Below, piece after piece: positions 1 through 64,000 of a stretch of 64,000 nt of DNA; within the stretch, counting starts at the first letter, position 1, and every line of letters starts with the position of its first letter. The DNA is from a virus. The DNA is taken from IMG/VR virus record IMGVR_UViG_3300029915_000016, positions 1-64,000 of that record, one strand, 5' to 3'. The position numbers were made by a program, and so were the translations under genes. Under the pieces are notes generated by a model. It was not told the DNA's origin. It searched no databases and worked only from the letters and a program-made list of their open reading frames with translations.

Positions 1-80
1 TATGTGTTTAATTCCTGAGTGGGTGCCACGCGGCAAGCCTACGCTACCTGAGAGGTTTTAACGAATCATAACCGATCACC

Positions 81-386
81 ATGGATAGAAAAATGAATAA
101 TAAAAAAGCAACGAACTACCGAGTATTTTTCCCTGGTGGAGATAGTAAACGTGGAATATTCGCTATCGACACAGGAAAAGGAACCAAGCGTATCTACTAC
201 GACCATGTTCACATCGTTGGACCATGTTGTGAACTTAGTGCATTCAGAGAACAAAATGGTTCCACGGAGAGAGTGTGCTGCCTAAAGGTAAAAGGAGTAT
301 TAAAACACGCCTATTATAAAGACGGAGAGGAGTTGAAGGTAAGTCGTTCAAATATTGTTATCGAAAACGCTATGAAGAGCAAGTAG
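81..386 (+). CDS. hypothetical protein
   Basis: 101-aa ORF in an AT-rich segment; no recognisable motif. Confidence 0.55.
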   Translation: MDRKMNNKKATNYRVFFPGGDSKRGIFAIDTGKGTKRIYYDHVHIVGPCCELSAFREQNGSTERVCCLKVKGVLKHAYYKDGEELKVSRSNIVIENAMKSK

Positions 387-449
387 ATAACATAGTAAGC
401 GGATTGAGATGTATTGAGATGTTGACAGCAAAAACAGAAAAGGAGAAAA

Positions 450-635
450 ATGAAAACATTGAACGCAAAATCGAAGTATCTAGTATTGGTTAACGTTGAC
501 GAAGTTTCTATAACTGAAGTCGAGGAAAAACTTAAACAGGCAGGGATTAACGCAACTGTAGTTAGCGTCCCAAGCAATAGAGAGATGGTTGATTTTTATG
601 AAATCAAGACCCCATTTTGGAAAAGATTATTCTAA
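450..635 (+). CDS. small hypothetical protein
   Basis: AAGGAG RBS before ATG; 61 aa ending PFWKRLF. Confidence 0.7.
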   Translation: MKTLNAKSKYLVLVNVDEVSITEVEEKLKQAGINATVVSVPSNREMVDFYEIKTPFWKRLF

Positions 636-667
636 CCTAACAGCGAAGCAATCGGTGGGGGTTTAGT

Positions 668-2833
668 ATCTATTCGCAAAAGATAATCCAACGCAACCTA
701 GAGCAGTTCGCCGCGCTTGAAGGTTGGCTTCCTCAATATCATACACTTGATGAAGTTAACGATTTCAAAGAGCGTGTAGATTCGCTAGTTAAAATTGAGA
801 GCAATAGCAGATCGTCATACATTAAAACACTCAGGCCCATGACAGAACGTCTCCGGTTGGAGATTCGTCGTTGGATCGAAAATGAACAAGTTCTATGTGG
901 ATTCGACAGCGGATATTGGGAGACTAGATATGCTTACGTGTGCAACGAGGAAGGCCAAATATATAAATATCAACCTAGAATGTCGCAGCGCATTCTTGAC
1001 TCAGTTATATCTGAATTTGATGAGAAGCAAGTATCAATCGAGTTGCTCATCCTTAAAGGTCGCCAATTAGGGGTCACGTCTTGGACGGCTACGAAGTTCA
1101 TCCGACGTATGCTTTTTCTTCCTCATACTCAAGCTATTATGGCCTCTGTTAAAGCCTCATCATCTCAATTGATTGGAAGAATACTTGACACTGAATACAA
1201 CAAATGTCCCTTCTGGCTTGTGCCATTAAAAACCCCAAGAAACTCGTTTGCCAACGGTTCAATCCTCTCAATTCAGTCTGGTATGCAAGCTACAGGACTT
1301 GCACAAGGTTGGACGCCAACCTGTGTGCATGTGTCTGAAATTGCTGATCTTAGCGATGCAAAGAAGACTATTGAGGAGGGCTTGTTTCGTGCAACCCACT
1401 CATCTAAGAACTTGTTTATGGTGTTAGAGGGAACTGGTGGGGGTAGCACGGGTTGGCTTGCTGACACATGGAGATCGGCAAAGGAGGATTGGCCGAAAGG
1501 ATTATCTAGATTATGTCCTGTCTTTGTTCCATGGCCAATGTGCCCTGAAATTTACCCTGAGAGGGATTGGTTAAGGAAGTTCCCTGTAGAGAATAGCTGG
1601 AGACCGCACGAGACAACACGTAAGCACGTAGCGCGATGTGAGTCTTATATCCGCAATACTCCATATCTTGCCAAGATCGCTGGAGCCAACTGGCGTATGC
1701 CAATTGAGCAACAGTGGTTCTGGCAGTTCAACTACGACACAGCTTGCAAGAATCACACACAGAAAACGTGGGCGGCTCAAATGCCTGCCGACGATTTTGA
1801 GTCTCTCACGGGTGTACATGACTCTGTGTTTGATCCTGAAGTGATGCAGGAGGTTGAGGAGTACGTCTACGAGATAAAGACGGAACCAGAAACAGGACTA
1901 GATGTTAAGACGAGACGTGTTCCGATTCAAGCGTACATCATTCAGGGTGAGTCGATTGATGAGGACTTTATCATTGATGATAGTGATCCACGCATTGACT
2001 GGTCCAAGCCGGTTATCCAAGTGTCATGGAAGAATCACCGTGGAACGGTATACGAGTGGGAGATGATTCCCGCTCTTCCGTTTGACGAGGAAAAGGAAAT
2101 CAACACGTTTGGATTGTTGTTGGTCTATGAAGAGCCTAAAGCTGGTTACGATTACAGTTGCGGGGTGGATACGGCGTCAGGACTTGGAGACGAGGATGAG
2201 GACCGAACTGTTATATCGATGGAGAGAAACAGGTTTGGGTCCGACTTCGATTATCAGGTGGCAGAATTTACATCGAATGCGGTGAACAGTGCGCAAGCCG
2301 TAGGATTTGCGGCGTGTACGGCGGCTTATTACGGCGAGAGGACCAAAGATCACCGGGGAGTAAAATTTGCTATTGAGCAGATCACAAGACCGGGAGATAC
2401 GTGCCAGAACCAGTTGAAGATGATGGGTTTCAACCATCACCATAAACCTCGTAGGTACGACTCAAAGAAGGTCAAGGACGACACCAGCAAGAAAGAGGGC
2501 TGGTATTCGTCTGGGTGGTCTGTTCCTATCCTGATGACCCGCTTTATTCAGGCGGTGAATGACGGGTGGTATAGGCCAGCGTCGAAGTGGTTGATTGAGG
2601 AGCTAAGGACTCTAGAAAGGCACGTAGCGAGTGGTGGCAAGGAAAAGATGGAGCACAGGGAAGGACAGCACGATGACCGGGTGAGAGCGGCAGCACAAGG
2701 ATACTTTACCGTCCATGACCTTGACAACCTTGCGGAACGTGCTCAGAAAAGATACGCTTTACCTGCAAGGAAGAAAGCAGTAAAATCAGGCAGATGTACC
2801 ACGAATGAAATTTCAATTGGTGGAGACGAATAA
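668..2833 (+). CDS. terL: terminase large subunit (probable ATC start at 668; first ATG at 839)
   Basis: Walker A LKGRQLGVT, Walker B HVSE, coupling motif LEGT, RNase H-like nuclease motifs GVDTASG and HDDRV; frame open back to stop at 638-640. Confidence 0.9.
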   Translation: MYSQKIIQRNLEQFAALEGWLPQYHTLDEVNDFKERVDSLVKIESNSRSSYIKTLRPMTERLRLEIRRWIENEQVLCGFDSGYWETRYAYVCNEEGQIYKYQPRMSQRILDSVISEFDEKQVSIELLILKGRQLGVTSWTATKFIRRMLFLPHTQAIMASVKASSSQLIGRILDTEYNKCPFWLVPLKTPRNSFANGSILSIQSGMQATGLAQGWTPTCVHVSEIADLSDAKKTIEEGLFRATHSSKNLFMVLEGTGGGSTGWLADTWRSAKEDWPKGLSRLCPVFVPWPMCPEIYPERDWLRKFPVENSWRPHETTRKHVARCESYIRNTPYLAKIAGANWRMPIEQQWFWQFNYDTACKNHTQKTWAAQMPADDFESLTGVHDSVFDPEVMQEVEEYVYEIKTEPETGLDVKTRRVPIQAYIIQGESIDEDFIIDDSDPRIDWSKPVIQVSWKNHRGTVYEWEMIPALPFDEEKEINTFGLLLVYEEPKAGYDYSCGVDTASGLGDEDEDRTVISMERNRFGSDFDYQVAEFTSNAVNSAQAVGFAACTAAYYGERTKDHRGVKFAIEQITRPGDTCQNQLKMMGFNHHHKPRRYDSKKVKDDTSKKEGWYSSGWSVPILMTRFIQAVNDGWYRPASKWLIEELRTLERHVASGGKEKMEHREGQHDDRVRAAAQGYFTVHDLDNLAERAQKRYALPARKKAVKSGRCTTNEISIGGDE

Positions 2834-2845
2834 CCGGGAGGGGAA

Positions 2846-3595
2846 ATGGATAGACGATCATTCTTTAAGTTTTTAGGTATAGGAGCGGTAGCGGCTGCGG
2901 TTGCTCCGAAGATTTTGGCAGAACAAACTCCAGAAGTTTATCCAGAAGCAAGCGCACCAATAACTTTTGAAATGCTACAGAGAGCCTATGGGGAAACTCT
3001 TAGGTTTCCACGAGGAAATCACGGACTAACAGTTTACGAAGAACCGCTCGCTGGATATGATTACAGTATAGGAGTGGACGTTGGGAGCGGATTCGGATAT
3101 TCTCCAACATGTGTCTCGGTTATGCGCAAAGGAAACGAGTCAGAACCGGATATACAAGTAGCGGAACTCGTTTCTAACCGTCTAAATCCATCTCAGATAG
3201 CCCCAATAGTTGCGTCTATCGCTTGGAGATACGGAGAGAAATGTAAAGACCATAGAGGTCCAATGTTGGTTATCGAACAGATCAGTTCTCCGGGAGATTT
3301 ATGCCAAAATCAATTAAAGATCATGGGATTCACTAGGTTTTATTCAATGAAAAAATATACTCCGATGAAAACGAAAACGGTTAAGGATGGCTGGTACTCG
3401 ACTACGTGGAGTCTTCCTGTTCTTATGAGTAGATTCGAGGGCGCTGTCAAGGATGGCTGGTACAAGCCTAAGTCTGATCGGCTTAAATTTGGAATTGGAA
3501 ATCCAGAAACAACCATAAGGAACGATTCTATTGTGCGATCAGCAGCGCAATCGTATATCGGTTTGAACGGTACAAACGAGGTAAAAAATGGCTAA
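2846..3595 (+). CDS. paralogue of the terminase nuclease domain with an N-terminal twin-arginine-like peptide
   Basis: MDRRSFFKFLG plus hydrophobic stretch; the remainder aligns by eye with the TerL C-terminus (VYEEP.AGYDYS.GVD, KDHRG, IEQI..PGD.CQNQLK.MGF, GWYS..WS.P.LM.RF). Confidence 0.85.
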   Translation: MDRRSFFKFLGIGAVAAAVAPKILAEQTPEVYPEASAPITFEMLQRAYGETLRFPRGNHGLTVYEEPLAGYDYSIGVDVGSGFGYSPTCVSVMRKGNESEPDIQVAELVSNRLNPSQIAPIVASIAWRYGEKCKDHRGPMLVIEQISSPGDLCQNQLKIMGFTRFYSMKKYTPMKTKTVKDGWYSTTWSLPVLMSRFEGAVKDGWYKPKSDRLKFGIGNPETTIRNDSIVRSAAQSYIGLNGTNEVKNG

Positions 3596-3983
3596 CGCAC
3601 AAATGAGAACGAAGATCGTCTACTACTGTGAACGTAAGACGGGAGAGATCCTCATGGGACTCCCTGAGTGTTTTGCAGCCCCACCGGGATACGAGAAGAT
3701 TGTATGCAACACAGCGCACGAGGCAGAGCGGTGGTCTGCGTTGATGCGGAAGTGGGATGAAGTAAAGCATCAGGTGATTCAAGAGAAGCGTGAGCAGATC
3801 GAGGGTCCAATGCGTAAGCATCTACGCGAAGAGATGCTTCACGGAATGGCAAATGCTAGGAATACCATTAACCGTGAGTTCCTACGGCGTCACATGGAAA
3901 ATCAGGAAAAGAAACAGAAGCCATGGGAATACAAGAGAAAGAGTTTCCTTGGCGCGGAAGGATTCGAGAATGTCGCAAAGTAG
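3588..3983 (+). CDS. hypothetical protein
   Basis: GAGG RBS; overlaps previous stop; 131 aa. Confidence 0.75.
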   Translation: MANAQMRTKIVYYCERKTGEILMGLPECFAAPPGYEKIVCNTAHEAERWSALMRKWDEVKHQVIQEKREQIEGPMRKHLREEMLHGMANARNTINREFLRRHMENQEKKQKPWEYKRKSFLGAEGFENVAK

Positions 3984-4218
3984 GATTACCCCAGTGAAGT
4001 TCATCGGCAGGGCTTATGTGTCAGCGTCAACTCTAGATAGCAACCCAGACGTTTGGGTGTGCATCGACTCTGAGGATATTAAAGGAATTGTATTGATGTT
4101 TTTTTCCAAGGATACTATTGAAAACGCTCAAGCTGCGGCAGACGCTTTGAATATTTGGGCTGGCAAGGATGCAGCAGAGTTAGACCCGAATGGACCATGT
4201 GGAGCGTTGGTGAATTAA
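3970..4218 (+). CDS. hypothetical protein
   Basis: Internal ATG of ORF 3790..4218, coupled to the upstream gene. Confidence 0.55.
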   Translation: MSQSRITPVKFIGRAYVSASTLDSNPDVWVCIDSEDIKGIVLMFFSKDTIENAQAAADALNIWAGKDAAELDPNGPCGALVN

Positions 4219-4320
4219 AGCGTAGACATGTAAGCATTTTGCGTTATAATGCGCTAGGACTATTTTTACACAAGATCGACAGGGAATCGATCTTGTACCG
4301 GGAGGGAATGGAAATGATCT

Positions 4321-6441
4321 GTGCCTATCGTAACGGATGGTTCGTCTTCGCGTAATGCATTATTAGAGAACGTGTCGTGGCAATCTCCGCCTTTTTCCGC
4401 TCCTCCTGATCGTATTGTCAGTTGGGTTGAGGATCAAGTCTCGGAGGGTGAAGGTTTTCTCCAAAACCAAACATGCTACCAGAATCTCGGTAGCAATATG
4501 CGTATATTTGACGGCATATTTAAGGATAAATCTAAATCAACGCTTGTCACAAATCGCTTAAAATACAACATTAGAAAATTCTGTGAAACGCTGGCTGAGG
4601 TTAGAGAGATTGCCGGTTTCGGATCGGACATACCTGCCTACAAACAGTTTGCAGAGATGCTTACAAAGGTTTCAAAGTGTGTCTATCTAGAGTCCGATTT
4701 TCCATTCCAAATGCTGAAAGTTTTGCAGTATGCCTCCGTCATGGGGATAGGATACTTGTGGCCTAAAGTTCGGGCTACAGAGTACGGATATGGCGAGAGA
4801 AAGCTAATGTTCGATGCGCTAGGACTCTTGGATGTGGTTCCTGTCCAGATGTCAAATAGCCACGACATTCAAGACTGCTACGCGGTGACGGTGTACAACT
4901 ATATGCCTATCGCAGAGGCGCATGGTAGGTTTCCTTTATTCCAACACCTATTGCAGACGGTTGGGCCTCGTAACTATAAAACTCAGTTGCAGGCAAAGAG
5001 GATTGATTGGGCTGAGAAGTATAGATATGGAGATCAAGGACGCAGTTTTGGAAACCTATATACCGAGATTCGTTATACGTTTGTTAGGGATTTGAGAATC
5101 AACAACACAGGTTTTGAGTTGCCAATGGGAGACTTGGGAACGACGTGGTTTTACAAAGTTCCCTATGTCGGACAGGATATATTTGGAGGAATCAGGAATG
5201 GTCAGCCTTTCATGCGTCCTGCTCAAGTGGAGGATTGCCGGGTGTACCCTAACCTGCGGCTCATCATTACATCTTCAGGACTCAACCGCCCGATGTATGA
5301 CGGTCCTGCCTTCGATTGGGATAGTAATATACCGATTATCCAGTACACGGTAGATGATTGGGCATGGGAGCCTCTAGGACGGTCCTTGGTTGGCGATGTG
5401 GCCTCAATAGAAATGACTAAGAGAAAGCTGGAACGTCAACTAGATCAGGTAGTTACAGCAAGTTTGAATCCTCCGATGGGATACAATATTGACGAGAATT
5501 CAGGGGCAAAGGTGGAGCATTTCGACATCTTTGAACCTGATGTTCGCATGGGACTGGCAGGTGGTGAACCACAGAAGATGCTTCAGTCTCTACTCCCTGA
5601 CTCGGTAAGGGCAGATACGGTTCACTTCACGATGCTGAAGTATCTGGACGAGTGTGAACAGATGCAGCTTGGACTCACGGATCTAGGCAACCTTCAGAAT
5701 ATGAAGATGAACATTGCCAACGAGACGGCAGACAAGATGCTGGAGGGTATTGGTCCTATCGGAAAGGGTATCGCGGCTAGGATTGAAAAGGGAAACAAGA
5801 GGGTAGGAGAACGCATGAAGTTCTTAATCCCTCAGTGGTTCAACGTAAAACGGATTATGGAGTATGTAGGACCGGATGGGATGGCACGGGAGACATTCGA
5901 CTACGATCCTGACTCTCTAGTTCCCAGTCACATGCCCGATGAGATGATAAAAGGGAATTTCCCGGATACGGAATCTAAGTACGATCAGTTGACACGCGCA
6001 CGCTGGTTTGCGCGGCAGATCAGGCTCACATCTGTTCCTAGCACATTGTTGAAGATCACTCAGATGCAACAACAGATGCAAGCGTTGCAACTGAAGCGAT
6101 CCGGGGCTCCAATCTCATGGCAAACGTGCTTTGAACGTATGGATTTTCCTGACCCTAAGGGAGAGATTCAAAAGAGTTTCAAGGAAGAAGTTGAACTCCA
6201 AAAAATGAAGATTTTGGCTCAAATCGAAGTAATGAAGATCATGAAAGAGCTAGGAATTGATCCGTCTCAATTGCCGGGTGGAGAGGATCAAGGTAAGGGT
6301 GGTAAAGGTGGTGGAGGCGGAGGTAAAGGGGCGGGTGGACAACATGCAGGTGGGCGTCCCCCGAGCGGACAAAAACCACCACGATTGGCTTCTAAGGGTT
6401 CCCAAGGTGGTGATCCAAGAACGGTAGTCAAGGAGAGTTGA
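4321..6441 (+). CDS. portal protein
   Basis: 706 aa between terminase and scaffold/capsid; helical Gln/Met-rich then Gly-rich C-terminus as in P22-like portals; assignment mainly positional. Confidence 0.75.
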   Translation: MPIVTDGSSSRNALLENVSWQSPPFSAPPDRIVSWVEDQVSEGEGFLQNQTCYQNLGSNMRIFDGIFKDKSKSTLVTNRLKYNIRKFCETLAEVREIAGFGSDIPAYKQFAEMLTKVSKCVYLESDFPFQMLKVLQYASVMGIGYLWPKVRATEYGYGERKLMFDALGLLDVVPVQMSNSHDIQDCYAVTVYNYMPIAEAHGRFPLFQHLLQTVGPRNYKTQLQAKRIDWAEKYRYGDQGRSFGNLYTEIRYTFVRDLRINNTGFELPMGDLGTTWFYKVPYVGQDIFGGIRNGQPFMRPAQVEDCRVYPNLRLIITSSGLNRPMYDGPAFDWDSNIPIIQYTVDDWAWEPLGRSLVGDVASIEMTKRKLERQLDQVVTASLNPPMGYNIDENSGAKVEHFDIFEPDVRMGLAGGEPQKMLQSLLPDSVRADTVHFTMLKYLDECEQMQLGLTDLGNLQNMKMNIANETADKMLEGIGPIGKGIAARIEKGNKRVGERMKFLIPQWFNVKRIMEYVGPDGMARETFDYDPDSLVPSHMPDEMIKGNFPDTESKYDQLTRARWFARQIRLTSVPSTLLKITQMQQQMQALQLKRSGAPISWQTCFERMDFPDPKGEIQKSFKEEVELQKMKILAQIEVMKIMKELGIDPSQLPGGEDQGKGGKGGGGGGKGAGGQHAGGRPPSGQKPPRLASKGSQGGDPRTVVKES

Positions 6442-7241
6442 TGAAGGTTTACATATACGTTCTGAAGCACCCGGAGACGCTTGAGATTCGCTATGTCGGA
6501 TTGACTCGGTTTCCTGTGAAGCGACTTAATAATGAGATCAACTATCCGCATACTAAATATCTGAAAAACTGGGTAAACAGTCTAAAATCGGCAGGATTAA
6601 AGCCTTTGATGGAGGTTATCGAAGAGTCAGAGGAAGGTAAACTTTGTGATACTGCTGAACGTAAATGGATCTCCGAAATGAAATCTCGTGGGTGCAGACT
6701 TATTAACTACACGAATGGCGGTGAGCGTGGATATAAATGCTCTGATGAGTACCGTATAGCTGTTAGCGAAGGGCAAAAAGGTAAAGTTTTAGGACCAATG
6801 TCAAAAGAACACAAAGCTAAAATCTCGAAAGCGAATAAAGGAAAGAAGAAGCCGGGAAACGCTGCGAGGATTATAGCTCTTAACAAATCTAGGGAAGGGA
6901 TACCTCTAAAAGATGAAACTAAAGCTAAATTGCGAGAAATAGGGAAGAGAAATATGGTTGGGGAAAGACTGGAAAAGTTGATGGATGGTGGAAGGCGTAG
7001 AGTACATGCTTCAAAATTTACAGATCAACAAAAAGGAGAGATAAAATATCTTCTTACCGATGGGTACTCACATAAGGTAATCTCTGACCGATATGGACTG
7101 ACAATAGGCACGCTATCCTGCATAAAAAGAGGAGAAATATGGATAAACGTCACCCCAACCACTACCGCTTTTCCTTTGCCTGAATATAAGAAAATCCAAC
7201 TATTCAGGAACGAAAAAGGCCAATACAAACGGGCAGCATAA
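6438..7241 (+). CDS. GIY-YIG homing endonuclease with NUMOD3-like repeats and C-terminal HTH
   Basis: YIYVL...IRYVGLT, ERKWI, LINYTNGGE and MSKEHKAKISKANKG motifs. Confidence 0.85.
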   Translation: MMKVYIYVLKHPETLEIRYVGLTRFPVKRLNNEINYPHTKYLKNWVNSLKSAGLKPLMEVIEESEEGKLCDTAERKWISEMKSRGCRLINYTNGGERGYKCSDEYRIAVSEGQKGKVLGPMSKEHKAKISKANKGKKKPGNAARIIALNKSREGIPLKDETKAKLREIGKRNMVGERLEKLMDGGRRRVHASKFTDQQKGEIKYLLTDGYSHKVISDRYGLTIGTLSCIKRGEIWINVTPTTTAFPLPEYKKIQLFRNEKGQYKRAA

Positions 7242-7282
7242 CATTGTTAGTTTCAACAAAACAAATAAGTTAAGGAGAGCAA

Positions 7283-7522
7283 ATGGTTGTTAGAAGCAAA
7301 GCACAACGGGACTACCTTTTAACAGAATCTAGTATCGATTTACCTGCCAGCGTTAGTGAGGTGGACGATTTATTGAGAGCGACCAAGACGAGTGGAAAAA
7401 TGGTGGTTTTATACAATGGAGGATGTGTCCAAGGTATAAACATCGAGCAAAAGACGAAAATGAAAGAGTCTGATTCTGTGAAAATCAGGCCAATGCTGGA
7501 TATTGATGATAAAGTTATCTGA
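7283..7522 (+). CDS. hypothetical protein
   Basis: TAAGGAG RBS; 79 aa. Confidence 0.7.
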   Translation: MVVRSKAQRDYLLTESSIDLPASVSEVDDLLRATKTSGKMVVLYNGGCVQGINIEQKTKMKESDSVKIRPMLDIDDKVI

Positions 7523-7546
7523 TTTTTTATATCATCAATTTTCCAC

Positions 7547-7576
7547 TTGACAAGATGGAAGTGTTTGCTGTAAATT
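7547..7576 (+). promoter_or_regulatory. sigma70-like promoter for the head operon
   Basis: TTGACA-18 nt-TAAATT in an intergenic gap. Confidence 0.5.
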
Positions 7577-7715
7577 CAGAAGAACGTAAAGATTTAGCGC
7601 GTGCCCTCCTAATTGAGTTTGTTTTCAACGGGAATAAGCGGCGGCTAGAGCGAAACCGGCTCTAGTCGCCGATTTTGTTTGTGGTCAACCCAAACAACCC
7701 GAAAAGGAGAACACC

Positions 7716-7838
7716 ATGAAGCGTCATTCCACCAAGATCAAGGTCGCCGCAGTTAAGGCAACTCACCTGAAGAAACGTGCAGCCAAGAAAGCTCGCGGTA
7801 AGGTAGCCAAGGCAAAGCGCACCGCTATCAAGGCGTAA
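7716..7838 (+). CDS. 40-aa Lys/Ala-rich histone-H1-like basic peptide (below ORF-track cutoff)
   Basis: AAGGAG RBS; MKRHSTKIKVAAVKATHLKKRAAKKARGKVAKAKRTAIKA. Confidence 0.8.
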   Translation: MKRHSTKIKVAAVKATHLKKRAAKKARGKVAKAKRTAIKA

Positions 7839-7874
7839 TAACTCGTAGCCAACCAATAAGGGGAGTATCTATAA

Positions 7875-8171
7875 ATGGCTACATCAGGTATGCCTACACC
7901 GGATCAGGGAGGATCGCCGCAAGCGGGTGGACCTCCCCCTCCCCCACCTCAAGGGGGAGATCAAGGACAGCAAGGACCACCATCTCAGGGTCCAGCGAAT
8001 CAACTCCAACAACTGTTAGGTAAATGGTCTGTTACCGCCAAGCAAATGGGGGCGTCCGATCCTCGTCTTGCTGAGGGTGCAGAACTAGTGAGTCAGGGAA
8101 TTCAGAAGATGCAGACGGCGTTAGTCACACCGCCTCAACCAACACCAGTCAGTCAACAACCAAGCTATTAA
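7875..8171 (+). CDS. Pro/Gln-rich head-region protein
   Basis: GGGGAG RBS; 98 aa. Confidence 0.75.
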   Translation: MATSGMPTPDQGGSPQAGGPPPPPPQGGDQGQQGPPSQGPANQLQQLLGKWSVTAKQMGASDPRLAEGAELVSQGIQKMQTALVTPPQPTPVSQQPSY

Positions 8172-8198
8172 CAACGACGTTCCGGGAGAATGTGAATT

Positions 8199-9227
8199 AT
8201 GCCAGCACCTAGTCTAGCAGAAGTATTGAAATCGTCTGGTTGGACACAGGAGCAGATTGATGCTCTTGACGCAAAGGCTCAGAGTGGCCTTACGAATTAC
8301 GTGTCGAATGTGTACCAAACCGCAGAGCAGAAGCAGCAGGAAGCAGCGACATTAGCAGCGAAAGCTGAAGCAGATCGAAAGATTGCTGTTGAGTCATCGG
8401 AAGCCGCAAGAGTCGCACAGGAAAAAGCGGAATTAGAATCTCGCAGCACAAAAGAGTTTTGGGACAACACTTATAGTCCCGGCGTTGCAGCATGGGAAAC
8501 AGAAAGACAAAAACTCCTACAAGACAAGATTAACGCCGATGCGCATTCAGCATTTTTGAAAGCGCAGAATGACGGCGCAAAGGCAGCAGGATTCATTCCA
8601 GCCGATGCACCAGCTTACACTCCTACCACAACAACTACCACGACAACTAATGGAACGCGGGATGGACAAGGACGCTTTGTGGCTGGTCAACAGGGTGGAA
8701 CACCGGGTAGCCCAACATTCACGGTGGATGATGTTAGGTCTGGTTTCGGAACGATGTTGGGAACGATTCCTGATATTCAGTGGCGTCATCAGGCTCTCTA
8801 TGGCAAGCCAATGCCTATAGCTCCTACCGAGCTTGTTAAGCAGGCTGAGGCGTTGAAGTTGAGTCCCGGCGAGTACGCGGCTAGGACATTCAAGTTTTCC
8901 GAGCGACAGCAGGAATTGGATAATCAGGCGAAGGAAGCCGAGAAGCAGAAGATTATTGAAGAGGCTCAGGCTCCCATGAAAGCGCAGATTGAAGCCGAGA
9001 AAGCTGCTGCTGCGAAGGCTGTTGCGGACAACGATAAGAAGTGGGCTGAGAAGATTGGCAACAATCCAGACGTTAGGATTGCACAGCCATCAAGGTTTGC
9101 AGATGTAACTCGTGCGGTGAAGGCGGGAGAACGGCCTGATCCGACCAAGATGAACGAAGCAGCACGTCGGAAGGCAACTCATCAGGCGATTATGTCTGAG
9201 ATTTCGGAAGCTCATCAGGTAGCGTAA
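8199..9227 (+). CDS. probable capsid scaffolding protein
   Basis: Ala/Glu/Lys coiled-coil protein immediately upstream of the capsid gene. Confidence 0.65.
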   Translation: MPAPSLAEVLKSSGWTQEQIDALDAKAQSGLTNYVSNVYQTAEQKQQEAATLAAKAEADRKIAVESSEAARVAQEKAELESRSTKEFWDNTYSPGVAAWETERQKLLQDKINADAHSAFLKAQNDGAKAAGFIPADAPAYTPTTTTTTTTNGTRDGQGRFVAGQQGGTPGSPTFTVDDVRSGFGTMLGTIPDIQWRHQALYGKPMPIAPTELVKQAEALKLSPGEYAARTFKFSERQQELDNQAKEAEKQKIIEEAQAPMKAQIEAEKAAAAKAVADNDKKWAEKIGNNPDVRIAQPSRFADVTRAVKAGERPDPTKMNEAARRKATHQAIMSEISEAHQVA

Positions 9228-9285
9228 CAAAGTTCGTGTTGTGAAAAATTGAAGTGCAGCTTAATAAGCTGAAAGGAAAATTACC

Positions 9286-10545
9286 ATGGCCGTTCAGGAC
9301 CCGCTCTTTTCAGAAATAGACGCTTCTACACTCGAAAGCGTCCGCAAAAATGTGGTCTTCAATAATCTTTTCTTAGACACTCCGTTTCAGGCCAAACTTC
9401 GTGTAGCGGGTGTTTGGGATGAGTTCTTGGGCGGCTCTGGCATGGTGGAAGGAATCCTGTACGGAACCACTCAGGGCGGTGCGGTTAACCCCGGACAGTC
9501 TGTGACGATGACACGTCAACAGATCAACACAGCCTTGAAGTTCTATCCTCGTTACTATGTCACCTATTTTCCAATGGACGATGTGGAAATGGATGATGGT
9601 TCGGGGACGGGTGGTGTCATCAACAGTGGCGAAGCTAGGATTGTGAACGAGTACGAGTTGTATTTGGAAGTGATGACTCGGACTCTCAACACATATATTG
9701 AGATGAGTTCCTTCCGTCACGGCCAAGCCAACACAACATCGACCAACGCCAACGGCACAGTCAATGATAACCGTCAAAAGGGCATCAACGGTTTGGATGA
9801 AGCCCTGAATAACGGTATTGATTCGTCGCTGTATGGCAACATCTACAAGTATTACGGCAATCAGGTCCGCAACGGTAACGTGGGTATGGCGATCAATACC
9901 ACGCCTCTTTACCTTGGAACATCCACTGGCGGCACAGGACAAATCGACTTCAACGCTTTGATTAAGCTGAAGTCGCAGTGCGAAGTGACAGGCGGCAAGC
10001 CAACTCTCGGTATCACAAACGTCTTTGGATACGCAGCCATCGCAACCGCTCTGAATGCTCAAGTTCGTTACGTGAACGACACGAAGCATGACATCGAGTG
10101 GACCGGCATCAACTTTGACGGTGTGGACATCTACAAGGATGCGCTGGCACCATCGGCACAGGCTTCCAACTACATCTCGCTTGCTCCGAATAACGGTCCT
10201 AGCGGTAACACATCTCTCTCTGACGGTTTGGGATCGAGCACACAGACGATTGCTTTCCAGACGCCTCAGTTTACCAACCCGGTTACAGGTGCAAACGTTG
10301 CGGTATCGCCTACCGGCTCTGGTCTGCCATCGTCTACCACGATTCAGCCCTCTGAAGCGATTTACTTCTTGGAGCCTGAGAGCTTCAAGATTCGTGAGAC
10401 GAACAAGAGTGGCTGGAAGCATGGTATCCGCAAGGCTCCACTGCCGAACAACGTGAGCATCGACGCGATCTTTATGAGGCTGTCAACGAACCTATATTGC
10501 TGTCAGCCTCGGCATAATTCATACGCGTTTGGTTTCAGTTCCTAA
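9286..10545 (+). CDS. major capsid protein
   Basis: 419 aa, follows scaffold, strongly biased codons; fold not verified. Confidence 0.75.
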   Translation: MAVQDPLFSEIDASTLESVRKNVVFNNLFLDTPFQAKLRVAGVWDEFLGGSGMVEGILYGTTQGGAVNPGQSVTMTRQQINTALKFYPRYYVTYFPMDDVEMDDGSGTGGVINSGEARIVNEYELYLEVMTRTLNTYIEMSSFRHGQANTTSTNANGTVNDNRQKGINGLDEALNNGIDSSLYGNIYKYYGNQVRNGNVGMAINTTPLYLGTSTGGTGQIDFNALIKLKSQCEVTGGKPTLGITNVFGYAAIATALNAQVRYVNDTKHDIEWTGINFDGVDIYKDALAPSAQASNYISLAPNNGPSGNTSLSDGLGSSTQTIAFQTPQFTNPVTGANVAVSPTGSGLPSSTTIQPSEAIYFLEPESFKIRETNKSGWKHGIRKAPLPNNVSIDAIFMRLSTNLYCCQPRHNSYAFGFSS

Positions 10546-10603
10546 CCACTTGAGAACGCAACAAGGTAGTCAACAAGAAATTGAAGTCAAGGAGATTTAA
10601 GTC

Positions 10604-11440
10604 ATGCCATTACTCCAAGTTCTACCCACATTTACAGCGTGGAATAACATGAACAACGCCTCGCCTACGGGCATGACGGACCCCCAGACAGGACAGCCGT
10701 ATTATGCTGGTGGCTTGAACCTTGGCGACTACTTTGACGCTACGGAGCAGGAAGCAAACACTGCGTCGTATCTGACCAACGGCCTGTTGCACGCTGGACG
10801 GTATCGGATGGTGCAGGTTTCGGCAAACGCTACTGCTGCCAACGTGAAAGCTGGCACTGTTGGTTATATCCAACCGGGAACGTTTGTTCAGAACGTTTTA
10901 CAGTTGGTAGCCGGTTCTGGTATGACAGTGGGAACGTACACCACAACCACGACTGGTGGTGGTGCTACAACTCAGGCAACGATTCAAGTGACCGTATTGA
11001 CCGCAACCACAGTGTCTATCACGGTTTTGACTCCGGGTGTTGGATTCACTTCACTTCCAACAGTTACTGCCCCTTCTACTGGCGGAACACCTCCGACGTT
11101 TGTTGTTGAAATGGGTTACAGCGTAAACATGGTCACCAGCGCAGATATTGCCACCAACCTAGTTCGCCCTGTTGTGTTCTTGAACTCGATCACGCCGGGT
11201 AACTACGGATTTGTGCAGGAACTTGGAATCGCTACCGTGTTGTCAACTCTGGGAGCTTTTGCTCAAGTTGTTAACCAATTTGCCCTAGCTACATCTACAA
11301 CCCCTATAGGGCTAATGATTGGTTCTAGTGCTACTTTCACTAACACTGCAATCGGTTATGTTCTTGACCCTGTAACAACTGGAGCGACGGTAAATACGCC
11401 GTTCAAGGTTCTACTCAACGGTCCAGTAGTCCAAGACTAA
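10604..11440 (+). CDS. probable capsid decoration/cement protein
   Basis: AAGGAG RBS; Thr/Gly-rich; directly after the capsid gene; YGFVQ..G motif. Confidence 0.6.
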   Translation: MPLLQVLPTFTAWNNMNNASPTGMTDPQTGQPYYAGGLNLGDYFDATEQEANTASYLTNGLLHAGRYRMVQVSANATAANVKAGTVGYIQPGTFVQNVLQLVAGSGMTVGTYTTTTTGGGATTQATIQVTVLTATTVSITVLTPGVGFTSLPTVTAPSTGGTPPTFVVEMGYSVNMVTSADIATNLVRPVVFLNSITPGNYGFVQELGIATVLSTLGAFAQVVNQFALATSTTPIGLMIGSSATFTNTAIGYVLDPVTTGATVNTPFKVLLNGPVVQD

Positions 11441-11500
11441 TCATTTAGGGGCGGTGAAATATCCGCCCCGCAAGTTTGAAATACGCAGTAAGGAGCAACC

Positions 11501-12070
11501 ATGCAACTCACGTATCTCAAGGGCTACCCGGACTTCGTTGGCATCAGGCAGACATTCGTTGGATTTGGAAACGGCCCTGCTTCGTATGTTAAAGGTGGCG
11601 ATCCGGTTGCACTACCACGGTTCAACTCATACATCGACGCAATCGCAGGTAATGCTTTCAGCGCCAGCGGAAACTATCAAGTAGTTGGTATTCCAGCGGC
11701 AATTGGACCTCGGCAAGTGTGGAAAGCAAAGTGGCTGTATGCTGGTGGACAGATTGGTGTAGACGGTTTATCGCAGAACGTTGCTGGTTCTGGTATGACT
11801 CCCGGATTAGTTACTCCTCTCACATTCAGCGCAGGAAACGCTACTGGAACATTCACGGTTCTGACAGCGACGACAGGTTTTATCACAATAACATCTTCGG
11901 GCTCTGGATACGTCGCTCCTCCTGCAACGGTAACAACAACCGGAACAGGCGGAACACCACCAACATTTAACAACCTCACGATTGGATTAGCAAACGGAGC
12001 GGAGGTTGCAGCAACAACCAACCTATCAGCAGAGACTATTCAACTATGCGGCTTCTGCGGTGAGTTTTAA
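11501..12070 (+). CDS. virion structural protein
   Basis: AAGGAG RBS; shares a GSG...GGTPPTF module with its neighbours. Confidence 0.65.
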   Translation: MQLTYLKGYPDFVGIRQTFVGFGNGPASYVKGGDPVALPRFNSYIDAIAGNAFSASGNYQVVGIPAAIGPRQVWKAKWLYAGGQIGVDGLSQNVAGSGMTPGLVTPLTFSAGNATGTFTVLTATTGFITITSSGSGYVAPPATVTTTGTGGTPPTFNNLTIGLANGAEVAATTNLSAETIQLCGFCGEF

Positions 12071-12119
12071 CGAAGGAATTTAACAAGAGGTCTTTTTCTC
12101 CCGGAAGAGACAAACTGAG

Positions 12120-12156
12120 ATGCCCTGACGGGGAACAACTGTCGGGGCATTTTTGT
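12120..12156 (+). terminator. intrinsic terminator
   Basis: ATGCCCTGAC...GTCGGGGCAT stem followed by TTTTGT. Confidence 0.65.
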
Positions 12157-12171
12157 AAAAGGAGCAGGAAA

Positions 12172-12348
12172 ATGGCAAAGAAAAAGGACACGAAATGGAT
12201 GGAGGACGGGGATGATGCACATTTCCCTGATAACCCGGCTGTACCGAAGCGTGGAAGGCGGAAGGTAGGGGCAAAGTCTGCGCCGAAGATGAAGGCGAAG
12301 AGGACCGGAAAGAAAAGGTCTAGCAAAAAGATTGCGTTGGGTAAGTAG
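12172..12348 (+). CDS. 58-aa Lys/Arg-rich basic protein
   Basis: AAGGAG RBS; MAKKKDTKW...KAKRTGKKRSSKKIALGK. Confidence 0.7.
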   Translation: MAKKKDTKWMEDGDDAHFPDNPAVPKRGRRKVGAKSAPKMKAKRTGKKRSSKKIALGK

Positions 12349-12359
12349 GGGGAGGGGAC

Positions 12360-12536
12360 ATGGCAAAGGCAGACACGAGCACAAACTCTCTAGAGGTTGA
12401 CACTGAAGCCCGTAAGGTAAACAAGAACAGGCATCACAAGCGGGTATCGTTGATGGGCACGGCGGGGAGTATCCCGAAGATCAAGCCCAAGAAGTCAACG
12501 CGGAAGACGGCACCAACAAAGGCAATAGTACGGTAG
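12360..12536 (+). CDS. 58-aa basic protein
   Basis: GGAGGGG RBS; MAKADTSTN...KIKPKKSTRKTAPTKAIVR. Confidence 0.7.
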   Translation: MAKADTSTNSLEVDTEARKVNKNRHHKRVSLMGTAGSIPKIKPKKSTRKTAPTKAIVR

Positions 12537-12563
12537 TAAAAATTCAGGACAAGGAGAAATGAG

Positions 12564-12758
12564 ATGGCAAAGAAACTGAAGGGTGGAGATGACATGCGTT
12601 GGGCGCACGATGCCAAGAGCGCACGGTTTGTTACTGAAGGTGGAGAGCACAAGAAGGGCAAGAAAAAGGTTGCATCGACAGGTAAGACGAAGCACATGAA
12701 GCACGTTGGAGTGCATCGCGCAAAGGGATTCACCACGAAGAGAGCACTGCTCAAGTAA
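12564..12758 (+). CDS. 64-aa Lys/His-rich basic protein
   Basis: AAGGAG RBS; MAKKLKGG... Confidence 0.75.
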   Translation: MAKKLKGGDDMRWAHDAKSARFVTEGGEHKKGKKKVASTGKTKHMKHVGVHRAKGFTTKRALLK

Positions 12759-12854
12759 CGGGGTAGGAACTGTGTCATTGGTTGGGATGCGGGAGATTAA
12801 GACGGGAGAACTCTCCAAAGTATCGGAGAGCGGTTCTGTGCCGGGAGGCTTCCC

Positions 12855-14081
12855 ATGTCTCTAGGATCAATGCGGTCTGAATTGTTGGGCATAGCTGGAA
12901 CGAATTACGGACTAGTGACGACAAAAATTAATGAGGCTTTTCAGGCCATACAAGACGAAAACGTGTGGTCTTGGCAACTGATTGAGGGCGGTTTTTTAAC
13001 TCCCGGTCTCTTAGGTGGTTCTAACCAAAACTTTCTCAGTCCCGGTACGATCAGTGTCTCCCCGTACACGAACACGATAACTGGTGATGTGGTTGCGACT
13101 GCGACATGGACTAATTATCCATCTCCACCACTGTTGACGCAGCAGCAGATTAGGACGCCGTATTACAGTTTATATAACATCATCGCTCTAGGAAACAACG
13201 GAACTGTTGCCTACGCGACGATCTTGACTCCCGGCTCTGGTCAGACCCCCGGAGTTTACACTGTGCCTGTGCTTGACCTTGATAGCGGGGTTGGAGCCAC
13301 TATATCCGTCACAGTGAATGCGAATGGTACGGTTACGATTCCTCCTACTGTGTTGACGGTTGGTAGTGGATACACAGGACCGTCTATCAATTTCTCTCAC
13401 GGTGGAACTCCTGCAACTTTTTCAATCACATTGATTGCGACGTTGACGATTGATAGGCTGTGGATGGAACCGCAGCAGATCAACGCAAACTACATGATTT
13501 ATCAGTGCTACTTTCCTGCGCCTCCTGGATTCAAAAAGTGGTTGAATTTGCGCGACACTACGAATAATAACGCAATGGATTGGTGGACTAAGACACAAGC
13601 TGATTTAGCGGAGGAAGATGCAGAACGGCAGATATTCGACCAGCCGCTTTATGTGGTGCCGTATAAACAGGACACGAGACCGGGTAGCGCAACGCTTGGG
13701 CAGTTCACCTACGAGCTATGGCCTCACCCAATCGCGTCGTTGCCCTACTCGTTTTCTTGCATGGCGAACTGGCCAGCGTTAGTAAACCCGTCCGACACAG
13801 TTCCTTTCCCGCTTACGGATGAGATTGTTAAACTGAGAGCGACTGAGATGCTGTCTCTTTGGAAAGAAATGAACAAGGGTGACGAGATGGAGCGCGGTTC
13901 GGGAACTGACTGGCACTTTGCGATGGAAGCAGCACGAGCCGAGTATGACAATCGTCTAAAGAAGATCAGGTTGCGGGATAGAGATTTGGTGGAATTATTC
14001 TTTACCCGTATGCGCAGGAGTCCAGTGAACTGTGGCGAGCCATACGGTGAGATGGGCAACAGGGCCAACGTAGGTTGGTAA
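12855..14081 (+). CDS. probable head-tail adaptor with inserted Thr/Gly-rich module
   Basis: INEAFQAI..E..WSW N-terminus and YELWPHP motif typical of adaptors; position. Confidence 0.55.
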   Translation: MSLGSMRSELLGIAGTNYGLVTTKINEAFQAIQDENVWSWQLIEGGFLTPGLLGGSNQNFLSPGTISVSPYTNTITGDVVATATWTNYPSPPLLTQQQIRTPYYSLYNIIALGNNGTVAYATILTPGSGQTPGVYTVPVLDLDSGVGATISVTVNANGTVTIPPTVLTVGSGYTGPSINFSHGGTPATFSITLIATLTIDRLWMEPQQINANYMIYQCYFPAPPGFKKWLNLRDTTNNNAMDWWTKTQADLAEEDAERQIFDQPLYVVPYKQDTRPGSATLGQFTYELWPHPIASLPYSFSCMANWPALVNPSDTVPFPLTDEIVKLRATEMLSLWKEMNKGDEMERGSGTDWHFAMEAARAEYDNRLKKIRLRDRDLVELFFTRMRRSPVNCGEPYGEMGNRANVGW

Positions 14082-14093
14082 GGAGATTAAGAT

Positions 14094-14480
14094 ATGCCAG
14101 CATATACAGGATCGGCGCAAGCTAACTTGCTGAGAGAAAATCGGCAAGTGTATCTGTTTAATAACGAGGCTGTGATAGTTGGGGAGTCAAGCGTTGCTGT
14201 CCAATTAGAGAGAATGCCTCATTCGTTTTATCCGTGGGGAGTATCGTTTGAAGTTTCCTTTAGCGGAGCGCCGGGTGCTGCTCAAATCGACGTTCAAACA
14301 TCGGATAGCGACAACATAAACAACTATGTGTCGATAGCATCGCTTTTGACTGCTGGATTGAGTACAACGAACGTAGGACGTATTGAGTTACCGTCATTTT
14401 GGGCTAAATTTATTCGCGTAAAAGTCGTTGCATTTGCGAATTTTGCAACCGTAAACTTGAGCGTTTTGGTAACGAGGTAA
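14094..14480 (+). CDS. virion-associated protein
   Basis: AAGGAG RBS; 128 aa, beta-rich. Confidence 0.6.
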   Translation: MPAYTGSAQANLLRENRQVYLFNNEAVIVGESSVAVQLERMPHSFYPWGVSFEVSFSGAPGAAQIDVQTSDSDNINNYVSIASLLTAGLSTTNVGRIELPSFWAKFIRVKVVAFANFATVNLSVLVTR

Positions 14481-14485
14481 GGACC

Positions 14486-15487
14486 ATGAGAAGACTTTCC
14501 ATCATCCCGGTAGTTTTACTTATCTGCCTGCAATCCTTTGCACAGAATGGTCAAGTAGTGGTAGGAAACTATGGTGCCCCAACTGCGTCTCCATCATTTA
14601 CAGGAACACCAACAGCGCCAACGAATCCTAATCCGTATGACTATACGACTCAGATTGCCACAGACGCCTTCGTGGTGAGAACCACAAACCTACAAATGGG
14701 AACCGTTCCTATGAGTGGCATCACTGGAGGTACATATAGTTTCAATTCCGCATGTACAGGAACAACAGCCAACCTAACTGCTAGTGGAGGAGCGGTAACA
14801 AGTATCCTTGTGTGGATTCCTCTTGGATCAGGATGCCAAGCAGGAGATGTAATAACATTTCAGGCAGGAAATTATGATTCTCTGATACAAATCACGGCTG
14901 TCAACGGTAGCAATCAGCCAACGGCAGGAACCATACTTTACGGTGGAACAGGATATAGCAGCGGTACATCTGTCGCGGAATCTGGCGCTAACGGAGTCCA
15001 GTTCACATTTTTATTGAGTGGAACACTGACCAGCAACGCTACATTTGTTATGCCGTTCGGAAGCTATTTAAGCACAAGTAATCAATGGATATGGGCAAAT
15101 AACACAACAGGGTCGTTCACGGTAACGGTGTGCCAAGCGGCATCGGCTGGATCAAATACATGCGGTGGACGTTCTGTGGTAATTCCTCAAGGGACCAACA
15201 ACTCAAACTCTCAGTATATACAAACAGACGGAGTAGCGAACGTAGATTTGGCATCGCATATTCCATTAGTAGGTACGGTGACATTCACATCCGCGACATC
15301 GGATAATGCAACGATCAACGGGGTAACGGCGTCATCTCATTGCATTTTCTCACCAACAAACTCAACTGCTGCTGCCGCAACCACAGTCGCTTACATCTCA
15401 TCAACTAGCGCAAACACGGTAACATTCACTCACGTTGTAACAACAGCTAGTGGTGGAACGGAAAGTATTCAATGTACGCCGTACTAA
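14486..15487 (+). CDS. fibre-like protein with Sec-type signal peptide
   Basis: MRRLSIIPVVLLICLQSFA/Q; ASPSFTGTPTAPT...TQIATDAFV tail-fibre motif. Confidence 0.65.
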   Translation: MRRLSIIPVVLLICLQSFAQNGQVVVGNYGAPTASPSFTGTPTAPTNPNPYDYTTQIATDAFVVRTTNLQMGTVPMSGITGGTYSFNSACTGTTANLTASGGAVTSILVWIPLGSGCQAGDVITFQAGNYDSLIQITAVNGSNQPTAGTILYGGTGYSSGTSVAESGANGVQFTFLLSGTLTSNATFVMPFGSYLSTSNQWIWANNTTGSFTVTVCQAASAGSNTCGGRSVVIPQGTNNSNSQYIQTDGVANVDLASHIPLVGTVTFTSATSDNATINGVTASSHCIFSPTNSTAAAATTVAYISSTSANTVTFTHVVTTASGGTESIQCTPY

Positions 15488-15499
15488 GAGGATATTCGC

Positions 15500-15709
15500 T
15501 TGATAAACGCAGGATACCAGTGGCAAACGCCAGTACTTTTGAACTGTCCTAGTTGCGGGACGGCTAACGCTAACCAGCTTCCGTGGACAGCGAGCGCGTT
15601 CATGTTAGTATCGTGCTCTAACGCTACGTGTCCGAATTGCAACATTTCTGTATTGGTGGAGAAAGCAAGCCTAGCCGTCATATCGGCAGTGAAAGCAGGT
15701 TCAAATTGA
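15500..15709 (+). CDS. small Cys-rich protein
   Basis: GAGGA RBS, TTG start; CPSC...CSNATCPNC. Confidence 0.55.
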   Translation: MINAGYQWQTPVLLNCPSCGTANANQLPWTASAFMLVSCSNATCPNCNISVLVEKASLAVISAVKAGSN

Positions 15710-18700
15710 AAAAGACACTGATTTTAATCGCTATTATCTTCTGTTCTATTCCATGTTTCTCACAGGTAGGAGCGTTCAATAAATACTGTGAGAATGGAGC
15801 AACTCAGTCTATAACTACTGGATCGAAGTCTAGCAATTACCTTGATGGAGTGATACCGAAATGCACGGTGACCGTATATTTTACGGGGACCACAACTCAG
15901 GTTCCAGGAAACTCTATTTTTTCTGACGGGATAGGAACGATACTCGGAAACCCTTTCACAGCCAACGCCGATGGATCGTGGTTATTTTATGCAGCAAACG
16001 GACAAGGATACGACGTGAATATGAGTGGTGGCGGTGGAAACCCTAATTGCACGACACAGCCAAACTGTTACGCCACGCCTAAGACGATTACAGGATTGAT
16101 GAATGGTGGAGATGGTAGTGGTGGTGGTTTCACGGCGGGACTTGACCTGTCAGGAACAAGCACAGATCAAACCGTCATTGGAATTCATGGGTTCTCTGTC
16201 CCTGTTCCTACTTCTCTAGGGTATCTGTACTGGACTGGAGTGGCGTGGGGCTACAATTCTATAGGGAGTGGAGTGGTAGATTCTGGAGTAGCGGGCCAAC
16301 TCGCTGTCTATACCCCAACAGCCAACACGGTAGCCGGGCAAAATTTCACCCCCAATATGATCTATAACGCTCAGAAGTGCATAGGAGCCTCTGGAATCCC
16401 CGCTGCCTATTCTTGCAGTAACCCGTTAGGAGTTTCGATACCCTACGGAGGGGTGATCGAGTTTTTCCCCGATGTGGCCTCTGCCGCCGGGGCTACTCTT
16501 TCAGCAAATTCCGGCCCTAACTTGGCAGTCTATCCACCACTCGCGGCAAGTCAGTGGACTGGAAGCGGCATCGGATATTTTCTGCAACTCGTACAAGGCC
16601 AATCCGGTAATCCTGATTACTGGAATCAGGTAGGTGTTTCCCCCTCAGCAGACCAATCGACCAATGTATGCAGTAATTCTGGAACTACCACGGCATTGGT
16701 TTGCGCGGATTCAGGATTCACTGGCCAGCAAGGCCATCTCGAGCTATTGAACGTGGCAGTCACGAACGGAACCAACCCGACGCTGAATGTAAACTCGCAG
16801 GGGGCTGTTCCACTTGTGACTAGCCCCGGCGTTCCCATTCCCCCAGGCTATCTCTCCATCCACAACAACACATTGATTAACTATGTCAATACAGGATCGA
16901 ACACTTACTGGGTCGTGCTGAGCGTGATTCCTGTGCTGCCGGTGACTGGCGGCGGAACAGGCTGCACAACAGCCCCATGCGCCCTAGCTAATCTCGGAGC
17001 CGCGCCCGTTGGATCAACTGTGACCGTGCCAATCGCAGATCCTAATGGGAATGGGGTATTTTGTAGCGCACAGTTTTTATCGGGGTCTTTGCAGATCGTC
17101 GGAACAACTTGCATCCACAACTATTTCCCTGTCATTACCGAGGGCGGACAATCTCTGGCGTCAGGTTCTCTTGGCACTCCAGCACTCAGTACAACGCAAC
17201 CTTATAACAACGTGATGCTGACTCCGAGCGTGTCGTATACAAATCTGCCCGTGATCCCGTTGGTAGAAACCTCGAGTGTCTCTTACGATGGGCAGGTTAA
17301 TGTGGAGACGACTTCGTCATCGATGGCTAACTACATAGCGGCATATTATATTCCGACCATCCCACATGTGCGGGTTGGAGTTGGGCTGCATAGTTTGACC
17401 GGCACAGCATACGCTGGCATAGCACCAACCACCCCTCCTTACATACGCGGAGTAGCGCAGCTCCAGTCGTTCAAAACTACGGCACTGACAAACAACTGGG
17501 ACTTCTCTATCTTTGGCGAGGCGTTCACCCACGGAGAAACAGATTATCAATCAGGCAATGGCACATACATCAGCGATAGCAACCCTCACAGTGTGTATGA
17601 GGGCAATCTTGAGAGCTACCAACCAGCACTGTTGGCATCTGCACAACTAATCAATCCCACCACAGCAACATACCCACTCGTGCTGTCACAAATGAACGCC
17701 GGGTGGACCGGGGAAATGGCGCAGACGCAATGGCAGGCGTGCAAAGACAATCCTACGACGATCTTTTGTTCAAGCCCCAAGTACTTCCTTACAGCAGCAA
17801 CAGGAAACCTGCATCTTATCAACACCAGCTATAAACTGTTGGGAGAGTACTACGCAAAAGCCATCTTGTCTGTGCATACGACGGGTTCATGGACTCCGCT
17901 GCAAATGAGCAACTCCACCGTTTTAGGAAGTGTGGTTACAGTCAACTTTAACATCCCGGTTGCGCCGTTGGTTCTAGACACCACGCTTGTTTGGCCGCAT
18001 ACCAACTATGGTTTTGAGTATTTCGATGCAACATCATCGAGAACGATCAGCTCTGTAGCAAAGAGTGGCAATCAGGTAAATGTAACACTCAGCGGTGCGC
18101 CTGGAGCAAATGCGTGGGTTGGGTACGCTATGACTTGTCCGGCAGGCGGCGTTAGTTTCTGTGCATCGACTAACCACACAGTAGCGGCGGATGCTAATTA
18201 TGTTGGCGGGAATATCCGAGACAGCGACACCACAGTAAGTCTATCGTCCACAGGTACGGGCATCAGCCTGTACAACTGGCTGATGAGCGGCAAGATTCCA
18301 ATACCCTCCGTTCCGGCAGCACCAACTGTGTCTGCTACTGTGCTCGGCCTCTGTAACACATGTGCCAACGTTACATTTTCAACCTTCAACATCAGCAGCT
18401 ACCCAATCACAAACGTGTGCGCCACCAGCAGTCCGGGGTCTATCGTGGTGTGCAATACAGTATCTCCTTTGATGTACACCACCCTAACCACCAACACGGC
18501 ATACACGTTCAACGTCACTGCCACAAACACGTACGGTACAAGCGCGGCGGCAACGACAAACAGTGTTACGCCTGTAGTAGTCACTGTCCCAGCACCTACA
18601 GCAGAGTGGTTTGTTACGGCAAACTACAACGACAACAGCGGCAACGGTCACACGGCGACGGCGGCTGGATCAGGTACGACATTCATCACAGACCCGATTG

Positions 18701-19389
18701 GCGGGGGTGTACACGGCACCGTGGCAAGTCTCAACGGCTCGGGCTATGCGACGACAACGGTAGCGCAGAACACCAGCTACTCAGAATGTGGATGGGCGTA
18801 TCCCACAAACGCAGCGCAGCCCTATACGATACTTGGAACAGGAACGGGAACTGGTGATCAGCTTTACATAGCAATCCAGGGCACCGGCGGCGCAAATTTG
18901 TTGTGGACTTTGAAAGGGATACACGAGCAAGGCTCTGGCTTGTTCTCTCTTAATGTTCAGAACCCATCCGCGATGACTATCAATAGCTGGTATCGTGTGT
19001 GCTTGACCTATGATGGCTCACGATACTTTGTGTATGTCAACGGTGTGCAAGTGGGAACCTCTGGAGGCTTCTGGCAGCAGACAACCGCATACGCGCTTGG
19101 AAGCCTTGTTCTTGATGCCGCAGGGCATATACAGAAAGTATCGATTGCAGGAACCTCTGGCTCAAGTATCCCGACGTTCAACGATCTGGGAGCAACCACG
19201 GTAGATGGGACTGTAACTTGGTCCGACATTGGATTGTCAACGGTGGGAGGTCGCACAGGCGGCAACATGTACATCGCTGGAAACAATTTTGGAGCGAGTT
19301 TTAACGTTGGCTATCTTCACAAGGTTGACTACTGGGCATCCACAGTGTTGACATCGGCGCAGATCGTAGTCGATGCGACACAAAACTAG
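15706..19389 (+). CDS. large receptor-binding/fibre-like protein with SGNH (sialate O-acetylesterase-like), FN3-like and LamG-like domains
   Basis: TTG start overlapping previous TGA; signal-like MKKTLILIAIIFCSIPCFS; GGQSLA, HGETD, NLHL...YKLLGE (SGNH blocks); AYTFNVTATNTYGTS (FN3); WYRVCLTYDGS..VYVNG (LamG). Confidence 0.7.
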   Translation: MKKTLILIAIIFCSIPCFSQVGAFNKYCENGATQSITTGSKSSNYLDGVIPKCTVTVYFTGTTTQVPGNSIFSDGIGTILGNPFTANADGSWLFYAANGQGYDVNMSGGGGNPNCTTQPNCYATPKTITGLMNGGDGSGGGFTAGLDLSGTSTDQTVIGIHGFSVPVPTSLGYLYWTGVAWGYNSIGSGVVDSGVAGQLAVYTPTANTVAGQNFTPNMIYNAQKCIGASGIPAAYSCSNPLGVSIPYGGVIEFFPDVASAAGATLSANSGPNLAVYPPLAASQWTGSGIGYFLQLVQGQSGNPDYWNQVGVSPSADQSTNVCSNSGTTTALVCADSGFTGQQGHLELLNVAVTNGTNPTLNVNSQGAVPLVTSPGVPIPPGYLSIHNNTLINYVNTGSNTYWVVLSVIPVLPVTGGGTGCTTAPCALANLGAAPVGSTVTVPIADPNGNGVFCSAQFLSGSLQIVGTTCIHNYFPVITEGGQSLASGSLGTPALSTTQPYNNVMLTPSVSYTNLPVIPLVETSSVSYDGQVNVETTSSSMANYIAAYYIPTIPHVRVGVGLHSLTGTAYAGIAPTTPPYIRGVAQLQSFKTTALTNNWDFSIFGEAFTHGETDYQSGNGTYISDSNPHSVYEGNLESYQPALLASAQLINPTTATYPLVLSQMNAGWTGEMAQTQWQACKDNPTTIFCSSPKYFLTAATGNLHLINTSYKLLGEYYAKAILSVHTTGSWTPLQMSNSTVLGSVVTVNFNIPVAPLVLDTTLVWPHTNYGFEYFDATSSRTISSVAKSGNQVNVTLSGAPGANAWVGYAMTCPAGGVSFCASTNHTVAADANYVGGNIRDSDTTVSLSSTGTGISLYNWLMSGKIPIPSVPAAPTVSATVLGLCNTCANVTFSTFNISSYPITNVCATSSPGSIVVCNTVSPLMYTTLTTNTAYTFNVTATNTYGTSAAATTNSVTPVVVTVPAPTAEWFVTANYNDNSGNGHTATAAGSGTTFITDPIGGGVHGTVASLNGSGYATTTVAQNTSYSECGWAYPTNAAQPYTILGTGTGTGDQLYIAIQGTGGANLLWTLKGIHEQGSGLFSLNVQNPSAMTINSWYRVCLTYDGSRYFVYVNGVQVGTSGGFWQQTTAYALGSLVLDAAGHIQKVSIAGTSGSSIPTFNDLGATTVDGTVTWSDIGLSTVGGRTGGNMYIAGNNFGASFNVGYLHKVDYWASTVLTSAQIVVDATQN

Positions 19390-19454
19390 AGAGCAGGGTC
19401 CAAGGAGAGCCGTGGGATTCCGTCTAAGGCTCCTGCATCGAAGAAGGATGGCTA

Positions 19455-19772
19455 ATGATCTCTGACGCCGTGCAAATCGCTTTGATCGGAGCGGCAGGAC
19501 TCACAGGGGCCGCAGTTGGTGCCGCGTTCGTCAAGGCTTTTGGCGACAAGAAGGCGGCTCAGTATGCGCGTGAAGCCAAAGAGGGGATCGACCGGGTGAT
19601 TCACATGGTCGATGGGACGCAGACGGCTATCTTGGAAGAGTTGAGAATCTTAACCAGTGAACGCGCTGGGGCTATTGGAGAATTGAAAGGGCGCGACTTT
19701 ACCCGGCAGCACATGGAAGCCAGACAGGATAAGTTGACAGAAAGCAGTAAAACAGGCGTAACCGAGGGATAG
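19455..19772 (+). CDS. membrane-anchored coiled-coil protein (lysis region)
   Basis: N-terminal transmembrane segment; RBS. Confidence 0.6.
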   Translation: MISDAVQIALIGAAGLTGAAVGAAFVKAFGDKKAAQYAREAKEGIDRVIHMVDGTQTAILEELRILTSERAGAIGELKGRDFTRQHMEARQDKLTESSKTGVTEG

Positions 19773-19775
19773 CTG

Positions 19776-20240
19776 ATGGGACTGGACGAAGATGATCGCA
19801 GGCGAGTGGATAGCGGAACGAGGGAGATTATGAACGCTTTTGAACTCATGCTTGCACGGCACGTCAATGGGTGCCCAGCTATGCAGTCGCAGGGCCGTCT
19901 CGACAAAGTGTATAAAGAGCTATTCAACGGGGATGATGGTGAACACGGGTTCGTCGCCGAGCATCGCAAATTCCAGCTTGATATAACGAACAAGGTTTCG
20001 TTCGTGCATGGAGCTGCGAAGGCGTGGTCAATCATTTTCGCCGTTCTCCTCAGCGCATGTATGAGCTTTTTCGTATGGGCTTTTCACGAGGTCTATCCAG
20101 CCTTCCGACAGATCATGGCTGACTACTACACGCACCATCCAGAGGCAAAGATTCCACAACAAAAGAGCATCGTTGAACCGAACGAGGTATATACTGTGCG
20201 TATGAACTCTTCCACACAGCAAGCAGGAAAGGATTGGTAA
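19776..20240 (+). CDS. membrane protein (lysis region)
   Basis: One transmembrane segment AWSIIFAVLLSACMSFFVWAF. Confidence 0.6.
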   Translation: MGLDEDDRRRVDSGTREIMNAFELMLARHVNGCPAMQSQGRLDKVYKELFNGDDGEHGFVAEHRKFQLDITNKVSFVHGAAKAWSIIFAVLLSACMSFFVWAFHEVYPAFRQIMADYYTHHPEAKIPQQKSIVEPNEVYTVRMNSSTQQAGKDW

Positions 20241-20241
20241 A

Positions 20242-20427
20242 ATGTCATCAAGACCATCAGGACCGCCCCCTATTCCCAACCAGCCGGACCCGCCAATCGA
20301 CTGTGTTGTAGCACCATCCCCCGCCGATGGCCCTAAACGCTCCAATCTGGATAGAATTCCAGACGAGCCGCTCACCGACGAGGAGCGGGAGTTGATACAA
20401 AGGATAAGAGAGCAGGGAACGGTATGA
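20242..20427 (+). CDS. small Pro-rich protein
   Basis: Translationally coupled ORF, 61 aa. Confidence 0.5.
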   Translation: MSSRPSGPPPIPNQPDPPIDCVVAPSPADGPKRSNLDRIPDEPLTDEERELIQRIREQGTV

Positions 20428-20699
20428 ACAAGCTGATTGTAGCATTAAACTCACTAAACACACCATGGATCGCTATTCTTGTGATCATAATAGGAGCGGT
20501 GTTTTCTGTAGTTTCACACACGTATGGGATGAGCGGAGATGGAGCCTCTGGTATCATCGGTGCTGGTATCGGATTACTAACGGGACAGGCTTTGTCTAAA
20601 TCATCGCAAACTTCAGAGCCTATGCCTCCTCCGCCAACCATCCCAACTAAACCAGACGCACCAACCGCCGCGCAAGTCGATGCGGCAACGACGAAGTGA
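20424..20699 (+). CDS. probable holin
   Basis: Two transmembrane segments, 91 aa, upstream of endolysin. Confidence 0.55.
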   Translation: MNKLIVALNSLNTPWIAILVIIIGAVFSVVSHTYGMSGDGASGIIGAGIGLLTGQALSKSSQTSEPMPPPPTIPTKPDAPTAAQVDAATTK

Positions 20700-20711
20700 A
20701 AGAAGGAACAC

Positions 20712-21131
20712 ATGAAACGAATCACCGCAATCACCGCCGTCCTGATGCTGGCGTTTTGCCTTACCGCCTGTACACACAAGACTGCACCACTGCCCTCTGG
20801 AGCAATCAACGCAACCGACGCCTCGATCAATGCTAATCTTCAGGCCGTCCGTGCTGGATTGGTTCAATATGAGGCCGACGTGGCCAACGGAACCCACATC
20901 CCGGACGCAACCGAAAAAGCTATCGTCAACAAGGTCATCGTCTCACTCAACTACGCCGACCTGCTCTATTGCGGAGCGCCGAATATAGGATCTCCATGCG
21001 CCCCCGCGAGTTACCACGCGCAACTTATCGCCAACCCGGCAGCGGGTGAGCCTCAGCAGCTTATCGACGCCCTCACAGCCGTAACCACGAACTTTTCTGC
21101 GCTTCAGACTCTCATCAAGGCGGTGAAATAA
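20712..21131 (+). CDS. lipoprotein (possible spanin component)
   Basis: Lipobox LTAC after a hydrophobic signal peptide. Confidence 0.7.
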   Translation: MKRITAITAVLMLAFCLTACTHKTAPLPSGAINATDASINANLQAVRAGLVQYEADVANGTHIPDATEKAIVNKVIVSLNYADLLYCGAPNIGSPCAPASYHAQLIANPAAGEPQQLIDALTAVTTNFSALQTLIKAVK

Positions 21132-21463
21132 TGCTAGTCACGATCATCACCCTCATCGGCTCCCTGCTTCCGTCAGTGCTCGGCGCGTTCGGCGTTTCCT
21201 CTACCATTGACAATCTGATCCCTGCCCTGCTCACGGCAATTACACAGATCATCGCGGGAATCACGAACAAGACGCCTGTTGACTCGACACTGGTTGCACT
21301 TCAGACTGCGCTCACTGCGCTTCAGGCCGATACCAGCCTAAGTCCGGTCATCCTCGGAGACATTTCAGAGGGTGTGCGCGATCTTCAGAAGGCTATCGCG
21401 GCGTATCAGGCAGCGCAGTTGAAGACAGACCCATCGACGCTGCAACCGCTTCCTACCGTCTAA
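21131..21463 (+). CDS. hydrophobic helical protein (lysis region)
   Basis: TAATG coupling; amphipathic helices. Confidence 0.6.
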   Translation: MLVTIITLIGSLLPSVLGAFGVSSTIDNLIPALLTAITQIIAGITNKTPVDSTLVALQTALTALQADTSLSPVILGDISEGVRDLQKAIAAYQAAQLKTDPSTLQPLPTV

Positions 21464-21546
21464 CCAGCTTGCGGGTGACCATCCGCAGGACCAAAGCAAC
21501 ATTGGGCGGCTTCGCAAAAGCTGCCCGTTTTTTAGAGGGGAAAGCG

Positions 21547-22038
21547 ATGTCAGATTGGGAAACATGCTACAACTTTATGATTGACAATGAGGATTCAAGC
21601 CGCGAATATAAAACTGTTCCTGATGCTGGAGGAATGGCTATCAGTGGAATAAACAGCAATTCTTTTCCTCTTCAGTTTGCCAAGATCAACGAGCTTCCAC
21701 AGGATCAGAGGGGAGTCGAGGTAGAAAACTTCTATCATGCTGTATTTTGGAACAAATGGTTCGATCAAATATCCAGTGATGAGGTTGCGAAGCGGGTATT
21801 CGACGCCAGTGTGAATATGGGATATGGAACGGCAGTTAAGATATTACAAGGTGTTTTAGGATGCCAAGTAGACGGTAGATTAGGTCCAAACACGGTATCA
21901 TTTACGAACGCAAGTCCATCTCAAGCACTGGTTGCTAATTTTATCCTAGCCCGTTGCCAGCACTACAAGGACATTGTTGCGAAGAATCCAGACGATGAGA
22001 AGTACTTAGCAGTTTGGCTTGTGAGAGCATCTCGATAG
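21547..22038 (+). CDS. endolysin, glycoside hydrolase family 108-like with peptidoglycan-binding C-terminus
   Basis: GAGGGG RBS; DAGG...GI, FDASVNMG, LQ......DGRLGPNT and W..RA motifs. Confidence 0.8.
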   Translation: MSDWETCYNFMIDNEDSSREYKTVPDAGGMAISGINSNSFPLQFAKINELPQDQRGVEVENFYHAVFWNKWFDQISSDEVAKRVFDASVNMGYGTAVKILQGVLGCQVDGRLGPNTVSFTNASPSQALVANFILARCQHYKDIVAKNPDDEKYLAVWLVRASR

Positions 22039-22047
22039 GAGGATACC

Positions 22048-22269
22048 GTGCCGACAGAACACTTTAAAGACGAGGAATCATATCGTAAGAGTCGTGCATA
22101 TACCCATATTCACGGAATTCCTACTCGCGCCGTCGATGTAGTTGTTGGAGGAAAGAAACATAAGGTTAAGCATTCCAAGATCAAATCAGGAAAAGGTGCA
22201 AGCGGTAGAACTGGGAAGTATGTCGGAAAGAGGAAGACGAAGAAGAAAAAAGTGGCGTCAAAGCGTTGA
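22048..22269 (+). CDS. basic Lys-rich protein
   Basis: GGAGG RBS, GTG start; ends KRKTKKKKVASKR. Confidence 0.75.
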   Translation: MPTEHFKDEESYRKSRAYTHIHGIPTRAVDVVVGGKKHKVKHSKIKSGKGASGRTGKYVGKRKTKKKKVASKR

Positions 22270-22346
22270 ACGTGGTAGAGTTTAAGAGATAAATGAGCAA
22301 CCTGCCCTGACCTCATCCGGGAGATATTGAGGCCAATAAGCAACGG

Positions 22347-22378
22347 CTCTGGCTGAGAGGCTAGGGCCTATTTCTTTT
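22347..22378 (+). terminator. intrinsic terminator
   Basis: GGCTCTGGC...GCTAGGGCC stem followed by TATTTCTTTT. Confidence 0.55.
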
Positions 22379-22386
22379 GGAGTGAG

Positions 22387-22536
22387 ATGGTCAACGAGAT
22401 CAACGCATCGACTCAGGACTCAAGGGCGGGGAAGTCTCGTAGAAAAGTATCTCGTGCTGGTGTAGTAGACAAAGTGAAGAGTGAAAATCTGAAGAAACAC
22501 GGAACCAAGAAACGGTCTGTTCGGAAGAGGGTTTGA
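22387..22536 (+). CDS. 49-aa basic protein
   Basis: GGAG RBS; MVNEINASTQDSRAGKSRRK...KKRSVRKRV. Confidence 0.6.
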   Translation: MVNEINASTQDSRAGKSRRKVSRAGVVDKVKSENLKKHGTKKRSVRKRV

Positions 22537-22537
22537 T

Positions 22538-22828
22538 ATGTCAAAAGAGACATATGATCTCGTAAATACGGTCAAAGATGGATGGAAGACGGCGGCTGAT
22601 TGGATGAGCGGTGGCCCAGTCAAAAGACTTTTCGATTCCAAGCCGAAAGGCGAACCGATTAAATTCGATGGCCCAAAAGAGAAAGAAGAACAACGGAAGG
22701 CAAACCAGAAGACTACTCCAAAGCCAGCACCAGCAAAGAAAAAAGTAGGTGGTGGATCTCAATCTGGTACGCAGATTAAGACTGTCAAGAAGAGCGCACC
22801 AGCAAAGAAATACGCAGCGAAGAGGTAA
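22538..22828 (+). CDS. basic Lys-rich protein
   Basis: 96 aa with PAKKK repeats. Confidence 0.7.
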   Translation: MSKETYDLVNTVKDGWKTAADWMSGGPVKRLFDSKPKGEPIKFDGPKEKEEQRKANQKTTPKPAPAKKKVGGGSQSGTQIKTVKKSAPAKKYAAKR

Positions 22829-22834
22829 AGGACA

Positions 22835-23122
22835 ATGGCGAAGAAGAAAAAGAATGTCGGTACGAGTGCAGCGCCCGCATCACCGTCTAGCTCTGGAAAG
22901 AGCCGAATCACTACCGAAATCGAAAATGCAGAAAACGGTTTTGTAATCCGAGTGTGCAGTGATGGGCAAGGACCAGAAGGAAAGTATGAGAGCAAGAAAT
23001 TCGTAGCTCCAGATCACGCTTCCGCTCTCAGGATCGCAAACCAAGGGATGCTTGGAATGGGATTGAAGAGTGGAAAGAAAAAGAGAGCCAAAGGTAAAAG
23101 GTTGGTAAGCAAGAAGGCTTAA
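22835..23122 (+). CDS. basic Lys-rich protein
   Basis: MAKKKK...KKKRAKGKRLVSKKA. Confidence 0.7.
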   Translation: MAKKKKNVGTSAAPASPSSSGKSRITTEIENAENGFVIRVCSDGQGPEGKYESKKFVAPDHASALRIANQGMLGMGLKSGKKKRAKGKRLVSKKA

Positions 23123-23126
23123 GACT

Positions 23127-24479
23127 GTGGCAGGATCATATAGTTGGTTGACGTTTTTATCTGCTCGTCAACAGTTAGCCTCTCGCCTAGCTGATAGCGG
23201 GATGGTGTTCTGGACTGATAATGAGTTAAAGACCTATATCATTAAAGCACTTAGGATGTTCAACTGCATGACATTTACATTTAAGACTGATTTTTCATAT
23301 AACCCCACAAACCTATGGAACTCGCTAGGATCACTTACGGGGAGTCCTCGTCTTCGCACAGTCACCGATACGCAATCCTATATAAACATGGAGTACATGC
23401 TTTTGGAAAAACCTTCTGGCGGGGTTTGGACGGGTACAACTCAGTTTGATATTGCGAGCATGAGCAGTGCGTTACAGCATCGTAGGGATGAGATGCTGCA
23501 AGTTTCTAACGCGAATCAATCTCTCATGCCGGGGATAGGATTAACACCGGGAACTAGACGTACAAATTTACCGGATACGGTTATAGACGTGGCAAGGATG
23601 AGGTATATCCCGGTAACTGGAAACCCTGCAACTCTCTATCGTGATGACTCGGTAGCGCAGGAGTTTTACGAGGCAGGATATTTGCAAGCGCCATCAGGAA
23701 CGCCCCAAACGTACATGGTATCGTCCGAACCTCCATTGTCGTTTGACGTGGATATTACACCAGATCAACCCGGAACCTATGAGGCTGTAGTATCACAATC
23801 AGGAACAGCGTTAAATCCTCCTACTGCTACTATATTAGGCATCCCCAACGACTACGCATGGGTAGCCGAGTATGGAGCCTTGGCAGATTTGCTAGGACGT
23901 GAATCAGAGGCGACAGATAGGGAGAGATCGGCATACTGTTTGAAGCGTTATCAGGATGGTTTGAATCTTTTACTGCATACACCGTGGATTATGTTGGCAA
24001 ACGTAAACGGAATAGCGGTAAGCGTGGACTCGATCAAAGATATGGACAACTACAGTCCAGAGTGGGACTCAAACCCAACCGGATTTGGACCAGTGGTAGT
24101 GGCTGGAGGGATTGATTTCATCGCAGCGCCCGTAGGATTGTCCATAGGTTTAACGGTTCTCGGTAACGCTCCAGTTCCAACACTTGATACGGATTATTTG
24201 CAAATTTCAAGAAGCGATGTCGATATAATTTACGATTTAGCGCAGTCGCTCGCGTGCTTCAAGCTCGGAGGGGCAGACTTTAAGTCTGCTCTCGAACTAG
24301 AATCAAGGGCAATTCAGGCATGTGCAGCAGAGAATTCTCGCCTAAAATCGACAGGATCGTTCGCTGACATCATCATCCAGCGCGGTCAGGCACAAGATAG
24401 GAGTCAGAACAGGTACAACGACATTACGGATAGCAAGATACAAGCACTCCGTAAAACACATCCTGAGTATTTTCAGTAG
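23127..24479 (+). CDS. probable tail adaptor/tubular protein
   Basis: FWTDNELKTYI adaptor-like N-terminus; position. Confidence 0.55.
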   Translation: MAGSYSWLTFLSARQQLASRLADSGMVFWTDNELKTYIIKALRMFNCMTFTFKTDFSYNPTNLWNSLGSLTGSPRLRTVTDTQSYINMEYMLLEKPSGGVWTGTTQFDIASMSSALQHRRDEMLQVSNANQSLMPGIGLTPGTRRTNLPDTVIDVARMRYIPVTGNPATLYRDDSVAQEFYEAGYLQAPSGTPQTYMVSSEPPLSFDVDITPDQPGTYEAVVSQSGTALNPPTATILGIPNDYAWVAEYGALADLLGRESEATDRERSAYCLKRYQDGLNLLLHTPWIMLANVNGIAVSVDSIKDMDNYSPEWDSNPTGFGPVVVAGGIDFIAAPVGLSIGLTVLGNAPVPTLDTDYLQISRSDVDIIYDLAQSLACFKLGGADFKSALELESRAIQACAAENSRLKSTGSFADIIIQRGQAQDRSQNRYNDITDSKIQALRKTHPEYFQ

Positions 24480-24638
24480 TTGAGATTTTCTGGAGCACTA
24501 ATGGCGAAGATCAAAATTAGCGACAACAGGTGTAATCGTTGCGGAGCACATCAACTTGTGGCAACAACTCTTTGCCCTAAATGCGCTCAGAGTTTCCAAC
24601 AAGAGGATAACGGAAAGCCGATCACGAAGAAGGAATAG

Positions 24639-27600
24639 ATGGCTCTGAAATTCATAGGCGTCGATCTTACAAGTCCCCTCAACAGAATTCCTGCTGGTAG
24701 GACGAGTATAGCTCAAAATATCCGCGCTTATGCGCTTGGAGGAATATCTTTTCGTAATCTTCTCACGGCAGCGATAGAAACCCTTGGAGCAGCCGTTCAT
24801 TCCCTAGCCAGGCTCAACGATTCTACCCCAAACGGACCTGTTTCAGGATACATAATCATTGGTGGAGCAGGAACAACTCTCTATGCAGGTTCTACAGCAA
24901 TAGCAACCAGCATGAGCGGTCATCCTCTATCGATGATTACATTTCGGCCTAATGCATCAGTTCAGCCATGGATGTATATTGGAGATTCTGCCCCTGCAAA
25001 CACAGTAACTCTTCTCACAAAGTATCTTGGAGCTAACAGTTTTGGACCAGCAGGAACGCCTGTAAACTTTGTATCTAATGGATTAATGAAAGTTCGGTCG
25101 GATGGAATTGTTTACAAGACAGGTATCCGCGAGCCTCAACTTGCCCCTCTAGTCTCTACCGGAAATATTGTCACGAGCGCGACAGCAGTACCGCTTTCGG
25201 CAAAAACTATTCCGTGGACAAATGTTGGCGGGGCTAACTCGACAAATTACTCATACAATCAGACAAACCCATCAGACGGAACCCCTCCTTTTATTATCAC
25301 TGGCGGAGGACCAGAGTTGGTTGCCGGATCAACTATACTTTTATCAGTAATAGCATCTCTGATAACCCCTCCAGTAGTGAACGGATCGGCACCCGGAGTA
25401 AGTCCAGCAACACCTGGACCAACCGCAGGTTCACCGGGTCAGTTTGTCACATTCCCTACTCCGGGGTCGAGTTCGATCATAGTCGGAGCGTTTACTGATT
25501 CTAGCGGAAATATCATCGCTCCGGGTGGACTGATTCCCATCGTCTTTTCAATTGGCACAGGAACATCTGTTACAGTTCCTACTGGTGCCTCACAATTGCA
25601 TGTGGGGATCAACTCGGTAGGATCAACGCCGTTAGGTTTTTCGTTCAATAATAACAGTGGAGACTTTCTTCTCGATTGGACGGTCACGATCAATCCTATT
25701 GCGGCGAACGTTGCCACGGTTGGGGACGTAACGGCTTATGTATGGGGATCTGTACCGGGAGGAATTGGTACAGGCGGAGGATCTCCACACTCGGGACCAG
25801 TGGCTCAATACATCTGGAAGAACCCTGCTGATGGAGGTTCTGGCATTGTTCGAGGAATAACCAATCCAGTCCCCGACGTATCACCGACAAGCAATTCGTG
25901 GATATTTGACTCTACCCCTGAGAACGACACACTGCCTGTAAATTGGAGTGTATTGAATCCAGACGGTTCGGTTGCAAGCACGATCCCGCTTTTCACTCCC
26001 GCGCTGGAGCCGGAAGGAAACTATGCCGACTTCAATGTGTGCGTAGTTGGTAGCCTCTTCATTCCAGCGGCAGGGACGCACACATTCACGATTCAATACA
26101 AAGATCAGATAATGTTCGGCATCGGTGGAGGGGCAACGCTTGTAGGGTCGTTCTCCAGCGGTCTTTTACGCGGCCAAACAATGACTGTAGTTCAAGCTCT
26201 GCCGCTTCTTTTTGGCGGAGTTATTGACGGTTCAGGATCGTTCCACACAGCAACTATCACAGTATCCTTTCCCGGTACTGGTCTGTACGACGTAGAGATT
26301 GACTGGGATTACTGGTCCCACACTGGAAGGTCTCTCATTCTGACTTGCGATGGAGTTGTAATTCCTCCAATCTCTTCTAATATCCGCCAGAATGTTCAAT
26401 ACCGATATGTGTACCGTAGCACAGCTACAGGAGCATTATCGAATCCATCTCCCGAATCAACAGCGCAATCTCTTCCGGTCATCGCAAATTCTGTATCATC
26501 TATATGGTCGAATGACCCGCAGGTTGATGTAGTTGACTATTATCGACTTGATGAAAACACCACCAATTTCACTTATGTAGCAACAGGACCAAACGATAAT
26601 CTTGGACCGGGTGGTACTAATACGCCGATTGTTGATCTGTTGACGGATTTGGAACTAGGAAACCAGTTGCTAGACTTTGACAACTTTGAGCCATTTCCAT
26701 CTATAGATTTGCCTCAAAAGGGAACGGTTAGCATCTCTGGTGGAGTTATAACTTGGTTGACGGGTGGAGCGATTGGAGGGACTACTACTGGATTTAATGT
26801 ACGTTGGTTGGCTGGTACGATAATCCTTATAGGATCACCAACATCACTGGCTTACATCCTCGTTGCAAGACCAACATCTACCACAAGCATGACGATTCCC
26901 GGAGTTCCAGATGGAACCAATTTATCATATGAGATTCCAGAGCCTATCCTAGCCAATCAACCTCTGCCATATCAGTTTGGACCGACAGATAATATCAACT
27001 TCACTTTTGCGGTAGGAGACCCATTAAGGCCGGGGACTCTCTACTGGTGCAAAGGGTCTAATCTTGATTCCGCACCCGACACAAATCAATTAGAGGTAAC
27101 CGATCCCGGAGAGACGTTAGTCAATGGTGCCATGAGCGGTGGACGGGGAGTTTTAGCGTCGATCAAGAGATTTTGGGTTATCATGCCTAACTTCTTTGAT
27201 TTGACATCGACGGTAACAGGGACTCAAGGATCGACATGGACGCTACAAGAAACCAGCATTAATCGTGGTTTGTATATGCCACGGTGCTTGGCGGTTGAAG
27301 GAGGAGGAACGATATTTTTCAGAGTGTCTGACGGTATCCACGCATCACCGGGAGGAGCCGCTTCGGTTTCCATTACCGATCAGGATTTGTATCCTTTATT
27401 TAGTCACGAGAACGCAGACTCAGCGCCTAGTGTTCCTCAACCGATAACAAGGAATGGAGTAACCGTTTATCCACCAGACGACTCACAGCCACAAGGACAA
27501 AGATTCTCTGTAGTAAACGGTTTCCTTTACTATGATTACTTGGACGCCACCAGTACGCCAAGGACTCTAGTCTACGACATTAAGAATCACGGATGGGTAT

Positions 27601-28076
27601 GGGATGTATATCAATTCCCTGCCACAATCCATGCATCAAGTGAGGGTTTAAGCCAACAAGGAACTCTGGTAGGATGCGCTGATGGGTCAGTACGTCAGAT
27701 GGCGAGCGCAGGAATAGAAACAGGAACATCTATTGTTATGACTCCAGCGATAGGAGGAAAAGAATGGCAGCATTTGTATGAAGTAACGGTTGAATATGTG
27801 TCATCTAATCCAATCACGTTATCTTTTGTTGTGTCTGACACAGGAAACGGAAGCTATGGTCCACCGAATATAATCCTTCCAAGTTCGGGTGGAACTTTAA
27901 CGAAATTCAACACCAAAGCTGGCGCTAACAAGTGGAAGTTGATGGCATTCCAATTCTCTTCTACGGATCAATTTCAATTAAATATGCAGGGAACCACCTT
28001 CGAGGTAAAGGAGTGGGGTAGTAACGCGGAATATCGTTTAGTGAATCCGTTTGGCGACAGTGGGGGTGAGGGATAA
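24639..28076 (+). CDS. probable tail nozzle/stabilisation protein with PA14-like insertion
   Basis: 1145 aa, beta-rich; GSLFIPAAGTHTFTI...GLYDVEIDW resembles PA14. Confidence 0.55.
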   Translation: MALKFIGVDLTSPLNRIPAGRTSIAQNIRAYALGGISFRNLLTAAIETLGAAVHSLARLNDSTPNGPVSGYIIIGGAGTTLYAGSTAIATSMSGHPLSMITFRPNASVQPWMYIGDSAPANTVTLLTKYLGANSFGPAGTPVNFVSNGLMKVRSDGIVYKTGIREPQLAPLVSTGNIVTSATAVPLSAKTIPWTNVGGANSTNYSYNQTNPSDGTPPFIITGGGPELVAGSTILLSVIASLITPPVVNGSAPGVSPATPGPTAGSPGQFVTFPTPGSSSIIVGAFTDSSGNIIAPGGLIPIVFSIGTGTSVTVPTGASQLHVGINSVGSTPLGFSFNNNSGDFLLDWTVTINPIAANVATVGDVTAYVWGSVPGGIGTGGGSPHSGPVAQYIWKNPADGGSGIVRGITNPVPDVSPTSNSWIFDSTPENDTLPVNWSVLNPDGSVASTIPLFTPALEPEGNYADFNVCVVGSLFIPAAGTHTFTIQYKDQIMFGIGGGATLVGSFSSGLLRGQTMTVVQALPLLFGGVIDGSGSFHTATITVSFPGTGLYDVEIDWDYWSHTGRSLILTCDGVVIPPISSNIRQNVQYRYVYRSTATGALSNPSPESTAQSLPVIANSVSSIWSNDPQVDVVDYYRLDENTTNFTYVATGPNDNLGPGGTNTPIVDLLTDLELGNQLLDFDNFEPFPSIDLPQKGTVSISGGVITWLTGGAIGGTTTGFNVRWLAGTIILIGSPTSLAYILVARPTSTTSMTIPGVPDGTNLSYEIPEPILANQPLPYQFGPTDNINFTFAVGDPLRPGTLYWCKGSNLDSAPDTNQLEVTDPGETLVNGAMSGGRGVLASIKRFWVIMPNFFDLTSTVTGTQGSTWTLQETSINRGLYMPRCLAVEGGGTIFFRVSDGIHASPGGAASVSITDQDLYPLFSHENADSAPSVPQPITRNGVTVYPPDDSQPQGQRFSVVNGFLYYDYLDATSTPRTLVYDIKNHGWVWDVYQFPATIHASSEGLSQQGTLVGCADGSVRQMASAGIETGTSIVMTPAIGGKEWQHLYEVTVEYVSSNPITLSFVVSDTGNGSYGPPNIILPSSGGTLTKFNTKAGANKWKLMAFQFSSTDQFQLNMQGTTFEVKEWGSNAEYRLVNPFGDSGGEG

Positions 28077-28079
28077 TCT

Positions 28080-29135
28080 ATGTCTAATAACCCAACATCA
28101 ATGAGATTTCCTTTTGAGAGCCAAATCTCTGGTTTACCTCCAGAGGTTCAGCAGGTTCACAGAAACTCATGGAATGCTATTGTTGACATTCAAAATGCAG
28201 TCAAGGCTCTACATGCCAGCACAAGTTCAAACGCTACGACTATAAATAAAGTCACTCAGACTATTAACTCATCAAACGCATCGACGGCTGGAGTATCGTC
28301 ATTCAACTCTCAGACTGGTAACGTTACATATTTTCCTTTCCTTGGAGGGGTCAACACAGAGACGGCATCGTATGTGACTCAGACCAGCGACAACGGGATT
28401 CTTATTTTGGTTAACTCGTCTTCTCCGGTAGTAGTCACGTTGAACTCTGCCATCTCAAATCCCTATTTCTTCTTCGTCGAAAATCAGGGGACGGCTACGG
28501 CGACACTGAATCCATCTACGGGGCTAATAAACGGATCGGCTTCGTTTGCTCTATTGCCGGGATACTTCACGATTACGTTCTTTGACGGGAATAACTGGCA
28601 AGCAATGAGTCTTCCTATTGTCCCGGTAAACACCCCTTCAGTGGTTCATGAATGGCTAAATTCATACAATTCGATGACAGGGGCATTCACGGCAACTCAG
28701 CCTTCCTTTAGCGATATATCCGGCACTGCCGCACCGTCTCAGTTGCCAAATCCAACCACGACCACGCTAGGAGGTGTAGAGGCGGTTAACGCGGTAACGC
28801 ATCAATGGGTAGACTCGATCAGCAATACCGGGGTTCCGCATTTAAGCCAACCGGCATACGGGGATGTTTCAGGAGCACCTTTAGCGTACCTGAGCGGAAA
28901 CACGGCAAGCATGGGTGGCTCTCCAATGACGGTAGGGCAGACGATCACGGCTACGGCGACGGTCACAGGGGCCACGACGACGATGGTAGCGGTGTGCAGC
29001 CCCCAAACCAATCCGGGGGCAGGATTCTGCTTCGATTCATTCGTATCGTCGGCGAATACGGTAACAGTTAGATTGACGTGCGTACTGGCTGGAACACCAA
29101 CGGCCAGTCTGTACTCAGTCCGAGTAATTCAATAA
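28080..29135 (+). CDS. tail fibre/needle-like protein
   Basis: GVSSFNSQTGNVT fibre motif; internal repeat (H.W.....G.....QP...D.SG). Confidence 0.65.
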   Translation: MSNNPTSMRFPFESQISGLPPEVQQVHRNSWNAIVDIQNAVKALHASTSSNATTINKVTQTINSSNASTAGVSSFNSQTGNVTYFPFLGGVNTETASYVTQTSDNGILILVNSSSPVVVTLNSAISNPYFFFVENQGTATATLNPSTGLINGSASFALLPGYFTITFFDGNNWQAMSLPIVPVNTPSVVHEWLNSYNSMTGAFTATQPSFSDISGTAAPSQLPNPTTTTLGGVEAVNAVTHQWVDSISNTGVPHLSQPAYGDVSGAPLAYLSGNTASMGGSPMTVGQTITATATVTGATTTMVAVCSPQTNPGAGFCFDSFVSSANTVTVRLTCVLAGTPTASLYSVRVIQ

Positions 29136-29136
29136 T

Positions 29137-29844
29137 TTATAGACCGAATAGCGATCCCTGCCCGTCATCTTGTTCATCTTTGCTGCTGTACTTGTTGAGG
29201 TAGAATTTTGCTTGTTTAACCCACTCGCCCAACTCTAGAACACCAAGACGAGTATTACATTTAGTGCATAGTAGGCCGCGACGGCACTTTTCGCAGCCAC
29301 GACCAGTAGGACAGCATTTATGATTATGGTCGATAGACATACGTTTCCTTCCGCTCTCTTTATCGGGAATTCCGCATATAGCGCAATTTCCATTCTGATC
29401 TAAATACGTCTTCTCGTACCACTCCCTAGTTACGCCGTAATACGTAAAATTCTTGGTTTTTGATTTGTCTTGACAATACCCCTTATTAGCATCTCTCCAC
29501 TCTTTATTTTTCCTCCTGTTTAATTCTGGTGGACGAGGCTGTTTTGCCCATTTTGCTTTATATATGGCAGATGTGCAAGTTTTGCATATATTGCTTTTCC
29601 CGTACAGACAAGAGTCGTGTTTATAGAAATCATCTAGAAATTTTTGAGTATTACATAAAAAACAGGTTTTCTTCTTTTCTGTAGAAAAATCAAGTGCGTG
29701 TTTTTCTTTGAGTTTCTCAGCGTATATCTTCGCACAACTTTTACACCTATAGCAAAGCCCGTCATGCCTATTAGTATCTTTACCGAAATTTGTTAAAGGC
29801 TGAGGAGTCTTACAAGTTGAGCACATTTTTATTTGTGAATCCAT
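29137..29844 (-). CDS. endonuclease VII-family HNH homing endonuclease
   Basis: Tandem CxxC...F......CxxC zinc motifs; CAICG...IDHNH...RGLLCTKCNTRLG. Confidence 0.85.
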   Translation of the reverse strand: MDSQIKMCSTCKTPQPLTNFGKDTNRHDGLCYRCKSCAKIYAEKLKEKHALDFSTEKKKTCFLCNTQKFLDDFYKHDSCLYGKSNICKTCTSAIYKAKWAKQPRPPELNRRKNKEWRDANKGYCQDKSKTKNFTYYGVTREWYEKTYLDQNGNCAICGIPDKESGRKRMSIDHNHKCCPTGRGCEKCRRGLLCTKCNTRLGVLELGEWVKQAKFYLNKYSSKDEQDDGQGSLFGL

Positions 29845-30037
29845 TTGCAATACAGGTTGTTCTGGGTATAATGTGGCAGATGGAAGGGTCATATTCGCTC
29901 TCCTTAGCGATAGGATTCGTCCGGGGTGGCAACCCTTGACCCTTCTAGTGTATACTATTTCAAGGAATTGTGCTTATCCGGGAGTGGGCGCGATTCAAGA
30001 GAATACAGGAAAACTTTGTCTCTCTTGGAGGTGTGAT

Positions 30038-30541
30038 TTGAGTTGGTTAACTTCTATGTGGGGGAACGACAAAACAGCGACAAAAGCTAGTGATTCTCTC
30101 CTTAACAATGGCAGTTGGGCTACCGGACAAGGACAGTCTGACGTTGGGAAAGCGTCGAATTTCTTTAGTTCTATATTAAGCGGTGATCCATCCAAAATAA
30201 GTCAGACTCTATCGCCAGAAATAGGCGCGGCGAAAACATCTGCGCAGCAGGAGAATAAAACTAAGGCCGAGTTTGGTTCTCGTAGCGGTGGTACAGCAGC
30301 TTCAGCGGCAATGACGGATGATAAACTCCATTCAGATATTGCGGGATGGACTGCCGCTTTGACTGGTCAAGCAGCAGAAACTTTAGGCTCAATGGGATCA
30401 AATCTTCTTCAAACGGGTACTTCCGCAACGACATCAGGGGCGCAGATAGACCTTGCGAATAAACCATTCTGGCAACAGTTGCTTACATCTGTTGGTGAGG
30501 GTGCCGGAAAAGCTGCTGGTTCTGCGATGGCCGGAGGATAA
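30038..30541 (+). CDS. probable DNA-ejection (internal virion) protein
   Basis: GGAGG RBS with TTG start; Gly/Ala/Ser-rich. Confidence 0.6.
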   Translation: MSWLTSMWGNDKTATKASDSLLNNGSWATGQGQSDVGKASNFFSSILSGDPSKISQTLSPEIGAAKTSAQQENKTKAEFGSRSGGTAASAAMTDDKLHSDIAGWTAALTGQAAETLGSMGSNLLQTGTSATTSGAQIDLANKPFWQQLLTSVGEGAGKAAGSAMAGG

Positions 30542-30543
30542 AA

Positions 30544-32313
30544 ATGGCGCAAAATGCAGGAGGAGGACTTCTCGGCGGCTTATTGTTGGGGGTTGGAGAA
30601 GGGTATTTAGGAAGAAAAGAAGAGCAACATGCCCGTAAGCAGGGGATGAAGGCGCAAGAGTTTCAGGATAAGCATGATGAAATTCAAGGACAGATTGCCA
30701 ACCTACAAACTAAACTTGCGTCAGTTCCCGAAGAGTCTAGGAATACTCCAGATTACCTAAAACTTCAAGACCAACTAGCCCAAGCCACTCAATCCCGTAA
30801 CGAGCATTGGAAAAGCCTCGATCATCCTAACGCGATAATGAAGTTTGGGAAGATGCTTGGGAGAGACTTGAAGTTTGGGAATAAGAAGGATGATACGACT
30901 GTAGCTCCACCCGTTTACGGCCAGCCCACGATGGATATAGATGGGGAGAAAGTCCCGACAGGACCAGCGTACAAGGTTCAAGGACCACAGACTCCAGAAC
31001 AAGTAAAAGCACAGACTGAAGCGGGAAAGATGATTTCCGCTTTGCCTTTATCACCTGAGAGGCAAGCATTACAGGGAGTACAGACGGATGCATCTACAAA
31101 ACTTGCATCGTTCAATGCATCGGTAAAGAACTTTCAAGCGATGAATCCTGATGCGACTCCTGAAGAGATTCAGTCATTCAGGAACGATCAAATCCAAAAG
31201 ATGTACGTCATGACCACGGCTGGAAATTGGGCGAATGTGAAGGGAAAGATGAATGGGCAGGATGTCACCCTTCTCTTTGACAAGAAGACTCATCAGTATC
31301 GTCTGCAAAACGGTGAGGCTGTACCTCAAGACATGCTTGCAACGTTTGTTCCTGAAACAAACACCACGGAATCGACTAGGACTCGTGCCGACTTCGCAGA
31401 GTATCAGAAACAGCATCCTGAATATAAGGGGACGTTTGAACAATGGAAGAATGAGCAGGCTGGAATAGGCAGAAATACGGCGGCTGCATCTAAACCTGAA
31501 TCGTTTGACAAGCAGTACCAAGCTGTTCTTCTTAAAGAGGCGTCTGGTCAACCTCTTACCCCGGATGAGATTGCGCGTAAGGCCGCATGGCAGATTTGGA
31601 ACAAGGAAACAAAAATCGATCCGGGTGTGGCGAGAATGGCAGCAGCAGGAGCCAATCGTTATATTATGGTCTACAATCCTGCCGATCCTGAAAACGTTAT
31701 TCCTATGCGTGCTGGAGATGCTGCTAAAGCAGGATTTAGATCACCGCAGAGTATCGCATTCCAAACAGACAAGGCCATTACGCGTTACATGGTTGCTGGT
31801 CAAGGCGCGGTTAATATCAACTACTTCAATACTGCCACAGACCACTTGGAAATTCTTCGTCAAGCTGGAGAAGCGTTGAATAATGGGGATTACCCACTGT
31901 TCAATAAATACGCTAACAGCTTTGCAACTGCGACAGGAGCGCCTGCACCGACTAATTTTGATGCGGTAAAGAGCGCCGTGGCTGGTGAGTTGTCGAAGAC
32001 GTTTAAGGGCACAGGAGCAACAGATCAAGAAATCGCAGAGATCAACCAGACTATCAATAATGCTCAATCTCCACAGCAGATTCAAGGTGCAATTGAGTAT
32101 TACACGAAACTGATGGGAAGCAAGTTGAATGCATTGAAGGGGCAGTATGATGCTGGAAAGAGCGGAAGGCCAAACTTCCCCGGCGCATCTACTACGCCGC
32201 AAAGTGGAGGTGCAGGAGCAAAGCACAAGATCAAGATTGGGAACAAGTTTTACACCTACAACGGAACAGGAGACACGTCGGATATTAAGAGCTATACTGA
32301 GGTGCCAAAATAA
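30544..32313 (+). CDS. probable DNA-ejection protein
   Basis: Gly-rich hydrophobic N-terminus, helical body; position. Confidence 0.6.
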   Translation: MAQNAGGGLLGGLLLGVGEGYLGRKEEQHARKQGMKAQEFQDKHDEIQGQIANLQTKLASVPEESRNTPDYLKLQDQLAQATQSRNEHWKSLDHPNAIMKFGKMLGRDLKFGNKKDDTTVAPPVYGQPTMDIDGEKVPTGPAYKVQGPQTPEQVKAQTEAGKMISALPLSPERQALQGVQTDASTKLASFNASVKNFQAMNPDATPEEIQSFRNDQIQKMYVMTTAGNWANVKGKMNGQDVTLLFDKKTHQYRLQNGEAVPQDMLATFVPETNTTESTRTRADFAEYQKQHPEYKGTFEQWKNEQAGIGRNTAAASKPESFDKQYQAVLLKEASGQPLTPDEIARKAAWQIWNKETKIDPGVARMAAAGANRYIMVYNPADPENVIPMRAGDAAKAGFRSPQSIAFQTDKAITRYMVAGQGAVNINYFNTATDHLEILRQAGEALNNGDYPLFNKYANSFATATGAPAPTNFDAVKSAVAGELSKTFKGTGATDQEIAEINQTINNAQSPQQIQGAIEYYTKLMGSKLNALKGQYDAGKSGRPNFPGASTTPQSGGAGAKHKIKIGNKFYTYNGTGDTSDIKSYTEVPK

Positions 32314-34736
32314 TGGCTCCCAAAAAGATGAAACTCCCTCCCGGTGCTGAGTTGGTCGATGATTCTTCGTCTATGAAGTTACCTGCTGGAGCGGAATTAG
32401 TTACAGACGAAGATAGCTCTCAAACTCCCACCGAAGACACCACCGAGTTCGCATTCAAGCCGGGTGACCAACACGGAAAATACAGGATGAAGAGTCCTTC
32501 CGGTAAGGATATTGACGTTGGTTACGAGAACGTGATGAATGCTTCCAAAAAAGGATACAAAATTCATCCAGACGACAGGGAAGTTTACGCAAATGATTAT
32601 GTAGCAGATTTACAGAAAAAAGCGAAAACAAGTGGACGCAAAGGATCGGAGTTTATCAATAAGCCGGTTGCCCAGCACATGCTTAACCCGGATACCGATC
32701 TACCACAATCATACGACGTGGTGAAGGCTGGACCTGAGAAGTGGAGTTTGGATTGGGTTAAGCAGAAAGCGAACAATTTAACGAGCCCACACGCGATATT
32801 GGACCAGCTTCCTACCGCTGGTAGCATCGCTGGTGGTGCTGCTGGCGCTACTGCTGGCGCTACGACTAGCCCGATAACTGGACCAGTTGGACCAATCGTC
32901 GGAAGGGTAGCAGGAGCGGGGGTAGGGGCAGGAGTGGGAGAGTCTGCTAGGCAGAAATTGGAGACAGTTGTATACCCATACGAGCATAGGCCAAGCGCGG
33001 AGGAGAATAAGAGACGGATTGCGATAGAGGCTGGTATGGGAGCAGCAGCGGAGGGTGCTGGATTAGGAGGGTCTAAAAGTATTGGTATCGCTGTTAAACC
33101 TCTACAGGAAACCGCTCTTGCATCTGAAAAAGCAGGGGTTAATTTATTGCCATCAGAGGCGGCAGGAAAAGCACCTAGTTTCGTTGAGAGATTTATGAAA
33201 GGCTCCGTTCTTACAAGCGGAAAGATGGAAAAGTTTCGTCAAACTCAAAACGCTGAGACGAAAGCGGTAGTAGAGAAAGTGGCAAATGATATATCAAAAT
33301 TCAATGGAACCCCTGAAGAACTTGGTAATTTAGTTCAAGATGGAATTGAAAATCACAAAAAAGGTTTCCGCGTAATCCAGAATCAGATGTACGACGACAT
33401 CGCCACAGATGTAAACGAGAGAACTATCAAGGTTCCGGTACAAACTCAGGTTCAATCGAAGGTATTGGATGCCCACGGCAAGCCAGTGATGACCACGGTT
33501 ACAAAATTGGAAGATAGAGTTGTCGATGACGTTATGCCTTCCATGAAATCGTTGAAGGATTATGCGAAAGAAAAAATGGCAGATTTAGAACTAAAAAAAG
33601 ACTTACTACCTAAGAAAGACCTAGAAGATTCCGAAGAATTGTTTAAGAAAATAATCAATTCTCCAGACAATGTACCGTTTAGAGTTGTAAAGGATATACG
33701 TAGTGATTATTTGGAAATATCCAGAAAACTAGACGAAGCATTGTCTACAAAGGCTGGAGGATTTGCGAAACACATGTCTGGTCTCTTCGATGAGTCCATG
33801 ATGGATGCTGCTGAGAAAAGTGGGATACAAGGACTGCCAGAGAAGATTCGTGCGGCCAACGCTTTCACTGCGAACGAACACAAGATGTTTGAGCAGGCTC
33901 TCGTTGAGAAGATAGTCAAGACGAAGAAGCCAGAAGCTATTGCTACGTTAATTCGTAATCCGAATATAGGGAATCAAGAGACACGTGATCTATTCGCAGT
34001 CCTTCCAAAACAACTACATCAACCTGTCCAACGACAGATCATTATGGACACCATGCGGCAGTCTGTAAACTTAAACACCAAAGCGTTCAACGAGCGCAGG
34101 TTTGCAGAAACCATAGCTAAAATAGGAGACGAAAGAGGACAGATAATATTTGGACCTAACTGGAAGAATGTAAAAGAGCTAACTGGAATTATGGAGAGGA
34201 TCAACGGCCCTGTAGGAATAGGAGCCAGCGGTGGAGCATCGTTGCAGAACTTTGCGCTACTCAAGAATGCTATGTTGCTGGCAATTCCGGGAGGAGAGGC
34301 AGCAAGAGGACAGTATGGAAGTGCGGCGGCATCTCTAGTAGGAGAATGGGCGTCACTTAACTTATTAGCGTCAGCGATGACTCATCCTGCAACGGCTGTA
34401 AAGATGTTGAAAGTAGCTCAAGGGTTCGCTCGCACTCTACCCTACGCAGGGTATGTTCTAGGAAACGTAGGTCGTGGTGAGGAAATAGGAAAGGGAGAGA
34501 CTCCAGACGAGAGACGGTTGGATGCAGTTAAACAGAAAGCGAAGGACTTGCAAGATAAGATGAGTCCTACGCCTGCCCCTGTCGCTCAACCTGCCGTGCA
34601 GCCAGTCGTTCCAGCACCCGTAGCCGTGCCTCAAATGCTGTACGATGAGGATGGTAATCCTGTTGGTCCACAATCTTCTAATCAAGGACACACGCATATA
34701 TGGGACGCAAAGACACAATCCATAGTGCCTGTATAA
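32313..34736 (+). CDS. probable DNA-ejection protein
   Basis: 807 aa with GAAGA-type hydrophobic Gly/Ala tract. Confidence 0.6.
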   Translation: MAPKKMKLPPGAELVDDSSSMKLPAGAELVTDEDSSQTPTEDTTEFAFKPGDQHGKYRMKSPSGKDIDVGYENVMNASKKGYKIHPDDREVYANDYVADLQKKAKTSGRKGSEFINKPVAQHMLNPDTDLPQSYDVVKAGPEKWSLDWVKQKANNLTSPHAILDQLPTAGSIAGGAAGATAGATTSPITGPVGPIVGRVAGAGVGAGVGESARQKLETVVYPYEHRPSAEENKRRIAIEAGMGAAAEGAGLGGSKSIGIAVKPLQETALASEKAGVNLLPSEAAGKAPSFVERFMKGSVLTSGKMEKFRQTQNAETKAVVEKVANDISKFNGTPEELGNLVQDGIENHKKGFRVIQNQMYDDIATDVNERTIKVPVQTQVQSKVLDAHGKPVMTTVTKLEDRVVDDVMPSMKSLKDYAKEKMADLELKKDLLPKKDLEDSEELFKKIINSPDNVPFRVVKDIRSDYLEISRKLDEALSTKAGGFAKHMSGLFDESMMDAAEKSGIQGLPEKIRAANAFTANEHKMFEQALVEKIVKTKKPEAIATLIRNPNIGNQETRDLFAVLPKQLHQPVQRQIIMDTMRQSVNLNTKAFNERRFAETIAKIGDERGQIIFGPNWKNVKELTGIMERINGPVGIGASGGASLQNFALLKNAMLLAIPGGEAARGQYGSAAASLVGEWASLNLLASAMTHPATAVKMLKVAQGFARTLPYAGYVLGNVGRGEEIGKGETPDERRLDAVKQKAKDLQDKMSPTPAPVAQPAVQPVVPAPVAVPQMLYDEDGNPVGPQSSNQGHTHIWDAKTQSIVPV

Positions 34737-34754
34737 AATATTTCTTGTTAACTC

Positions 34755-34782
34755 TTGACAATAGTAACCATAGGTATATACT
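34755..34782 (+). promoter_or_regulatory. sigma70 promoter of the zinc-finger/RAMP cassette (probably leaderless)
   Basis: TTGACA-16 nt-TATACT, ATG 6 nt downstream. Confidence 0.7.
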
Positions 34783-34788
34783 TAAAGT

Positions 34789-34932
34789 ATGCCACAGCGA
34801 ATAGAAAAAAGGACAATCTGGGTCTGTAGCCGGTGCAAGCACGAATGGGAGAGCAAAGACGGGCAGAAGCCTGTATGCTGCGCCAAGTGCAAATCTCCGT
34901 ATTGGGACAGAGAACCTAAATCTGACCGCTAA
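34789..34932 (+). CDS. 47-aa zinc-ribbon protein
   Basis: MPQRIEKRTIWVCSRCKHEWESKDGQKPVCCAKCKSPYWDREPKSDR. Confidence 0.75.
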   Translation: MPQRIEKRTIWVCSRCKHEWESKDGQKPVCCAKCKSPYWDREPKSDR

Positions 34933-34955
34933 TCCAATGGCATACGAGGCAGTAA

Positions 34956-35576
34956 ATGGATGCGAAAGTAACCGCTTTGAGTGGTGTGTCTAACGATGCG
35001 CAGTTGGACATTGAAATTCAAACCCCATACATGGTTGAGGCGACAATCGAAGGAACGGCACCGATTCTATTTCATCGCTGGTCGTGTGATGCAGTTGAGG
35101 AAAAGTCGAAGGCGGCAAAAGGTTCAGCGGCCAAGAAGACAGATAATGTTGAGTCATACTTATACAGGGACGAAAAAGGAGAAGTGTCGATTCCAGCAGA
35201 ATACTTCCGGCAATCTGTTATTTCTGCCGCTAAGTTCAAGCAAGATCCTCGCTCCCCGCGCAAGTCGGCTATGGACTTATTTAAGGCTGGAATTGCAACA
35301 CTCGGAGAACTCTGCTCTTTCGGGTTAAAAGAACCTGATTATATGGATCGTCGCAGGGTGGTAATTCAACGAAGTGCAATCACTCGTGTTCGGCCTGCGA
35401 TGGCGATAGGATGGAAATGCACTGTTGGTTTCCAGATTCTTCTTCCCGAATACATCAATCCTGCGCTGATGAATGATACTCTTCAATACGCTGGACGGAT
35501 TGTAGGAGTAGGGGATTTTCGCCCGTCATTTGGTCGCTATCAAGTGACAGGATTTAACGTGATAAGATTAAATTAG
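34956..35576 (+). CDS. stand-alone RAMP/Cas7-like protein
   Basis: N-terminal strand IEGTAPILF, IPAEYFRQSV (cf. RAMP IPGSSLKG), C-terminal Gly-rich loop AGRIVGVGDFRPSFGRY. Confidence 0.65.
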   Translation: MDAKVTALSGVSNDAQLDIEIQTPYMVEATIEGTAPILFHRWSCDAVEEKSKAAKGSAAKKTDNVESYLYRDEKGEVSIPAEYFRQSVISAAKFKQDPRSPRKSAMDLFKAGIATLGELCSFGLKEPDYMDRRRVVIQRSAITRVRPAMAIGWKCTVGFQILLPEYINPALMNDTLQYAGRIVGVGDFRPSFGRYQVTGFNVIRLN

Positions 35577-35579
35577 CAT

Positions 35580-35699
35580 GGCTTGGCTTGGTTCGGCGGG
35601 GCATGGCTCGGTCTGGTGGGCTAAGGCGAGGCAAGGCATGGCCCGGTAAGGTCCGGCTCGGCACGGCTTGGAACGGCAAGGCGTGGTAAGGCATGGTAG
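35580..35699 (+). repeat. 24 phased pentamers GGY-NN; candidate non-coding guide RNA
   Basis: 22 of 24 units start GGC or GGT in exact 5-nt register; the last two bases vary. Confidence 0.9.
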
Positions 35700-35701
35700 A
35701 G

Positions 35702-35729
35702 CGGCGAACTTAGGTTCGCCGTTTCTTTT
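35702..35729 (+). terminator. intrinsic terminator closing the RAMP/repeat cassette
   Basis: CGGCGAAC-TTAG-GTTCGCCG followed by TTTCTTTT. Confidence 0.85.
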
Positions 35730-35749
35730 ATTTGAGGTATAATCTCGGT

Positions 35750-38383
35750 ATGCCTGATTCTAAGAAAACCACGAAAATTGTTCAGGTTAAAGGATTGGGG
35801 ACCATATCTTTTCCGTCCGACATGGACGATGAGCATATCTCTCAGCAGATCATGTCGCATCTGAAGAAGAAGAAAACATCTCCCATCACAACAGAGGAGA
35901 GCGAGCACGCACGGCAACTGAAGCCTGCGCAGCCGTTGAGCACGGCGATACCTAAGATGCCTGAGTGGGCTAACAAGCCTATACTCTCAGGTCTGACGGT
36001 TGATGCACAGATTGAGAGAGCAGAGAAAGGTGGTCACCAAAAAGATGCAGATTGGTTAAGGAAACAGAAGGCTCTACAAGATAAGGCTTACGAGAAGAAC
36101 AAAGAGAAATATCCTATCGCCACAGGAGTAACCACGGGCGTAGGAGAATTCGCTGATAGTATGACGAGTCCTGCAAATCTGGCTTTGATTGTAGGATCTC
36201 CACAATCCAAACTACTCAGTGCTTTCTTCTCTATCCAAGCTCTCAAAGGCTCATACCAGAACGCGAAGCAGGCTCAGGATGCATACGACAAAGGAAACAA
36301 CCAAGAAGCTATAAAGTACGCCACAGAAGCGGGTCTAGGGATCGGATTGGCCTACGGAGCAGGAAAACATGCAGTCAAGGATCTTCCTGTACCGGCTCCT
36401 GTACGGAACTTTATGGAGAACGAGGAAGGAAGTCTTACCTACAAAGCATCCGATAAATCTCAGCCATTCTTTTTGAAGTCAGAGAAGATACTGAATGACA
36501 AGGTTCGGGGTCCAATGCCGGGTGAGGACATTCACAAGATGCTTTTGGCGAACGGCGTAGGACCGGAAGAGATGAAGTGGACTGGCTTGGATGACATGTT
36601 GAAGGGGAAGGGAAAAGAGAAAGTAACCCCTGCCGACATTCAGAAGCATATTGCAGAGAATGATATACAGATTAAGGAAGTGACAAAAGGAGACAATAGT
36701 GAAGAAGAAGCGTTAAGGAATGAATATTATCGTCTTGGAAATGCTCGTCAAGCTGCGTATAAGAAAGCAGAAGCGTCTGGAGATAAAGCGGATTATGAAG
36801 AATCTATACGACTAGGACAACAAGAGAGCGAAGCACATAATAGATGGAACGAATACCGCGATAAACCGCGTGAATCAACTAAATTCGCAGGATACACTCT
36901 TCCCGGAGGCAGTAACTACCGGGAGATGCTGTTGACGATGCCTCAAGACAAATTTATGCCTTCGTTTGATGAATGGTCTAGAGCAAACGGATATGGAGAC
37001 CATGAAGGATCTAGAAATCTATACGAAAAAATAAGGAATGGAGAGTCTCCAGATACCACTGGGAATTCCAACCAATTCCGTTCCTCTCACTGGGAAGAAC
37101 CCAACGTACTAGGACACGTCCGCTTTAATGACCGTACTGGTCCTAATGGGGAGAAGATACTGCACGTCGAAGAGTTGCAGAGCGATTGGCATCAGAAAGG
37201 TAGATCGGAAGGGTATCGTCTTCCCGTATCTGAAACATCGAAGATGGACTCGGAATATCGTGCATTAGTTCACAAGAACGCAGATTCCAGAGCTAATGGA
37301 GGAACTCCTAATCCGGCAGATGTTGCCAGAGCGAAGGAACTTGAGGAGCATTTAATAAGATCAGATAAATCAAAGATGCCCGATGCTCCATTTAAGAAGG
37401 AATGGCCAGAGCTTCTATTCAAGCGTATGCTCCGGTACGCGGCAGAGAACGGCTATGACGGCATTAGCTGGACGCCGGGAGAAGAGCAGGCGTCACGATA
37501 CGACTTGTCGAAGCAGATCAGCCGAATTGAATATAAAAAAGGAATGAAGTATAACCACACCGACCCTCAGAAGTGGACGATCAACGCTTTTGATCTTGAC
37601 GGTAATGGTGTGATGAAACAATTCGTCACAGGTGATGAACTACCAAATATTGTTGGGAAAGAGGTAGCCGCAAAGATTATAGGCGATAAGGAAGACCAAG
37701 GAGAACTTTCCGGTCTCGATCTCAAGGTTGGCGGGGAAGGAATGAAGGGATTTTACGACAAGATCGTACCCGACATAGCCAACAAGCTAGGAAAGAAGTG
37801 GGGAACGAAGGTTGGAGAGACGAAGATACCAGTACAAGGAGATTTTGAATACAAATACAGTGGACCAGAAAGGACAATGGACGATGTAAACACTCTCTTG
37901 TCCGTAGCTCAGGGGAGAGGAAACACGAAGATTTCTCCGATCACTGGCAAGCCTATGATGTTTGTTGCGGAACGTGTGGATGTTGAAAACGGTCTGCAAA
38001 GAATAAAGAGAGAGATGAAGCAAGGCAAGACTTTCTCTCAAGCAATGGGAATAACAGGAACCCCTGAATTAGCAGAATGGTTTGGCGGAGAGGTAAAGGA
38101 AGCAGCTAACATCAACCAGAAGCCAGTACCCTACATGCCTATCACTCCAGAGATGCGTAAGGGAGTGAAGGGGGAGCAGCACAGCCTATTCGGATCAGGA
38201 ACGGCACCGACACTATCTGATGTGAAGGCGAAAGCAGAAAAGTTGAATCCTAAGCAGATCAAAGAGTCCGTTGCTCACTCTCAGTCAAACGGAGTGAAAG
38301 TTACCGATCCGAACGGACACATCCATACATTTCCTGACGAGCAGAGCGCGTCAAGGTTTAAGATGGCAGCAGGTATACAGTAG
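35750..38383 (+). CDS. large polyvalent-type internal virion protein
   Basis: YTLPGGSNYREMLL, SSHW, LHVEELQSDWHQKG and GMKGFYDKI motifs seen in large ejected phage proteins; TATAAT 6 nt before ATG. Confidence 0.65.
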   Translation: MPDSKKTTKIVQVKGLGTISFPSDMDDEHISQQIMSHLKKKKTSPITTEESEHARQLKPAQPLSTAIPKMPEWANKPILSGLTVDAQIERAEKGGHQKDADWLRKQKALQDKAYEKNKEKYPIATGVTTGVGEFADSMTSPANLALIVGSPQSKLLSAFFSIQALKGSYQNAKQAQDAYDKGNNQEAIKYATEAGLGIGLAYGAGKHAVKDLPVPAPVRNFMENEEGSLTYKASDKSQPFFLKSEKILNDKVRGPMPGEDIHKMLLANGVGPEEMKWTGLDDMLKGKGKEKVTPADIQKHIAENDIQIKEVTKGDNSEEEALRNEYYRLGNARQAAYKKAEASGDKADYEESIRLGQQESEAHNRWNEYRDKPRESTKFAGYTLPGGSNYREMLLTMPQDKFMPSFDEWSRANGYGDHEGSRNLYEKIRNGESPDTTGNSNQFRSSHWEEPNVLGHVRFNDRTGPNGEKILHVEELQSDWHQKGRSEGYRLPVSETSKMDSEYRALVHKNADSRANGGTPNPADVARAKELEEHLIRSDKSKMPDAPFKKEWPELLFKRMLRYAAENGYDGISWTPGEEQASRYDLSKQISRIEYKKGMKYNHTDPQKWTINAFDLDGNGVMKQFVTGDELPNIVGKEVAAKIIGDKEDQGELSGLDLKVGGEGMKGFYDKIVPDIANKLGKKWGTKVGETKIPVQGDFEYKYSGPERTMDDVNTLLSVAQGRGNTKISPITGKPMMFVAERVDVENGLQRIKREMKQGKTFSQAMGITGTPELAEWFGGEVKEAANINQKPVPYMPITPEMRKGVKGEQHSLFGSGTAPTLSDVKAKAEKLNPKQIKESVAHSQSNGVKVTDPNGHIHTFPDEQSASRFKMAAGIQ

Positions 38384-39523
38384 ATGCCCACACCGAACAA
38401 GCCGAAGGAGTTCTATCATTCCTTAGCGAAAACGCATGGTGCAACGTCCAGCGTGATACCTGATACCGGCTCTGTGATGCCGCCAGAAGAGCAGAGAATC
38501 GAACACGCCGTAGACGCTCGATACGTCAAAGCAGCACCGTATCAGGACGCCATATCATCGGTAGGAAAGAACGAACCGCACGAGATACAAATCAACGATC
38601 CTTCGCGCTTTTCTCTTGATCCGGTGCAGACAAAATCACACGAGTTGATCCATCTGGCGATGAACCAGCTTGCAGGCCCACTAAGGAACGCTATCCCGAA
38701 AGATGATCCGAAGAAGCCTTACGATATATCCAATATTGACGATCTTAGGAAGAAAGGACTCAAGTTGTGGCAACTACCACAAGAGCAGGCCGCAACTATT
38801 CTCCAGACCTACACAGCCGATCCTAGCCAGCGTAAGAGGCTTCAGGAGTGGGTGAACGACCTGAATAATATGCCTTTATCTGTGATGAATCCAACGAGTC
38901 CTAACCAAAAAGGGATCAACACAACAATACGACCACCAGTGCCACCGATAGAGGGATACGAGAGGCTGAAGGACATAAAAGCAAAGGCTCAAGAGCTACA
39001 TAATCATTTCGTCAAGTCTGGATACGCGCAACCAAGTAAAGATATTCCTCTTCCATCACAGCCAAAGGACGCATTAAACAAGTATGCCAACCCTGAGCAG
39101 CAACCGCCGAAGGTATCGTTTGAGTTCAATAAGGGATGGTCGAAACCGGGTCCATACGCGACGAAACTTATTCCTACAGAGGAGCAGGAGTTCCGTCAGT
39201 GGGCGGCAAAGAATCCTAATTCTATACGTGGCGAAGTAGGACCAGCACCGAAATTTGAGCCTATTCCTACGGCAGATTATGACGTGAGAGGACACTTTCA
39301 TGCGGCCAAGACAGGAGATCCTGCGGCGACACTGACACCTAACAAGTGGGATGGGAAGATACACGGTAATGATCGATTCAAGACGCCTTACAATGGAGGG
39401 TTTTCTAATGAGAGCATGTACGCTCTGCCTCATGCTCCACGGTGGGTAGTAAACAGATTGATGACGCATGATGGTAAGCTGGTAACAGACGAAACACCAC
39501 GTAAGCCGGGAGGACAAAAGTGA
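38384..39523 (+). CDS. hypothetical protein with HExxH motif
   Basis: SHELIH; 379 aa. Confidence 0.6.
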   Translation: MPTPNKPKEFYHSLAKTHGATSSVIPDTGSVMPPEEQRIEHAVDARYVKAAPYQDAISSVGKNEPHEIQINDPSRFSLDPVQTKSHELIHLAMNQLAGPLRNAIPKDDPKKPYDISNIDDLRKKGLKLWQLPQEQAATILQTYTADPSQRKRLQEWVNDLNNMPLSVMNPTSPNQKGINTTIRPPVPPIEGYERLKDIKAKAQELHNHFVKSGYAQPSKDIPLPSQPKDALNKYANPEQQPPKVSFEFNKGWSKPGPYATKLIPTEEQEFRQWAAKNPNSIRGEVGPAPKFEPIPTADYDVRGHFHAAKTGDPAATLTPNKWDGKIHGNDRFKTPYNGGFSNESMYALPHAPRWVVNRLMTHDGKLVTDETPRKPGGQK

Positions 39524-39744
39524 TTGAGCTAATTGAAGGTCAGTGGTTCAACCCGTATGAGATTGTATCGGTAAAGTCAATCAGCAAGGATAAATGTGTT
39601 TTATGGACGACAGGACAACCATCGACAGAAGGACACGTATTAGAATTTCCTGCCGAAGAAGTCGTCCAAGCAATTGAGGATGCAATAGAAGAGATCGAGA
39701 GCGAAGAAGTAGACGACGAAGACGCCGATCAGAACGAAGAATGA
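39520..39744 (+). CDS. small acidic protein
   Basis: GGAGG RBS, GTG start. Confidence 0.65.
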   Translation: MIELIEGQWFNPYEIVSVKSISKDKCVLWTTGQPSTEGHVLEFPAEEVVQAIEDAIEEIESEEVDDEDADQNEE

Positions 39745-40664
39745 CAAGTCCATTCCTTTTATCTCACATAGAGCATTGCATACGTGACGGTTTCTGGACC
39801 CGCGATTGGAAACGCTGGAAACTTGAGCCTAACGAGATGATCCAGCGTGGCCTATTGGCTGGACTAACCTCACCGCGACAGGATTACGGAGTAGTATGCG
39901 GTGAAGAGATCATGGGTCTTGGTTCAGAACCGGGATTAGAGACCAAAGAACACAACTTATACGATCAAATAGTTCACTTAGCGGCACTCGCAGACATCGT
40001 ATGCTCGGCCATCCGTAAGCCCACCGAGGGCCCGTGGCTGCGCCCTGAGCCTGTTACGTTGGCGGAAGGATCAACGTGGCGATCAGGAGCCTATATGTCT
40101 CCAGATGGTCGTTTCTTGAGACGCATCGTCCTAGCGTCGGCGTGGAACGATGACCGTCACTACTCAGAGGCTCGTAGCTGGTATACATTGGGAGAAGTCT
40201 GTGCCTACGATCTTCCAATGCAGCAAGCCGTTATCATCCTTGGCCAACACCGGGAAGGAAAGCGACACGGCTACTGGTCGAAGGGACTCAGGCACCCGGT
40301 CAACAAAAAATTGCGATTCAGGAAGCGCAACGATGTGTCAACCGGGTTCAAGAGTTCATGGAACTCTGTATGGCGCGAGGATTATGACGAGATTACCACG
40401 AAAGAGTGGCTCGACGCCATGTATGAAGATGGGGTTTTACAGGACGTAGCATTCAACGTCGATATTCCTGTCCCTGTCAAGGAAGTTAGGAAGAAGATCG
40501 TAGACTTGGCGGCTAGGAAACTGGAAGAGATTGAAGAGATGAAAGAAATTCCAGATATGCAATTATCAACATGTTCATGGCCTGTGAAGTGCCAGTTTAT
40601 CAGACCGTGCCATAATTTCGAGACGCCCAATGGAAGGTATGGATTTGTTAATATCAATACCTGA
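39741..40664 (+). CDS. possible Cas4/PD-(D/E)xK-like protein, diverged
   Basis: C-terminal C.....CQF...C cluster; catalytic motif not evident. Confidence 0.4.
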   Translation: MTSPFLLSHIEHCIRDGFWTRDWKRWKLEPNEMIQRGLLAGLTSPRQDYGVVCGEEIMGLGSEPGLETKEHNLYDQIVHLAALADIVCSAIRKPTEGPWLRPEPVTLAEGSTWRSGAYMSPDGRFLRRIVLASAWNDDRHYSEARSWYTLGEVCAYDLPMQQAVIILGQHREGKRHGYWSKGLRHPVNKKLRFRKRNDVSTGFKSSWNSVWREDYDEITTKEWLDAMYEDGVLQDVAFNVDIPVPVKEVRKKIVDLAARKLEEIEEMKEIPDMQLSTCSWPVKCQFIRPCHNFETPNGRYGFVNINT

Positions 40665-40759
40665 TTAACTTCTTTGGAGACAAGCACTTATCAACACTTA
40701 ATCCTTTGCTGATACGTTTACGTATTCCTGCTTCAGTTATTCCTATTTTTCTAGCCCAA

Positions 40760-41017
40760 TCAGATACGCATAAGGTTTCGGATAGGATTAGGAGACGGTT
40801 TCCACCATTTACTATCCCACGGCCATTCCCAACGAGATGGTTCATCTTTAGGAGCATAATCAACCCCTGTTGCTACTTGAGCGGAAGCAACGCGAGTATA
40901 AGAAATAGCTGCTCTTGCTAGTGTTGTATCCTTATGCTTATCATCATGTTCTGGAGTCCATTTCTCAACATCGATTTGACGTTTCCTCTCTGCTGCGATT
41001 AGCTCTATTCCGTTCAT
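40760..41017 (-). CDS. conserved phage protein, probably C-terminally truncated
   Basis: IAAERKRQI...EHDD.H...WPW...WWKP motif. Confidence 0.6.
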   Translation of the reverse strand: MNGIELIAAERKRQIDVEKWTPEHDDKHKDTTLARAAISYTRVASAQVATGVDYAPKDEPSRWEWPWDSKWWKPSPNPIRNLMRI

Positions 41018-41439
41018 CGTTTCTCCTTCTGGCTTTCAGACACCTGTACTCCATCAAACTTAAACCACCTGTTGAACTCGTACATCTCAGCCTCTCTAAT
41101 CGTTCCGCCGATGATTTCTCGGATAATATCCTCTGGTTTCATTACTTCAAAATGGTAGCGTGAGAAACTTCTGTAGTATCGAAACGTAGTCCTTTTCCGA
41201 ACCGTTTTTCCGATTGAGATAGCTAAACGTTCTCTCGCTCCAGACACCGTAGAGTTCTCAAGGCAAACAGGATCAAACGCAGCGTTCTCTGACTCGTATC
41301 CCTCATAAGTACAGATCACTGAAATCATGTCCGATATGAGATCTTCGTGCAGACGTATCTTCCAACCGGGTTTGTACAATATTCTCTTGAGAAAATCGCT
41401 AACAGTATTCACGGATTGTGAGGAAAAAAGAGGAGGCAT
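41014..41439 (-). CDS. hypothetical protein
   Basis: Coupled ORF with YKPGW motif. Confidence 0.65.
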   Translation of the reverse strand: MPPLFSSQSVNTVSDFLKRILYKPGWKIRLHEDLISDMISVICTYEGYESENAAFDPVCLENSTVSGARERLAISIGKTVRKRTTFRYYRSFSRYHFEVMKPEDIIREIIGGTIREAEMYEFNRWFKFDGVQVSESQKEKR

Positions 41440-42230
41440 TACTTGTCCTTGTTTTCTTCTGGGAGCAACACCTTATCGTACAGCCCGGCATCCTCTTCAG
41501 ATTGAGCAATCCGGTTTATCGCATCAATCTTCGCATCAGGATACCGTTTCTTGGCCTCTTCGATGGTCATCTCTTGCACGATTTCTGCATCGTAAGGACC
41601 GAATAAGTGACGATGAAGCATATAAACCTGCATAGCGTCCTGTTCGGTTGGTGGAACTCCGCGATGCACACCAGTATTGTCAACGTATCCACCGGGTAGT
41701 GGACGATAGGCATACGGATCAAGTGGCTTAAATTCCAATGTTTTCATCGCAAGACGCATAGCGTGATCCCCCAATGTACACACGTCCTTAATCTTGAAGT
41801 AACCTCCGTCCTCTGGCTTCGCTGCCCACGACGATAAGATAAACGTCGTCACCTTACAAATTGGGCAGTACATCGCAATAGGCCACCCCTGCTCTGGTGG
41901 AGTGATGGATGCGATGTGGATTCCTGTTGTCGCCTCATGGATTCGATCAAGAAGATCATTGCTGACAAAGAAGTGATCGTATGTGTTCTTATTGGCCATA
42001 CTCCATTCGATAGGAGGTTGCTTAGGAACATCAGCAAGAAGAGCATCTAAGTCATTCTTCATCTTCGTCAATTGGTCGATGGTCAACGGTTCGGAGTTGG
42101 CTGCTGTAGGACGGTAAGGAGTCGTGTTTATGGGTGTACCAGACAAACCGGAAAAGATTTCCTTTTCAAACTCTTCTTTCAGTTTGGCAGACAGGTCATC
42201 AAGTTCCTTGGGAGTGAGATCGTCGCTCAT
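41439..42230 (-). CDS. hypothetical protein
   Basis: GGAG RBS; 263 aa. Confidence 0.65.
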   Translation of the reverse strand: MSDDLTPKELDDLSAKLKEEFEKEIFSGLSGTPINTTPYRPTAANSEPLTIDQLTKMKNDLDALLADVPKQPPIEWSMANKNTYDHFFVSNDLLDRIHEATTGIHIASITPPEQGWPIAMYCPICKVTTFILSSWAAKPEDGGYFKIKDVCTLGDHAMRLAMKTLEFKPLDPYAYRPLPGGYVDNTGVHRGVPPTEQDAMQVYMLHRHLFGPYDAEIVQEMTIEEAKKRYPDAKIDAINRIAQSEEDAGLYDKVLLPEENKDK

Positions 42231-42551
42231 AGCTTTTTCTCCTTTACCTTCCATACCCAACGGAAGCACGCCGATATGCCTCGATGACTTTATCGTTCAC
42301 TTCTGGATTATCTGTCAACAAGTCCTTAATGTGCTCAAGAGTTACATATCTTGGGCGGGAATAATATGATCCGTTTTGATCAGACCATTGTGTTCTTCTT
42401 CCCGTTCCGCTACACGATGAACATGTGACAGCAGCCGATCTTCCATCGAAGGTTGGACCGCAGTCGTTGAAACCGGAACCATCGCAACTTTAGCACATGG
42501 CAACATATTCTCTCACTTTAAGTTTCTGCAACAAGATGTCATCAGGATTAG

Positions 42552-42788
42552 TCATTTCTCATCCTTTTCTGTACTCCAGTGAACAAACTTCAGAGTTGAA
42601 TTAGGAGGAATAGACTTCATAGACTCCATCTGTTCTTTGGTTACTTCTCCAATCTCAGATAAATGAATCATCGATCCGCACTGCCTAGCCTTGCAAATCA
42701 TAACGTGCATATCAGGAAAGGATGGATCGAACCCCAACTCCTTACCGATTATCTTTTGTATTTCAGTTGGCTTAAACTTTTCCATCAA
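42552..42788 (-). CDS. hypothetical protein
   Basis: AGGAG RBS; part of minus-strand operon. Confidence 0.55.
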   Translation of the reverse strand: MMEKFKPTEIQKIIGKELGFDPSFPDMHVMICKARQCGSMIHLSEIGEVTKEQMESMKSIPPNSTLKFVHWSTEKDEK

Positions 42789-43095
42789 CTTTCTCCTTTT
42801 CTTGATACATAAAAGGAACGACTGTAGAGGTCATTGCTTTTAGATTCATGGTATCAAAGTGCAACTCTTCAATGTGCCGAGTCCTAGTCAGCAATTCCTC
42901 TTCCACTTTCTCGCAAAACTCGACAAACAGTGACGGCCAATCCATTCCTGATCCTTTGATGAAACGATCTACCTCATAGCGCATAGAACCGAACTTCCAC
43001 GTTAGGAAAGCCTCAGCGCGTCGATAGTTCTCTCTGCGTTGGGACTCTTTGAAGTCCTGTTGCATCATCCACATAGTCTCTTTGTTGTCGTTCAT
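42772..43095 (-). CDS. hypothetical protein
   Basis: GAGGAG RBS; coupled. Confidence 0.6.
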   Translation of the reverse strand: MNDNKETMWMMQQDFKESQRRENYRRAEAFLTWKFGSMRYEVDRFIKGSGMDWPSLFVEFCEKVEEELLTRTRHIEELHFDTMNLKAMTSTVVPFMYQEKEKVDGKV

Positions 43096-43364
43096 GCCTC
43101 TCCTCGTATTCCCGCCGCATCAATCAATAACCGAGCAGCTAGTTTCTCAAGATCGTTCAATTCATCGACTCCTGCGGCTTGCAGGAGGAGTCTTTTCTTT
43201 AGACACATCACAGCCGCCAATACCTCATCGTTATCGGGATACAATACTGGTCGTAAAGCGCAAATCTTTAGCGGTCCTTTTAACTCAAATGCCGCAATAA
43301 GGTCATCGATAATTACGGAATCAAATGCCATTGTGTCTCCTACCGGATGTGAAAATCCATACAC
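43092..43364 (-). CDS. hypothetical protein
   Basis: Coupled ORF; start uncertain. Confidence 0.5.
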   Translation of the reverse strand: MYGFSHPVGDTMAFDSVIIDDLIAAFELKGPLKICALRPVLYPDNDEVLAAVMCLKKRLLLQAAGVDELNDLEKLAARLLIDAAGIRGEA

Positions 43365-43765
43365 TCAGAAGTTCCTACCCCGCCAAGGAACTCCATCGTC
43401 TCAAACGTCATCGAGTTTCGTTCAACTACCCAAGGCCACACATCATCCGTAACCCAACACTGTGGCCGTCCATCAGCGCATCCATCACGAACTCTATCCA
43501 GCGTTAGGACGATAGGTTTCTCGTCATCGGGAAACATGTGTCGATACTGATACTCGATCTCTTTGGCCATTATATGATTACCTGTCACGATGTAGCAGAA
43601 TCCAGAACAGTATTCGTGAACAAATCCCAAAAGAGCTAAAGTTTTTCCTGTCCTACGGTCACGATGAACCACCACACCTTTGCCTAGTTCGGCTTTGATG
43701 GAGTTGATAGACTCAGCAAGCGTGGACAATCCAACGCTACGAGGTTTTAGCTTAATATCGGTCAT
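43340..43765 (-). CDS. small P-loop-like protein
   Basis: RRTGKT and WVTDD Walker-like motifs. Confidence 0.5.
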   Translation of the reverse strand: MTDIKLKPRSVGLSTLAESINSIKAELGKGVVVHRDRRTGKTLALLGFVHEYCSGFCYIVTGNHIMAKEIEYQYRHMFPDDEKPIVLTLDRVRDGCADGRPQCWVTDDVWPWVVERNSMTFETMEFLGGVGTSECMDFHIR

Positions 43766-43923
43766 CTCACCCAACTCAGAAACAGAATGTACCCCACAGC
43801 CAAAGTGAAGAGAGACGATCTGAAAAAATCTCCCCAACCGTATGTAAATGACGAGTTTTCAAACCACTCAAGAGCGATAAAACATACGACTACAAACGTC
43901 GCTAGGATATGTAAGAGCATCAT

Positions 43924-44577
43924 TTACAGCCATCCTCTCTCGCTGTTGATACCGATTGTATCGCCAGCAATGCCAACATCTCCGGGACCGGGATCGTCTT
44001 CCATCATGTCTTCTGGTATGCCTCCTATTGCGCCACCCATGCCAGCGGCGATAGGACGCGAAGGACCATCATTCGTGGTAAGGGTAGGGCGCACCATCTG
44101 CTGTAGTGGTTGAGTAGACTGTAGGGGCATGGATTCAGTCTCTATGGTTCCTCCTAGCGCCCTGATGGTCTTGATTAGGCGTGGCATCTTGGAGGTTAGA
44201 CGTGCAACCATCTCTTCGTGATAGGCAAGGGCTTCTGCGGCTTCCTCGTAGTCTTTATTAGCGATTTCCAGAGCCTTTCCATAGACCTTTGAGACAGGCT
44301 TTTCTTTGAGGGCACGCATCCTACCTTTTTCGGCAGGAGTAGGCTCTGCTGGAATGACAGGAATAGGATCTATTTCAACGACAGGAACAAGTTCGGTAGT
44401 AGGAGACGGTAGCGATGTTTCTCCTGTCTGTGAGTTGACGTATGTTATTGTTGTGTTCTCAGCTTTCTTTTTATCCCATCGTGCTCGTGCTCCTGCTTTT
44501 GCAATGGCGCTTCTTTGCTCTTTCGAGAGCTTTGCCCTTCTCGCATTGCCGCCTCTTGATCCTTTTTTCTCAATCAT
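43924..44577 (-). CDS. hypothetical protein with basic N-terminal motif
   Basis: GSRGGNARRAKLSKEQRSAIAKAGARARW. Confidence 0.7.
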   Translation of the reverse strand: MIEKKGSRGGNARRAKLSKEQRSAIAKAGARARWDKKKAENTTITYVNSQTGETSLPSPTTELVPVVEIDPIPVIPAEPTPAEKGRMRALKEKPVSKVYGKALEIANKDYEEAAEALAYHEEMVARLTSKMPRLIKTIRALGGTIETESMPLQSTQPLQQMVRPTLTTNDGPSRPIAAGMGGAIGGIPEDMMEDDPGPGDVGIAGDTIGINSERGWL

Positions 44578-45122
44578 TTTGTGTCCTTTATTGACTTCAA
44601 TTCGCGGTGTAATGAGCAGATGATTTCTCTATTATGAAGGCATCCATAGCAAAGTGTAGGACTACCGGGCTTGGCACGGCAAGTGTCACACTCCACAAAA
44701 GACTCTTCCTTCTTTTTATTAAAAGAGGGGTTCCTGAACACACCCGGAGAAGAGTGGATGTCGCAATTTCCATCGCCATCATTGTCGCGCTCACATAATT
44801 TTAGAGGATCAGGAACGTTGGTTGTATATATCTTTCCACCAGACCATACGCCGATAGGAATAGTCGTACCAGCTCTCCAGACCACAGTACCGTCCTTGTG
44901 TTCAGGAGTGACGCGAAACATGCGGCGAACATCTTCAATCGCCACGTTGTATCCAGCCTGCCACGAGTTCGTATTTGAGTTGTGATGTCTCTTTAATTCT
45001 CCGTCTAGCCACTTGAGAGCCGCTTCAAGCATAGCTTCGACGGCAGGCATTGCAAACGAGGCGGGACAGTATTCATAAGCAGCCGACAACATTCCGTCTG
45101 GTACATTCATTTTATCGTCCAT
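44574..45122 (-). CDS. hypothetical protein
   Basis: AGGAG RBS; Cys motifs at C-terminus. Confidence 0.6.
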   Translation of the reverse strand: MDDKMNVPDGMLSAAYEYCPASFAMPAVEAMLEAALKWLDGELKRHHNSNTNSWQAGYNVAIEDVRRMFRVTPEHKDGTVVWRAGTTIPIGVWSGGKIYTTNVPDPLKLCERDNDGDGNCDIHSSPGVFRNPSFNKKKEESFVECDTCRAKPGSPTLCYGCLHNREIICSLHRELKSIKDTK

Positions 45123-45235
45123 CTTTTTCTCCTGATTCCAAACTCTACGCTTGCTTGCGACAATATGCAAGCATAAAAAGTAAGAAAGTTTGCACATCCA
45201 CCAAACAGGTGTATTCTATCGGCAGAGGACCACAA

Positions 45236-45445
45236 ATGGAATCTCCAGACGCTCTTTCAATCGCCTTCCAAGTGGCTGAGGAATCGGCCACACTCGTTAA
45301 ACTACTCGTTATTGGCGTGCGTGCCAACGGATCTGTGCTTATATTAGACAGCGGTCTATCGTTAGACGAAGCTCAGAAGATGGGCAAGGATTTGGGCCTC
45401 TGGGTGGGTGGGCAACTGGAAAAAGAATTTCTCAAAACCTCTTGA
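45236..45445 (+). CDS. hypothetical protein
   Basis: GAGGA RBS. Confidence 0.55.
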   Translation: MESPDALSIAFQVAEESATLVKLLVIGVRANGSVLILDSGLSLDEAQKMGKDLGLWVGGQLEKEFLKTS

Positions 45446-45694
45446 CAAATGCAAACTCTGCGCCTATGGTATGCGAATGGAGTGCAAGCATGAGAATGCA
45501 CGAGAGAGAAATTCCCGTACAAAAAGCGCATAACGATATGGCTATAGTGGTCACGGAGGCCATTGGACGGCATCCGGGTCTGACCTATTTGGAACTTCTT
45601 GCCATACTAAACCAAGTGGCCGCATCGTGGATTAAGATAGCTATTCGGGATGAAAGAAATACTAACGAAGCAATACAACCGGGAGGAGAAAGAT

Positions 45695-45958
45695 ATGTCG
45701 AAAAGCAATAACCATAGCATGACATCAAAAGGAGTAGGATTTAGCGAATTGTTAACCGTGTTGTTTATCGGCCTCAAGTTGGGACACGTTATTAACTGGA
45801 GTTGGTGGTGGGTGCTATGTCCATTGTGGATTGGCGCTGCTTTCATCTTTGCGATCCTTGCGCTTGTGTTCGTCGTCGCTATTCTTGTTAGCTCCGACAA
45901 CAGAACGGAAAAGGAAGAGACGTTTGAGCCGCGTGCTGGAAAGACGCTGGGATTATGA
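45695..45958 (+). CDS. small membrane protein
   Basis: GGAGGAG RBS; LFIGLKLGHVINWSWWWVLCPLW motif. Confidence 0.75.
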   Translation: MSKSNNHSMTSKGVGFSELLTVLFIGLKLGHVINWSWWWVLCPLWIGAAFIFAILALVFVVAILVSSDNRTEKEETFEPRAGKTLGL

Positions 45959-46257
45959 CACGAGAAGATCATCTCTTGGTAATTATCGCTGAAGAGTGCG
46001 TTGAGATTGCCAAGAATGCGACTAAGGCTCTCAGATTTGGTCTGGACGATTGTGAACCGGGACAGCCTGACACCAACGGAAGACGCATCTGCTTAGAGTG
46101 CGCTGATTTACAAGCGGTGTTGGAAATGCTTGCTGAGTCGAATTGTTTATTCCAACTCACAGGTAATAGCATAGACATGAAGCGCGCTATGGATGCGAAG
46201 AAGGTAAAGGTGGAGAAGTTTTTGAGGTATTCATCAGAACGAGGAAGGTTGGACTAA
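45955..46257 (+). CDS. MazG-like NTP pyrophosphohydrolase
   Basis: AEECVEI..ATKALRFG...ECADL (EExxE...ExxD). Confidence 0.65.
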   Translation: MTREDHLLVIIAEECVEIAKNATKALRFGLDDCEPGQPDTNGRRICLECADLQAVLEMLAESNCLFQLTGNSIDMKRAMDAKKVKVEKFLRYSSERGRLD

Positions 46258-46511
46258 TGAGCAAGCCGCATGAATACTACATCTTTACCACCGCTCACGG
46301 AGGCTGTGATGAAGCGTTGTTTTGGAGGCCAGAAGAAGCCGGATACACGCGATTCCTAGCGGCAGCAGGACGATACTCTAAAGAAGAATCCGATGCAATT
46401 TGTAAGATGAGAGGACAGGACTTCGCTATTCCATGTGAAATTGCAGAGGAACGTGCTATGAGGATGGTTCCGTGGGATTCGGTACAGGAGTTTGTGAAGG
46501 AGGCGAAATGA
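46257..46511 (+). CDS. hypothetical protein
   Basis: FWRP...GYT.....AGRYS motif; TAATG coupling. Confidence 0.65.
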   Translation: MSKPHEYYIFTTAHGGCDEALFWRPEEAGYTRFLAAAGRYSKEESDAICKMRGQDFAIPCEIAEERAMRMVPWDSVQEFVKEAK

Positions 46512-46888
46512 GAGCAGATAAAATTAGGGAACAGAAACTAGAAGGAGCGGGAGGAGTTAATTATTCTGCACACTACGAAAGGGATTGCGCTATATTTTTG
46601 AGAGAACTTGCAGCGCAAGCGGCTGAATTGAACGATAAACTGAAGATCATACTCAATCCTCCTCTCATATACGACACGAAAACGATTGATCCTAGTGATA
46701 TGATGGGATTTTCTGACGATCTTCCTCATCCAATATTTACCATGAATGAGCCACGAGCTACGCTCCGTGACCAGTTTGCTATGGCTGCTCTGACTGGACT
46801 ACTGTCCGATCCTACTAGCTCAGGACCAAAAGGATGTGCGGAAGCTGCGTACTCCTACGCTGATGCCATGATGGAGAGAAGAAAGTGA
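46508..46888 (+). CDS. hypothetical phage protein
   Basis: TLRDQFAMAALTGLL...AYSYADAMM motif. Confidence 0.7.
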   Translation: MRADKIREQKLEGAGGVNYSAHYERDCAIFLRELAAQAAELNDKLKIILNPPLIYDTKTIDPSDMMGFSDDLPHPIFTMNEPRATLRDQFAMAALTGLLSDPTSSGPKGCAEAAYSYADAMMERRK

Positions 46889-47235
46889 CCGTCAAGAAGA
46901 TCAAGCCACGCTATCCCTGCCCTCTTTGTGACTCTGAAATGAGTTTTGAGTTGACTATCAACGCGCACAGAGGATTCAATGATTACGTGGCAGTGAACGT
47001 GAAAGCGAGTTGCTCAAACGATAAGTGTCGGTACGAGGAGCGAACAAAGGGACACTCCAAAAACATGGAAACCGTAGAAAAGATGCGAGATGTAGTGGCA
47101 TCCTATCGCGGTGCGGAGATGTTCAAGCAGGGAAGATTTGAGGAAGGCAACATAGGAATCAATCGGCGTCGGCATACCGGCATAGGACACTTTGAACCCG
47201 TAACCGCAGAGGAAGTGAAAGGGAGGAAACGATGA
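46885..47235 (+). CDS. hypothetical Cys-containing protein
   Basis: CPLC...CSNDKC; coupled. Confidence 0.55.
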   Translation: MTVKKIKPRYPCPLCDSEMSFELTINAHRGFNDYVAVNVKASCSNDKCRYEERTKGHSKNMETVEKMRDVVASYRGAEMFKQGRFEEGNIGINRRRHTGIGHFEPVTAEEVKGRKR

Positions 47236-47510
47236 GCGCAGGAAAGCACAAGTATGATGGAATTAACCCGTTGAATAGGTTGCACGAAGGCGAACCGTGG
47301 TTTTTTGTTAGGGGACAGGATAGGCTAAGTGTTGATGCGGTAATCGAATACAGCCATCTCCTACGCCGTGAGGCAAACAAGGCGTCTCTACGAAATGATT
47401 ACGACCTGTCGGATTCTCTTTCCAAACAGGCCGCAGATGTGCTTGAGTTTGCTCAAGATTTCGTGGATTGGCAGAAAGAGAACAACGATCTGGTCAAGTA
47501 TCCAGACTAG
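47232..47510 (+). CDS. hypothetical phage protein
   Basis: EPWFFVRGQD...KYPD motif. Confidence 0.7.
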   Translation: MSAGKHKYDGINPLNRLHEGEPWFFVRGQDRLSVDAVIEYSHLLRREANKASLRNDYDLSDSLSKQAADVLEFAQDFVDWQKENNDLVKYPD

Positions 47511-47707
47511 CGGACTAACGGATGACCGAAACCACCCGATCCGATAAGAGGAACAAGAGCATAGATGAGCCAAATAAGGAAGATAACTCCAACAATTGCT
47601 GCTGCAATGTTTATCCATGGCTGAGGCGCTCCAAGTGTACGGGCAACGTAGAAAATCAACGCGACGATCAGCATGAACACAAGGATTGTAATCAGAAATC
47701 CGATCAT
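47507..47707 (-). CDS. small two-helix membrane protein
   Basis: GAGG RBS; two transmembrane segments. Confidence 0.6.
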   Translation of the reverse strand: MIGFLITILVFMLIVALIFYVARTLGAPQPWINIAAAIVGVIFLIWLIYALVPLIGSGGFGHPLVR

Positions 47708-47777
47708 GGGACACCTCACATCTCAGTAAACGACGTTTTTATCCTTTGCGATGTATCGGATTGAACAGGAGAGTGCA

Positions 47778-48659
47778 ATGAAAAACAGACGATGGGGCGA
47801 TAACGACAAGTATTGGGGTCCGTTTACATACGCGCATTCGGATAAAGAATACAATCCTTTCGCGGTTATACTTGGATCTGGAGACGAGGAGCATCCGGGG
47901 TGCTATCTCAGGCTTGGTGCATTCCATAGGACGCTGATCTGTTCGCTCCCGCCGATCATTCCACCGTATCGCAGGAAGGTAGTTGCGAAGTTTTGGAACG
48001 AGGATGACATTAAGCGTCTAGGACGCAACTGGTACTACGACGTTCATGAGCGTGAGTACGGATTCTCCTATGCCGCGAGTGGATGTATCGGAGATGGTGG
48101 ATTTCTGCAAGTCTTTCTTGGCCGTCAGACGCACGACAGCAGCAACGAACAGCGGTGGTCATGCTTCACGCCATGGAATAAATGGAATAACTGGCGTCAT
48201 GTGAGGAATAGTTATTACGGTTTGTATGGAGAGTTTTTTGCATCCGAACCACAGCATCGTATCGACTTCACTACGAAGGCAGGAAACGACAAGTACGCGG
48301 AGTGGACGGCGATTGTGGATGCTTGCCCTACGTTTACGTTCGCATTCAATGACTTTGACGGTGAGTTGCTAACCGCCAAAACTCGTATCGAGGAGCGCCA
48401 GTGGGAACTTGGAACTGGATGGTTTAAGTGGCTATCTAATTTCCATAAGCCAATCATTCACCGTTCGCTTGATATTCAATTCTCAGGCGAAACCGGAAAG
48501 CGCAAAGGATCATGGAAGGGTGGCACGGTAGGACATTCTATCGAGATGCTACCCGGAGAACTGCACGAGTCGGCGTTTAAGAGATACTGCAAAGAGCACG
48601 ATATGGTATTCCTTGGCAGGAGCGGAATAGGAGCATTTGACAATTCCCGTAGTGTGTGA
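47778..48659 (+). CDS. hypothetical protein
   Basis: AGGAG RBS; Trp-rich; FSGETGKRKGSWKGG. Confidence 0.7.
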   Translation: MKNRRWGDNDKYWGPFTYAHSDKEYNPFAVILGSGDEEHPGCYLRLGAFHRTLICSLPPIIPPYRRKVVAKFWNEDDIKRLGRNWYYDVHEREYGFSYAASGCIGDGGFLQVFLGRQTHDSSNEQRWSCFTPWNKWNNWRHVRNSYYGLYGEFFASEPQHRIDFTTKAGNDKYAEWTAIVDACPTFTFAFNDFDGELLTAKTRIEERQWELGTGWFKWLSNFHKPIIHRSLDIQFSGETGKRKGSWKGGTVGHSIEMLPGELHESAFKRYCKEHDMVFLGRSGIGAFDNSRSV

Positions 48660-48672
48660 GAGGATTTACCTC

Positions 48673-48744
48673 ATGAAGAACTTGTGCTTATCTCTATCGT
48701 CTTATTGCTCACTCAGTCTGAGTGGACGAGAGGCTATGGGATAA
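48673..48744 (+). CDS. leader peptide 1 (Leu/Ser/Cys/Tyr sensor) of tRNA operon A
   Basis: MKNLCLSLSSYCSLSLSGREAMG; TTGACA at 48637; codons match the downstream tRNAs. Confidence 0.8.
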   Translation: MKNLCLSLSSYCSLSLSGREAMG

Positions 48745-48768
48745 GTCCAAGTTTAGGATTTGTACCAC

Positions 48769-48797
48769 GAGCCTCCAGAAATGGGGGCTTTTGTTTT
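48769..48797 (+). terminator. attenuator terminator of tRNA operon A
   Basis: GAGCCTCCA-GAAA-TGGGGGCTT followed by TTGTTTT. Confidence 0.8.
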
Positions 48798-48799
48798 GT

Positions 48800-48878
48800 G
48801 GGAGAGTACGCCAACGGAAGAGCGTTTGGACTTAAAATCCAAAGGATATGACGGGTTCAAATCCCTCCTCTCCTACCA
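48800..48878 (+). tRNA. trnL: tRNA-Leu(TAA), short variable region
   Basis: Cloverleaf; TTGGA-CT-TAA-AA-TCCAA; CCA. Confidence 0.85.
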
Positions 48879-48880
48879 TT

Positions 48881-48953
48881 GTGCCGTAAGCGAAGGACGA
48901 GCATCCGATCTGCAAAATCGGAGAACAGGGTTAAAGTCCCTGACGGCACTCCA
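48881..48953 (+). tRNA. trnC: tRNA-Cys(GCA)
   Basis: CCGAT-CT-GCA-AA-ATCGG; U73-CCA. Confidence 0.85.
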
Positions 48954-48965
48954 AGTTTAAGATGT

Positions 48966-49051
48966 GCGCGTGTAGCAAAACGGCAAAGCGCAAGGTTTAG
49001 GCCCTTGAGGTGGAAACACCATTGGGAGTTCGAGTCTCCCCACGCGCACCA
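48966..49051 (+). tRNA. trnL: tRNA-Leu(TAG)
   Basis: CAAGG-TT-TAG-GC-CCTTG; long variable arm; CCA. Confidence 0.9.
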
Positions 49052-49064
49052 GATTTTAGAAGTA

Positions 49065-49142
49065 CCTCGCATGGCGAAATGGAAGAGCGGCGCTCTCAAA
49101 AAGCGTGTCATATTCCCGGTTCGAGTCCGGGTGCGAGGACCA
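49065..49142 (+). tRNA. trnL: tRNA-Leu(CAA), short variable region
   Basis: GCGCT-CT-CAA-AA-AGCGT; CCA. Confidence 0.85.
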
Positions 49143-49143
49143 C

Positions 49144-49232
49144 GGAGAAGTGCCAGAACGGTAAATGGGCCGCACTGCTAATGCGGTGGTCCTGAAAAGG
49201 CCACGTGGGGTCAGCACCCACCTTCTCCGCCA
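49144..49232 (+). tRNA. trnS: tRNA-Ser(GCT)
   Basis: CCGCA-CT-GCT-AA-TGCGG; long variable arm; G73-CCA. Confidence 0.85.
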
Positions 49233-49239
49233 TGTTTAC

Positions 49240-49330
49240 GGAAGGATGAGCGGAATTGGTATCGCACTCGCTTGGAAAGCGAGCTTATGTCGAAAGGCAT
49301 ATGCAGGTTCGAGTCCTGTTCCTTCCGCCA
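49240..49330 (+). tRNA. trnS: tRNA-Ser(GGA)
   Basis: CTCGC-TT-GGA-AA-GCGAG; long variable arm. Confidence 0.9.
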
Positions 49331-49334
49331 GTTT

Positions 49335-49425
49335 GGTATACGCCGTCAACGGTGAGACAATCCGCCTCGAAAACGGATGGGGTGTCAGAGATGGCACAGG
49401 AGTTCAATTCTCTCGTATACCGCCA
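49335..49425 (+). tRNA. trnS: tRNA-Ser(CGA)
   Basis: Loop CT-CGA-AA; long variable arm; GCCA. Confidence 0.85.
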
Positions 49426-49430
49426 AGTTA

Positions 49431-49518
49431 GGCGAGTCCCGCAGACGGCTCTGCGAACGGCTTTGAATACCGTTGGCTCCTGAGAGGGATGGGGGATCGA
49501 CACCTCGACTCGCCGCCA
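49431..49518 (+). tRNA. trnS: tRNA-Ser(TGA)
   Basis: Loop TT-TGA-AT; long variable arm; GCCA. Confidence 0.8.
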
Positions 49519-49524
49519 TGTTGT

Positions 49525-49615
49525 GCGTTGGCTGTAGTGACGGTGGACTGCACCAGACTGTAAATCTGGATTCTCTTTGAGGACACTGGGGGTTCAAATC
49601 CCTCCCAACGCACCA
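49525..49615 (+). tRNA. trnY: tRNA-Tyr(GTA)
   Basis: CCAGA-CT-GTA-AA-TCTGG; long variable arm. Confidence 0.9.
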
Positions 49616-49618
49616 GTA

Positions 49619-50038
49619 TTAAATATCCGAGTTGTACCAGCGAATCATCTTCCTAAATTCGCTTAATCTAATACAGATACAATGATTAATATATTGGCGA
49701 AGTGGAGAAATAATAACTACATCTGGCATCTTCTTCATTATCCATTTCCCTTTTACCTTGACTCCAATCCGGGTAACTATCTCTGCGCCATAGGAACCTA
49801 ACCTTAATCCATCATTAGGTTTTTTATCTGTTAAGGTGGTCATGTCAAACGTGCTGACAAAATCTACTGCTTTACGGAAGTCTTTGATCGGAATCGTCAC
49901 ATCAGAAAAGTATCCACGTACAGACACACGGAACCACATCCTTTTTCCGTCTGCCGTGACGCGAGCATCAAAACCCGGTGCTTCAAACACCGCTACGTTT
50001 ACATCCCAATTATTCCCGTTCAGATCGCGTGGTTTCAT
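49619..50038 (-). CDS. hypothetical protein
   Basis: 139 aa, internal repeat (I...FRK). Confidence 0.55.
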   Translation of the reverse strand: MKPRDLNGNNWDVNVAVFEAPGFDARVTADGKRMWFRVSVRGYFSDVTIPIKDFRKAVDFVSTFDMTTLTDKKPNDGLRLGSYGAEIVTRIGVKVKGKWIMKKMPDVVIISPLRQYINHCICIRLSEFRKMIRWYNSDI

Positions 50039-50346
50039 GAAAGCATTATACATCAAATCAAATAAGGCGCATTTTTTCCTTGACAACTCGCAAGGATAGC
50101 GATACGCTTTCTTTGGGTCTGGATGGCTTCGTATCCCGTTCAAGACGGACCCCACAAATGTCTACCAACGGGAGATAGGAGATAGCTTCTCGGTAGCTAT
50201 CTGACTTGGTGGAGTCCTATTCAATACGAAATGGGCCAGAATTTGACGCGGGGAGACGGTATTTATACGTTTCCCCGTTTTCTGTTATACTAGGGGTGTC
50301 GGATGTGTCACCATCCGGCAAAGCCTCATCGTTCGGAGGAACGAAT

Positions 50347-51087
50347 ATGACACCCCTATCCAAAGATACACCTATTACTCGTAAACGCGAAAGAGCATTA
50401 TATTATCGAGAGTATAGGAAGAAAAAAGGTGCAAATCAAAGATCAGAACAAGAAGCCTTGCGTCTAAAAGCATTAGAAGAATACATCAAAAACCCAAACG
50501 TATGCTTGTTTTGCTCAAAAGTAATTGAACCTAAAATAACAGAAAAACTCTCGATAACTAAACGTAAGAGATACTGTGACGTTAAATGCTCAAGTGCGTC
50601 AAGAAAGAGAGAGTGTAAGTGTGTACCATGCATCTACTGCGGTAAACCATTAAAGAGACACCTAAAGAAATTCTGCACGAAAAGCTGCGCGTCTCGGTCA
50701 AGGGGAATCTTGCAATCTATTACGAAAGGCGATCTTTTCTCGAAAAGATCTGGATACCAATCGGCGAGGAGCGCCATACAAAGGGATGCTAGAACTGTGT
50801 ACTTGTGGAGTAAAAGGAAACTGGAGTGTTTAATTTGTGGATACTCGAAGCATGTGGATATAGCGCACATCAAACCTGTTTCAGATTTCGATGATGCGTG
50901 TACTGTCGCTGAGATAAACGCGATGGATAACCTTGTTTCTCTATGTCCTAATCACCATTGGGAATTTGATCACGGTTTTTTGAAATTCAACGCTGGTTGC
51001 TTTGAAGGATCGAATACACGTAAAGTAATCCGAAAACGTGATTACGATCAAATAAACCTATTTCCACTAGCGCAGAATAATTCTTGA
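50347..51087 (+). CDS. HNH endonuclease
   Basis: GGAGGA RBS; CLICG...DIAHIKP...NLVSLCPNHHWEFD. Confidence 0.85.
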   Translation: MTPLSKDTPITRKRERALYYREYRKKKGANQRSEQEALRLKALEEYIKNPNVCLFCSKVIEPKITEKLSITKRKRYCDVKCSSASRKRECKCVPCIYCGKPLKRHLKKFCTKSCASRSRGILQSITKGDLFSKRSGYQSARSAIQRDARTVYLWSKRKLECLICGYSKHVDIAHIKPVSDFDDACTVAEINAMDNLVSLCPNHHWEFDHGFLKFNAGCFEGSNTRKVIRKRDYDQINLFPLAQNNS

Positions 51088-51118
51088 CAACTGTATATAA
51101 TTGCGTTATCGTTTAATT

Positions 51119-51196
51119 CGCGGGGTGGACTGGAGACGGTTCCAGCTTGGTCTCATAAGCCAAATCACGTCGGTTCGATTCCGATTCCCGCAACCA
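51119..51196 (+). tRNA. trnfM: initiator-type tRNA-Met(CAT)
   Basis: CGCGGGG start with C1:A72 mismatch; CT-CAT-AA; own TTGACA at 51084. Confidence 0.85.
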
Positions 51197-51270
51197 TTTC
51201 GAGACGTGACCTGATCTGTCTCAACGGGCTTGCACGATGACAAGCGCATCTAGCAATAAGGAGAATTGAG

Positions 51271-51630
51271 ATGCGTACACGCTGCAAGTTCAAAGTTGTG
51301 TCGGTGGAAGAAATAGAAGGCGAAATCAGCCGCAAATCATTTAAGGGCGATTACGGAACCAACATCGATGAGTACGGTGGTCTAGCTGGACCGGAATACA
51401 CCGAGAGTCAGGGTTTAAGAAACGGTGAACAGTACAAATGGGTTCCAACTGGGAAGTATTGCCAGAATGTACGGCTGGCCGCACAGTATGATTCGCGGGA
51501 CTCGGAAGATATGAGTTTTGCAGCGGCGACACCTTCAGGAGAACTCAAGATTCTTGTGAGTAACCCTGTGGTGGTTGGGAGTTTTAGGCCGGGGAAGAGT
51601 TTTTATCTCGACCTGATTCCGTGTGAATAA
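51271..51630 (+). CDS. hypothetical phage protein
   Basis: AAGGAG RBS; RCKFKV...FAAATPSGEL....N......F.PGK.FYLD. Confidence 0.75.
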   Translation: MRTRCKFKVVSVEEIEGEISRKSFKGDYGTNIDEYGGLAGPEYTESQGLRNGEQYKWVPTGKYCQNVRLAAQYDSRDSEDMSFAAATPSGELKILVSNPVVVGSFRPGKSFYLDLIPCE

Positions 51631-51850
51631 GGTTCCACGTCCCCTCACGGTATGGTGACGTGGTGGTGGTCCGGTGGGGTGCAAACCCTATTGGGGTCTG
51701 ACAGCCGGGAAAGACCGGCAAGGATTGATGGGTTGCGTCGGCGCATCCCTTAACGGGTGGCCTAGGAGTTAGGAAACCAGACGGTTGTTACCGTTGGACG
51801 GAGAATACCGCTAGAACAGTTGGGCCGATGAGATGGGCGCTGTGGCACTC

Positions 51851-53090
51851 GTGAATCACCGTCATCTAAATCAGACAGTTTCCGGCTTCAATGGCATCTG
51901 CGTTAGCTAAAGACTTGCGTCCCAACTTCCGTCTTACGTTGCCTCCACCAGCAGTAGCGCCAATCCCTGACGCCAGTATCCGTAAACCTTCGTCACGGAT
52001 ATTCTTCGCCGCATTTATATCGCGGTCATGATGTGTTGAGCAGGATGGGCAGGTCCAAGAACGAACAATTAACGGCATCTTACCATTCTGAAATCCGCAC
52101 TCGGAACAAACTTTGCTTGACGGAAAAAAGCGTCCTATTTTTATGAAAGCCTTACCATCGCGCTCTGCTTTGTACTTGAGAAACAATGTTAGTGTTCCCC
52201 ACCCTACATCTGATACTGCTTTCGCAAGGTTATGGTTAGCTATCATTCCCTTCACATTCAAATCCTCTACGATCACGACTTGGTTCTCATCAATGATCTT
52301 GCGAGAGACTTTGTGAAGGTAATCACGGCGCTGGTTTGTGATATGTTCATGAACTCGTGCAACCTGAATACGTGCTTTGTTGCGACTTGATGAGCCTTTC
52401 TTTTTGCGACTCAAAGATTGCTGCTTACGCTTTAGATTCTTTTCTGACTTGGCAATCCAGCGAGGATTATTAAACTTCGATCCATCGCTAGTAATTGCTA
52501 AATGCGTTAAACCTACGTCTACACCGATTGCCTTCCCTTCGATAGAAATAGGAGGAACAGGAATAGAATCATCGGTAAGAATCGAAGCGTAGTAGTGGCC
52601 GCATGGATTCTTGCTCACCGTGACCGTCTTGATTCGTCCAACAATCTCACGGTGTATGACAGCCTTAACTTTGCCAACTTTAGGAAGATTTATTATACTC
52701 CCGTCTATTTTAACGTGTTGCGGATACTGAATCGACTGTTTTCTATGCTTAGATTTGAATCGTGGATATCTAGCCCTCTTCTCAAAGAAGTTCTGGAACG
52801 CTGCTGCCAAATTACGAATTGATGATTGAAGGACTTGCGCGTATGCGTCTTTCATCCATTCATGTTCTGTTTTCAATTCAGGCAAACGATTCGCCATTGC
52901 AACAAATGTGAGACTTTTTCCGGTTTCCTTGTACACTTTCTGCGTTTCCGCCAAAGCCCAATTCCACGTCCAACGAGCACATCCAAACTGGCATACAAGT
53001 AAATTTTCCTGCTCAAAGGTGGGATAGAGACGAAATTTTGTCGTATTCAACATTTATTTAATCCTACCATGTATACGATTAAATGTCAAT
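51851..53090 (-). mobile_element. TnpB-only IS1341-like element; right end ...GATTCAC at 51851
   Basis: Subterminal hairpin ACTGTC...GACGGT then TTCAC on the minus strand; no tnpA; left end undefined. Confidence 0.6.
51866..53053 (-). CDS. tnpB: TnpB RNA-guided endonuclease (IS200/IS605 family)
   Basis: FRLYP...FGCARWTWN; RuvC GVDVG, IVEDL, DRDINAA; zinc finger. Confidence 0.95.
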   Translation of the reverse strand: MLNTTKFRLYPTFEQENLLVCQFGCARWTWNWALAETQKVYKETGKSLTFVAMANRLPELKTEHEWMKDAYAQVLQSSIRNLAAAFQNFFEKRARYPRFKSKHRKQSIQYPQHVKIDGSIINLPKVGKVKAVIHREIVGRIKTVTVSKNPCGHYYASILTDDSIPVPPISIEGKAIGVDVGLTHLAITSDGSKFNNPRWIAKSEKNLKRKQQSLSRKKKGSSSRNKARIQVARVHEHITNQRRDYLHKVSRKIIDENQVVIVEDLNVKGMIANHNLAKAVSDVGWGTLTLFLKYKAERDGKAFIKIGRFFPSSKVCSECGFQNGKMPLIVRSWTCPSCSTHHDRDINAAKNIRDEGLRILASGIGATAGGGNVRRKLGRKSLANADAIEAGNCLI

Positions 53091-53158
53091 ATTTCTCTAT
53101 TTTTGCGTTTACTTATTTCACTAAGATGTGATATAAAAAGTAACAGCAACAAGTTTAC

Positions 53159-53232
53159 GGTCCCATGGTCTAACGGTATGATTCATCTCTGTCTAAGATG
53201 CGTTCGGGGTTCGACTCCCCGTGGGATCGCCA
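53159..53232 (+). tRNA. trnD: tRNA-Asp(GTC)
   Basis: CATCT-CT-GTC-TA-AGATG; GCCA. Confidence 0.9.
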
Positions 53233-53239
53233 TAGTTGT

Positions 53240-53323
53240 GCTGCCGTTCTCGGTACTGGTATCTGAGCACCGTCTTTCAAGCGGTTGAATTTAATGCGAG
53301 TTCGATTCTCGTCGGCAGCGCCA
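53240..53323 (+). tRNA. trnE: tRNA-Glu(TTC)
   Basis: ACCGT-CT-TTC-AA-GCGGT; GCCA. Confidence 0.85.
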
Positions 53324-53330
53324 AGTTTAT

Positions 53331-53405
53331 GTCCTTGTCTTCCAACGTTTAGGAACTCCGGCTCTCTACCGGATAACGCGGGGTAAGCACCCTCCAAGGA
53401 CACCA
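53331..53405 (+). tRNA. trnE: tRNA-Glu(CTC), atypical T arm
   Basis: TCCGG-CT-CTC-TA-CCGGA; ACCA. Confidence 0.7.
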
Positions 53406-53520
53406 TTTCGAGAACGTATGACGAGAACGCAGATCGCAATAGGATTTGTAGTCAAGGTAGCAACCAAGATGTTTTGGTGGATAATTTTGATATTCCTGTT
53501 GTGGATACAAAGTTTGTGAG

Positions 53521-53645
53521 TTTGTGCGGCGGCGTGGAGCGACACGCTAAACCTTATCGTGATATTCATCCCCCACGAGATAAGATAAGGTGAGGAAGAT
53601 TGGGGGAACGACCTGTATGCCGGTTTCGTACCCGGCCCGCACAAA
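53521..53645 (+). ncRNA. tRNA-like RNA with a large structured insert in place of the anticodon arm
   Basis: TTTGTGCGG/CCGCACAAA stem, GCGTG...CACGC D-like arm, GCCGG-TTTCGTAC-CCGGC T-like arm. Confidence 0.55.
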
Positions 53646-53660
53646 TAAATCACAAACTGC

Positions 53661-53690
53661 TTGACATTTGAAAACGAACAAGGATATAGT
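53661..53690 (+). promoter_or_regulatory. sigma70 promoter of tRNA operon B
   Basis: TTGACA-18 nt-TATAGT; ATG 7 nt downstream. Confidence 0.75.
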
Positions 53691-53697
53691 GAAAAAC

Positions 53698-53772
53698 ATG
53701 ATGACCTTTACCACACATACCGCGACACAAGCACCGACGCAGCCAGCCGGTAATCGCGGAAGTGCAGGATAG
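53698..53772 (+). CDS. leader peptide 2 (Thr/Phe/His/Ala/Gln/Pro/Gly/Asn/Arg sensor) of tRNA operon B
   Basis: MMTFTTHTATQAPTQPAGNRGSAG; codons match the downstream tRNAs. Confidence 0.8.
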   Translation: MMTFTTHTATQAPTQPAGNRGSAG

Positions 53773-53814
53773 GGTCTCAGTAGGATTTTTACTCGCATAG
53801 CGAATAAAACTGAA

Positions 53815-53853
53815 GAGGCCCGGTTCAAACCAACGAATCGGGCCTTAGTGCGT
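53815..53853 (+). terminator. attenuator hairpin of tRNA operon B (weak U-tract)
   Basis: GAGGCCCGGTTC...GAATCGGGCCTT followed by AGTGCGT. Confidence 0.6.
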
Positions 53854-53863
53854 AGGAGTAGCA

Positions 53864-54301
53864 ATGGGGAAAGCGATTCACGTTATTAGCAATGTTGATG
53901 AAGATATGAAGACGGCAGATTGTGCGTTTTGTGGTCGCGTGAAAGTGAAACTGAAAAATAATGGTAAGGGTAGATCAAGGCGGTGGGCATGTACTATCGC
54001 GCAGAAAAAATGGGACGGTGCAAGATGTAAAACAGGAAAACCGCTTCGCAATATGACAGACGAGCAAATGGCTCACTACGTATTCAATCGACACGGAAGT
54101 TGTGATATTTGCGGTAGCGTACCACGCCGAATGTTGAACCGAGATCACTGCCATGTAACAGGAAACCTTCGCGGCTTGCTGTGCTATCGCTGTAATACGC
54201 TGCTAGGAAAATTTGATGACAGCATCGAGAAACTCCGTATAAAGGCAGATATTTTCCTGAAGGCGGCATGTTATCTCGAAAGGAACGATACAAAGTTTTG
54301 A
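53864..54301 (+). CDS. endonuclease VII-family HNH endonuclease
   Basis: CDICG...RDHCHVTGNLRGLLCYRCNTLLG. Confidence 0.85.
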   Translation: MGKAIHVISNVDEDMKTADCAFCGRVKVKLKNNGKGRSRRWACTIAQKKWDGARCKTGKPLRNMTDEQMAHYVFNRHGSCDICGSVPRRMLNRDHCHVTGNLRGLLCYRCNTLLGKFDDSIEKLRIKADIFLKAACYLERNDTKF

Positions 54302-54388
54302 TGTGCGATACCCGAGAGGTAGCAGGGACGATACTGTTAATATCGAGAGGTTTATCCTCCACCGTAGGTTCGAATCCTACTCGCACAG
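54302..54388 (+). tRNA. trnN: tRNA-Asn(GTT) with long variable arm, no encoded CCA
   Basis: CGATA-CT-GTT-AA-TATCG. Confidence 0.85.
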
Positions 54389-54403
54389 CCTTTAGTAAGA
54401 AGT

Positions 54404-54477
54404 ACCTCGTTCGTTCAACGGCAGGACGACTGACTCTGACTCAGTTAATTGACGTTCAAATCGTCAACGGGGTGCCA
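54404..54477 (+). tRNA. trnQ: tRNA-Gln(CTG)
   Basis: ACTGA-CT-CTG-AC-TCAGT; GCCA. Confidence 0.9.
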
Positions 54478-54488
54478 AAGATTAACGT

Positions 54489-54562
54489 GGGATCGTCGTT
54501 CAACGTTAGGACATTGCCCTTTGGAGGCAATTATCAAGGTTAGAATCCTTGCGATCCTGCCA
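54489..54562 (+). tRNA. trnQ: tRNA-Gln(TTG)
   Basis: TTGCC-CT-TTG-GA-GGCAA; GCCA. Confidence 0.9.
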
Positions 54563-54570
54563 AACAGTAA

Positions 54571-54645
54571 GCGGGTGTATATCAACGGTAGATAGTCTCG
54601 TTGCCAACGAGAAGGAAGAGGGATCGTCACCCTCCACCCGCTCCA
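54571..54645 (+). tRNA. trnG: tRNA-Gly(GCC)
   Basis: TCTCG-TT-GCC-AA-CGAGA; TCCA. Confidence 0.85.
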
Positions 54646-54740
54646 TATTAGGAATAGTAGCCGACATGGAACATAAGATGATTTTGATGAGTGCCGACTT
54701 CCGAGAGGTACACAAGGTTGTAGTGGCAAAACGTAAACAT

Positions 54741-54815
54741 GCTGGTATGGCCGAGAGCTTAGGCGCTGACCCCGTAAGTCAGAACACACAGGTTGAAATC
54801 CTGTTGCCAGCCCCA
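54741..54815 (+). tRNA. trnT: tRNA-Thr(CGT), C33
   Basis: CTGAC-CC-CGT-AA-GTCAG. Confidence 0.8.
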
Positions 54816-54850
54816 TTTCAAGAGAGTCAAGCTACGGATTGAGGTACGTG

Positions 54851-55396
54851 ATGAGCACGTTGATGAAAAAGCCGGTTTTGGTCCTTAACGCCTCGTATGA
54901 GCCGATCAGGATAGTTCCAGCGCGTCGTGCTCTCACGTTGATTTGTAAGGGTGCTGCAATGGTTGAGCAACCTACACGGATAGAAGTCTATCCGGGTATA
55001 ACTCTACCATCTGTAATCCGGCTTAGGACATATCGGCATATTCCTATACGCCTTCAAATTGTCAGTCGCAAGAACATTTATATCCGTGACGGTCATAGGT
55101 GCGGATATTGTGGACAGCAATTCAAAGGTGATGAACTGACGTTAGATCACATTCAACCAAGATCCCGTGGAGGAAAGAACGACTGGTCTAACCTAGTAAC
55201 TTGCTGCCGAAAAGACAACCATCGTAAGGCAGACAGGACGCCAGAGGAGGCAGGAATGAAACTGCTCCGTAAGCCTCTTCCGGCAACAGTTCACACAGGA
55301 CGTGGATTGCTACGTTCCATGGCGCTTGAAGTTGGGGCGTGGGAAAAGTATTTGTATTCCGACTCAAAAGGAGAAACGAAGTTGCAGTTTTCGTAA
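54851..55396 (+). CDS. McrA-like HNH endonuclease
   Basis: VLVLNASYEP; RD..RCGYCG...LTLDHIQPRSRGGKNDWSNLVTCC...N..K. Confidence 0.9.
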   Translation: MSTLMKKPVLVLNASYEPIRIVPARRALTLICKGAAMVEQPTRIEVYPGITLPSVIRLRTYRHIPIRLQIVSRKNIYIRDGHRCGYCGQQFKGDELTLDHIQPRSRGGKNDWSNLVTCCRKDNHRKADRTPEEAGMKLLRKPLPATVHTGRGLLRSMALEVGAWEKYLYSDSKGETKLQFS

Positions 55397-55400
55397 GTTT

Positions 55401-55472
55401 GCCGAATGCTCTGAGTAGCAGCGGGAGCTTGTATCTCCTGCCCGGTCGGTTCGATTCCGACATTCGGCTCCA
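55401..55472 (+). tRNA. trnT: tRNA-Thr(TGT)
   Basis: GGGAG-CT-TGT-AT-CTCCT; TCCA. Confidence 0.8.
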
Positions 55473-55572
55473 AGTGGCTGAGGAAGCCAATCCGTTAAGC
55501 GTGGAGCACATGGCTTAACGGGCTAGGGGACACGGGGCGAGTGCTACGCAATCCGACTCCACCAAAGTTCAT

Positions 55573-55648
55573 GGCGGCTATAGTTCAGAGGCAGAACGCC
55601 GGTCTGTGGCATCGGATGTCGGGATTTCAAAATTCCCTAGCCGCCCCA
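55573..55648 (+). tRNA. trnH: tRNA-His(GTG)
   Basis: G-1:C73; CCGGT-CT-GTG-GC-ATCGG. Confidence 0.9.
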
Positions 55649-55655
55649 TTTTAAC

Positions 55656-55730
55656 GGGCCAGTAGCATAGATGTAATGCGTCACCCCTGCAAGGTGAAGT
55701 TCGAGGACTCAAGCCCCTCCTGGTCCACCA
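55656..55730 (+). tRNA. trnA: tRNA-Ala(TGC), C33
   Basis: G3:U70; TCACC-CC-TGC-AA-GGTGA. Confidence 0.85.
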
Positions 55731-55739
55731 GTTTTGTAC

Positions 55740-55816
55740 GGCACTGTAGCTCAGAATGGTAGAGCAGGACTCTGAAAAGGTCCGTGTCGCGGTCTCGATA
55801 GCCGCCAGTGCCACCA
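55740..55816 (+). tRNA. trnF: tRNA-Phe(GAA)
   Basis: GGACT-CT-GAA-AA-GGTCC; ACCA. Confidence 0.85.
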
Positions 55817-55817
55817 T

Positions 55818-55895
55818 CGGAATGTAGCGTAGTCTGCTTAACGCGCTCGCTTCGGGAGCGAGAGATCGCAGGTCGAAATCCTGCCATTCCGACCA
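55818..55895 (+). tRNA. trnP: tRNA-Pro(CGG)
   Basis: CTCGC-TT-CGG-GA-GCGAG; C1-G72, ACCA. Confidence 0.9.
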
Positions 55896-55901
55896 GTTTA
55901 A

Positions 55902-55976
55902 CGGGGTGTAGCTCAAAGGAAGAGCACTAGTTTTGGGAACTAGAGGCTGTGGTATCGTGATCCACCACCCCGACCA
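55902..55976 (+). tRNA. trnP: tRNA-Pro(TGG)
   Basis: CTAGT-TT-TGG-GA-ACTAG. Confidence 0.9.
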
Positions 55977-55992
55977 TCTATTAGGAGTAGCG

Positions 55993-56238
55993 ATGAGGGA
56001 TATAACAATACAGGAAGCATCCGAGTGTATCAAGAGAACGCTACCGCGCTGCACGCCTGATATTTGGTTTCTCACGCGCTTCAAGGATTACGTGAATAAC
56101 AACACAGAAGTTGACGATATGGAGGAAGATGAATTTTTCGATAGTTTTCTTCCTTGCGCTTTGTGGGCTTTCACTGAAGCGATGTACAGCACGATTATGC
56201 CAGTTACTAGGTTTGGCGAATGTGCGCCTCTAGCTTAA
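55993..56238 (+). CDS. small acidic hypothetical protein
   Basis: AGGAG RBS; 3' end overlaps tRNA-Arg. Confidence 0.55.
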   Translation: MRDITIQEASECIKRTLPRCTPDIWFLTRFKDYVNNNTEVDDMEEDEFFDSFLPCALWAFTEAMYSTIMPVTRFGECAPLA

Positions 56239-56299
56239 TGGAAAGAGCGGCACTCTACGAAAGTGTCAGGTTCCCGTTCAAGTCGGGAGGGGCGTACCA
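56224..56299 (+). tRNA. trnR: tRNA-Arg(ACG)
   Basis: GCACT-CT-ACG-AA-AGTGT; ACCA. Confidence 0.9.
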
Positions 56300-56311
56300 A
56301 AGATTTTCACA

Positions 56312-56358
56312 TGCAAGCAAAAATAGTGCTTGCAATTGCGCAGAGTTTGATGTAAGGT
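56312..56358 (+). promoter_or_regulatory. putative promoter and operator of the Y RNA/Ro60 operon
   Basis: TTGCAA-17 nt-TAAGGT; inverted repeat TGCAAGCA-N7-TGCTTGCA overlapping the -35 box. Confidence 0.5.
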
Positions 56359-56477
56359 TGGAAATGTTGAGTTTGAGCTTCGGTGCAGGAATGGAAACAT
56401 GACCATCCTGACGAATTAGGTCTCAGAGTATCGAGCCTTGTAGCTAGGTTACAGGACGGCTACCACCGGAAATAAGT

Positions 56478-56623
56478 AAGCGAGAGCCGGAAGAGTTGGA
56501 TTATCGCCTATGGAGCGGGTTATACGGGTTCGAGTCCCGTCTGGGGAACCAATAACGAATCGACTTCCCCGGTCGTCTAATGGCAGGACGCCTAAACATC
56601 CAGTTCGCTATTTGTTCTCGCTT
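56478..56623 (+). ncRNA. Y RNA-like 1 (YrlA-type, permuted tRNA module)
   Basis: GAGCCG/TTTGTTC stem enclosing T arm, acceptor stem, D arm in permuted order. Confidence 0.8.
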
Positions 56624-56630
56624 TAAGTTT

Positions 56631-56760
56631 TGCACGAGCCGTCCGAATTTCGTTATCCTCCGCCAAACTGGGGGCGTAGCTTAATGGCTAAAGCGCCAGA
56701 GTAATCTGGATATTGGGTTCGAGTCCCACGTCAACGCGAAGTTCAATTTTTGTTCGTGCA
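56631..56760 (+). ncRNA. Y RNA-like 2 (non-permuted tRNA module)
   Basis: GAGCCG/TTTGTTC stem enclosing D arm, GTAA-capped stem and T arm. Confidence 0.75.
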
Positions 56761-56767
56761 GTTTTTT

Positions 56768-56826
56768 GTACGGGTCGGAAGCCAGCGTTACCTTGTAAAT
56801 ATCGCTGTCTGATTATTTATCCGTAC
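56768..56826 (+). ncRNA. Y RNA-like 3 (minimal)
   Basis: GTACGGGTCG/TTTATCCGTAC. Confidence 0.7.
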
Positions 56827-56842
56827 CAATGGAGAGTGAATC

Positions 56843-57322
56843 ATGGGTTTCATAGCCGAAGTTTCAGCCACAGATAGGTTTTGGAGTAAGGTTGATAAAT
56901 CGGCTGGGCATGGTCCAAACGGGGACTGTTGGGTTTGGACTGCACGTAGGAATTTAGATGGCTATGGGCAGTTTCGTCCTTCCTCTTGGAGATCAGGTGG
57001 TAAACTTGTAAGCGCACACGTATTTTCGTATCGCGAGAGTTTTGGCGAGTTTGATGCTGGATTACAAGTCCTGCATCGCTGCGATAATCCGGCTTGCGTT
57101 AGGGCAGAACATTTGTTTGTAGGTACGCAGGGTGACAATGTTCACGACATGATAGCGAAAAATAGATCGGGCCTAAATTTTCTTGGCTCTGATGTGATCG
57201 CTAACATTCTCGCGATGCATGGCAAAGGGATTAAACAGACAGAAATTGCCAAGAACGTTGGGATACACAAGCAATCTGTCTGGAGAATCATTAAGAGGAT
57301 GGCGGTAAAATCCTTGGCGTGA
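56843..57322 (+). CDS. HNH homing endonuclease (HNH_3-like) with C-terminal HTH
   Basis: RFWSKV...CWVWT...GYGQF...AH...VLHRCDNPACVRAEHL..GT..DN. Confidence 0.9.
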   Translation: MGFIAEVSATDRFWSKVDKSAGHGPNGDCWVWTARRNLDGYGQFRPSSWRSGGKLVSAHVFSYRESFGEFDAGLQVLHRCDNPACVRAEHLFVGTQGDNVHDMIAKNRSGLNFLGSDVIANILAMHGKGIKQTEIAKNVGIHKQSVWRIIKRMAVKSLA

Positions 57323-57329
57323 TAAGTTT

Positions 57330-57399
57330 TGCATGGGTCGTTTGGCTCAGCGTTATCCTTCTAAGATAAAACCGCTGGCTGGTTGTTTTTATCCATGCA
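57330..57399 (+). ncRNA. Y RNA-like 4
   Basis: TGCATGGGTCG/TTTATCCATGCA. Confidence 0.7.
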
Positions 57400-57407
57400 G
57401 TGTTTCA

Positions 57408-57550
57408 AAGTGCGAGTCGAAAGAAGTTGATTATCTCAACATGAATGTCATGGGTTCGATTCCCATCGTCGTAGTAATACGATGTAGCTCAGTTGGTAGA
57501 GCGTCTGGATGCCGAAAGGCGTATTCGACTTCAACCATTTATTCGCACTT
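57408..57550 (+). ncRNA. Y RNA-like 5 (classic YrlA architecture)
   Basis: GAGTCG/TTTATTC stem; T arm, GTAA-closed acceptor stem, D arm TAGCTCAGTTGGTAGAGC. Confidence 0.85.
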
Positions 57551-57554
57551 AAGT

Positions 57555-57656
57555 TTGTCAGAGCCGGATGGGTTTGGTTATCGGTTCAAATCCGCTACAC
57601 CGCAAGGTGAATGGCTGTCCGCAAGGACAATCCAAATCCGCTATTTGTTCTGACAA
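57555..57656 (+). ncRNA. Y RNA-like 6
   Basis: GAGCCG/TTTGTTC stem; T-loop hairpin plus two GCAA tetraloops. Confidence 0.75.
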
Positions 57657-57662
57657 TAAGTT

Positions 57663-57739
57663 TGCAGGGTCGGAAGTTCACTGTTCTCTACTACGAATAG
57701 AATGCCGAAAGGCGCACGGTGGGCACTATTTATCCTGCA
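57663..57739 (+). ncRNA. Y RNA-like 7
   Basis: TGCAGGGTCG/TTTATCCTGCA; GAAA tetraloop. Confidence 0.7.
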
Positions 57740-57749
57740 TTGAATGTCC

Positions 57750-57790
57750 ATAAGGGTCGAGCGGCAAAGCCGTTCCAATTTTATCCTTAT
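57750..57790 (+). ncRNA. Y RNA-like 8 or Ro60-binding hairpin in the 5' UTR of Ro60
   Basis: ATAAGGGTCG/TTTATCCTTAT ending 4 nt before the RBS. Confidence 0.65.
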
Positions 57791-57807
57791 GACCGGGAGA
57801 AAGACGA

Positions 57808-59493
57808 ATGAAGAACTATATCACCAATGTAATTGATCCATCCACCACGCCTCAGACTGAGGCACTTCCAAACAAAAACCAAGTGAAGAACTCCGCTGGC
57901 GGATTCGTGTTTGCTGTGACGCCATGGACCCGGCTTGAGAGGTTCCTTGTACTGGGAACTGAGGGCGGATCATACTACGCATCAGAGCGCGATCTGACCA
58001 AGACCAACATCGATGGCCTCAAGTCTGCTTTGGCTGAGGATGGCATCCGGTTTGTCAACACGGTTGCCCAAATCAGTCATGCTGGCCGTGCGCCGAAGAA
58101 TGATCCTGCGTTGTTTGCATTGGCTTTGGCTGTTGCCGACAAGCGCAAGGATGTATCCGCATACGCCCTGAGCAAGCTGTCAGACGTGGCGAGAATTCCC
58201 ACACACCTGTTTTCCTTTGCACAGTACGTGCAGAGCCTACGGGGTTGGGGAAGGGCGCTGCGTGGTGGAGTGGCTGATTGGTATCTGTCTAAGCCTGCTG
58301 ACAAGTTGGCTTACCAACTTGCAAAGTACCAGTCGCGTAACGGATGGTCAAACGCAGACCTTTTGCGCCTGAGTCATGCCAACCCTGAGTTGCAGCCTGA
58401 CCATAAGATTCTTTTGAATTGGGCTGTGAAGGGATGGGAGTCTGTTGGTGACGATCCTCATCCGTCAAAGGCTGTTCTTCCGGTGTGGGCATTTGAAAAG
58501 GCAAAGCGCCTCACTCCTCAAACGGGAATCAAGGAACTGGTTAGTCTCATTGCGGATTACGATCTTCCGCGTGAGTGCATTCCTACCGAGTTCTTGTCTC
58601 ATATTGAGGTATGGGATGCATTGCTTCAGAAGATGCCAATGACGGCCATGATTCGCAACCTTGGAAAGATGACTTCCATCGGACTAGTCTCGCCAAACAG
58701 TGAGGCGGCAAAGATGGTAGGAAAGCGCCTTGAGGACGCAGAACTGCTCCACAAGGCACGGATTCATCCTATCTCTGTGCTGATGGCACAATCTGTCTAC
58801 AAGTGCGGTCATGGACTCAAAGGCAACTTGTCATGGTCTCCTGTACCGCGTGTTGTAAACGCTCTAGAGAAGGCTTTCTATGCTTCTTTTGCCAACGCAC
58901 CAAAGACCGGAAAGAGGTTCTACATCGGCCTTGACGTTTCCGGTTCGATGGGAAGCGGATATGTTGCCGGAAGTCAATTGACTCCTCGTGAGGCTGCTGC
59001 TGCTATGGCAATGGTAACCATGAAGACGGAGGACGAGTATTACATCGCTGGATTCACGAACGGCACATCCCGCTCTGCATGGTCTAGCCAAGGATATGGC
59101 TCTGGTGTCACGAAGTTGGAATTGACTCCTGATATGACTTTGAAAGCTGCTTGCCGGTACACTTCTGATTTGCCTTTCGGTGGAACAGACTGCGCTTTGC
59201 CAATGATCGATGCTTTGGAGAAGAAGATCCCTGCGGACGTGTTCATGGTCATCACTGACTCTGAAACGTGGGCAGGAACCAAGCACCCAACCGTTGCTTT
59301 GCAGGAATACCGCAACAAGATGAAGATCGACGCCAAGTTGATCGTCATGGGAATGGTATCGAACGAGTTCACGATTGCCGATCCTACCGATGCGGGACAG
59401 ATGGACGTGGTTGGATTCGATGCGTCCGTTCCACAGGTCATCGCTCAGTTCATCGGCGTGGATGAGCCTCTGGCTGTTGAAACAGACGACTAA
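57808..59493 (+). CDS. rsr: Ro60 (TROVE + vWA) RNA-binding protein
   Basis: QVKNSAGGFVF, RLERFLVLGTEGGSYY, KYQSRNGWS..DLLRLSH, MPMTAMIRNLGKMT, vWA DVSGSM, GGTDC, TDSETW. Confidence 0.95.
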   Translation: MKNYITNVIDPSTTPQTEALPNKNQVKNSAGGFVFAVTPWTRLERFLVLGTEGGSYYASERDLTKTNIDGLKSALAEDGIRFVNTVAQISHAGRAPKNDPALFALALAVADKRKDVSAYALSKLSDVARIPTHLFSFAQYVQSLRGWGRALRGGVADWYLSKPADKLAYQLAKYQSRNGWSNADLLRLSHANPELQPDHKILLNWAVKGWESVGDDPHPSKAVLPVWAFEKAKRLTPQTGIKELVSLIADYDLPRECIPTEFLSHIEVWDALLQKMPMTAMIRNLGKMTSIGLVSPNSEAAKMVGKRLEDAELLHKARIHPISVLMAQSVYKCGHGLKGNLSWSPVPRVVNALEKAFYASFANAPKTGKRFYIGLDVSGSMGSGYVAGSQLTPREAAAAMAMVTMKTEDEYYIAGFTNGTSRSAWSSQGYGSGVTKLELTPDMTLKAACRYTSDLPFGGTDCALPMIDALEKKIPADVFMVITDSETWAGTKHPTVALQEYRNKMKIDAKLIVMGMVSNEFTIADPTDAGQMDVVGFDASVPQVIAQFIGVDEPLAVETDD

Positions 59494-59512
59494 CAACAAC
59501 CGATTGTGAGCA

Positions 59513-59547
59513 GGGGGTGCGGGAATATTCGCACTCCCTATTTTTTC
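59513..59547 (+). terminator. intrinsic terminator after Ro60
   Basis: GGGGGTGCGG...TCGCACTCCC followed by TATTTTTT. Confidence 0.7.
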
Positions 59548-59557
59548 AGGAGTAAAC

Positions 59558-59881
59558 ATGTATATCGTAGCTCTAATCTGGATGCACTTTGTATCTGATT
59601 TCGTCCTACAATCGGACAAGATGGCGATCAATAAGTCAAAGGATAACCGTTGGCTCTTCTTTCACTGCCTTGTGTACTCTACACCATTCTTTGTCTTTGG
59701 ATGGAAGTTTGGATGCGTCACACTCCTATTCCATTTCGTGACAGACTACTTCACATCTCGTGGAACGTCCTACTTGTGGAAGAAAGAGATGCGCCACTGG
59801 TTCTTCACTTTAATCGGCTTCGATCAAGCGATCCATCTGACGACATTATTTTTCACGTACCGATTTTTATGCTTGCGTTAG
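59558..59881 (+). CDS. DUF3307-like membrane protein
   Basis: HFVSDFVLQ...H...H...D...GFDQAIH. Confidence 0.8.
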   Translation: MYIVALIWMHFVSDFVLQSDKMAINKSKDNRWLFFHCLVYSTPFFVFGWKFGCVTLLFHFVTDYFTSRGTSYLWKKEMRHWFFTLIGFDQAIHLTTLFFTYRFLCLR

Positions 59882-59901
59882 GACTCGAAGTGGTGTACAT
59901 T
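59873..59901 (+). promoter_or_regulatory. putative promoter of tRNA operon C
   Basis: TTGCGT-17 nt-TACATT. Confidence 0.5.
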
Positions 59902-59949
59902 GATTTTACACCGCAGAAGATCGTGCAGTCGCAGTCGGAAGGATTGAAT

Positions 59950-60024
59950 ATGCAGATCAGGACCAAATCCGTGAGATCCATAACCATGACCGGGAAGCGG
60001 GTCATTTGGGGAACTTGCGTATGA
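59950..60024 (+). CDS. leader peptide 3 (Ile/Arg/Thr/Lys/Val/Met/Gly/Trp sensor) of tRNA operon C
   Basis: GGAAGGA RBS; MQIRTKSVRSITMTGKRVIWGTCV; codons match the downstream tRNAs. Confidence 0.8.
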   Translation: MQIRTKSVRSITMTGKRVIWGTCV

Positions 60025-60049
60025 GGGTCTGAGTGCATTTGTGGTACAC

Positions 60050-60080
60050 AGACCTTCGCCTAGAGCGAGGGTTTTTTGTT
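60050..60080 (+). terminator. attenuator terminator of tRNA operon C
   Basis: ACCTTCGC-CTAGA-GCGAGGGT followed by TTTTTGTT. Confidence 0.8.
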
Positions 60081-60096
60081 GGAGTTCTTTGACAAT

Positions 60097-60170
60097 AGGG
60101 GATTAGTCTAATGGCAAAACGTCTGCCTCCAGAGCAGAATTTACGGGTTCGAGTCCTGTATCCCCTGCCA
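60097..60170 (+). tRNA. trnW: tRNA-Trp(CCA)
   Basis: TCTGC-CT-CCA-GA-GCAGA; GCCA. Confidence 0.9.
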
Positions 60171-60175
60171 GATTT

Positions 60176-60244
60176 GGCACGTATCCAAGGCGGAAAGCGG
60201 CTCTCATAAAGCCGTAAACTGGTTCGAGTCCAGACGTGCTACCA
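60176..60244 (+). tRNA. tRNA-Met or Ile2 (CAT), reduced D arm
   Basis: CGGCT-CT-CAT-AA-AGCCG; ACCA; 69 nt. Confidence 0.75.
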
Positions 60245-60305
60245 AGTTCACGGCGGTTTAAACCTAAACCGATGGCGCAACACCATCCTGCCGTGATTAG
60301 TTTTT

Positions 60306-60383
60306 GGGGGTGTAGCTAGTGTTGGCACCAGCAGTCTCCTTATAAGAGACCGTCCGAAGGTTCGATTCCTTCCACCCCTACCA
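60306..60383 (+). tRNA. trnI: tRNA-Ile(TAT)
   Basis: GTCTC-CT-TAT-AA-GAGAC; ACCA. Confidence 0.85.
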
Positions 60384-60387
60384 TAGT

Positions 60388-60474
60388 GGGACTGTGGCCT
60401 AGTCAGGTTTTGGGCACCCGGCTCTTACCCGGCGCGGAAACGCAACGTAGGTTCAAATCCTACCAGTCCCACCA
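60388..60474 (+). tRNA. trnK: tRNA-Lys(CTT) with long variable arm
   Basis: CCGG-CT-CTT-AC-CCGG; GCG-GAAA-CGC arm. Confidence 0.8.
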
Positions 60475-60485
60475 ACACTTTTAAC

Positions 60486-60561
60486 GGGTTTGTCCTCCAA
60501 CGTCTAGGAAACTCGCCTTTTAAGCGAAGCAATGTGGGTTAGAGTCCCACCAAACCCACCA
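60486..60561 (+). tRNA. trnK: tRNA-Lys(TTT)
   Basis: TCGC-CT-TTT-AA-GCGA; ACCA. Confidence 0.85.
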
Positions 60562-60562
60562 T

Positions 60563-60640
60563 GCACTCGTACCGGCCTCGCCTTCTAAGCGAGTTCACCG
60601 TAACTGGAATATGCGAGTTCGACTCTCGCCGAGTGCCCCA
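60563..60640 (+). tRNA. trnR: tRNA-Arg(TCT) lacking a canonical D arm
   Basis: Perfect acceptor, anticodon and T stems; 7-nt connector in place of the D arm. Confidence 0.75.
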
Positions 60641-60645
60641 GTTTT

Positions 60646-60722
60646 GCCGCTGTATCTCCCCTGCCTCCTAAGCAGGTAAGAGTAAGTGGATGATGACGGT
60701 TCGAGTCCGTCCAGCGGTTCCA
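60646..60722 (+). tRNA. trnR: tRNA-Arg(CCT) lacking a canonical D arm
   Basis: CCTGC-CT-CCT-AA-GCAGG; same architecture as its neighbour. Confidence 0.75.
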
Positions 60723-60737
60723 TGAGGGAGAAGTGAA

Positions 60738-61013
60738 ATGCGAAAGTCATCATTAACCGATCCATTGACGGACGAGGAAGTAGACGCAGCAAACGCCGAT
60801 CCTAGCGACATGTGGATTCATGTGCGGTGCAAGGATTGTGGGGATGTTGAGTGTTGCTTCAACCGGACAGTAACGTCATGGCAACGTCGGTGTTTTCCTT
60901 GCCAGATGGGTTGGAAGCCGATGAAGAGCGTTAAGAAGATCGCAGAGGTCAACGGATTCAAGCCAGTTCCTATGCGACAACAGGAAGATACGTTTGATCG
61001 TGAAACACGATGA
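60738..61013 (+). CDS. Cys-rich hypothetical protein
   Basis: GGGAG RBS; CKDC...CFPC. Confidence 0.6.
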   Translation: MRKSSLTDPLTDEEVDAANADPSDMWIHVRCKDCGDVECCFNRTVTSWQRRCFPCQMGWKPMKSVKKIAEVNGFKPVPMRQQEDTFDRETR

Positions 61014-61020
61014 ACTTTTT

Positions 61021-61095
61021 GCAGGCGTGGTGAAACGGAGATCACAAAGCCCCCCGAAGGCTTAATTCTCGGTTCGAATCCGAGCGCTTGTACCA
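61021..61095 (+). tRNA. trnR: tRNA-Arg(CCG), C33
   Basis: AAGCC-CC-CCG-AA-GGCTT. Confidence 0.85.
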
Positions 61096-61103
61096 TAGTT
61101 TTT

Positions 61104-61178
61104 GCCCCGCTCGTCTAAAGGTAAAGACCGAAGTCCTACAAACTTCAGATCGGCGTTCAATTCGTCGGTGGGGCACCA
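61104..61178 (+). tRNA. trnV: tRNA-Val(TAC), C33
   Basis: GAAGT-CC-TAC-AA-ACTTC. Confidence 0.85.
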
Positions 61179-61257
61179 AGTTCGGAGTCTGAGGGTTGGT
61201 AGCCCTTGGAGGTTACAACGCACAGATCGAACACCTGTGACTCTGGGATGTGTAAAT

Positions 61258-61331
61258 GTCGATGTAGCACAGTGGCAGTGCCATTGCTCGGTAAGCAATA
61301 GACCCGCGTTCGATTCGCGGCATCGGCTCCA
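61258..61331 (+). tRNA. trnT: tRNA-Thr(GGT), C33
   Basis: ATTGC-TC-GGT-AA-GCAAT. Confidence 0.85.
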
Positions 61332-61332
61332 T

Positions 61333-61410
61333 GGCGGTCTAGCTCACATTGAGAAGAGCGTTCCCCTGATAAGGGAGAGGCACCCAGTTCAATTCTGGGG
61401 ACCGCCACCA
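61333..61410 (+). tRNA. trnI: tRNA-Ile(GAT)
   Basis: TTCCC-CT-GAT-AA-GGGAG. Confidence 0.9.
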
Positions 61411-61418
61411 TACGTTGT

Positions 61419-61502
61419 GCGGGTCTTGAGTAATTGGTTGCTCAGTGGTCCTCCAAACCACCGCCGTAAGGCATACGGGTTCGACCCCCGTGACCCGCTC
61501 CA
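61419..61502 (+). tRNA. trnG: tRNA-Gly(TCC), C33, long variable arm
   Basis: GTGGT-CC-TCC-AA-ACCAC; TCCA. Confidence 0.85.
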
Positions 61503-61505
61503 TCT

Positions 61506-61835
61506 CTAATTTAGAAAAACAGGATCAACTATATCTATTTTAGATTTAGGTTCCTGTATTTTTACCGGCTGAGGAATAATACCTTGAACTAGAACAAATA
61601 TTCCTCGAAATGTCTCTCTCGTCTCAGCGCACCGCATTCCGAAAAGCTCTTCGCCAAAGTAAACTCCTGCCATATTGGAACAATGCGGATAGGACGTGCT
61701 CACGGTGTATCCTTCTCCTTCTACCCAGTAGAGGGGTTGACCGTATTCTGCAAATTCCTTTTTGTCGATGGTCACTGCTATATATGTTTGTCGTGCATCA
61801 GATATACTTAAACCGAACGCTATTTCATTATTCAT
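61506..61835 (-). CDS. hypothetical protein
   Basis: GGAGG RBS. Confidence 0.65.
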   Translation of the reverse strand: MNNEIAFGLSISDARQTYIAVTIDKKEFAEYGQPLYWVEGEGYTVSTSYPHCSNMAGVYFGEELFGMRCAETRETFRGIFVLVQGIIPQPVKIQEPKSKIDIVDPVFLN

Positions 61836-62008
61836 ATTTTCCTCCGTATTTGAATTGTACTCTTGGATAGGAACTAAAGCGCAGATTAGACAGAAAAATA
61901 GGACTTGTGTTTAGATAGTCCTAGCGCGTAACAATCCCAGTTGCGCAGCCGTTGTACTGTCCTCTCCACGATGGGCCAGCACCTTCCCGGTTGTCGGCCC
62001 TTTGTGTT

Positions 62009-62254
62009 TCATAGAACCAACTCCTCTGGTAGTACCTTAACGGCATCTATGATCCTTTCCGCCTCTCTTTTGGCTACTTCAGGTGTTTCGTAAACAGGAC
62101 CGCTTTCGAGTAGCACTCGTGGCCTTGAGCATCCTGACGGCGTTTTGTCGTCGAACACAATAGCAAGACAATACTTTCCATCTATGGGTCCTAAAGAAGC
62201 GCCATAGATTAGATTCTCTGGATTGCGGATTATAAGAGCAGTCAATCGCGTCAT
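62009..62254 (-). CDS. hypothetical protein
   Basis: TAATG coupling, GGAGG RBS. Confidence 0.65.
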   Translation of the reverse strand: MTRLTALIIRNPENLIYGASLGPIDGKYCLAIVFDDKTPSGCSRPRVLLESGPVYETPEVAKREAERIIDAVKVLPEELVL

Positions 62255-62535
62255 TATTCCTCCAAAAGTTTCCTATACTTCTCTTCTTCTTCCTTGCCGT
62301 GGATATGCAGGATCGTGCTCATAGTTTCTTCGTAGCGTCCTGTACCGCCATCCAAAGTCTTGTCCTCATCGGCGGCTAGGACTTTCAACTCAGACGCTTT
62401 CGGTCCTAAATCCCACTCACTTACGCAGAACATCAACGTCTCTTCTCTTGTCATATCGTAGGCTATGAAGTGGTCTACAATATCGCTGAATGCTGCGTAC
62501 TTCCCGTTAGGTGTCTTAACGATTCTCTGTCCCAT
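62254..62535 (-). CDS. hypothetical protein
   Basis: GAGG RBS; IVKTPNGKYAAFSDIVD motif. Confidence 0.7.
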   Translation of the reverse strand: MGQRIVKTPNGKYAAFSDIVDHFIAYDMTREETLMFCVSEWDLGPKASELKVLAADEDKTLDGGTGRYEETMSTILHIHGKEEEEKYRKLLEE

Positions 62536-62729
62536 TATTCCTCTCCCGAATTTTGTTTCCCATGCGCGTTAGGATTCCGTTGATCCTTCCTATTCTGTTC
62601 TTAATCAGTCTTTTTGACTTATATGCCGCGTATTGAGCAGAGCAAAGAGGACACTCGTTCATTGTGAGGTTTGTGCGAGGATACCGTCTGCTTTAGCTGA
62701 CGGAGGAATCGCATCGTCCTTTCTGTAGA

Positions 62730-63983
62730 TTGACAATTACATCGTAACATAGTATTGTGTGAATGTGAGCATTAAACGCGCATATCGTTTTCGAGTTACC
62801 CCCACGCCTGCTCAAGAGAACATCCTTGCTCGGACGTTTGGGAGTGCGCGTTTTGCCTACAATTACATGCTTCGTCTGCGAACGGATGCATGGTTCAACG
62901 AACAGAAGAGAATCGGCTACCATGAAACCTCCGCTATTCTGACAAAACTAAAGGATAATCCAGAATTCGAGTGGTTGAACGAAGTCAGTTGTGTTCCCGT
63001 CCAGCAATCGTTAAGGCACCTCCAAACCGCTTTTGGAAACTTCTTTGCGCACCGGAACAAGTATCCTATGTTCAAGAAGAAGGACGGAAAACAAGCTGCG
63101 GAGTACACAACTAGCGCATTCAAGTGGGATGGGAAAGAACTGAAACTGGCGAAGATGGATGAACCATTAAATATTATCTGGTCCCGTTCTATCCCTAAAG
63201 CGGCTAAGGTAACAACTTGTACAGTGTCTAAAGACTGCTCAGGCCGATACTTTGTTTCAATGCTATGCGATGATTCAGTAAGCGCAAAGCCTGAAGTTGA
63301 TGGGAAAGTTGGAATTGATCTTGGATTGACACACTTTGCAATTCTGTCCAATGGAGAAAAGATTGCATCTCCTAATACTTTCCGTAAGAACGAAGCTAGA
63401 CTTGCCATACTGCAAAGGAGACTAGCAAAGAAGCATAAAGGTTCCGCCAATCGCGCAAAGGCAAAGCTGAAAGTAGCACGTATCCATGCCAAGATAGCCG
63501 ATACGCGAAAAGATTTTCTCCACAAACTCTCTACACGGCTGATAAACGAAAACCAAGTGATCTCCGTCGAGAGTCTAGCAGTAAACAACATGCAAAAGAA
63601 CCATAGTCTTGCAAAGTCAATCTCCGATGCGAGTTGGTCAGAGTTTGTGAGGCAACTGGAGTACAAAGCACTTTGGTACGGACGCACTTTAATAGGAATT
63701 GATCGCTGGTATCCATCTAGTAAACGATGCAACGATTGCGGGTATACCATCGGTTCTCTTCCGTTGAACGTTCGAGAGTGGACTTGTCCAGAGTGCGGCG
63801 TGGTCCATGATCGAGACATAAACGCAGCACGTAATATCTTGGCCGTAGGGCTTGCGGTGTCAGTCTGTGGAGAGGATGTAAGTCCCGTGTTGCTGTAAAG
63901 CGACATTGGCAGTCCTCGGTGAAGCAGAAAGTCTCAACAGTGATGTTGGGAATCCACCCTCTTTAAGGGGTGGAGGATGTCAA
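62730..63983 (+). mobile_element. TnpB-only IS1341-like element with omega-RNA region; right end ...GGATGTCAA
   Basis: TCCACCCT-CTTTA-AGGGGTGGA hairpin then GGATGTCAA; no tnpA; left end approximate. Confidence 0.7.
62759..63898 (+). CDS. tnpB: TnpB RNA-guided endonuclease (IS200/IS605 family)
   Basis: AYRFRVTP...FGSARFAYN; RuvC GIDLG, SVESL, DRDINAA; zinc finger. Confidence 0.95.
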   Translation: MNVSIKRAYRFRVTPTPAQENILARTFGSARFAYNYMLRLRTDAWFNEQKRIGYHETSAILTKLKDNPEFEWLNEVSCVPVQQSLRHLQTAFGNFFAHRNKYPMFKKKDGKQAAEYTTSAFKWDGKELKLAKMDEPLNIIWSRSIPKAAKVTTCTVSKDCSGRYFVSMLCDDSVSAKPEVDGKVGIDLGLTHFAILSNGEKIASPNTFRKNEARLAILQRRLAKKHKGSANRAKAKLKVARIHAKIADTRKDFLHKLSTRLINENQVISVESLAVNNMQKNHSLAKSISDASWSEFVRQLEYKALWYGRTLIGIDRWYPSSKRCNDCGYTIGSLPLNVREWTCPECGVVHDRDINAARNILAVGLAVSVCGEDVSPVLL

Positions 63984-64000
63984 TTAGATGATTCACAGCC

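Follow-up and report, generated by a model that had tools for sequence, protein, structure and literature searches.

Ribosome-mediated transcription attenuation is known from the amino-acid operon leaders trpL, hisL, leuL, pheL, thrL, and ilvL/ivbL, in which a short leader ORF is enriched in regulatory codons and four RNA segments pair as 1:2, 2:3 (the antiterminator), and 3:4 (the terminator), the position of the ribosome choosing between the last two. The thrL and ilvL/ivbL leaders are multivalent and mix codons for several amino acids. In pheST of E. coli, encoding phenylalanyl-tRNA synthetase, a leader peptide senses the supply of the cognate aminoacyl-tRNA and controls a component of the translation apparatus. 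In T-box riboswitches, tRNA status also drives the terminator/antiterminator decision, but here the uncharged tRNA itself is bound, by a specifier codon together with the T-box sequence, and no translation is required. The tRNA L-array (trn operon) of Anabaena PCC 7120 is inducible and repressed by TrcR; it is a supernumerary tRNA array interspersed with HNH endonuclease genes and silent until translation is impaired (PMC8421152, PMC10272220).

The window analysed here, 64,000 nucleotides of the 82.6-kb genome of an uncultured phage, contains three blocks of tRNA genes, each preceded by what is probably a ribosome-mediated (leader-peptide) transcription attenuator, one per polycistronic tRNA operon, such that a bank would be opened when its codons are decoded slowly. 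These units share with the amino-acid operon attenuators the codon-enriched short ORF and the four-segment RNA, and with the multivalent leaders the mixture of codons. They differ in that the genes under control would be those of tRNAs rather than biosynthetic enzymes, in belonging to a virus, in that each leader samples 4-9 amino acids and as many as 12 isoacceptors, as a rule one or two times apiece, instead of using runs of one codon, and in that units 1 and 2 appear leaderless; no Rfam leader family matched the window. Whereas pheST concerns one amino acid and yields a protein, the phage product is tRNA, and the loop would close directly on the sensed molecule. Unlike T-boxes, the phage elements contain ORFs, and a T-box search of the elements in the window gave no match. 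The Anabaena L-array, which resembles the arrangement proposed here in its gene content and inducibility, is instead controlled by a ribbon-helix-helix repressor, with neither codon-resolved sensing nor banks, and the papers on it mention no leader, attenuation, or terminator (PMC8421152, PMC10272220). We found no published account of trp-operon-style control of tRNA genes.

Leader ORFs and start signals of three tRNA blocks

The tRNAs were called with ARAGORN and Rfam, and the anticodon loops were read by hand; all features described lie on the + strand. Block A (48800-49615) holds nine of the 33 tRNAs, namely Leu TAA, Cys GCA, Leu TAG, Leu CAA, Ser GCT, Ser GGA, Ser CGA, Ser TGA (49430-49520, identified by hand reading), and Tyr GTA. 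Block B (54302-56299) has twelve, for Asn, Gln (two), Gly GCC, Thr CGT, Thr TGT, His, Ala TGC, Phe, Pro (two), and Arg ACG, and two ORFs interrupt it, one of the HNH type (54839-55396) and a small one near 55994. Block C (60097-61502) also has twelve, for Trp, Met, Ile TAT, Lys (two), Arg TCT, Arg CCT, Arg CCG, Val, Thr GGT, Ile GAT, and Gly TCC; Arg TCT and Arg CCT (60562-60713) were identified by hand reading, and a 91-aa ORF (60738-61013) sits within the block. An Asp/Glu mini-cluster and a lone tRNA at 51119 have no leader.

Upstream of each block lies an ORF of 23-24 codons, followed by an antiterminator whose 5' strand runs over the ORF stop codon, and then by a hairpin. Leader ORF 1 (48673-48744, 23 codons) encodes MKNLCLSLSSYCSLSLSGREAMG, and its codons 4-17 specify only Leu, Cys, Ser, and Tyr, with five different Leu and four different Ser codons. 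Leader ORF 2 (53698-53772, 24 codons) encodes MMTFTTHTATQAPTQPAGNRGSAG, rich in Thr, Pro, Gln, Ala, His, Phe, Asn, Gly, and Arg, and leader ORF 3 (59950-60024, 24 codons) encodes MQIRTKSVRSITMTGKRVIWGTCV, rich in Ile, Arg, Thr, Lys, Val, Met, Gly, and Trp.

An earlier note on this DNA had placed a promoter before each unit, which holds for units 1 and 2, where transcription would begin, judging from the -35 and -10 elements, roughly at the ATG. The promoter-like site of unit 1 (48637-48665; TTGACA, 17 nt, GAGGAT) is followed by the ATG after 7 nt, a spacing that implies a leaderless or near-leaderless mRNA; its GAGGA could also provide a Shine-Dalgarno sequence in the event of read-through out of the gene upstream. 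The same TTGACA-N17-hexamer spacing is found in L037 and L031, two of the related phages, which come from peat metagenomes and show 69-89% Ro60 identity. The unit 2 promoter (53661-53690; TTGACA, 18 nt, TATAGT; 11/12 match), likewise 7 nt before its ATG, is also present in L037 and L042. Unit 3, on the other hand, has no promoter beside its ATG, but a weaker site resembling a promoter some 45 nt further upstream (59873-59901; TTGCGT, 17 nt, TACATT) and a Shine-Dalgarno sequence, GGAAGGA (59937-59943), 6 nt 5' of the ATG. Unit 3 of L033, L034, L039, and L042 carries a TTGCAx-N17/18-TAxxxT site ending 6-7 nt from the ATG, and the start-signal geometry of the leader ORFs is kept across the relatives.

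Alternative RNA structures and proposed control of the tRNA operons

Each leader is predicted to fold into a long 1:2 hairpin plus the terminator (z = -4.4, -2.7, and -2.9). The control codons occupy the leader's 5' half, and in the absence of translation this half pairs with the 3' half. With a ribosome modelled on the control codons, antiterminators of -19 to -22 kcal/mol form by using the 5' arm of the terminator, and a ribosome at the stop codon removes them. In antiterminator 1 (48730-48775), GAGGCT..GGG.ATAAGTCC, from codons 20-24 and just past them, pairs with GGATTTGT..ACC..AGCCTC, a strand containing the 5' arm of the terminator; the fold amounts to -22.4 kcal/mol with the ribosome on codons 2-14 and is gone with the ribosome at codon 18 or beyond. 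Antiterminator 2 (53767-53826; -22 kcal/mol) pairs GGATAGGGTCTC, covering the last codon, the stop codon, and 6 nt, with the hairpin 5' arm GAGGCCCGGTTC, and is destroyed by a ribosome at codon 22 or beyond. In antiterminator 3 (60022-60058; -18.9 kcal/mol), TGAGGGTCTG, comprising the stop codon and 7 nt, pairs with CAGACCTTCG, overlapping the terminator 5' arm.

The terminator-like hairpin that had been claimed for every unit is present with both stem and U-tract in units 1 and 3. Intrinsic terminator 1 (48769-48799) is a 9-bp stem followed by TTGTTTTGT and ends one base 5' of the first tRNA, and intrinsic terminator 3 (60051-60082) is a 9-bp stem followed by TTTTGTTGG. The unit 2 hairpin (53815-53846), a 12-bp GC-rich stem, has no U-tract in the window and is a putative terminator only. 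Between it and block B lies an Endonuclease VII/HNH gene of 438 bp (53864-54301; Pfam PF02945, E = 1e-14), which is missing from the same junction in L037 and L031 and would be co-transcribed with block B upon read-through. The unit 2 stem is preserved through compensatory changes in L037 and L042; the 3' tail reads UCGAUUGUG in L037, where the stem ends CCUU and the U-tract is weak and interrupted, and GUUGCGUAU in L042, where a U-tract is absent.

Both alternative helices are maintained in the relatives through compensatory changes. Across five relatives, 91% of cells are paired in terminator 3, with four compensatory pairs and a covariation score reached by 1 of 500 shuffles, and 88% in antiterminator 3, with three pairs changed on both sides, compared with 24-49% for slid controls. 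The earlier statement that the antiterminator overlaps the stop codon is borne out. The antiterminator shares nucleotides with the terminator 5' arm, and of 15 leaders in the window and its relatives, 14 have the partner of this arm between -24 and +8 nt relative to the stop codon; the exception is unit 1 of L031, with no antiterminator near the stop codon. The stop-codon window pairs with its own terminator arm at -15.9 kcal/mol, against -12.1 kcal/mol for swapped arms, a difference reached by 1 of 100,000 permutations, which, being made without tree correction, overstate significance among related sequences.

Start signals, placement of control codons, position of the antiterminator, and conservation of the helices all fit the trp/his-type geometry that had been proposed, and every sequence-level prediction of such attenuation that was tested supports it. 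We infer the following course. Host RNA polymerase would initiate at the sigma-70-like promoter, and a ribosome would load on the 5'-terminal AUG (units 1 and 2) or on the AUG led by a Shine-Dalgarno sequence (unit 3). If all leader codons are read fast, the ribosome would reach the stop codon and cover the antiterminator 5' strand, so that the terminator forms and the tRNAs stay off. If it waits for an aminoacyl-tRNA at a control codon, the strand would be free to take the terminator 5' arm, and polymerase would enter the tRNA block; the control codons would be exactly those read by the tRNAs of the same operon. With zero translation, the leader 5' half would sequester the antiterminator strand, and termination would win. 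Host anticodon nucleases may act as the trigger, the candidates being defence nucleases or a general shortage.

Alternatively, the leaders could be translated and gauge decoding speed while output depends on Rho access, transcription-translation coupling, or precursor processing or stability, the hairpins being pause or processing sites. The unit 2 hairpin, without a U-tract in two of three lineages, would suit this explanation, as would the weak shuffle tests of antiterminators on single sequences (z from -0.1 to -4.8). It is nevertheless unlikely, given canonical stem and U-tract terminators directly 5' of the first tRNA in units 1 and 3 and a strand at the stop codon that is complementary to the terminator 5' arm in nearly all leaders and co-varies with it. 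The logic could also be reversed, with smooth leader translation required for read-through and stalling causing termination, the unit then being a positive check of tRNA function rather than a shortage sensor. Although the predicted fold without translation likewise terminates, a ribosome that has reached or almost reached the stop codon occupies the antiterminator 5' strand and favours the terminator, and only a ribosome further upstream frees the strand; this geometry is common to all three units and their relatives and makes the reversal very unlikely.

Codon match in the window and its recurrence in other phages

The earlier claim that every tRNA has a cognate or wobble codon in its own leader is confirmed, with coverage under standard wobble of 9/9 in A, 12/12 in B, and 12/12 in C (33/33), compared with 1-5 tRNAs per block by the leaders of the other blocks. 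Leader 1 matches block A with 13 of 22 codons, leader 2 matches block B with 15 of 23 codons and 21 of 23 amino acids, and leader 3 matches block C with 18 of 23 codons, Watson-Crick pairing alone sufficing for all twelve tRNAs. The permutation check that had been proposed gave the same answer: none of 200,000 reassignments of tRNAs among blocks reached 33/33 (null mean 16.4), and whole leaders swapped between blocks covered 8-19 of the 33 tRNAs. The further claim of a split at the isoacceptor level stands in part. With the peptides kept and synonymous codons redrawn by phage codon usage, P(33/33) is 0.0012 (0.0026 for leader 3 by itself), but leader 2 also contains ACC three times and GGA twice, which block B does not read; in leader 3, TCC (twice), CAG, and TGC are unread by block C.

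The relatives retain all three leader families, with the same amino-acid sets in shuffled order, and each block's every amino acid occurs in its own leader; loss of the ORFs or of the match with hairpins kept, named earlier as a possible refutation, is thus not what they show. In L036 and L038, Asp and Glu tRNAs lie within block C, and the leader carries GAA, GAC, and GAT. Coverage of tRNAs by the own leader is incomplete in L030 (9/11) and L038 (11/14), the latter having leader Thr codons with no Thr tRNA detected, and at a small block in L041 just 12 of 30 amino acids are matched.

The same design is present in the cultured Caulobacter phage phiCbK, whose gp083 matches its own block with 31 of 44 codons and 13 of 13 tRNAs and other blocks with 1 of 44 codons. 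Like the window, gp083 and its neighbours, unannotated equivalents in Caulobacter/Brevundimonas phages, combine a TTGACA promoter, an ATG about 7 nt past the -10 element, a codon-matched leader, and a terminator, whereas the phage family is unrelated, leader length is 20-45 codons, and the grouping of the tRNAs differs. The phiCbK GenBank record already annotates terminators before tRNA blocks, and its genome paper leaves the leader/tRNA-block arrangement undiscussed.

That gp083 is annotated as a protein, and that leader 1 is hydrophobic, could suggest functional micro-proteins with a composition unconnected with regulation. This is highly improbable, because composition is conserved while order is not, both between leader 1 of the window and those of L037 and L031 and between the leaders of phiCbK and phage Colossus, and because composition follows the downstream tRNA set and codon choice the isoacceptors. 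A chance effect of biased tracts before tRNA blocks can practically be dismissed: the leaders are skewed in composition (leader 2 is 62% A+C), and scanning many windows before small unrelated arrays can give full scores (8/8 in L088, within a longer ORF), but only the ORF frame gives the match, with 1-7 tRNAs covered in the other five, each leader scores highest for its block when the 82.6-kb genome is scanned in six frames (70,241 stop-free windows of 23 codons), and the permutations, the conservation in relatives, and the recurrence in an unrelated cultured phage contradict it.

Under leader-peptide attenuation, the product of each operon would relieve the stall that induces it, and each unit would thus regulate, by negative feedback, the supply for its own set of codons. 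The phage would most likely produce a tRNA block just when ribosomes slow on the codons of that block.

Leader codons and the tRNA blocks behind them

The source record, an IMG/VR virus of 82,612 bp of which the window forms the first 64 kb, is about 83% complete and has a G+C content of about 47%; its terminase, capsid protein and tail fibre bear only a remote likeness to known phage proteins. The region from 47.7 to 64 kb contains an Acb3 (anti-CBASS) gene, more than 36 tRNA genes, four HNH/endonuclease VII ORFs, two TnpB genes and a Ro60/TROVE gene. ARAGORN called 30-32 tRNAs in the window, Rfam added two (Ala TGC at 55656 and Lys TTT at 60486) and anticodon loops read by hand added Ser TGA, Arg TCT and Arg CCT, by which the blocks of 9, 12 and 12 genes described in the earlier note were reproduced: block A (48800-49615), block B (54302-56299) and block C (60097-61502). 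The leader ORFs in front of them lie at 48673-48744 (23 sense codons, ending in TAA), 53698-53772 (24 sense codons, TAG) and 59950-60024 (24 sense codons, TGA).

Under standard wobble rules, the own leader supplies a codon for every one of the 33 tRNAs (9/9, 12/12 and 12/12), as had been claimed, and leader 3 covers all 12 tRNAs of block C by Watson-Crick pairing alone. The leader of another block covers only 1-5 tRNAs. When the tRNAs were randomly redistributed among blocks of unchanged size, a total of 33 was reached in none of 200,000 permutations (mean 16.4, sd 2.6, maximum 28), and swapping whole leaders among blocks gave a coverage of 8-19 of 33. Among the 70,241 stop-free windows of 23 codons that the genome offers in its six frames, the own leader is the top scorer for each block; full coverage of block B occurs in 15 windows, five of which are leader 2, and that of block C in six, five of which are leader 3. 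The match could be regarded as a product of base composition, but it is confined to the ORF frame, the remaining five frames covering 1-7 tRNAs, and this explanation was therefore ruled out.

When the peptides were left unchanged and their synonymous codons were drawn anew according to phage usage, P was 0.0012 for 33/33 coverage and 0.006 for 46 matched codons. These values indicate that the signal is mostly at the amino-acid level, with a real additional isoacceptor-level layer that resides mainly in leader 3. The Arg, Gly and Thr codons by which the earlier note had illustrated the isoacceptor match are correct but form an incomplete selection, because leader 2 also contains three ACC and two GGA codons that are unread by block B. 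As is typical of attenuators, the leaders carry regulatory codons that match what the downstream genes produce.

Two further groups of tRNA genes lie outside the three blocks. An Asp GTC/Glu TTC mini-cluster (53159-53400, within the region 53054-53400), whose third element, at about 53324-53400, is degenerate and Glu CTC-like, carries a promoter-like site and lacks both a leader ORF and a terminator, so that its tRNAs would be expected to be expressed constitutively, unlike the 33 that the leaders would gate. A lone tRNA at 51119-51196, called by ARAGORN as '???(ct)', has a loop read by hand as CTCATAA, which gives the anticodon CAT; it possesses its own promoter (TTGACA at 51084 and TATCGT at 51107), with a predicted start approximately at the mature 5′ end, and is kept in four related peat-metagenome loci (L031, L037, L032 and L041).

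Start signals and the predicted RNA switch

The earlier note had placed a promoter before every leader. In units 1 and 2, TTGACA is followed by a 17-18 nt spacer and a -10-like hexamer ending 7 nt 5′ of the ATG, a position that implies mRNAs which would be leaderless or nearly so, and this geometry is shared by 6/6 leaders of families 1 and 2 in the window and the relatives. The claim does not hold for unit 3, where no promoter adjoins the ATG; instead, a Shine-Dalgarno sequence, GGAAGGA, lies 6 nt before the ATG and a weaker TTGCGT-N17-TACATT site lies 45 nt upstream. Five relatives have at unit 3 a TTGCAx-N17/18-TAxxxT site 6-7 nt 5′ of the start codon instead. Since the clade appears to provide initiation in two different ways, the arrangement fits translation as a selected property. 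Like known attenuators, each unit thus begins with a short 5′-end ORF (23-24 codons) that has a usable start signal, and the geometry is kept in the relatives.

A terminator scan identified stem and U-tract sites at 48769-48790 and 60050-60074, each ending just 5′ of the first tRNA of its block, which agrees with the terminator-like hairpin proposed for units 1 and 3. For unit 2 the proposal holds only in part: in the window its conserved 12-bp hairpin is followed by AGTGCG instead of a U run, and a 145-aa endonuclease VII/HNH gene separates it from block B. In the predicted fold of each whole leader, the 5′ half pairs with the 3′ half as a long hairpin that is followed by the terminator (z = -4.4, -2.7 and -2.9), and in the minimum-free-energy folds of 3/3 leaders the antiterminator strand is paired with the control-codon segment (1:2 pairing). 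In all three units, the stop codon lies within or directly beside the 5′ strand of the antiterminator (unit 1, GAGGCT..ATAAGTCC; unit 2, GGATAGGGTCTC; unit 3, TGAGGGTCTG), and the antiterminator 3′ strand includes the terminator 5′ arm. A ribosome was modelled as hiding the RNA up to 12 nt beyond the A-site codon. When it is placed on the control codons, 3/3 units retain an antiterminator with a predicted energy of roughly -19 to -22 kcal/mol; once it stands at the stop codon or has reached codon 18-22 or beyond, the antiterminator is lost and the terminator forms. In this model, the units carry the complete four-segment logic of trp-type attenuation. The tails of units 1 and 2 have an AGGATTT(T/G)TAC-like core in common, and those of units 2 and 3 share GGTCT; the three units therefore look paralogous.

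Comparative data on the switch and on the codon match could be obtained from metagenomes. IMG/VR scans with the Acb3 and capsid proteins found no close relatives, and one with Ro60 found only relatives of 31-52%, the tRNA arrays of which show no leaders. A Ro60 protein search gave a graded series of homologues with 63-90% identity, and a metagenome scan with their alignment yielded 14 close loci from peat and bog samples, among which leader families 1, 2 and 3 all recur. The leader 1 peptides of two of these loci, MNFTLSSRLSSLSYLLCVERRV (L037) and MRFLLSSSRYCLSSLLRAGSPFLDRGI (L031), show no similarity to that of the window by BLAST, yet they are rich in Leu, Ser, Cys and Tyr and precede the same type of block; family 3 comprises eight distinct leader versions. 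In every complete leader-block pair, all amino acids of the block tRNAs are present in the own leader, and the tRNAs with a cognate codon amount to 9/9, 8/8, 11/11, 8/8, 12/12, 9/11, 10/10, 9/10, 11/14, 12/12 and 6/7. Co-variation of leader and array, for which the earlier note had suggested a test, is seen for Asp and Glu: in L036 and L038 these tRNAs are inside block C and the leader, MTRSTKNVETIVRIKRDGWDMRV, has GAA, GAC and GAT, whereas in the window, L030, L033 and L034 they are outside block C and leader 3 has no Asp or Glu codon. The rule has counter-examples, namely L038, which retains Thr codons with no Thr tRNA detected, L041, in which a reduced block is poorly matched by its leader, and L039 and L042, in which Glu/Asp codons fall within the structural tail of the leader.

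In 14/15 leaders, the sequence predicted to pair with the terminator 5′ arm falls between -24 and +8 nt from the stop codon, the exception being unit 1 of L031. A single-sequence shuffle test of this upstream pairing does not discriminate, since a GC-rich arm finds partners in many random sequences, and it was replaced by a comparison of own with swapped arms and by pair counts in an alignment. The mean pairing energy of stop-codon windows is -15.9 kcal/mol with the own terminator arm versus -12.1 kcal/mol with swapped arms, and 1/100,000 permutations was as good in this test, which is not tree-aware. In an alignment of five family-3 tails, where the L033 terminator is one column out of register and lowers the counts, the antiterminator has 88% of cells paired, against 24-49% in slid controls, and three pairs in which both partners have changed, and the terminator has 91% of cells paired and four compensatory pairs, with a covariation score reached by 1/500 shuffles. 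The two helices have columns 36-43 of this alignment in common. Modelling, own-versus-swapped arms and compensatory changes thus support the suggestion that an antiterminator at the stop codon is mutually exclusive with the terminator and is masked by a ribosome at the stop. Rather than keeping the hairpins and losing the ORFs or the codon match, the relatives keep the leader families, the amino-acid sets and both helices.

Neighbouring genes and unrelated phages

The unit 1 promoter overlaps the end of an Acb3-family CBASS inhibitor gene (47751-48659; Pfam PF25187, E = 2e-74), which places an anti-defence gene directly upstream of the first tRNA unit. In a comparison of the unit 1 region with GenBank phages, only this gene was matched, at 72% DNA identity, in two Synechococcus phages. 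TnpB (IS605 OrfB) genes occur at 51866-53053 (minus strand) and 62759-63898 (plus strand), and the best cellular homologues of the former are all cyanobacterial (51-60% identity). The TnpB homologues and the Acb3 match give a weak hint that the host may be a cyanobacterium, a phylum with known inducible tRNA L-arrays. Between blocks B and C, a protein with Pfam TROVE and Ro60 vWA domains is encoded at 57808-59493, and 5′ of it lies a YrlA-like Y RNA match at 57417-57531 that is sub-threshold (41 bits versus a gathering score of 69; E = 1.3e-6). Upstream of this match are tRNA-like pieces, including a 33.7-bit tRNA match with an abnormal anticodon loop (56670-56736), and the segment 56480-59493 looks like a phage Ro60/Y RNA module.

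HNH/endonuclease VII genes are located exactly between the attenuator hairpin and the first tRNA in three units or lineages (window, 53864-54301; L033, about 3197-3590; L042, about 12198-12580). The unit 2 junction has no endonuclease in L037 and L031, and the insertion in L033 has a terminator copy on each side. The hairpin/tRNA junction looks like a homing hot spot, and an endonuclease inserted there would fall under attenuator control. The ORFs inserted in tRNA operons are preceded by similar ribosome-binding boxes, TAGGAGTAGC(A/G)ATG or TTAGGAATAGTAGCCGACATG (53846-53866, 54646-54668 and 55978-55996), and this likeness suggests a common origin as mobile cassettes.

The design is not restricted to the peat and bog clade. 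In the Caulobacter phage phiCbK (JX100813), gp083, a 'hypothetical protein' of 45 aa, has 31 of its 44 codons matched to the block behind it, covering 13/13 tRNAs, and one of the 44 matched to other blocks. In the same phage, 10/11 tRNAs of the next block are matched by a 32-codon ORF that begins some 7 nt downstream of a TTGACA-N17-TAGGGT promoter, and rho-independent terminators are already annotated directly before tRNA blocks in JX100813. The phiCbK genome paper, which does not mention the arrangement of leaders and tRNA blocks, gives only 19% DNA identity between CcrColossus and phiCbK; the CcrColossus leader has the same seven amino acids as the phiCbK leader in a different order. The block of CcrRogue keeps His, Ala and Ser tRNAs at a more sensitive ARAGORN setting. 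Elsewhere in phiCbK-like phages (L111, which is JX100813 46800-53200, and L113 and L114), a Glu/Asp tRNA pair is preceded by a terminator and by a leader that is short and conserved (MTHLLTRYEREATGLDTTTA, or variants sharing a YEREA...DTT core), and a Trp-Gly-Gly block has no obvious leader.

In a max-over-windows scan, chance proved able to give full coverage of a small array (5-8 tRNAs), and coverage alone is thus insufficient evidence. The 8/8 coverage found in an unrelated array (L088) lies inside a 70-codon ORF. The 28 tRNA arrays of distant Ro60-bearing phages have no convincing leader (best binomial p = 1.6e-3 over 132 ORFs), which indicates that the leader design is lineage-specific and not a by-product of tRNA arrays. 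It is seen in at least two unrelated phage lineages, the clade of the window and the phiCbK-like phages.

Relation to known attenuators and biological meaning

Sequence and comparative evidence support the trp/his/leu-type attenuation proposed in the earlier note, and we consider it probable that the three units are ribosome-mediated attenuators of the tRNA blocks. They would work like the leader-peptide attenuators of amino-acid operons, of which the multivalent thr and ilv leaders are the closest; the pheST leader is the closest likeness with a component of the translation apparatus as its target. The regulated genes are, however, tRNAs and homing-endonuclease ORFs and not biosynthesis enzymes or aminoacyl-tRNA synthetases, so the units work like the attenuator family on a target class not described for that family. 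Rfam scans of 46000-64000 (gathering threshold) and 50900-57900 (E <= 0.1) gave no match to the T-box or any other leader family, and hence neither the stem I specifier loop nor the T-box sequence of a T-box riboswitch. In accordance with the novelty suspected earlier, no description of leader-peptide control of tRNA genes was found in the full-text literature, a coverage outside which most subscription journals fall. Among published systems, the Anabaena trn array comes nearest, being induced when translation is under stress and having the protein TrcR as its repressor (PMC8421152, PMC10272220); these papers mention no leader or attenuation, and the likeness would be functional only.

Why phages carry tRNA genes and how these are controlled is a long-standing question. 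Current answers, namely codon-usage compensation, the replacement of degraded host tRNAs and escape from tRNA-cleaving defences, all treat the genes as simply expressed. The condition sensed by the leaders could be defence-driven tRNA cleavage, a run-down of the host pool, a mismatch in codon usage or self-limitation of phage tRNA output. A codon-resolved surveillance of host tRNAs, in which those destroyed by anticodon nucleases or other tRNA-cleaving defences, or run down during infection, are detected and only the replacement bank is transcribed, is a tentative reading to which we give somewhat less than an even chance; if it is true, tRNA supply would be an inducible counter-defence and not a constitutive aid to codon usage.

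The attenuator reading extends textbook attenuation to a new target class and explains the grouping of tRNAs into banks with disjoint amino-acid sets. The combination of leader and switch provides a sequence signature for locating such units in other genomes, and the units could serve as compact natural reporters of specific aminoacyl-tRNA availability. If the reading is true, the phage would gauge decoding speed codon by codon and supply tRNAs on demand, and the feedback loop would close on the sensed molecule itself.

Follow-up and report, generated by a model that had tools for sequence, protein, structure and literature searches.

A short leader reading frame at the head of a tRNA cluster in a peat-soil phage, together with the alternative RNA structures into which its transcript is predicted to fold, is probably a transcription attenuator of the ribosome-mediated (leader-peptide) kind, controlling a Leu/Cys/Ser/Tyr tRNA operon. 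This locus, termed leader A, lies in a stretch of viral DNA of 64,000 nucleotides (the window), and all of its features described below are on the plus strand. The elements themselves, their mutually exclusive predicted pairings, their conservation and the constraint on the codon set of the leader are established here. As far as prediction goes, the features of a classical attenuator are all present, namely a short ORF with its ribosome-binding site, a codon cluster, a terminator, an antiterminator and an anti-antiterminator.

The leader ORF (48673..48744) consists of 23 codons and a TAA stop, and a homologous leader on a metagenome contig, L039, matches it in length and in all of the last nine residues. 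Codons 4-17 (48682..48723), which form segment 1 of the attenuator, are 14 Leu/Ser/Cys/Tyr codons in succession (TTG TGC TTA TCT CTA TCG TCT TAT TGC TCA CTC AGT CTG AGT, that is LCLSLSSYCSLSLS), and the ORF reads just as the first-pass annotation of this DNA had described it. No longer run of its kind occurs in any of the six frames of the 64-kb window, the runner-up having 11 codons, and the four amino acids account for 19.6% of the codons in the long ORFs of the phage. Of 500 ORFs in the window that start with ATG and are 15-40 codons long, leader A has the highest Leu/Ser/Cys/Tyr content. The need to pair with a purine-rich segment 2 could account for part of the Leu/Ser richness of the run.

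A Shine-Dalgarno-like GAGGA (48660..48664), read from the sequence, lies 8 nt upstream of the ATG, and L039 has AGGAG 5 nt upstream of its own. These motifs leave the earlier proposal of a leaderless start at 48673 unsupported. The putative promoter invoked alongside it (48637..48665; TTGACA and GAGGAT, 17 nt apart) is present in the sequence and weak; it is absent from the listing of a promoter scan and has no counterpart at the equivalent place in L039. Further upstream, and relevant as context only, is a gene of the Acb3 family of anti-CBASS proteins (47751..48659; full-length match to Pfam PF25187, E 2e-74), whose stop is 13 nt from the leader ATG. We place it outside the module because the homologous leader of L039 sits behind a different gene; the similarity between L039 and the phage begins at the leader ATG, and the genes upstream differ. 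A search of viral contigs by way of the Acb3-homologue protein found no relatives.

Downstream, the operon (48800..49615) comprises nine genes, one of them tentative, as recognized by ARAGORN, Rfam and inspection by eye, in the order Leu(TAA), Cys(GCA), Leu(TAG), Leu(CAA), Ser(GCT), Ser(GGA), Ser(CGA), Ser(TGA) and Tyr(GTA). The Leu/Cys/Ser/Tyr set claimed for it earlier holds for the seven tRNAs called by ARAGORN and for Ser(CGA) (49335-49425), which was seen at a relaxed ARAGORN threshold with a weak match to the Rfam tRNA clan; Ser(TGA) (approximately 49430-49518) is the tentative member, called by neither tRNA program and read by eye only; its T-loop is non-canonical and its anticodon stem has a C-A mismatch. 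Each of the nine anticodons has a codon in the leader that it would read as cognate or by wobble. This adds little to the argument, because 14 codons would give such coverage by chance 14% of the time, and the diversity of Leu and Ser codons, formerly read as isoacceptor sensing, is similarly weak on its own (P about 0.14-0.15). For the leader codon CTC, a cognate Leu(GAG) tRNA exists in the array of L039. The operon opens an array of at least 30 tRNA genes on the same strand (48800-61502), in which HNH and endonuclease VII genes are embedded.

Folding predictions recover three alternative structures in the leader. The first, the 1:2 hairpin or anti-antiterminator (48678..48754; 5' arm 48678-48715, 3' arm 48719-48754), pairs the codon run itself with the 5' strand of the antiterminator and had been missed in the first reading of the sequence; its recognition completes the classical four-segment topology of the trp type. 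Alone it is predicted at -33.8 kcal/mol, a value equalled by none of 500 codon-order shuffles, and it is the form adopted in the minimum-free-energy fold of the whole leader (-49.7 kcal/mol, z -5.0). It is possibly a pause hairpin in addition. The second, the 2:3 antiterminator (48730..48775), combines GAGGCU:AGCCUC, UGG:CCA and AUAAGUCC:GGAUUUGU, and was obtained in constrained and masked folds. The third is the 3:4 intrinsic terminator (48766..48799), a stem at 48769-48790 (-15.9 kcal/mol, z -3.4) followed by the T-tract UUUUGUUUUGU, which ends 2 nt from the first tRNA. As this leaves no room for a promoter between the U-tract and that tRNA, the tRNAs would be made by read-through only.

The pairing of GAGGCT (48730-35) with AGCCTC (48770-75), proposed from the first inspection, is indeed predicted in nascent folds in which the codon run is masked and the 3' arm of the terminator is absent (-22.4 kcal/mol), and the inner helix ATAAGTCC:GGATTTGT, said to span the stop codon, forms in the same folds. 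The stop codon (48742-44) is enclosed within this inner helix, so that a terminating ribosome would be predicted to block the antiterminator, as the same annotation had argued. In masked folds, the kind of check that it had suggested, the 2:3 structure forms when segment 4 is withheld; at equilibrium a moving ribosome mask never removes the terminator. In the full RNA the terminator state (-27.6 kcal/mol) is favored over the antiterminator state (-23.3 kcal/mol) at every mask position, and hence the switch would have to be kinetic, as in trp. The equilibrium folds with a moving ribosome mask are uninformative on a kinetic switch and were replaced by the nascent folds lacking segment 4. Among described leader families, the Rfam models for Leu, His, Thr, Trp and Phe leaders gave no match at E up to 1 over 47000-64000 and none in the Chitinophagaceae loci considered below; the T-box model RF00230, with its specifier loop and T-box sequence, likewise had no match at E up to 1.

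Comparison with L039 shows how the two leaders differ. The frame has 23 codons in both. In the run, 12 of 14 codons are different, 10 of them still Leu/Ser/Cys/Tyr, against a baseline of 39% for remaining in the set under single-base change; past the run, one of seven codons differs. Despite the reshuffled codons the 1:2 hairpin is retained (-27.2 kcal/mol, reached by 8 of 500 codon-order shuffles), and where one arm has a Ser-to-Leu change, the other has a matching synonymous one, AGT to AGC. The antiterminator is of the same design, and the terminator has an extra U:A pair, inserted in both arms. A further variant, on a contig from a peat run, has LSSLCSSSYL as its codons 4-13, compared by eye over 30 letters, and its terminator is retained with a change in the loop only; this variant brings the phage-type sequences to three in all. 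A related array of the L004/L049 type has the same tRNA order without leader A. Exact-pattern scans of viral contigs for the tRNA-Leu core and for the conserved GAGAGGCTATGGGATAAG returned no match. A crude scan of arrays for leader-tRNA pairs returned mainly the known cases, plus a weak candidate in the L041 array that lacks a T-tract. In a single metatranscriptome run, contigs covered only the tRNA-Cys and Ser/Tyr genes and none covered leader A; with 5-7 differences and unlike flanks, these contigs represent the tRNAs of relatives.

A leader of comparable design, which looks unrelated to the phage type and was counted as independent, is found in bacterial chromosomes. This Chitinophagaceae family comprises nine sequences, from six of 401 genomes and from three metagenome contigs, each combining a run of 12-13 Leu/Ser/Cys/Tyr codons, an antiterminator and a terminator adjoining a tRNA cluster of the order Leu-Leu-Cys-Ser-Ser-Tyr. 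A conserved CUGAAGGGC in these leaders is a copy of the 3' arm of the terminator. Both alternative structures are 90-92% paired, as against 16-52% in slid controls, and covariation over the nine sequences is thin, with one and four pairs showing changes on both sides. At positions 7-17, all 30 codon states are Leu/Ser/Cys/Tyr, compared to 11 of 42 in the flanks, and the peptides are fairly conserved position by position. The clade that carries the leader includes the cultured Niastella populi. BLAST with the Niastella leader recovered at least three leaders among 201 Chitinophagaceae, and a terminator pattern did better. No second copy of the Niastella Cys-Ser-Ser-Tyr stretch was found by BLAST; a probe from another array picked up one further Ser(TGA)-like gene elsewhere.

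The same phage carries two more leaders, B and C, ahead of their own tRNA operons. Scored against the amino acid sets of operons A, B and C in turn, leader A has 14, 5 and 5 in-set residues, leader B 1, 21 and 11, and leader C 3, 10 and 19. Each of the three ranks first of 500 small ORFs for the set of its own operon.

These elements suggest a mechanism in which we infer translation of the leader ORF, the direction of the switch and its physiological signal. Transcription would come from upstream, perhaps continuing out of the Acb3 gene, and a ribosome would then initiate at the ATG at 48673 with GAGGA as its binding site. Were the 14 codons read quickly, the ribosome at the stop codon (48742) would cover GAGGCU and the inner helix, the terminator would form, and RNA polymerase would halt 2 nt short of tRNA-Leu. 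Should no ribosome load, the 1:2 hairpin would form between the run and segment 2, and the terminator would arise in this case too. A shortage of decoding-competent Leu, Ser, Cys or Tyr tRNA would instead stall the ribosome, roughly at codons 4-13, and free segment 2 before the 3' arm of the terminator is made; segment 2 could then form the antiterminator with AGCCUC, and the nine tRNA genes would be transcribed by read-through. A feedback loop would result, in which the phage makes these tRNAs when too small a cellular supply of them limits translation; the shortage could stem from a mismatch in codon usage, from host shut-off or from tRNA-cutting defences. If stalling were caused by amino-acid starvation rather than by tRNA shortage, extra tRNA would be of no help.

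One alternative would accept the attenuator and give the codon set a minor role: the leader would be a general sensor of translation status, responding to ribosome availability, the coupling of transcription to translation, antibiotics or amino-acid starvation. The 1:2/2:3/3:4 topology would answer any slowing of the lead ribosome, coverage of nine isoacceptors is not significant by itself, and a tRNA array of Anabaena is induced by general translational stress (PMC8421152). A generic device, however, needs neither a constrained codon set nor a match between leader and operon, whereas the set is strongly constrained, both in the bacterial codon states (30 of 30) and in the replaced phage codons (10 of 12), and the three leaders of the phage carry three different sets, each fitting its own operon. 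We regard such a sensor as unlikely. Very unlikely, in our estimation, is a constitutive terminator of the Acb3 gene, with the ORF as a chance frame in a pyrimidine-rich arm and the tRNAs expressed through leaky read-through. The hairpin does lie 110 nt 3' of the Acb3 stop, terminator-like matches are not enriched as a class in the region (16 found, 15.2 expected), and a pyrimidine-rich arm favors Leu and Ser codons. Yet the two remaining frames over the run have Leu/Ser/Cys/Tyr in just 5 of 12 and 6 of 13 codons, the frame, its length and its codon set survive 12 codon replacements, L039 keeps both leader and switch behind another gene, and the design recurs in Chitinophagaceae and in operons B and C.

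Still less probable is a functional peptide (a signal-peptide-like or lipoprotein fragment, a type I toxin or the precursor of a modified peptide) whose RNA structures control its own translation. Leu/Ser/Cys-rich N-termini do recall lipoprotein signal peptides, above all those of Bacteroidota, type I toxin mRNAs typically have long fold-back hairpins, and the bacterial peptides show positional conservation. The phage pair, on the other hand, scrambles the order of residues and keeps their composition, which is the signature of a sensor and speaks against a peptide that folds or is processed; the peptide of leader A has neither a canonical lipobox nor a long hydrophobic stretch, no peptide-modification genes are found near it, with tRNA genes following at once, and leaders B and C are polar and nothing like signal peptides. 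All three peptide functions were rejected on these grounds. The least probable of the readings weighed here is an RNA element that acts independently of translation, be it a small RNA or a structure heading the tRNA precursor, for pausing or for processing by RNase P or RNase E. The great stability of the predicted structure (z -5.0) and its position right beside the point at which RNase P would cut the first tRNA would fit such an element; it would leave unexplained why the codon set is specific to one frame, why start and stop are conserved and why both phage leaders have ribosome-binding sites, and Rfam offers no match. A translated attenuator that senses its own operon's codons is the reading we prefer.

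Control of tRNA genes is described in textbooks at the level of the promoter, through growth rate and the stringent response, and leader-peptide attenuation is known from amino-acid operons and from one synthetase operon. We found no account in the literature of leader-peptide attenuation for tRNA genes. On balance we lean, by a modest degree, towards a general and undescribed class of tRNA-supply feedback, in which phage and bacterial tRNA clusters (the latter in the Chitinophagaceae clade that includes Niastella populi) would be transcribed only when ribosomes stall on the clusters' own codons, and which in phages would serve as a sensor of tRNA depletion, for instance by anticodon nucleases, within an anti-defence island beside Acb3. 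By sampling its own operon's codons, such a leader would act directly as a homeostat for decoding capacity. This would account for how phages that carry large tRNA arrays escape needless tRNA synthesis, and for a way in which they might answer host defences that cleave tRNA. The cultured Niastella populi, with its chromosomal version, opens the idea to tests by ordinary methods. For annotation, the signature would be a small ORF rich in the amino acids of the cluster and, behind it, a terminator lying right against the first tRNA.

Among known systems, leader A most resembles the enterobacterial amino-acid leaders thrL (Thr and Ile), ilvL/ivbL (Leu, Val and Ile), trpL, hisL and leuL, which have a short translated ORF of regulatory codons, as predicted here, four segments with 1:2, 2:3 and 3:4 pairings, a stop codon so placed that a terminating ribosome blocks the antiterminator, and an intrinsic terminator before the regulated genes. 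Like the multivalent thrL and ilvL/ivbL, leader A would sense several amino acids together. It differs in regulating tRNA genes, as a feedback on the tRNA pool, rather than biosynthetic enzymes, in a sensed Leu/Ser/Cys/Tyr set that is defined by the operon's own anticodons, and in a terminator that adjoins the 5' end of a tRNA; there is no similarity in sequence or by Rfam.

In pheM of the Escherichia coli pheST operon, a leader-peptide attenuator controls a translation component for the same amino acid that is sensed. There, one amino acid is sensed and the product is a protein, a synthetase, whereas leader A would sense several and its products are RNAs. T-box riboswitches share with leader A the use of transcription attenuation to report the state of specific tRNAs to translation-related genes. 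They do so by binding uncharged tRNA through a specifier codon and the T-box sequence, free of the ribosome, where leader A has an ORF.

A tRNA array of Anabaena is by default silent, and impairment of translation induces it; the paper describing it makes no mention of a leader, attenuator or terminator (PMC8421152). Like the phage array, that of Anabaena is an extra, horizontally mobile set, with homing endonucleases scattered among its many tRNA genes. The Anabaena array is controlled by a DNA-binding repressor of the TrcR type (PMC8421152), whereas the phage is predicted to use codon-matched leader peptides, one for each sub-operon.

Leader A (48673-48744, + strand), the small ORF directly preceding the first tRNA block of the viral array, comprises an ATG, 22 sense codons and a TAA. 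The first-pass annotation had read its codons 4-17 as an unbroken series of 14 Leu, Ser, Cys and Tyr codons, and this reading, LCLSLSSYCSLSLS, was confirmed exactly. Across all six reading frames of the window this is the longest such run, with the next reaching 11 codons, and these four amino acids make up 19.6% of codons in the long ORFs of the phage. Ranked by Leu/Ser/Cys/Tyr composition, leader A comes first of 500 small ORFs of the window that start with ATG. The remaining two frames of the same stretch contain such codons at just 5 of 12 and 6 of 13 positions, and the codon signal is therefore frame-specific. A leaderless start at 48673, as earlier suggested, is unsupported, given a GAGGA 8 nt upstream of the ATG and an AGGAG 5 nt before that of a metagenome homologue, L039. 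For CTC, the one codon described earlier as lacking a matching tRNA, the cognate Leu(GAG) tRNA is present in the L039 array.

Folding of the leader RNA (48673-48799) gives two elements, with an energy of -49.7 kcal/mol (z -5.0) that none of 200 shuffles equals. One, absent from the first-pass annotation, is a long, imperfect hairpin in the minimum-energy fold (segments 1:2), in which 48678-48715 on the + strand, comprising the codon run, pairs with 48719-48754 at the end of the ORF; on its own this hairpin reaches -33.8 kcal/mol, and none of 500 order permutations of codons 4-17 folds as well. The other is a + strand terminator (3:4), with a stem at 48769-48790 followed by UUUUGUUUUGU (-15.9 kcal/mol), which ends 2 nt from the tRNA-Leu gene. 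When the run was masked, as by a stalled ribosome, and the terminator 3' arm omitted, as with the polymerase still upstream, the nascent RNA formed an antiterminator (2:3) at -22.4 kcal/mol. It contains both helices that had been predicted, namely GAGGCU (48730-35) with AGCCUC (48770-75) and the supporting AUAAGUCC:GGAUUUGU helix spanning the stop codon, along with a UGG:CCA pairing. As the stop codon lies inside the inner helix, a ribosome reaching it would block the antiterminator. The modelled geometry is that of a four-segment trp-type attenuator. At equilibrium the terminator state is the stabler (-27.6 versus -23.3 kcal/mol for the antiterminator), and hence the switch, on these computed energies, must be kinetic.

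Two further small ORFs, leader B (53698-53772) and leader C (59950-60024), also stand before tRNA blocks, and each of the three leaders was scored against the amino-acid set of every operon. For operons A, B and C respectively, leader A has 14, 5 and 5 in-set residues, leader B 1, 21 and 11, and leader C 3, 10 and 19. The matched assignment thus sums to 54, while the other permutations give 16-35, and each leader ranks first among 500 small ORFs for the set of its own operon.

Relatives were sought by scanning for the Leu(TAA)-Cys(GCA) tRNA adjacency. In L039 the array begins with Leu(TAA), Cys and then four further Leu tRNAs, with a 23-codon ORF just 5' of it. The contig resembles the window from the leader ATG onwards, and the upstream gene is a different one, a small, weakly RelB-like ORF. 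Twelve of the 14 run codons are changed, of which 10 still specify Leu, Ser, Cys or Tyr (single-base changes would predict 39%), and only one of the seven codons after the run differs. The 1:2 hairpin is kept at -27.2 kcal/mol, a value that 8 of 500 codon-order shuffles attain; at the hairpin apex one arm carries a Ser-to-Leu change and the other a matching synonymous AGT-to-AGC change. The antiterminator is also retained, and in the terminator an additional U:A pair is inserted, one base on each arm. The third and last phage-type sequence compared (n=3), a 281-nt contig from one peat run, encodes LSSLCSSSYL in the ten codons before the conserved part and differs by one loop base in the terminator. 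Related viral arrays with the same tRNA order but a different upstream region (L004/L046 and L049) do not contain the element. In L004:1665-1900, the region before tRNA-Leu(TAA) has no Leu/Ser/Cys/Tyr leader and contains a TTGACA promoter, a short ORF rich in Trp (three of 15 codons) and an additional tRNA-like element.

The same scans uncovered chromosomal Leu(TAG)-Leu(TAA)-Cys-Ser(TGA)-Ser(GCT)-Tyr clusters, one in Niastella populi (L013) and one in a MAG of the Chitinophagaceae (L010). Both are preceded by an ORF of 28-33 codons with a 12-13-codon Leu/Ser/Cys/Tyr run (e.g. SYLLSLSLSCYS) and by a strong terminator whose T-tract abuts the first tRNA. When 401 Chitinophagaceae genomes were searched with the terminator pattern, six, all of 7.3-9.3 Mb, proved to have the element; together with three metagenome contigs these gave a set of nine sequences (L013:3433-3587, - strand, from the cultured N. 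populi; L010:974-1127; L016:1498-1662, - strand; L058:1380-1536; L061:1374-1537; L062:1495-1659, - strand; and L027, L031 and L054). The ORF is near-leaderless, with an invariant TAnnTTTG 5 nt upstream of the ATG, which matches the -7 promoter element described for Bacteroidota. A conserved segment within the ORF, CUGAAGGGC, copies the terminator 3' arm and can pair with its 5' arm, extended by AUGCG:CGCAU, in an antiterminator that is 92% paired as against 16-52% in slid controls; alternatively, it forms a 1:2 hairpin with the codon run (90% paired). Because the sequences are closely similar to one another, they offer little covariation. Thirty distinct codon states occur at codon positions 7-17, and every one encodes Leu, Ser, Cys or Tyr, with switches between the two serine codon boxes among them, compared with 11 of 42 in the flanks. 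The family does not obviously resemble the phage element in sequence, and therefore supports the design independently. In N. populi a 687-aa EF-G family paralogue (L013:3698-5758, - strand) lies just 5' of the leader on the same strand, so that a translation factor adjoins the predicted leader-gated tRNA cluster. Many Chitinophagaceae chromosomes also carry long arrays of 9-18 tRNA genes in varying order (L017-L022, from genomes G004, G131, G103, G007, G156 and G018), and that of L021 includes a CTA-anticodon tRNA called as Pyl by ARAGORN.

These observations make it rather probable that leader A mediates ribosome-dependent attenuation sensing the decoding speed of Leu, Ser, Cys and Tyr codons, wherein a ribosome stalled on them would allow the polymerase to read through into the tRNA genes. 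The nearest rival also accepts a genuine attenuator, but one sensing translation status in general; against it stand the set-specific constraint on the codons and the presence of three leaders with three different matched sets. A plain terminator with a chance ORF, an ORF encoding a functional peptide, or an RNA acting independently of translation would each leave unexplained at least one of three features: a frame-specific composition that survives codon turnover, the conservation of start and stop, and the reappearance of the design in an unrelated family.

The source record is an 82.6-kb uncultured virus that recurs in many peat metagenome runs, with at least 30 tRNA genes in blocks on the + strand from 48800 to 61502 (ARAGORN, Rfam). 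In operon A ARAGORN calls Leu(TAA), Cys(GCA), Leu(TAG), Leu(CAA), Ser(GCT), Ser(GGA) and Tyr(GTA); a Ser(CGA) gene (49335-49425, + strand) emerges at a relaxed threshold and also gives a weak Rfam tRNA-clan match. A tentative ninth, Ser(TGA)-like gene (about 49430-49518, + strand) was read by eye; its anticodon stem contains a C-A mismatch and its T-loop lacks the usual TTC, and it may be degenerate or unusual, since both ARAGORN and Rfam miss it. Several tRNA-Leu genes are only 74-79 nt long (L013 3273-3432, L010 1128-1282, window 48800-48878 and 49065-49142), with no room for the long variable arm usual in bacterial tRNA-Leu. Between tRNA-Tyr and the Asp/Glu tRNAs, 49619-53053 holds five items: an ORF on the minus strand, an HNH gene (50206-51087), an unusual tRNA-like gene whose anticodon is called with two bases (51119-51196), an ORF with no assignment and a TnpB gene (51869-53053, - strand). 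As the Tyr and Asp tRNAs are adjacent in L004/L046 and L049, operon A seems to have been cut short here by insertions.

The immediate upstream neighbour of leader A and the array is a full-length homologue of the anti-CBASS protein Acb3 (47751-48659, + strand; Pfam PF25187, E 2e-74), whose DNA has 72%-identical matches in two Synechococcus phages. Genes within the array encode HNH, endonuclease VII, TnpB and Ro60 with Y-RNA-like hits; at 56497-57531 and 57808-59493 these hits, to YrlA and short of the Rfam threshold, adjoin the Ro60 (TROVE plus vWA) gene. The region looks like an accessory or counter-defence region, a setting that fits an inferred role for the phage tRNAs in replacing depleted host tRNAs.

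At E up to 1, positions 47000-64000 of the window match neither an Rfam leader family nor the T-box family, and the Chitinophagaceae loci likewise match no Rfam leader family. An extra tRNA array in Anabaena is under the control of the repressor TrcR, and the paper describing it makes no mention of leaders, attenuators or terminators (PMC8421152); a full-text literature search of incomplete coverage yielded no description of tRNA genes controlled by leader-peptide attenuation. The present analysis adds the third structural element of leader A, two natural variants of that leader, its Acb3 neighbour and the chromosomal family in Chitinophagaceae. Leader A is predicted to work in the same way as the enterobacterial multivalent attenuators thrL and ilvL, and shares its logic with the pheM-pheST leader.

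Follow-up and report, generated by a model that had tools for sequence, protein, structure and literature searches.

Background

Does a phage that carries tRNA genes gauge the supply of tRNAs before it transcribes them? This question is raised by a compact, self-contained element of about 190 nt, attenuator B, which stands upstream of twelve tRNA genes in a phage whose DNA was found in 20 metagenome runs from peat. The reasons for which phages carry tRNAs, and the way in which these are deployed, have been debated for decades, and to our knowledge little has been established about the regulation of phage tRNAs. According to recent work, tRNAs encoded by a phage rescue its infection when the host defends itself by cleaving tRNAs (PMC10264068, PMC11464382).

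The window analysed here comprises the first 64 kb (64,000 nt) of an 82.6-kb IMG/VR virus record, IMGVR_UViG_3300029915_000016, and encodes terminase, portal, capsid and tail-fibre proteins. The tRNA region of the phage (48.8-61.5 kb) also contains homing-endonuclease genes, two TnpB genes, the CBASS inhibitor Acb3 and a Ro60 homologue. A first-pass annotation, made by a model from the letters of the sequence alone, had proposed that tRNA operon B is preceded by an attenuator whose leader peptide matches all 12 of its tRNAs. The coordinates and letters given there for the leader, the pairing strands and the hairpin were all correct, and the attenuator reading is supported by 15 homologous leaders that retain the codon set while its order reshuffles. 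In our assessment, attenuator B is likely to be a trp-style, ribosome-mediated transcription attenuator that reads tRNA supply. This interpretation is built on sequence and modelled folds, and two things restrict confidence in it: this copy has a weak U-tract, and transcript and translation data are lacking.

The codons of leader B match the tRNAs of operon B

Operon B (54302-56299, plus strand) comprises 12 tRNA genes and an HNH gene (54839-55396), in the order Asn, Gln, Gln, Gly, Thr, HNH, Thr, His, Ala, Phe, Pro, Pro, Arg. The anticodons are GTT for Asn, CTG and TTG for Gln, GCC for Gly, CGT and TGT for Thr, GTG for His, TGC for Ala, GAA for Phe, CGG and TGG for Pro, and ACG for Arg. Eleven of the 12 tRNAs were identified with ARAGORN; tRNA-Ala(TGC), at 55656-55727, was missed by this program, found by Rfam and read by eye. 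Running ARAGORN with introns and lowered thresholds proved too noisy.

A sigma-70-type promoter is predicted on the plus strand at 53661-53690, with the -35 element TTGACA at 53661-66, an 18-nt spacer and the -10 element TATAGT at 53685-90. It is near-consensus (11/12) and is the top promoter match within 47-64 kb. Leader ORF B follows at 53698-53772 on the same strand and consists of 24 codons and a TAG stop codon (53770-72). The reading frame quoted in the first-pass annotation was short by three codons (Ser-Ala-Gly). Because the ATG at 53698 starts 7 nt past the -10 element and a Shine-Dalgarno sequence is absent, the leader-B mRNA is probably leaderless.

The putative sensing core, codons 3-20 (53704-53757, plus strand), encodes solely Thr, Phe, His, Ala, Gln, Pro, Gly, Asn and Arg. 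These nine amino acids are exactly those served by the 12 tRNAs, as had been claimed. Each of the 12 anticodons has at least one readable codon in the leader under standard wobble, and CAA, CAG, CCG and CCA occur once each, which bears out the earlier remark that both Gln codons and both Pro codons appear singly. The broader claim that the leader matches all 12 tRNAs held for the amino acids and the anticodons and had to be qualified for the codons: ACC (three occurrences) and GCC are not readable by operon-B anticodons under standard wobble, so that 18/18 core codons are in set by amino acid and 14/18 are strictly readable. ACC apart, individual core codons are present once or twice each, without runs.

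All small ORFs of 12-30 codons in the whole 82.6-kb genome were then compared with the operon. Among these 2396 ORFs, leader B alone (with its nested starts) covered 12/12 anticodons. Full coverage was found in 20 of the 165,082 23-codon windows taken in all frames, and leader B ranked first of 3771 small ORFs for the amino acids of set B (p ~1e-6). The codon match of leader B is far beyond chance.

Leaders A and C match their own operons

Leader ORF A (48673-48744) stands before operon A, whose tRNAs are Leu (three), Cys, Ser (four) and Tyr. It has 23 codons, of which 14 consecutive ones specify L, S, C or Y, covers 9/9 anticodons of its own operon, and is followed by a U-tailed terminator. 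The gene for the CBASS inhibitor Acb3 (47751-48659; Pfam PF25187, E 2e-74) stops 14 nt short of leader A, and the leader-A promoter overlaps the 3' end of this gene.

Leader ORF C (59950-60024) has 24 codons, in which all the amino acids of operon C/D are present, and likewise has a U-tailed terminator. The tRNAs of operon C/D are Trp, Met, Ile (two), Lys (two), Arg (three), Val, Thr and Gly, and in the small-ORF test leader C ranked first for this set. The fractions of codons belonging to the leader's own set were 0.64, 0.95 and 0.83 for leaders A, B and C of the present phage (G000), and at most 0.45 for the other sets. Across four phage genomes the own-set fractions were 0.58-0.95 as against 0-0.56 for other sets; the B and C sets have G, T and R in common. 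Every own-set amino acid was present in 12/12 leaders (three operons in four genomes).

The Asp and Glu tRNAs (53159-53323) are the only standard tRNAs of the phage without a codon-matched leader upstream; a small ORF rich in D and E was sought upstream of them and was absent here and in the relatives G001 and G003. Two TnpB genes (OrfB_IS605/Cas12f-like) lie within the tRNA region, at 51866-53053 on the minus strand and at 62759-63898 on the plus strand, and the first of these stands between the Asp/Glu tRNAs and the upstream transcription unit. A promoter-like site (TTGACA, 17 nt, TATCGT) with a tRNA-like element directly after it was seen at 51084-51196. This element was assigned a 2-nt anticodon by ARAGORN and scored just below threshold in Rfam (27.6 bits), and it recurs at the equivalent position in G001.

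In Ro60 phages with tRNA arrays (L024, with 41 tRNAs, and L011, L012, L017 and L027), a crude generic scan of truncated loci found no convincing codon-matched leader, so the design is not universal. The Ro60 gene of the present phage (TROVE and vWA) is preceded by tRNA-like and Y-RNA-like elements, gene and elements together falling within 56400-57700 and 57808-59493. Among these elements are an odd tRNA at 56670-56736 and two sub-threshold Rfam YrlA matches, one at 57417-57531 (41 bits) and the other at 56497-56621. A YrlA-like match is also present in the relative L030 (7099-7159).

The leader-B family across peat phages

L030 and L031, two syntenic phages of about 135 kb, were reached through a neighbouring 107-aa protein. 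They bear the same attenuator elements, although the RNA motif was not used to find them. A search with the RNA motif added a third relative of about 135 kb, L053, and 16 peat metagenome contigs. Since GGGTCTCA and GAGGCCC were both fixed in the search pattern, their invariance was imposed in the 17 matches and is informative only for L030 and L031. A blastn search of GenBank phages with the region gave zero matches, a search of IMG/VR with the major capsid protein did not find relatives, and a search with the back-translated leader pattern returned no matches. The RNA motif of attenuator B was matched in none of 185,579 species genomes of bacteria and archaea, which therefore offer no prophage copy and no clue to the host.

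Fifteen distinct DNA versions of leader B were obtained from peat phage contigs. All 15 contain the hexamer TTGACA, although the search pattern did not include it, and the start codon (or GTG-ATG) lies 6-7 nt past the -10 element across the variants. The leader frame is open for 21-28 codons in 15/15 variants, with stops in the other two frames, and survives indels between variants. All 12 anticodons are covered in every version. The order of the peptide is reshuffled between versions, with CAA/CAG, CCA/CCG and ACA/ACG trading places, and all three of these codon pairs are retained in 14 of the 15. By random synonymous choice the three pairs would be kept with a chance of 1-5% per version; the versions are related and so are not independent trials. 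CCT, the top Pro codon of the phage genes (36%), is absent from the leader-B cores.

Most revealing is how in-set codons are distributed along the leader relative to GGGTCTC (region 2; 53772-53778, plus strand), the predicted 5' strand of the antiterminator, which in this phage begins on the last base of the stop codon. In-set codons make up 94% of the core (247/262), 67% of codons 2-3 and 55% of the tail, against a background of 47%. Codons were assigned to the tail if their 3' end fell inside GGGUCUC or less than 11 nt away from it, and the last sensing codon lies at least 11 nt upstream of GGGUCUC. On the ribosome model, a ribosome stalled from the start of the tail onwards would sit on region 2 and so could not signal. 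Across the family the stop codon is found at -6, -2 or +9 relative to GGGUCUC (GGGTCTCA), always at a position from which, to judge by the spacing, a terminating ribosome would cover GGGUCUC.

The tRNA gene order Asn-Gln-Gln-Gly-Thr-Thr-His-Ala-Phe-(Pro)-Pro-Arg is conserved in relatives. CCG is kept in relatives that lack tRNA-Pro(CGG), and in some relatives the core includes a codon for Lys, Ser or Asp, for which the corresponding tRNA is missing. As the tRNA set hardly varies within the B family, the case for covariation between leader and operon rests on the contrast between A, B and C. Relatives also carry tRNAs with stop-codon anticodons, located in L031 at 5862-5933 and 10903-10988 and in the G003 region L072 at ~8880. 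One of them has the anticodon TCA and a strong Rfam tRNA score (65 bits), and another has TTA according to ARAGORN. Lying downstream of operons B and C, they are possibly suppressor tRNAs.

Predicted folds of the RNA switch

In nascent RNA, modelled before the 3' arm of the downstream hairpin is made, the minimum free energy (MFE) structure pairs GGGUCUC with GAGGCCC (region 3; 53815-21) around the inner hairpin P2, with -18.9 kcal/mol in this copy. This pairing had been proposed in the first-pass annotation, and in its full 7/7 pairs it is the nascent MFE structure in 14/14 hairpin variants. P2 (53787-53809, plus strand), which is nested in the antiterminator, is a 10-bp stem with one C-A mismatch and a 3-nt loop. 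Compensatory changes were found at 3/10 of its pairs, and 86% of its cells were paired as against 25-58% when the stem was slid. The unpaired cells in helix 1 of the pair-count table are alignment artefacts. A flanking CAG/CTG pairing beside the antiterminator was considered and dropped because its covariation was inconsistent.

The terminator-like hairpin occupies 53815-53846 on the plus strand (5' arm 53815-26, loop 53827-34, 3' arm 53835-46). Its predicted stem has the 12 bp first described for it, including 2 G-U pairs, at -21 kcal/mol. At least nine distinct sequences of this stem keep complementarity, with energies of -17 to -25 kcal/mol; covariation was judged here from per-sequence folds and not from pair counts because the MAFFT alignment was out of register. 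GAGGCCC forms the first 7 nt of the 5' arm and is thereby shared by two mutually exclusive predicted folds, pairing either with GGGUCUC or with the downstream arm. When a ribosome was modelled at the stop codon, solely P2 and the terminator formed. The equilibrium energies favour the terminator (-21 kcal/mol) over the antiterminator (-19 kcal/mol), and the switch could therefore work only kinetically, as in trp. The same switch logic was predicted for attenuators A and C, in which the antiterminators are more stable than the terminators.

A possible region 1 (53699-53708, plus strand), the 5' end UGAUGACCUU, is predicted to pair with region 2 and so to close a long leader hairpin. In MFE folds of 15/15 variants this hairpin forms with the 5' end, including the start codon, paired to GGGUCUCA. 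The region 1:2 duplex fell within the top 5% of background in 10/15 variants, and for this reason the role suggested for region 1 is held loosely: it would possibly restore termination after release of the ribosome and block re-initiation, an inference from the model.

A leader that folds as a long hairpin (z = -2.3 for the present phage), lacks a Shine-Dalgarno sequence and ends its core peptide in a PQGNR-like motif conserved in the family could also be an untranslated structured 5' leader RNA, or the gene of a small functional peptide, whose resemblance to the tRNA set is incidental. We give this explanation hardly any credence, since three leaders of differing composition each fit their own operon in four genomes, codon pairs are kept at the level of isoacceptors even though the order is shuffled, the in-set frequency falls to background exactly where stalling could not signal, and the frame is preserved through indels.

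The weak U-tract and the EndoVII-type gene

The tail past the hairpin (53847-53858, plus strand) has 2 U in 12 nt, upholding the caveat about a poor U-tract that accompanied the original proposal, and contains AGGAG, the Shine-Dalgarno sequence of the EndoVII-type gene that follows. This U count is the family minimum (2-7 in relatives, with 5 in L030 and 7 in L054). The weak tail is common to a subfamily of six variants, and the hairpin at 53815-53846 was not called by the terminator scan. With so few U residues, intrinsic termination may be inefficient or require a host factor.

The EndoVII-type, homing-endonuclease-like gene (53864-54301, plus strand; Pfam PF02945, Endonuclease_7, E 1e-14) sits between the hairpin of attenuator B and tRNA-Asn, which it abuts; its type and position had been correctly annotated. 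Comparison with relatives lacking the endonuclease had also been suggested as a check on the attenuator. In 8 of the 12 variants examined this slot holds no ORF of at least 40 aa, and in the remainder it holds unrelated ORFs. The distance from region 2 to tRNA-Asn is 89-530 nt in the 8 empty-slot variants and 89-115 nt in six of those, in which the hairpin lies about 20 nt before tRNA-Asn. Judged by this comparison, the EndoVII-type gene is a lineage-specific insertion in a usually empty slot and, having been inserted after the attenuator, would be co-regulated with the tRNAs. HNH-type endonuclease genes are also found among the tRNA genes, at 54839-55396, 50206-51087 and 56843-57322 (Pfam HNH_5, HNH_2, HNH_3), and the tRNA region stands out as a homing-endonuclease hot spot.

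The leader could be translated and sense decoding speed with an output other than intrinsic termination, be it the processing or stability of the RNA, the maturation of the first tRNA at its 5' end, Rho or pause-dependent events, or translation of the endonuclease. Such an output would suit the weakness of the U-tract in this copy and the rest of its subfamily, the short distance between hairpin and tRNA-Asn in relatives without the insertion, and the presence of the endonuclease Shine-Dalgarno sequence in the tail. It was nevertheless considered unlikely, as attenuators A and C share this architecture within the one phage and do have canonical U-tracts, and several B relatives have U-rich tails, among them L054 with 7 U in 12 nt.

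Attenuator B of the present phage could, on the other hand, be a decayed copy with a leaking terminator, from which operon B and the endonuclease are expressed roughly constitutively by the strong promoter. Although this copy does have the lowest U count of the family (2/12) and an endonuclease gene inserted directly past its hairpin, its leader core is intact: all 18 codons belong to the set, and all 12 anticodons have a readable codon. The weak tail recurs in at least five other variants whose leaders are likewise intact, which argues for continued selection, and decay was accordingly left with only a slim chance of being correct.

Proposed mechanism

In the attenuator that we favour, translation, stalling, termination and the biological trigger are inferred from sequence features, statistics, conservation and predicted folds. 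Transcription would begin at the first base of the ATG or adjacent to it, and a ribosome would load on the resulting leaderless mRNA and trail the polymerase. If the 18-codon checklist were decoded promptly, the ribosome at the stop codon would cover GGGUCUC, GAGGCCC would pair downstream into the 12-bp hairpin, and transcription would halt before the tRNA genes. If a usable tRNA were missing and the ribosome stalled at any core codon, GGGUCUC would be free to pair with GAGGCCC around P2, so that the terminator would be blocked and the polymerase would read into the EndoVII-type gene and the 12 tRNAs. If the ribosome were released, or in the absence of translation, the 5' end may pair with GGGUCUC and termination would be restored.

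Such an element would behave as an OR-gate, in which shortage of any one of 12 tRNAs turns on the entire replacement set, and the product of the operon would feed back negatively on attenuator B. The phage would thus probably transcribe the operon-B tRNAs only when ribosomes are short of them, with the reservation that termination has not been shown. The general form of the idea, that phages gate tRNA operons by checklist attenuators which sense the loss of any of about a dozen tRNAs and replace exactly that set, is advanced tentatively and with somewhat more doubt than belief. The losses so sensed could be caused, for example, by host anticodon nucleases or by the phage's own shut-off of the host. 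On this more tentative reading the attenuators would amount to a translation-coupled sensor for tRNA-targeting immunity.

If the proposed mechanism is true, the phage gauges tRNA supply directly by means of the ribosome and makes replacements on demand. As attenuator B is compact and self-contained, it is easily tested in reporters, and it could find use as a natural sensor that reports when specific tRNAs are depleted.

Comparison with known regulatory systems

Leader-peptide attenuators may be multivalent, as in thrL (Thr and Ile) and ilvL (Ile, Leu and Val); trpL, hisL and pheL also belong to this type, and the his and phe leaders contain runs of regulatory codons. In E. coli, the phenylalanyl-tRNA synthetase operon pheST (leader pheM) is controlled by leader-peptide attenuation that responds to charged tRNA. 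A leader-peptide attenuator has also been documented for pheL (PMC3082878). Attenuator B resembles these enterobacterial attenuators in its short ORF rich in regulatory codons, in its predicted antiterminator and terminator hairpins, which are mutually exclusive, in the placing of the stop codon, at which a terminating ribosome would mask the antiterminator strand, and possibly in the 1:2 pairing. It differs in what it would control, namely an endonuclease gene and 12 tRNAs, whereas attenuators of the trp, his, thr and ilv type control biosynthetic or aminoacyl-tRNA synthetase genes. Its leader is a checklist of 12 anticodons with one or two codons each, in contrast to a run of codons for one to three amino acids. 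Unlike the enterobacterial attenuators, its mRNA appears to be leaderless and this copy lacks a U-tract. The pheST attenuator likewise governs a component of the translation apparatus, but this is a synthetase for one amino acid and not a set of tRNA genes.

No ribosome is involved in a T-box, which itself binds uncharged tRNA through a specifier loop and the T-box motif. Like attenuator B as proposed here, it is a 5' leader in which terminator and antiterminator alternate according to tRNA status, recognised by codon-anticodon pairing. A T-box identity was ruled out for attenuator B, which has a conserved ORF instead: no Rfam T-box match was found in the region, either at the gathering threshold or at E<=1.

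Among published systems, the closest in function is the trn L-array of Anabaena PCC 7120, which is supernumerary, horizontally mobile and induced under translational stress (PMC8421152), and which likewise stays off as long as translation is unimpaired. The array is under the control of TrcR, a protein repressor that acts on direct repeats in the promoter (PMC10272220), whereas attenuator B is proposed to act through a leader peptide; neither a leader peptide nor attenuation is mentioned in the two Anabaena papers (PMC8421152, PMC10272220). A search of the literature for leader-peptide attenuation of tRNA genes found no account of it. If attenuator B works as proposed, it would be the first case in which leader-peptide attenuation controls tRNA genes, and the principle of the trp attenuator would extend from amino-acid supply to tRNA supply.

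Follow-up and report, generated by a model that had tools for sequence, protein, structure and literature searches.

The stretch of DNA analysed here (the window) comprises the first 64 kb of an 82,612-bp virus record. It encodes phage structural genes and its DNA recurs across many peat metagenomes. DNA and protein searches revealed no cultured relatives among the INPHARED phages; the terminase is 27% identical to the terminase of Tunturiibacter phages. Between 48.8 and 61.5 kb, ARAGORN, Rfam and folds together yielded 37 tRNA-like genes, all on the plus strand. They are arranged in operon A (nine tRNA genes: three for Leu, one for Cys, four for Ser and one for Tyr), operon B (12 tRNA genes) and operon C (12 tRNA genes, 60097-61502) and, separate from these three, in a small Asp-Glu-Glu tRNA group and a lone CAT tRNA gene. 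Operon C starts with genes for tRNAs Trp CCA (60097-60170), CAT (60175-60243), Ile TAT (60306-60383), Lys CTT (60388-60474), Lys TTT (60486-60561), Arg TCT (60563-60640) and Arg CCT (60645-60722). It is then interrupted by an ORF for a Cys-rich protein of 91 aa (60738-61013, plus strand), for which no Pfam family was found, and continues with Arg CCG (61021-61095), Val TAC (61104-61178), Thr GGT (61258-61331), Ile GAT (61333-61410) and Gly TCC (61419-61502).

Nine of the 12 operon C tRNAs were called by ARAGORN at default settings, and Lys-TTT at 60486 was obtained from Rfam and from ARAGORN at a lower threshold. ARAGORN run at low threshold or with introns mostly returned noise, and the output of a custom mini tRNA finder, which proved too strict, was left out. 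Arg-TCT (60563) and Arg-CCT (60645) were missed in the window by Rfam and default ARAGORN and were assigned from their folds as D-arm-poor, non-canonical tRNAs with an acceptor stem, CTTCTAA and CTCCTAA anticodon loops, respectively, and a T arm; their homologues in related phages are called by ARAGORN -mt. These two tRNAs (60563-60722), which have a long extra region and no normal D arm, are conserved in two IMG/VR phages, G001 and G002, that are introduced below, and in metagenome relatives. A search with the exact tRNA-Arg(CCT) pattern matched only G001 and G002. Further odd tRNAs in the window are Lys-CTT with 87 nt, Gly-TCC with 84 nt and an Ala-TGC with C33. The spacers at 60244-60305 and 61179-61257 in operon C are structured without being tRNAs, and the latter has exact blocks of 18-19 nt (AGGTTACAACGCACAGAT, ACCTGTGACTCTGGGATGT) in common with G002.

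Operon C is preceded by a short ORF on the same strand, leader C (59950-60024), that consists of 24 codons and a TGA stop, encodes the peptide MQIRTKSVRSITMTGKRVIWGTCV and is located in the region immediately 3' of the stop codon of a DUF3307 gene. A candidate promoter (59873-59901) with the -35 element TTGCGT (59873-59878), a 17-nt spacer and the -10 element TACATT (59896-59901) overlaps the DUF3307 stop. It is absent from the list returned by our consensus scan, whose entries match at 8-9 of 12 positions; related phages carry TTGCAT or TTGCAA, 17 nt and TAnnnT at the homologous position. The Shine-Dalgarno-like sequence GGAAGGA (59937-59943) lies 6 nt 5' of the ATG at 59950. In the relatives, the start is either preceded by AAGGA at a distance of 5-8 nt, or the start codon follows 6-7 nt after the -10 element in a leaderless layout. 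The ATG with its GGAAGGA, the starts of the homologues and indels that keep the frame thus provide leader C with a credible start. An intrinsic terminator, described below, lies between leader C and the tRNA-Trp gene. Between its U-run and tRNA-Trp we noted a conserved box, TCTTTGACAA (60086-60095, plus strand), with the consensus TCTTTGAMAA in nearly all leader C homologues. The box resembles a -35 element and could be a processing or protein-binding site. TTGACA at 60089-60094 was considered as part of a second promoter and rejected because there is no -10 element at usable distance: it would fall inside tRNA-Trp.

An earlier note on this DNA had described the leader as rich in rare codons and as matching all 12 tRNAs of operon C. 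The ORF reads exactly as quoted there, and for each of the 12 anticodons we indeed found an exact Watson-Crick codon in the leader. The codon content is also as described, with all three Ile codons, both Lys codons, AGA, AGG and CGG, TGG and an internal ATG as well as codons for Val (GTG, GTC, GTA), Thr (ACC, ACT) and Gly (GGG, GGA). With standard wobble rules, 18 of 23 codons (78%) belong to the operon C set. CAG, TCC (twice) and TGC for Gln, Ser and Cys are off-set, just as had been noted, and GTC is a fifth off-set codon that would be matched only if U34 of the Val tRNA reads C. The term rare needs restriction: judged by the phage's own usage, it applies to AGG (9 per 1000) and CGG (6 per 1000) but not to ATA (35 per 1000) and AGA (21 per 1000). 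Each operon C tRNA is sampled by only one to three leader codons, and every one of them has at least one codon within leader codons 3-20.

In ORFs simulated with the phage's own codon usage, coverage of 12 out of 12 tRNAs had a probability of 6.3e-5 and at least 18 in-set codons out of 23 a probability of 1e-6, with 28.5% in-set codons expected. Among some 70,000 stop-free windows of 23 codons in the six frames of the 82.6-kb genome, full coverage of set C was confined to the leader, where five overlapping windows achieve it, and to a single locus elsewhere. These figures, from 6e-5 down to 1e-6, and the single further locus in the genome-wide null make it very improbable that leader C arose by chance as an open frame within the 3' UTR of the DUF3307 gene, whose terminator the hairpin would then be. 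The position directly 3' of the DUF3307 stop would suit such an accident, as would the outcome of consensus scans of the 18-kb region, in which promoters and terminators were not overrepresented. More than 12 diverged relatives nonetheless share the frame, the start signals and the codon set; some of them (L057 and L059) lack DUF3307 upstream of leader C and have a tRNA there instead, and analogous elements are present at operons A and B.

Leader A (48673-48744, MKNLCLSLSSYCSLSLSGREAMG) covers nine of nine and leader B (53698-53772, MMTFTTHTATQAPTQPAGNRGSAG) 12 of 12 tRNAs of the respective operon. When each of the three leaders was compared with each of the three operons, the diagonal of the matrix read 9/9, 12/12 and 12/12, while all off-diagonal combinations amounted to one to five tRNAs. 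Leader C in particular covers two of the nine tRNAs of operon A, two of the 12 of operon B and none of the three Asp/Glu tRNAs. This diagonal excludes general codon bias of the phage as the cause. Leaders A and B, situated in regions that span 48637-48800 and 53661-53860, are of the same design as leader C without being homologous to it. They start 7 nt after the -10 element (TTGACA-17-GAGGAT; TTGACA-18-TATAGT) and thus have a leaderless layout. An ORF for an endonuclease VII is situated between leader B and the first tRNA of its operon, and the hairpin of leader B lacks a good U-run. In front of the Asp-Glu-Glu cluster, no Asp/Glu-rich leader was found in the window or in G001.

The antiterminator 5' arm (region 2, 60023-60036, plus strand), composed of GAGGGTCTG and an inner helix GTGC, begins inside the TGA stop codon of leader C. 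It is followed by region 3 (60044-60059, plus strand; GTAC.A.CAGACCTTCGC), which is predicted to pair with either region 2 or region 4, and by the intrinsic terminator (60050-60077, plus strand) with the stem AGACCTTCGC/GCGAGGGTTT and the loop CTAGA. Both elements of the switch proposed earlier were recovered in place. The U-tailed terminator consists of a hairpin at 60050-60074 and a run of six T at 60072-60077, and the two arms, GAGGGTCTG at 60023-60031 and CAGACCTTC at 60049-60057, form a helix in the minimum free energy (MFE) structure of a leader truncated from its 5' end. In the MFE structure of the whole leader, the G-rich segment at the stop is engaged by the 5' coding part, and the terminator is present. 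When folding begins at 60015, this segment pairs with the terminator 5' arm (60023-60036/60044-60057) and the terminator is gone. In the full-length MFE of the window, the 5' part of the ORF pairs with region 2, a putative anti-antiterminator (1:2) that would bring about termination without translation; the terminator probability is 0.91.

A partition-function model with a mask for the ribosome gave, for the window, a terminator probability of 0.91 without a ribosome, 0.89 with a ribosome at the stop codon and 0.12 or less for stalls at codons 1-14. For several relatives (L029, L030), the same equilibrium model favoured the terminator at any ribosome position. As it always favours the very stable terminator of these relatives, any switch there must be kinetic, as in trp. 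From the geometry of the ribosome footprint we infer that a ribosome with its A site at codon 20 or earlier leaves the sequence from 60023 onward free, and the size of the footprint implies that a ribosome at the stop codon would mask the antiterminator.

A perfect terminator stem of at least 7 bp followed by at least five T within 8 nt is present in 13 of 13 homologues, and the stem sequences differ. When region 4 was left out, the terminator 5' arm paired with a G-run at or just before the stop in all 13, with an inner antiterminator helix of different sequence in each of them. In all eight short-form homologues, the entire leader offers no better complement to region 3 than one that starts within 3 nt of the stop. 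The consensus structure computed by RNAalifold was the antiterminator when region 4 was omitted and the terminator when it was included, the latter with compensatory changes in six of eight pairs. Shuffle z-scores for the energy of the antiterminator were modest (-0.3 to -4.0) and we therefore relied on positional conservation and RNAalifold instead. Column-wise pair counts were left out because MAFFT misregisters the hairpins. At the level of sequence, leader C thus combines an enrichment of regulatory codons with a suitably placed terminator and an antiterminator that is mutually exclusive with it.

The two related phages, G001 and G002 (134-138 kb), were found in IMG/VR by a search with the neighbouring DUF3307 protein. 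Both contain operons A, B and C in the same order, and each operon is equipped with a homologous leader in which the codon set is kept and the order is shuffled. Leader A, for example, reads ...TTA TCT CTA TCG TCT TAT TGC TCA... in the window and ...CTC AGT TCG CTC TCC TCG TAT AGC TCA TTA... in G001, and in G002 the codons of leader C are rearranged over its entire length. The window and G001 share a 28-nt core of leader C (59986-60013, plus strand, ATGACCGGGAAGCGGGTCATTTGGGGAA), which is the second-longest exact match between them in 20 kb and exceeds those in nearly all tRNAs. This core contains an internal hairpin (ATGACC/GGTCAT) that is present in the MFE structure and may act as a pause hairpin or as an alternative pairing partner.

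A metagenome scan based on the core returned 16 contigs from peat or soil with about 12 distinct leader C variants. In this collection the core is invariant by design of the search, whereas the N-terminal half is variable. One relative, L030, was found independently via the neighbouring gene and not via the leader motif, and its leader uses the same codons in another arrangement. All of the metagenome contigs have a frame that stays open from the start codon onward, and all indels among the 13 leader C homologues are multiples of three. AAA plus AAG, ATA plus ATY, CGG plus AGR, TGG and an internal ATG are kept in 14 of 14 leader C variants, and 60-78% of the codons of each variant are in-set, as compared to the 28.5% expected. 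In every homologue with enough sequence, the leader is followed by a GC hairpin with a U-run and then by tRNA-Trp. Codon and tRNA content covary imperfectly among the relatives: AGG is missing from the leaders of L030, L059 and L061 despite an encoded Arg-CCT, L057 and L058 keep one ACC in the leader while Thr-GGT is missing from the cluster, and L061, L064 and L071 keep ATA while Ile-TAT was not detected.

A search for similar loci via Ro60 led to distant phages only, the richest of which (L023, 41 tRNAs) is devoid of codon-matched leaders, so the design is not universal. The corresponding search via Acb3 yielded no matches. A 338-nt contig from a peat metatranscriptome, originating from a related phage, runs from the leader core across the position of the terminator to tRNA-Trp and beyond. 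It fits read-through transcripts, which is only a hint, as contigs show no transcript ends and may stem from DNA carry-over. The contigs from RNA run X24 cover six of 30 bins only and are uninformative with regard to transcript ends or levels.

The high conservation of the 28-nt core, which surpasses that of most tRNAs, the partial conservation of the peptide and the -35-like TTGACA in the conserved box TCTTTGACAA 3' of the terminator would also be compatible with a conserved micropeptide or with a terminated leader that acts as an sRNA in trans. In that case, the hairpin would simply terminate transcription of this small gene, and read-through or another promoter would supply the tRNAs. We regard this as improbable, since the homologues shuffle the order of the codons and keep the set, the non-homologous leaders A and B are equally well matched to their tRNAs, the antiterminator overlapping the stop is conserved and TTGACA has no usable -10 element outside of tRNA-Trp.

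The attenuator that had been proposed in the earlier note is supported by the combination of promoter and start signal, an ORF with 78% in-set codons, a terminator and an antiterminator that overlaps the stop codon, all of it conserved, and also by the operon-specific match and by the recurrence of the design at two non-homologous leaders and in more than 12 diverged relatives. With a probability of roughly 70%, we consider leader C to be a trp-type ribosome-mediated transcription attenuator that senses the supply of the operon's own tRNAs, and the phage would probably make the operon C tRNAs only when ribosomes read the leader codons slowly. Transcription would start from the promoter at 59873-59901, and a ribosome would translate the 24-codon leader. 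If decoding is fast, the ribosome would reach the TGA and cover the G-rich arm (60023-60036), the terminator would form and RNA polymerase would stop before tRNA-Trp. A shortage of any one of the 12 tRNA species would cause the ribosome to pause at the cognate codon somewhere within codons 3-20 and leave the arm free to pair with CAGACCTTC, such that no terminator forms and the 12 tRNA genes are transcribed. The result would be a negative feedback by which the supply of each tRNA block follows demand. That the leader is translated, that its translation is coupled to RNA polymerase and that read-through responds to a lack of tRNAs is predicted here from the arrangement of the sequence elements. 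Sensitivity to single tRNA species is uncertain, as each is represented by one to three codons and not by runs as in his and trp.

Attenuation by leader peptides is a textbook mechanism for genes of amino acid biosynthesis and for aminoacyl-tRNA synthetase genes. We know of no case in which it acts on tRNA genes, and to our knowledge the regulation of phage tRNA arrays is largely unknown. A literature search of incomplete coverage brought up no account of leader-peptide control of tRNA genes. Compared with the attenuators known to us, the output in the form of tRNA genes and the sampling of 12 isoacceptors would be new. Leader C resembles trpL and hisL of E. coli and Salmonella in that a short translated leader with regulatory codons has its stop adjoining the antiterminator 5' arm and is followed by a competing intrinsic terminator. 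The geometry is likewise trpL-like: the stop occupies leader nt 73-75, and regions 2, 3 and 4 span nt 74-87, 95-110 and 116-125, respectively. It differs from trpL and hisL in that it is phage-encoded and that tRNA genes and not biosynthetic enzymes are the output. Twelve tRNA species are sampled one to three times each, in contrast to the runs of a single codon in trpL and hisL; the most plausible signal is the abundance of tRNAs as opposed to the supply of amino acids, and many relatives of leader C feature a leaderless start.

In the multivalent attenuators of ilvGMEDA, ilvBN and thr, one leader samples several amino acids and shortage of any of them opens the operon. There, however, two to three amino acids that share a pathway are monitored, as opposed to nine amino acids and 12 isoacceptors in leader C, where synonymous codons fit individual anticodons. 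Attenuation of genes for the decoding machinery by the state of their own tRNA is established for pheST with its pheM leader and for the T-box leaders of aminoacyl-tRNA synthetase genes. These systems regulate synthetases, while leader C would regulate tRNA genes, and T-box RNA binds tRNA directly without involvement of a ribosome. Neither a T-box nor any other cis-regulatory Rfam family was found between 46000 and 64000 at E ≤ 1, and leader C thus does not qualify as a T-box element.

The small number of codons per tRNA in leader C and the imperfect covariation of codons and tRNAs among relatives leave room for a more general sensor of translation capacity. Any slowing of ribosomes, be it by host shut-off, ribosome-targeting toxins or starvation, would then open the operon, and the codon match would merely keep the leader readable once the phage tRNAs are present. 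A cellular example would be the trn operon of Anabaena sp. PCC 7120, a supernumerary, horizontally mobile tRNA array that is described as silent until translation is impaired (PMC8421152, PMC10272220) and as induced by general translational stress (PMC10272220). Its control is described as exerted on transcription by the protein repressor TrcR and not by a leader peptide and a terminator (PMC10272220). A general sensor could do without codon sets tailored to each operon, yet each of the three leaders of this genome fits its own operon and not the others, and the match extends to sets of isoacceptors (AAA and AAG; AGA, AGG and CGG; ATA and ATY). We therefore consider a general sensor unlikely. 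An attenuator that senses the operon's own tRNAs would furthermore agree with the model by Elf and Ehrenberg, according to which sensitive attenuators have a high fraction of low-usage regulatory codons (PMC1183508); the high fraction of such codons in leader C fits this design rule.

Extended to all three operons, the tRNA-sensing attenuator leads to a more tentative picture, for which we see somewhat less than even odds. The phage may survey the tRNA pool in a modular manner, with each operon gated by a leader that serves as its own codon 'checklist' and transcribed only when a member species becomes limiting. The attenuators would then be inducible counter-defence sensors with isoacceptor resolution. 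Possible triggers would be a mismatch with the host tRNA pool, host shut-off or cleavage by anticodon nucleases, the link to the latter being speculation. A leader spelled in precisely those codons that the tRNAs behind it read would sense decoding capacity directly and calibrate itself. Such a sensor would account for the way in which phages rich in tRNA genes keep from making tRNAs needlessly, establish a testable link to host defences that target tRNAs and yield compact natural modules from which reporters of individual tRNA pools could be built. The leader C family from the window, G001, G002 and the 16 metagenome contigs offers material for mutational tests.

The tRNA region of the window harbors further genes and elements. 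The lone CAT tRNA (51084-51196) has a promoter of its own (TTGACA-17-TATCGT) and a C1xA72 mismatch reminiscent of initiator tRNA, and it shares with G001 a stretch of 32 identical nt, longer than any other exact match in the 20-kb region. In the 138-kb phage G001, a permuted tmRNA (L052 10788-11173; Rfam RF04321, 75 bits) is located between the lone CAT tRNA and the Asp tRNA; no equivalent match was found in the window. The genes interspersed between the tRNAs encode homing-endonuclease-like proteins, TnpB, an Acb3-like protein and Ro60. The gene for TnpB (IS605 OrfB; 51866-53053, minus strand) lies between the lone CAT tRNA and the Asp/Glu tRNAs, and the gene for the Acb3-like CBASS inhibitor (47751-48659, plus strand) is situated directly 5' of attenuator A. 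The gene for the Ro60/TROVE protein (57808-59493) is preceded by Y-RNA-like elements; Rfam matches to YrlA at 57417-57531 (41 bits) and 56497-56621 (24 bits) both remain below the gathering threshold. ORFs resembling endonuclease VII or HNH homing endonucleases are found among the tRNA genes at 50206-51087, 53864-54301, 54839-55396 and 56843-57322. Such ORFs are placed differently in the window, in G001, in G002 and in the metagenome relatives, suggesting that they are mobile and have inserted into the tRNA operons.
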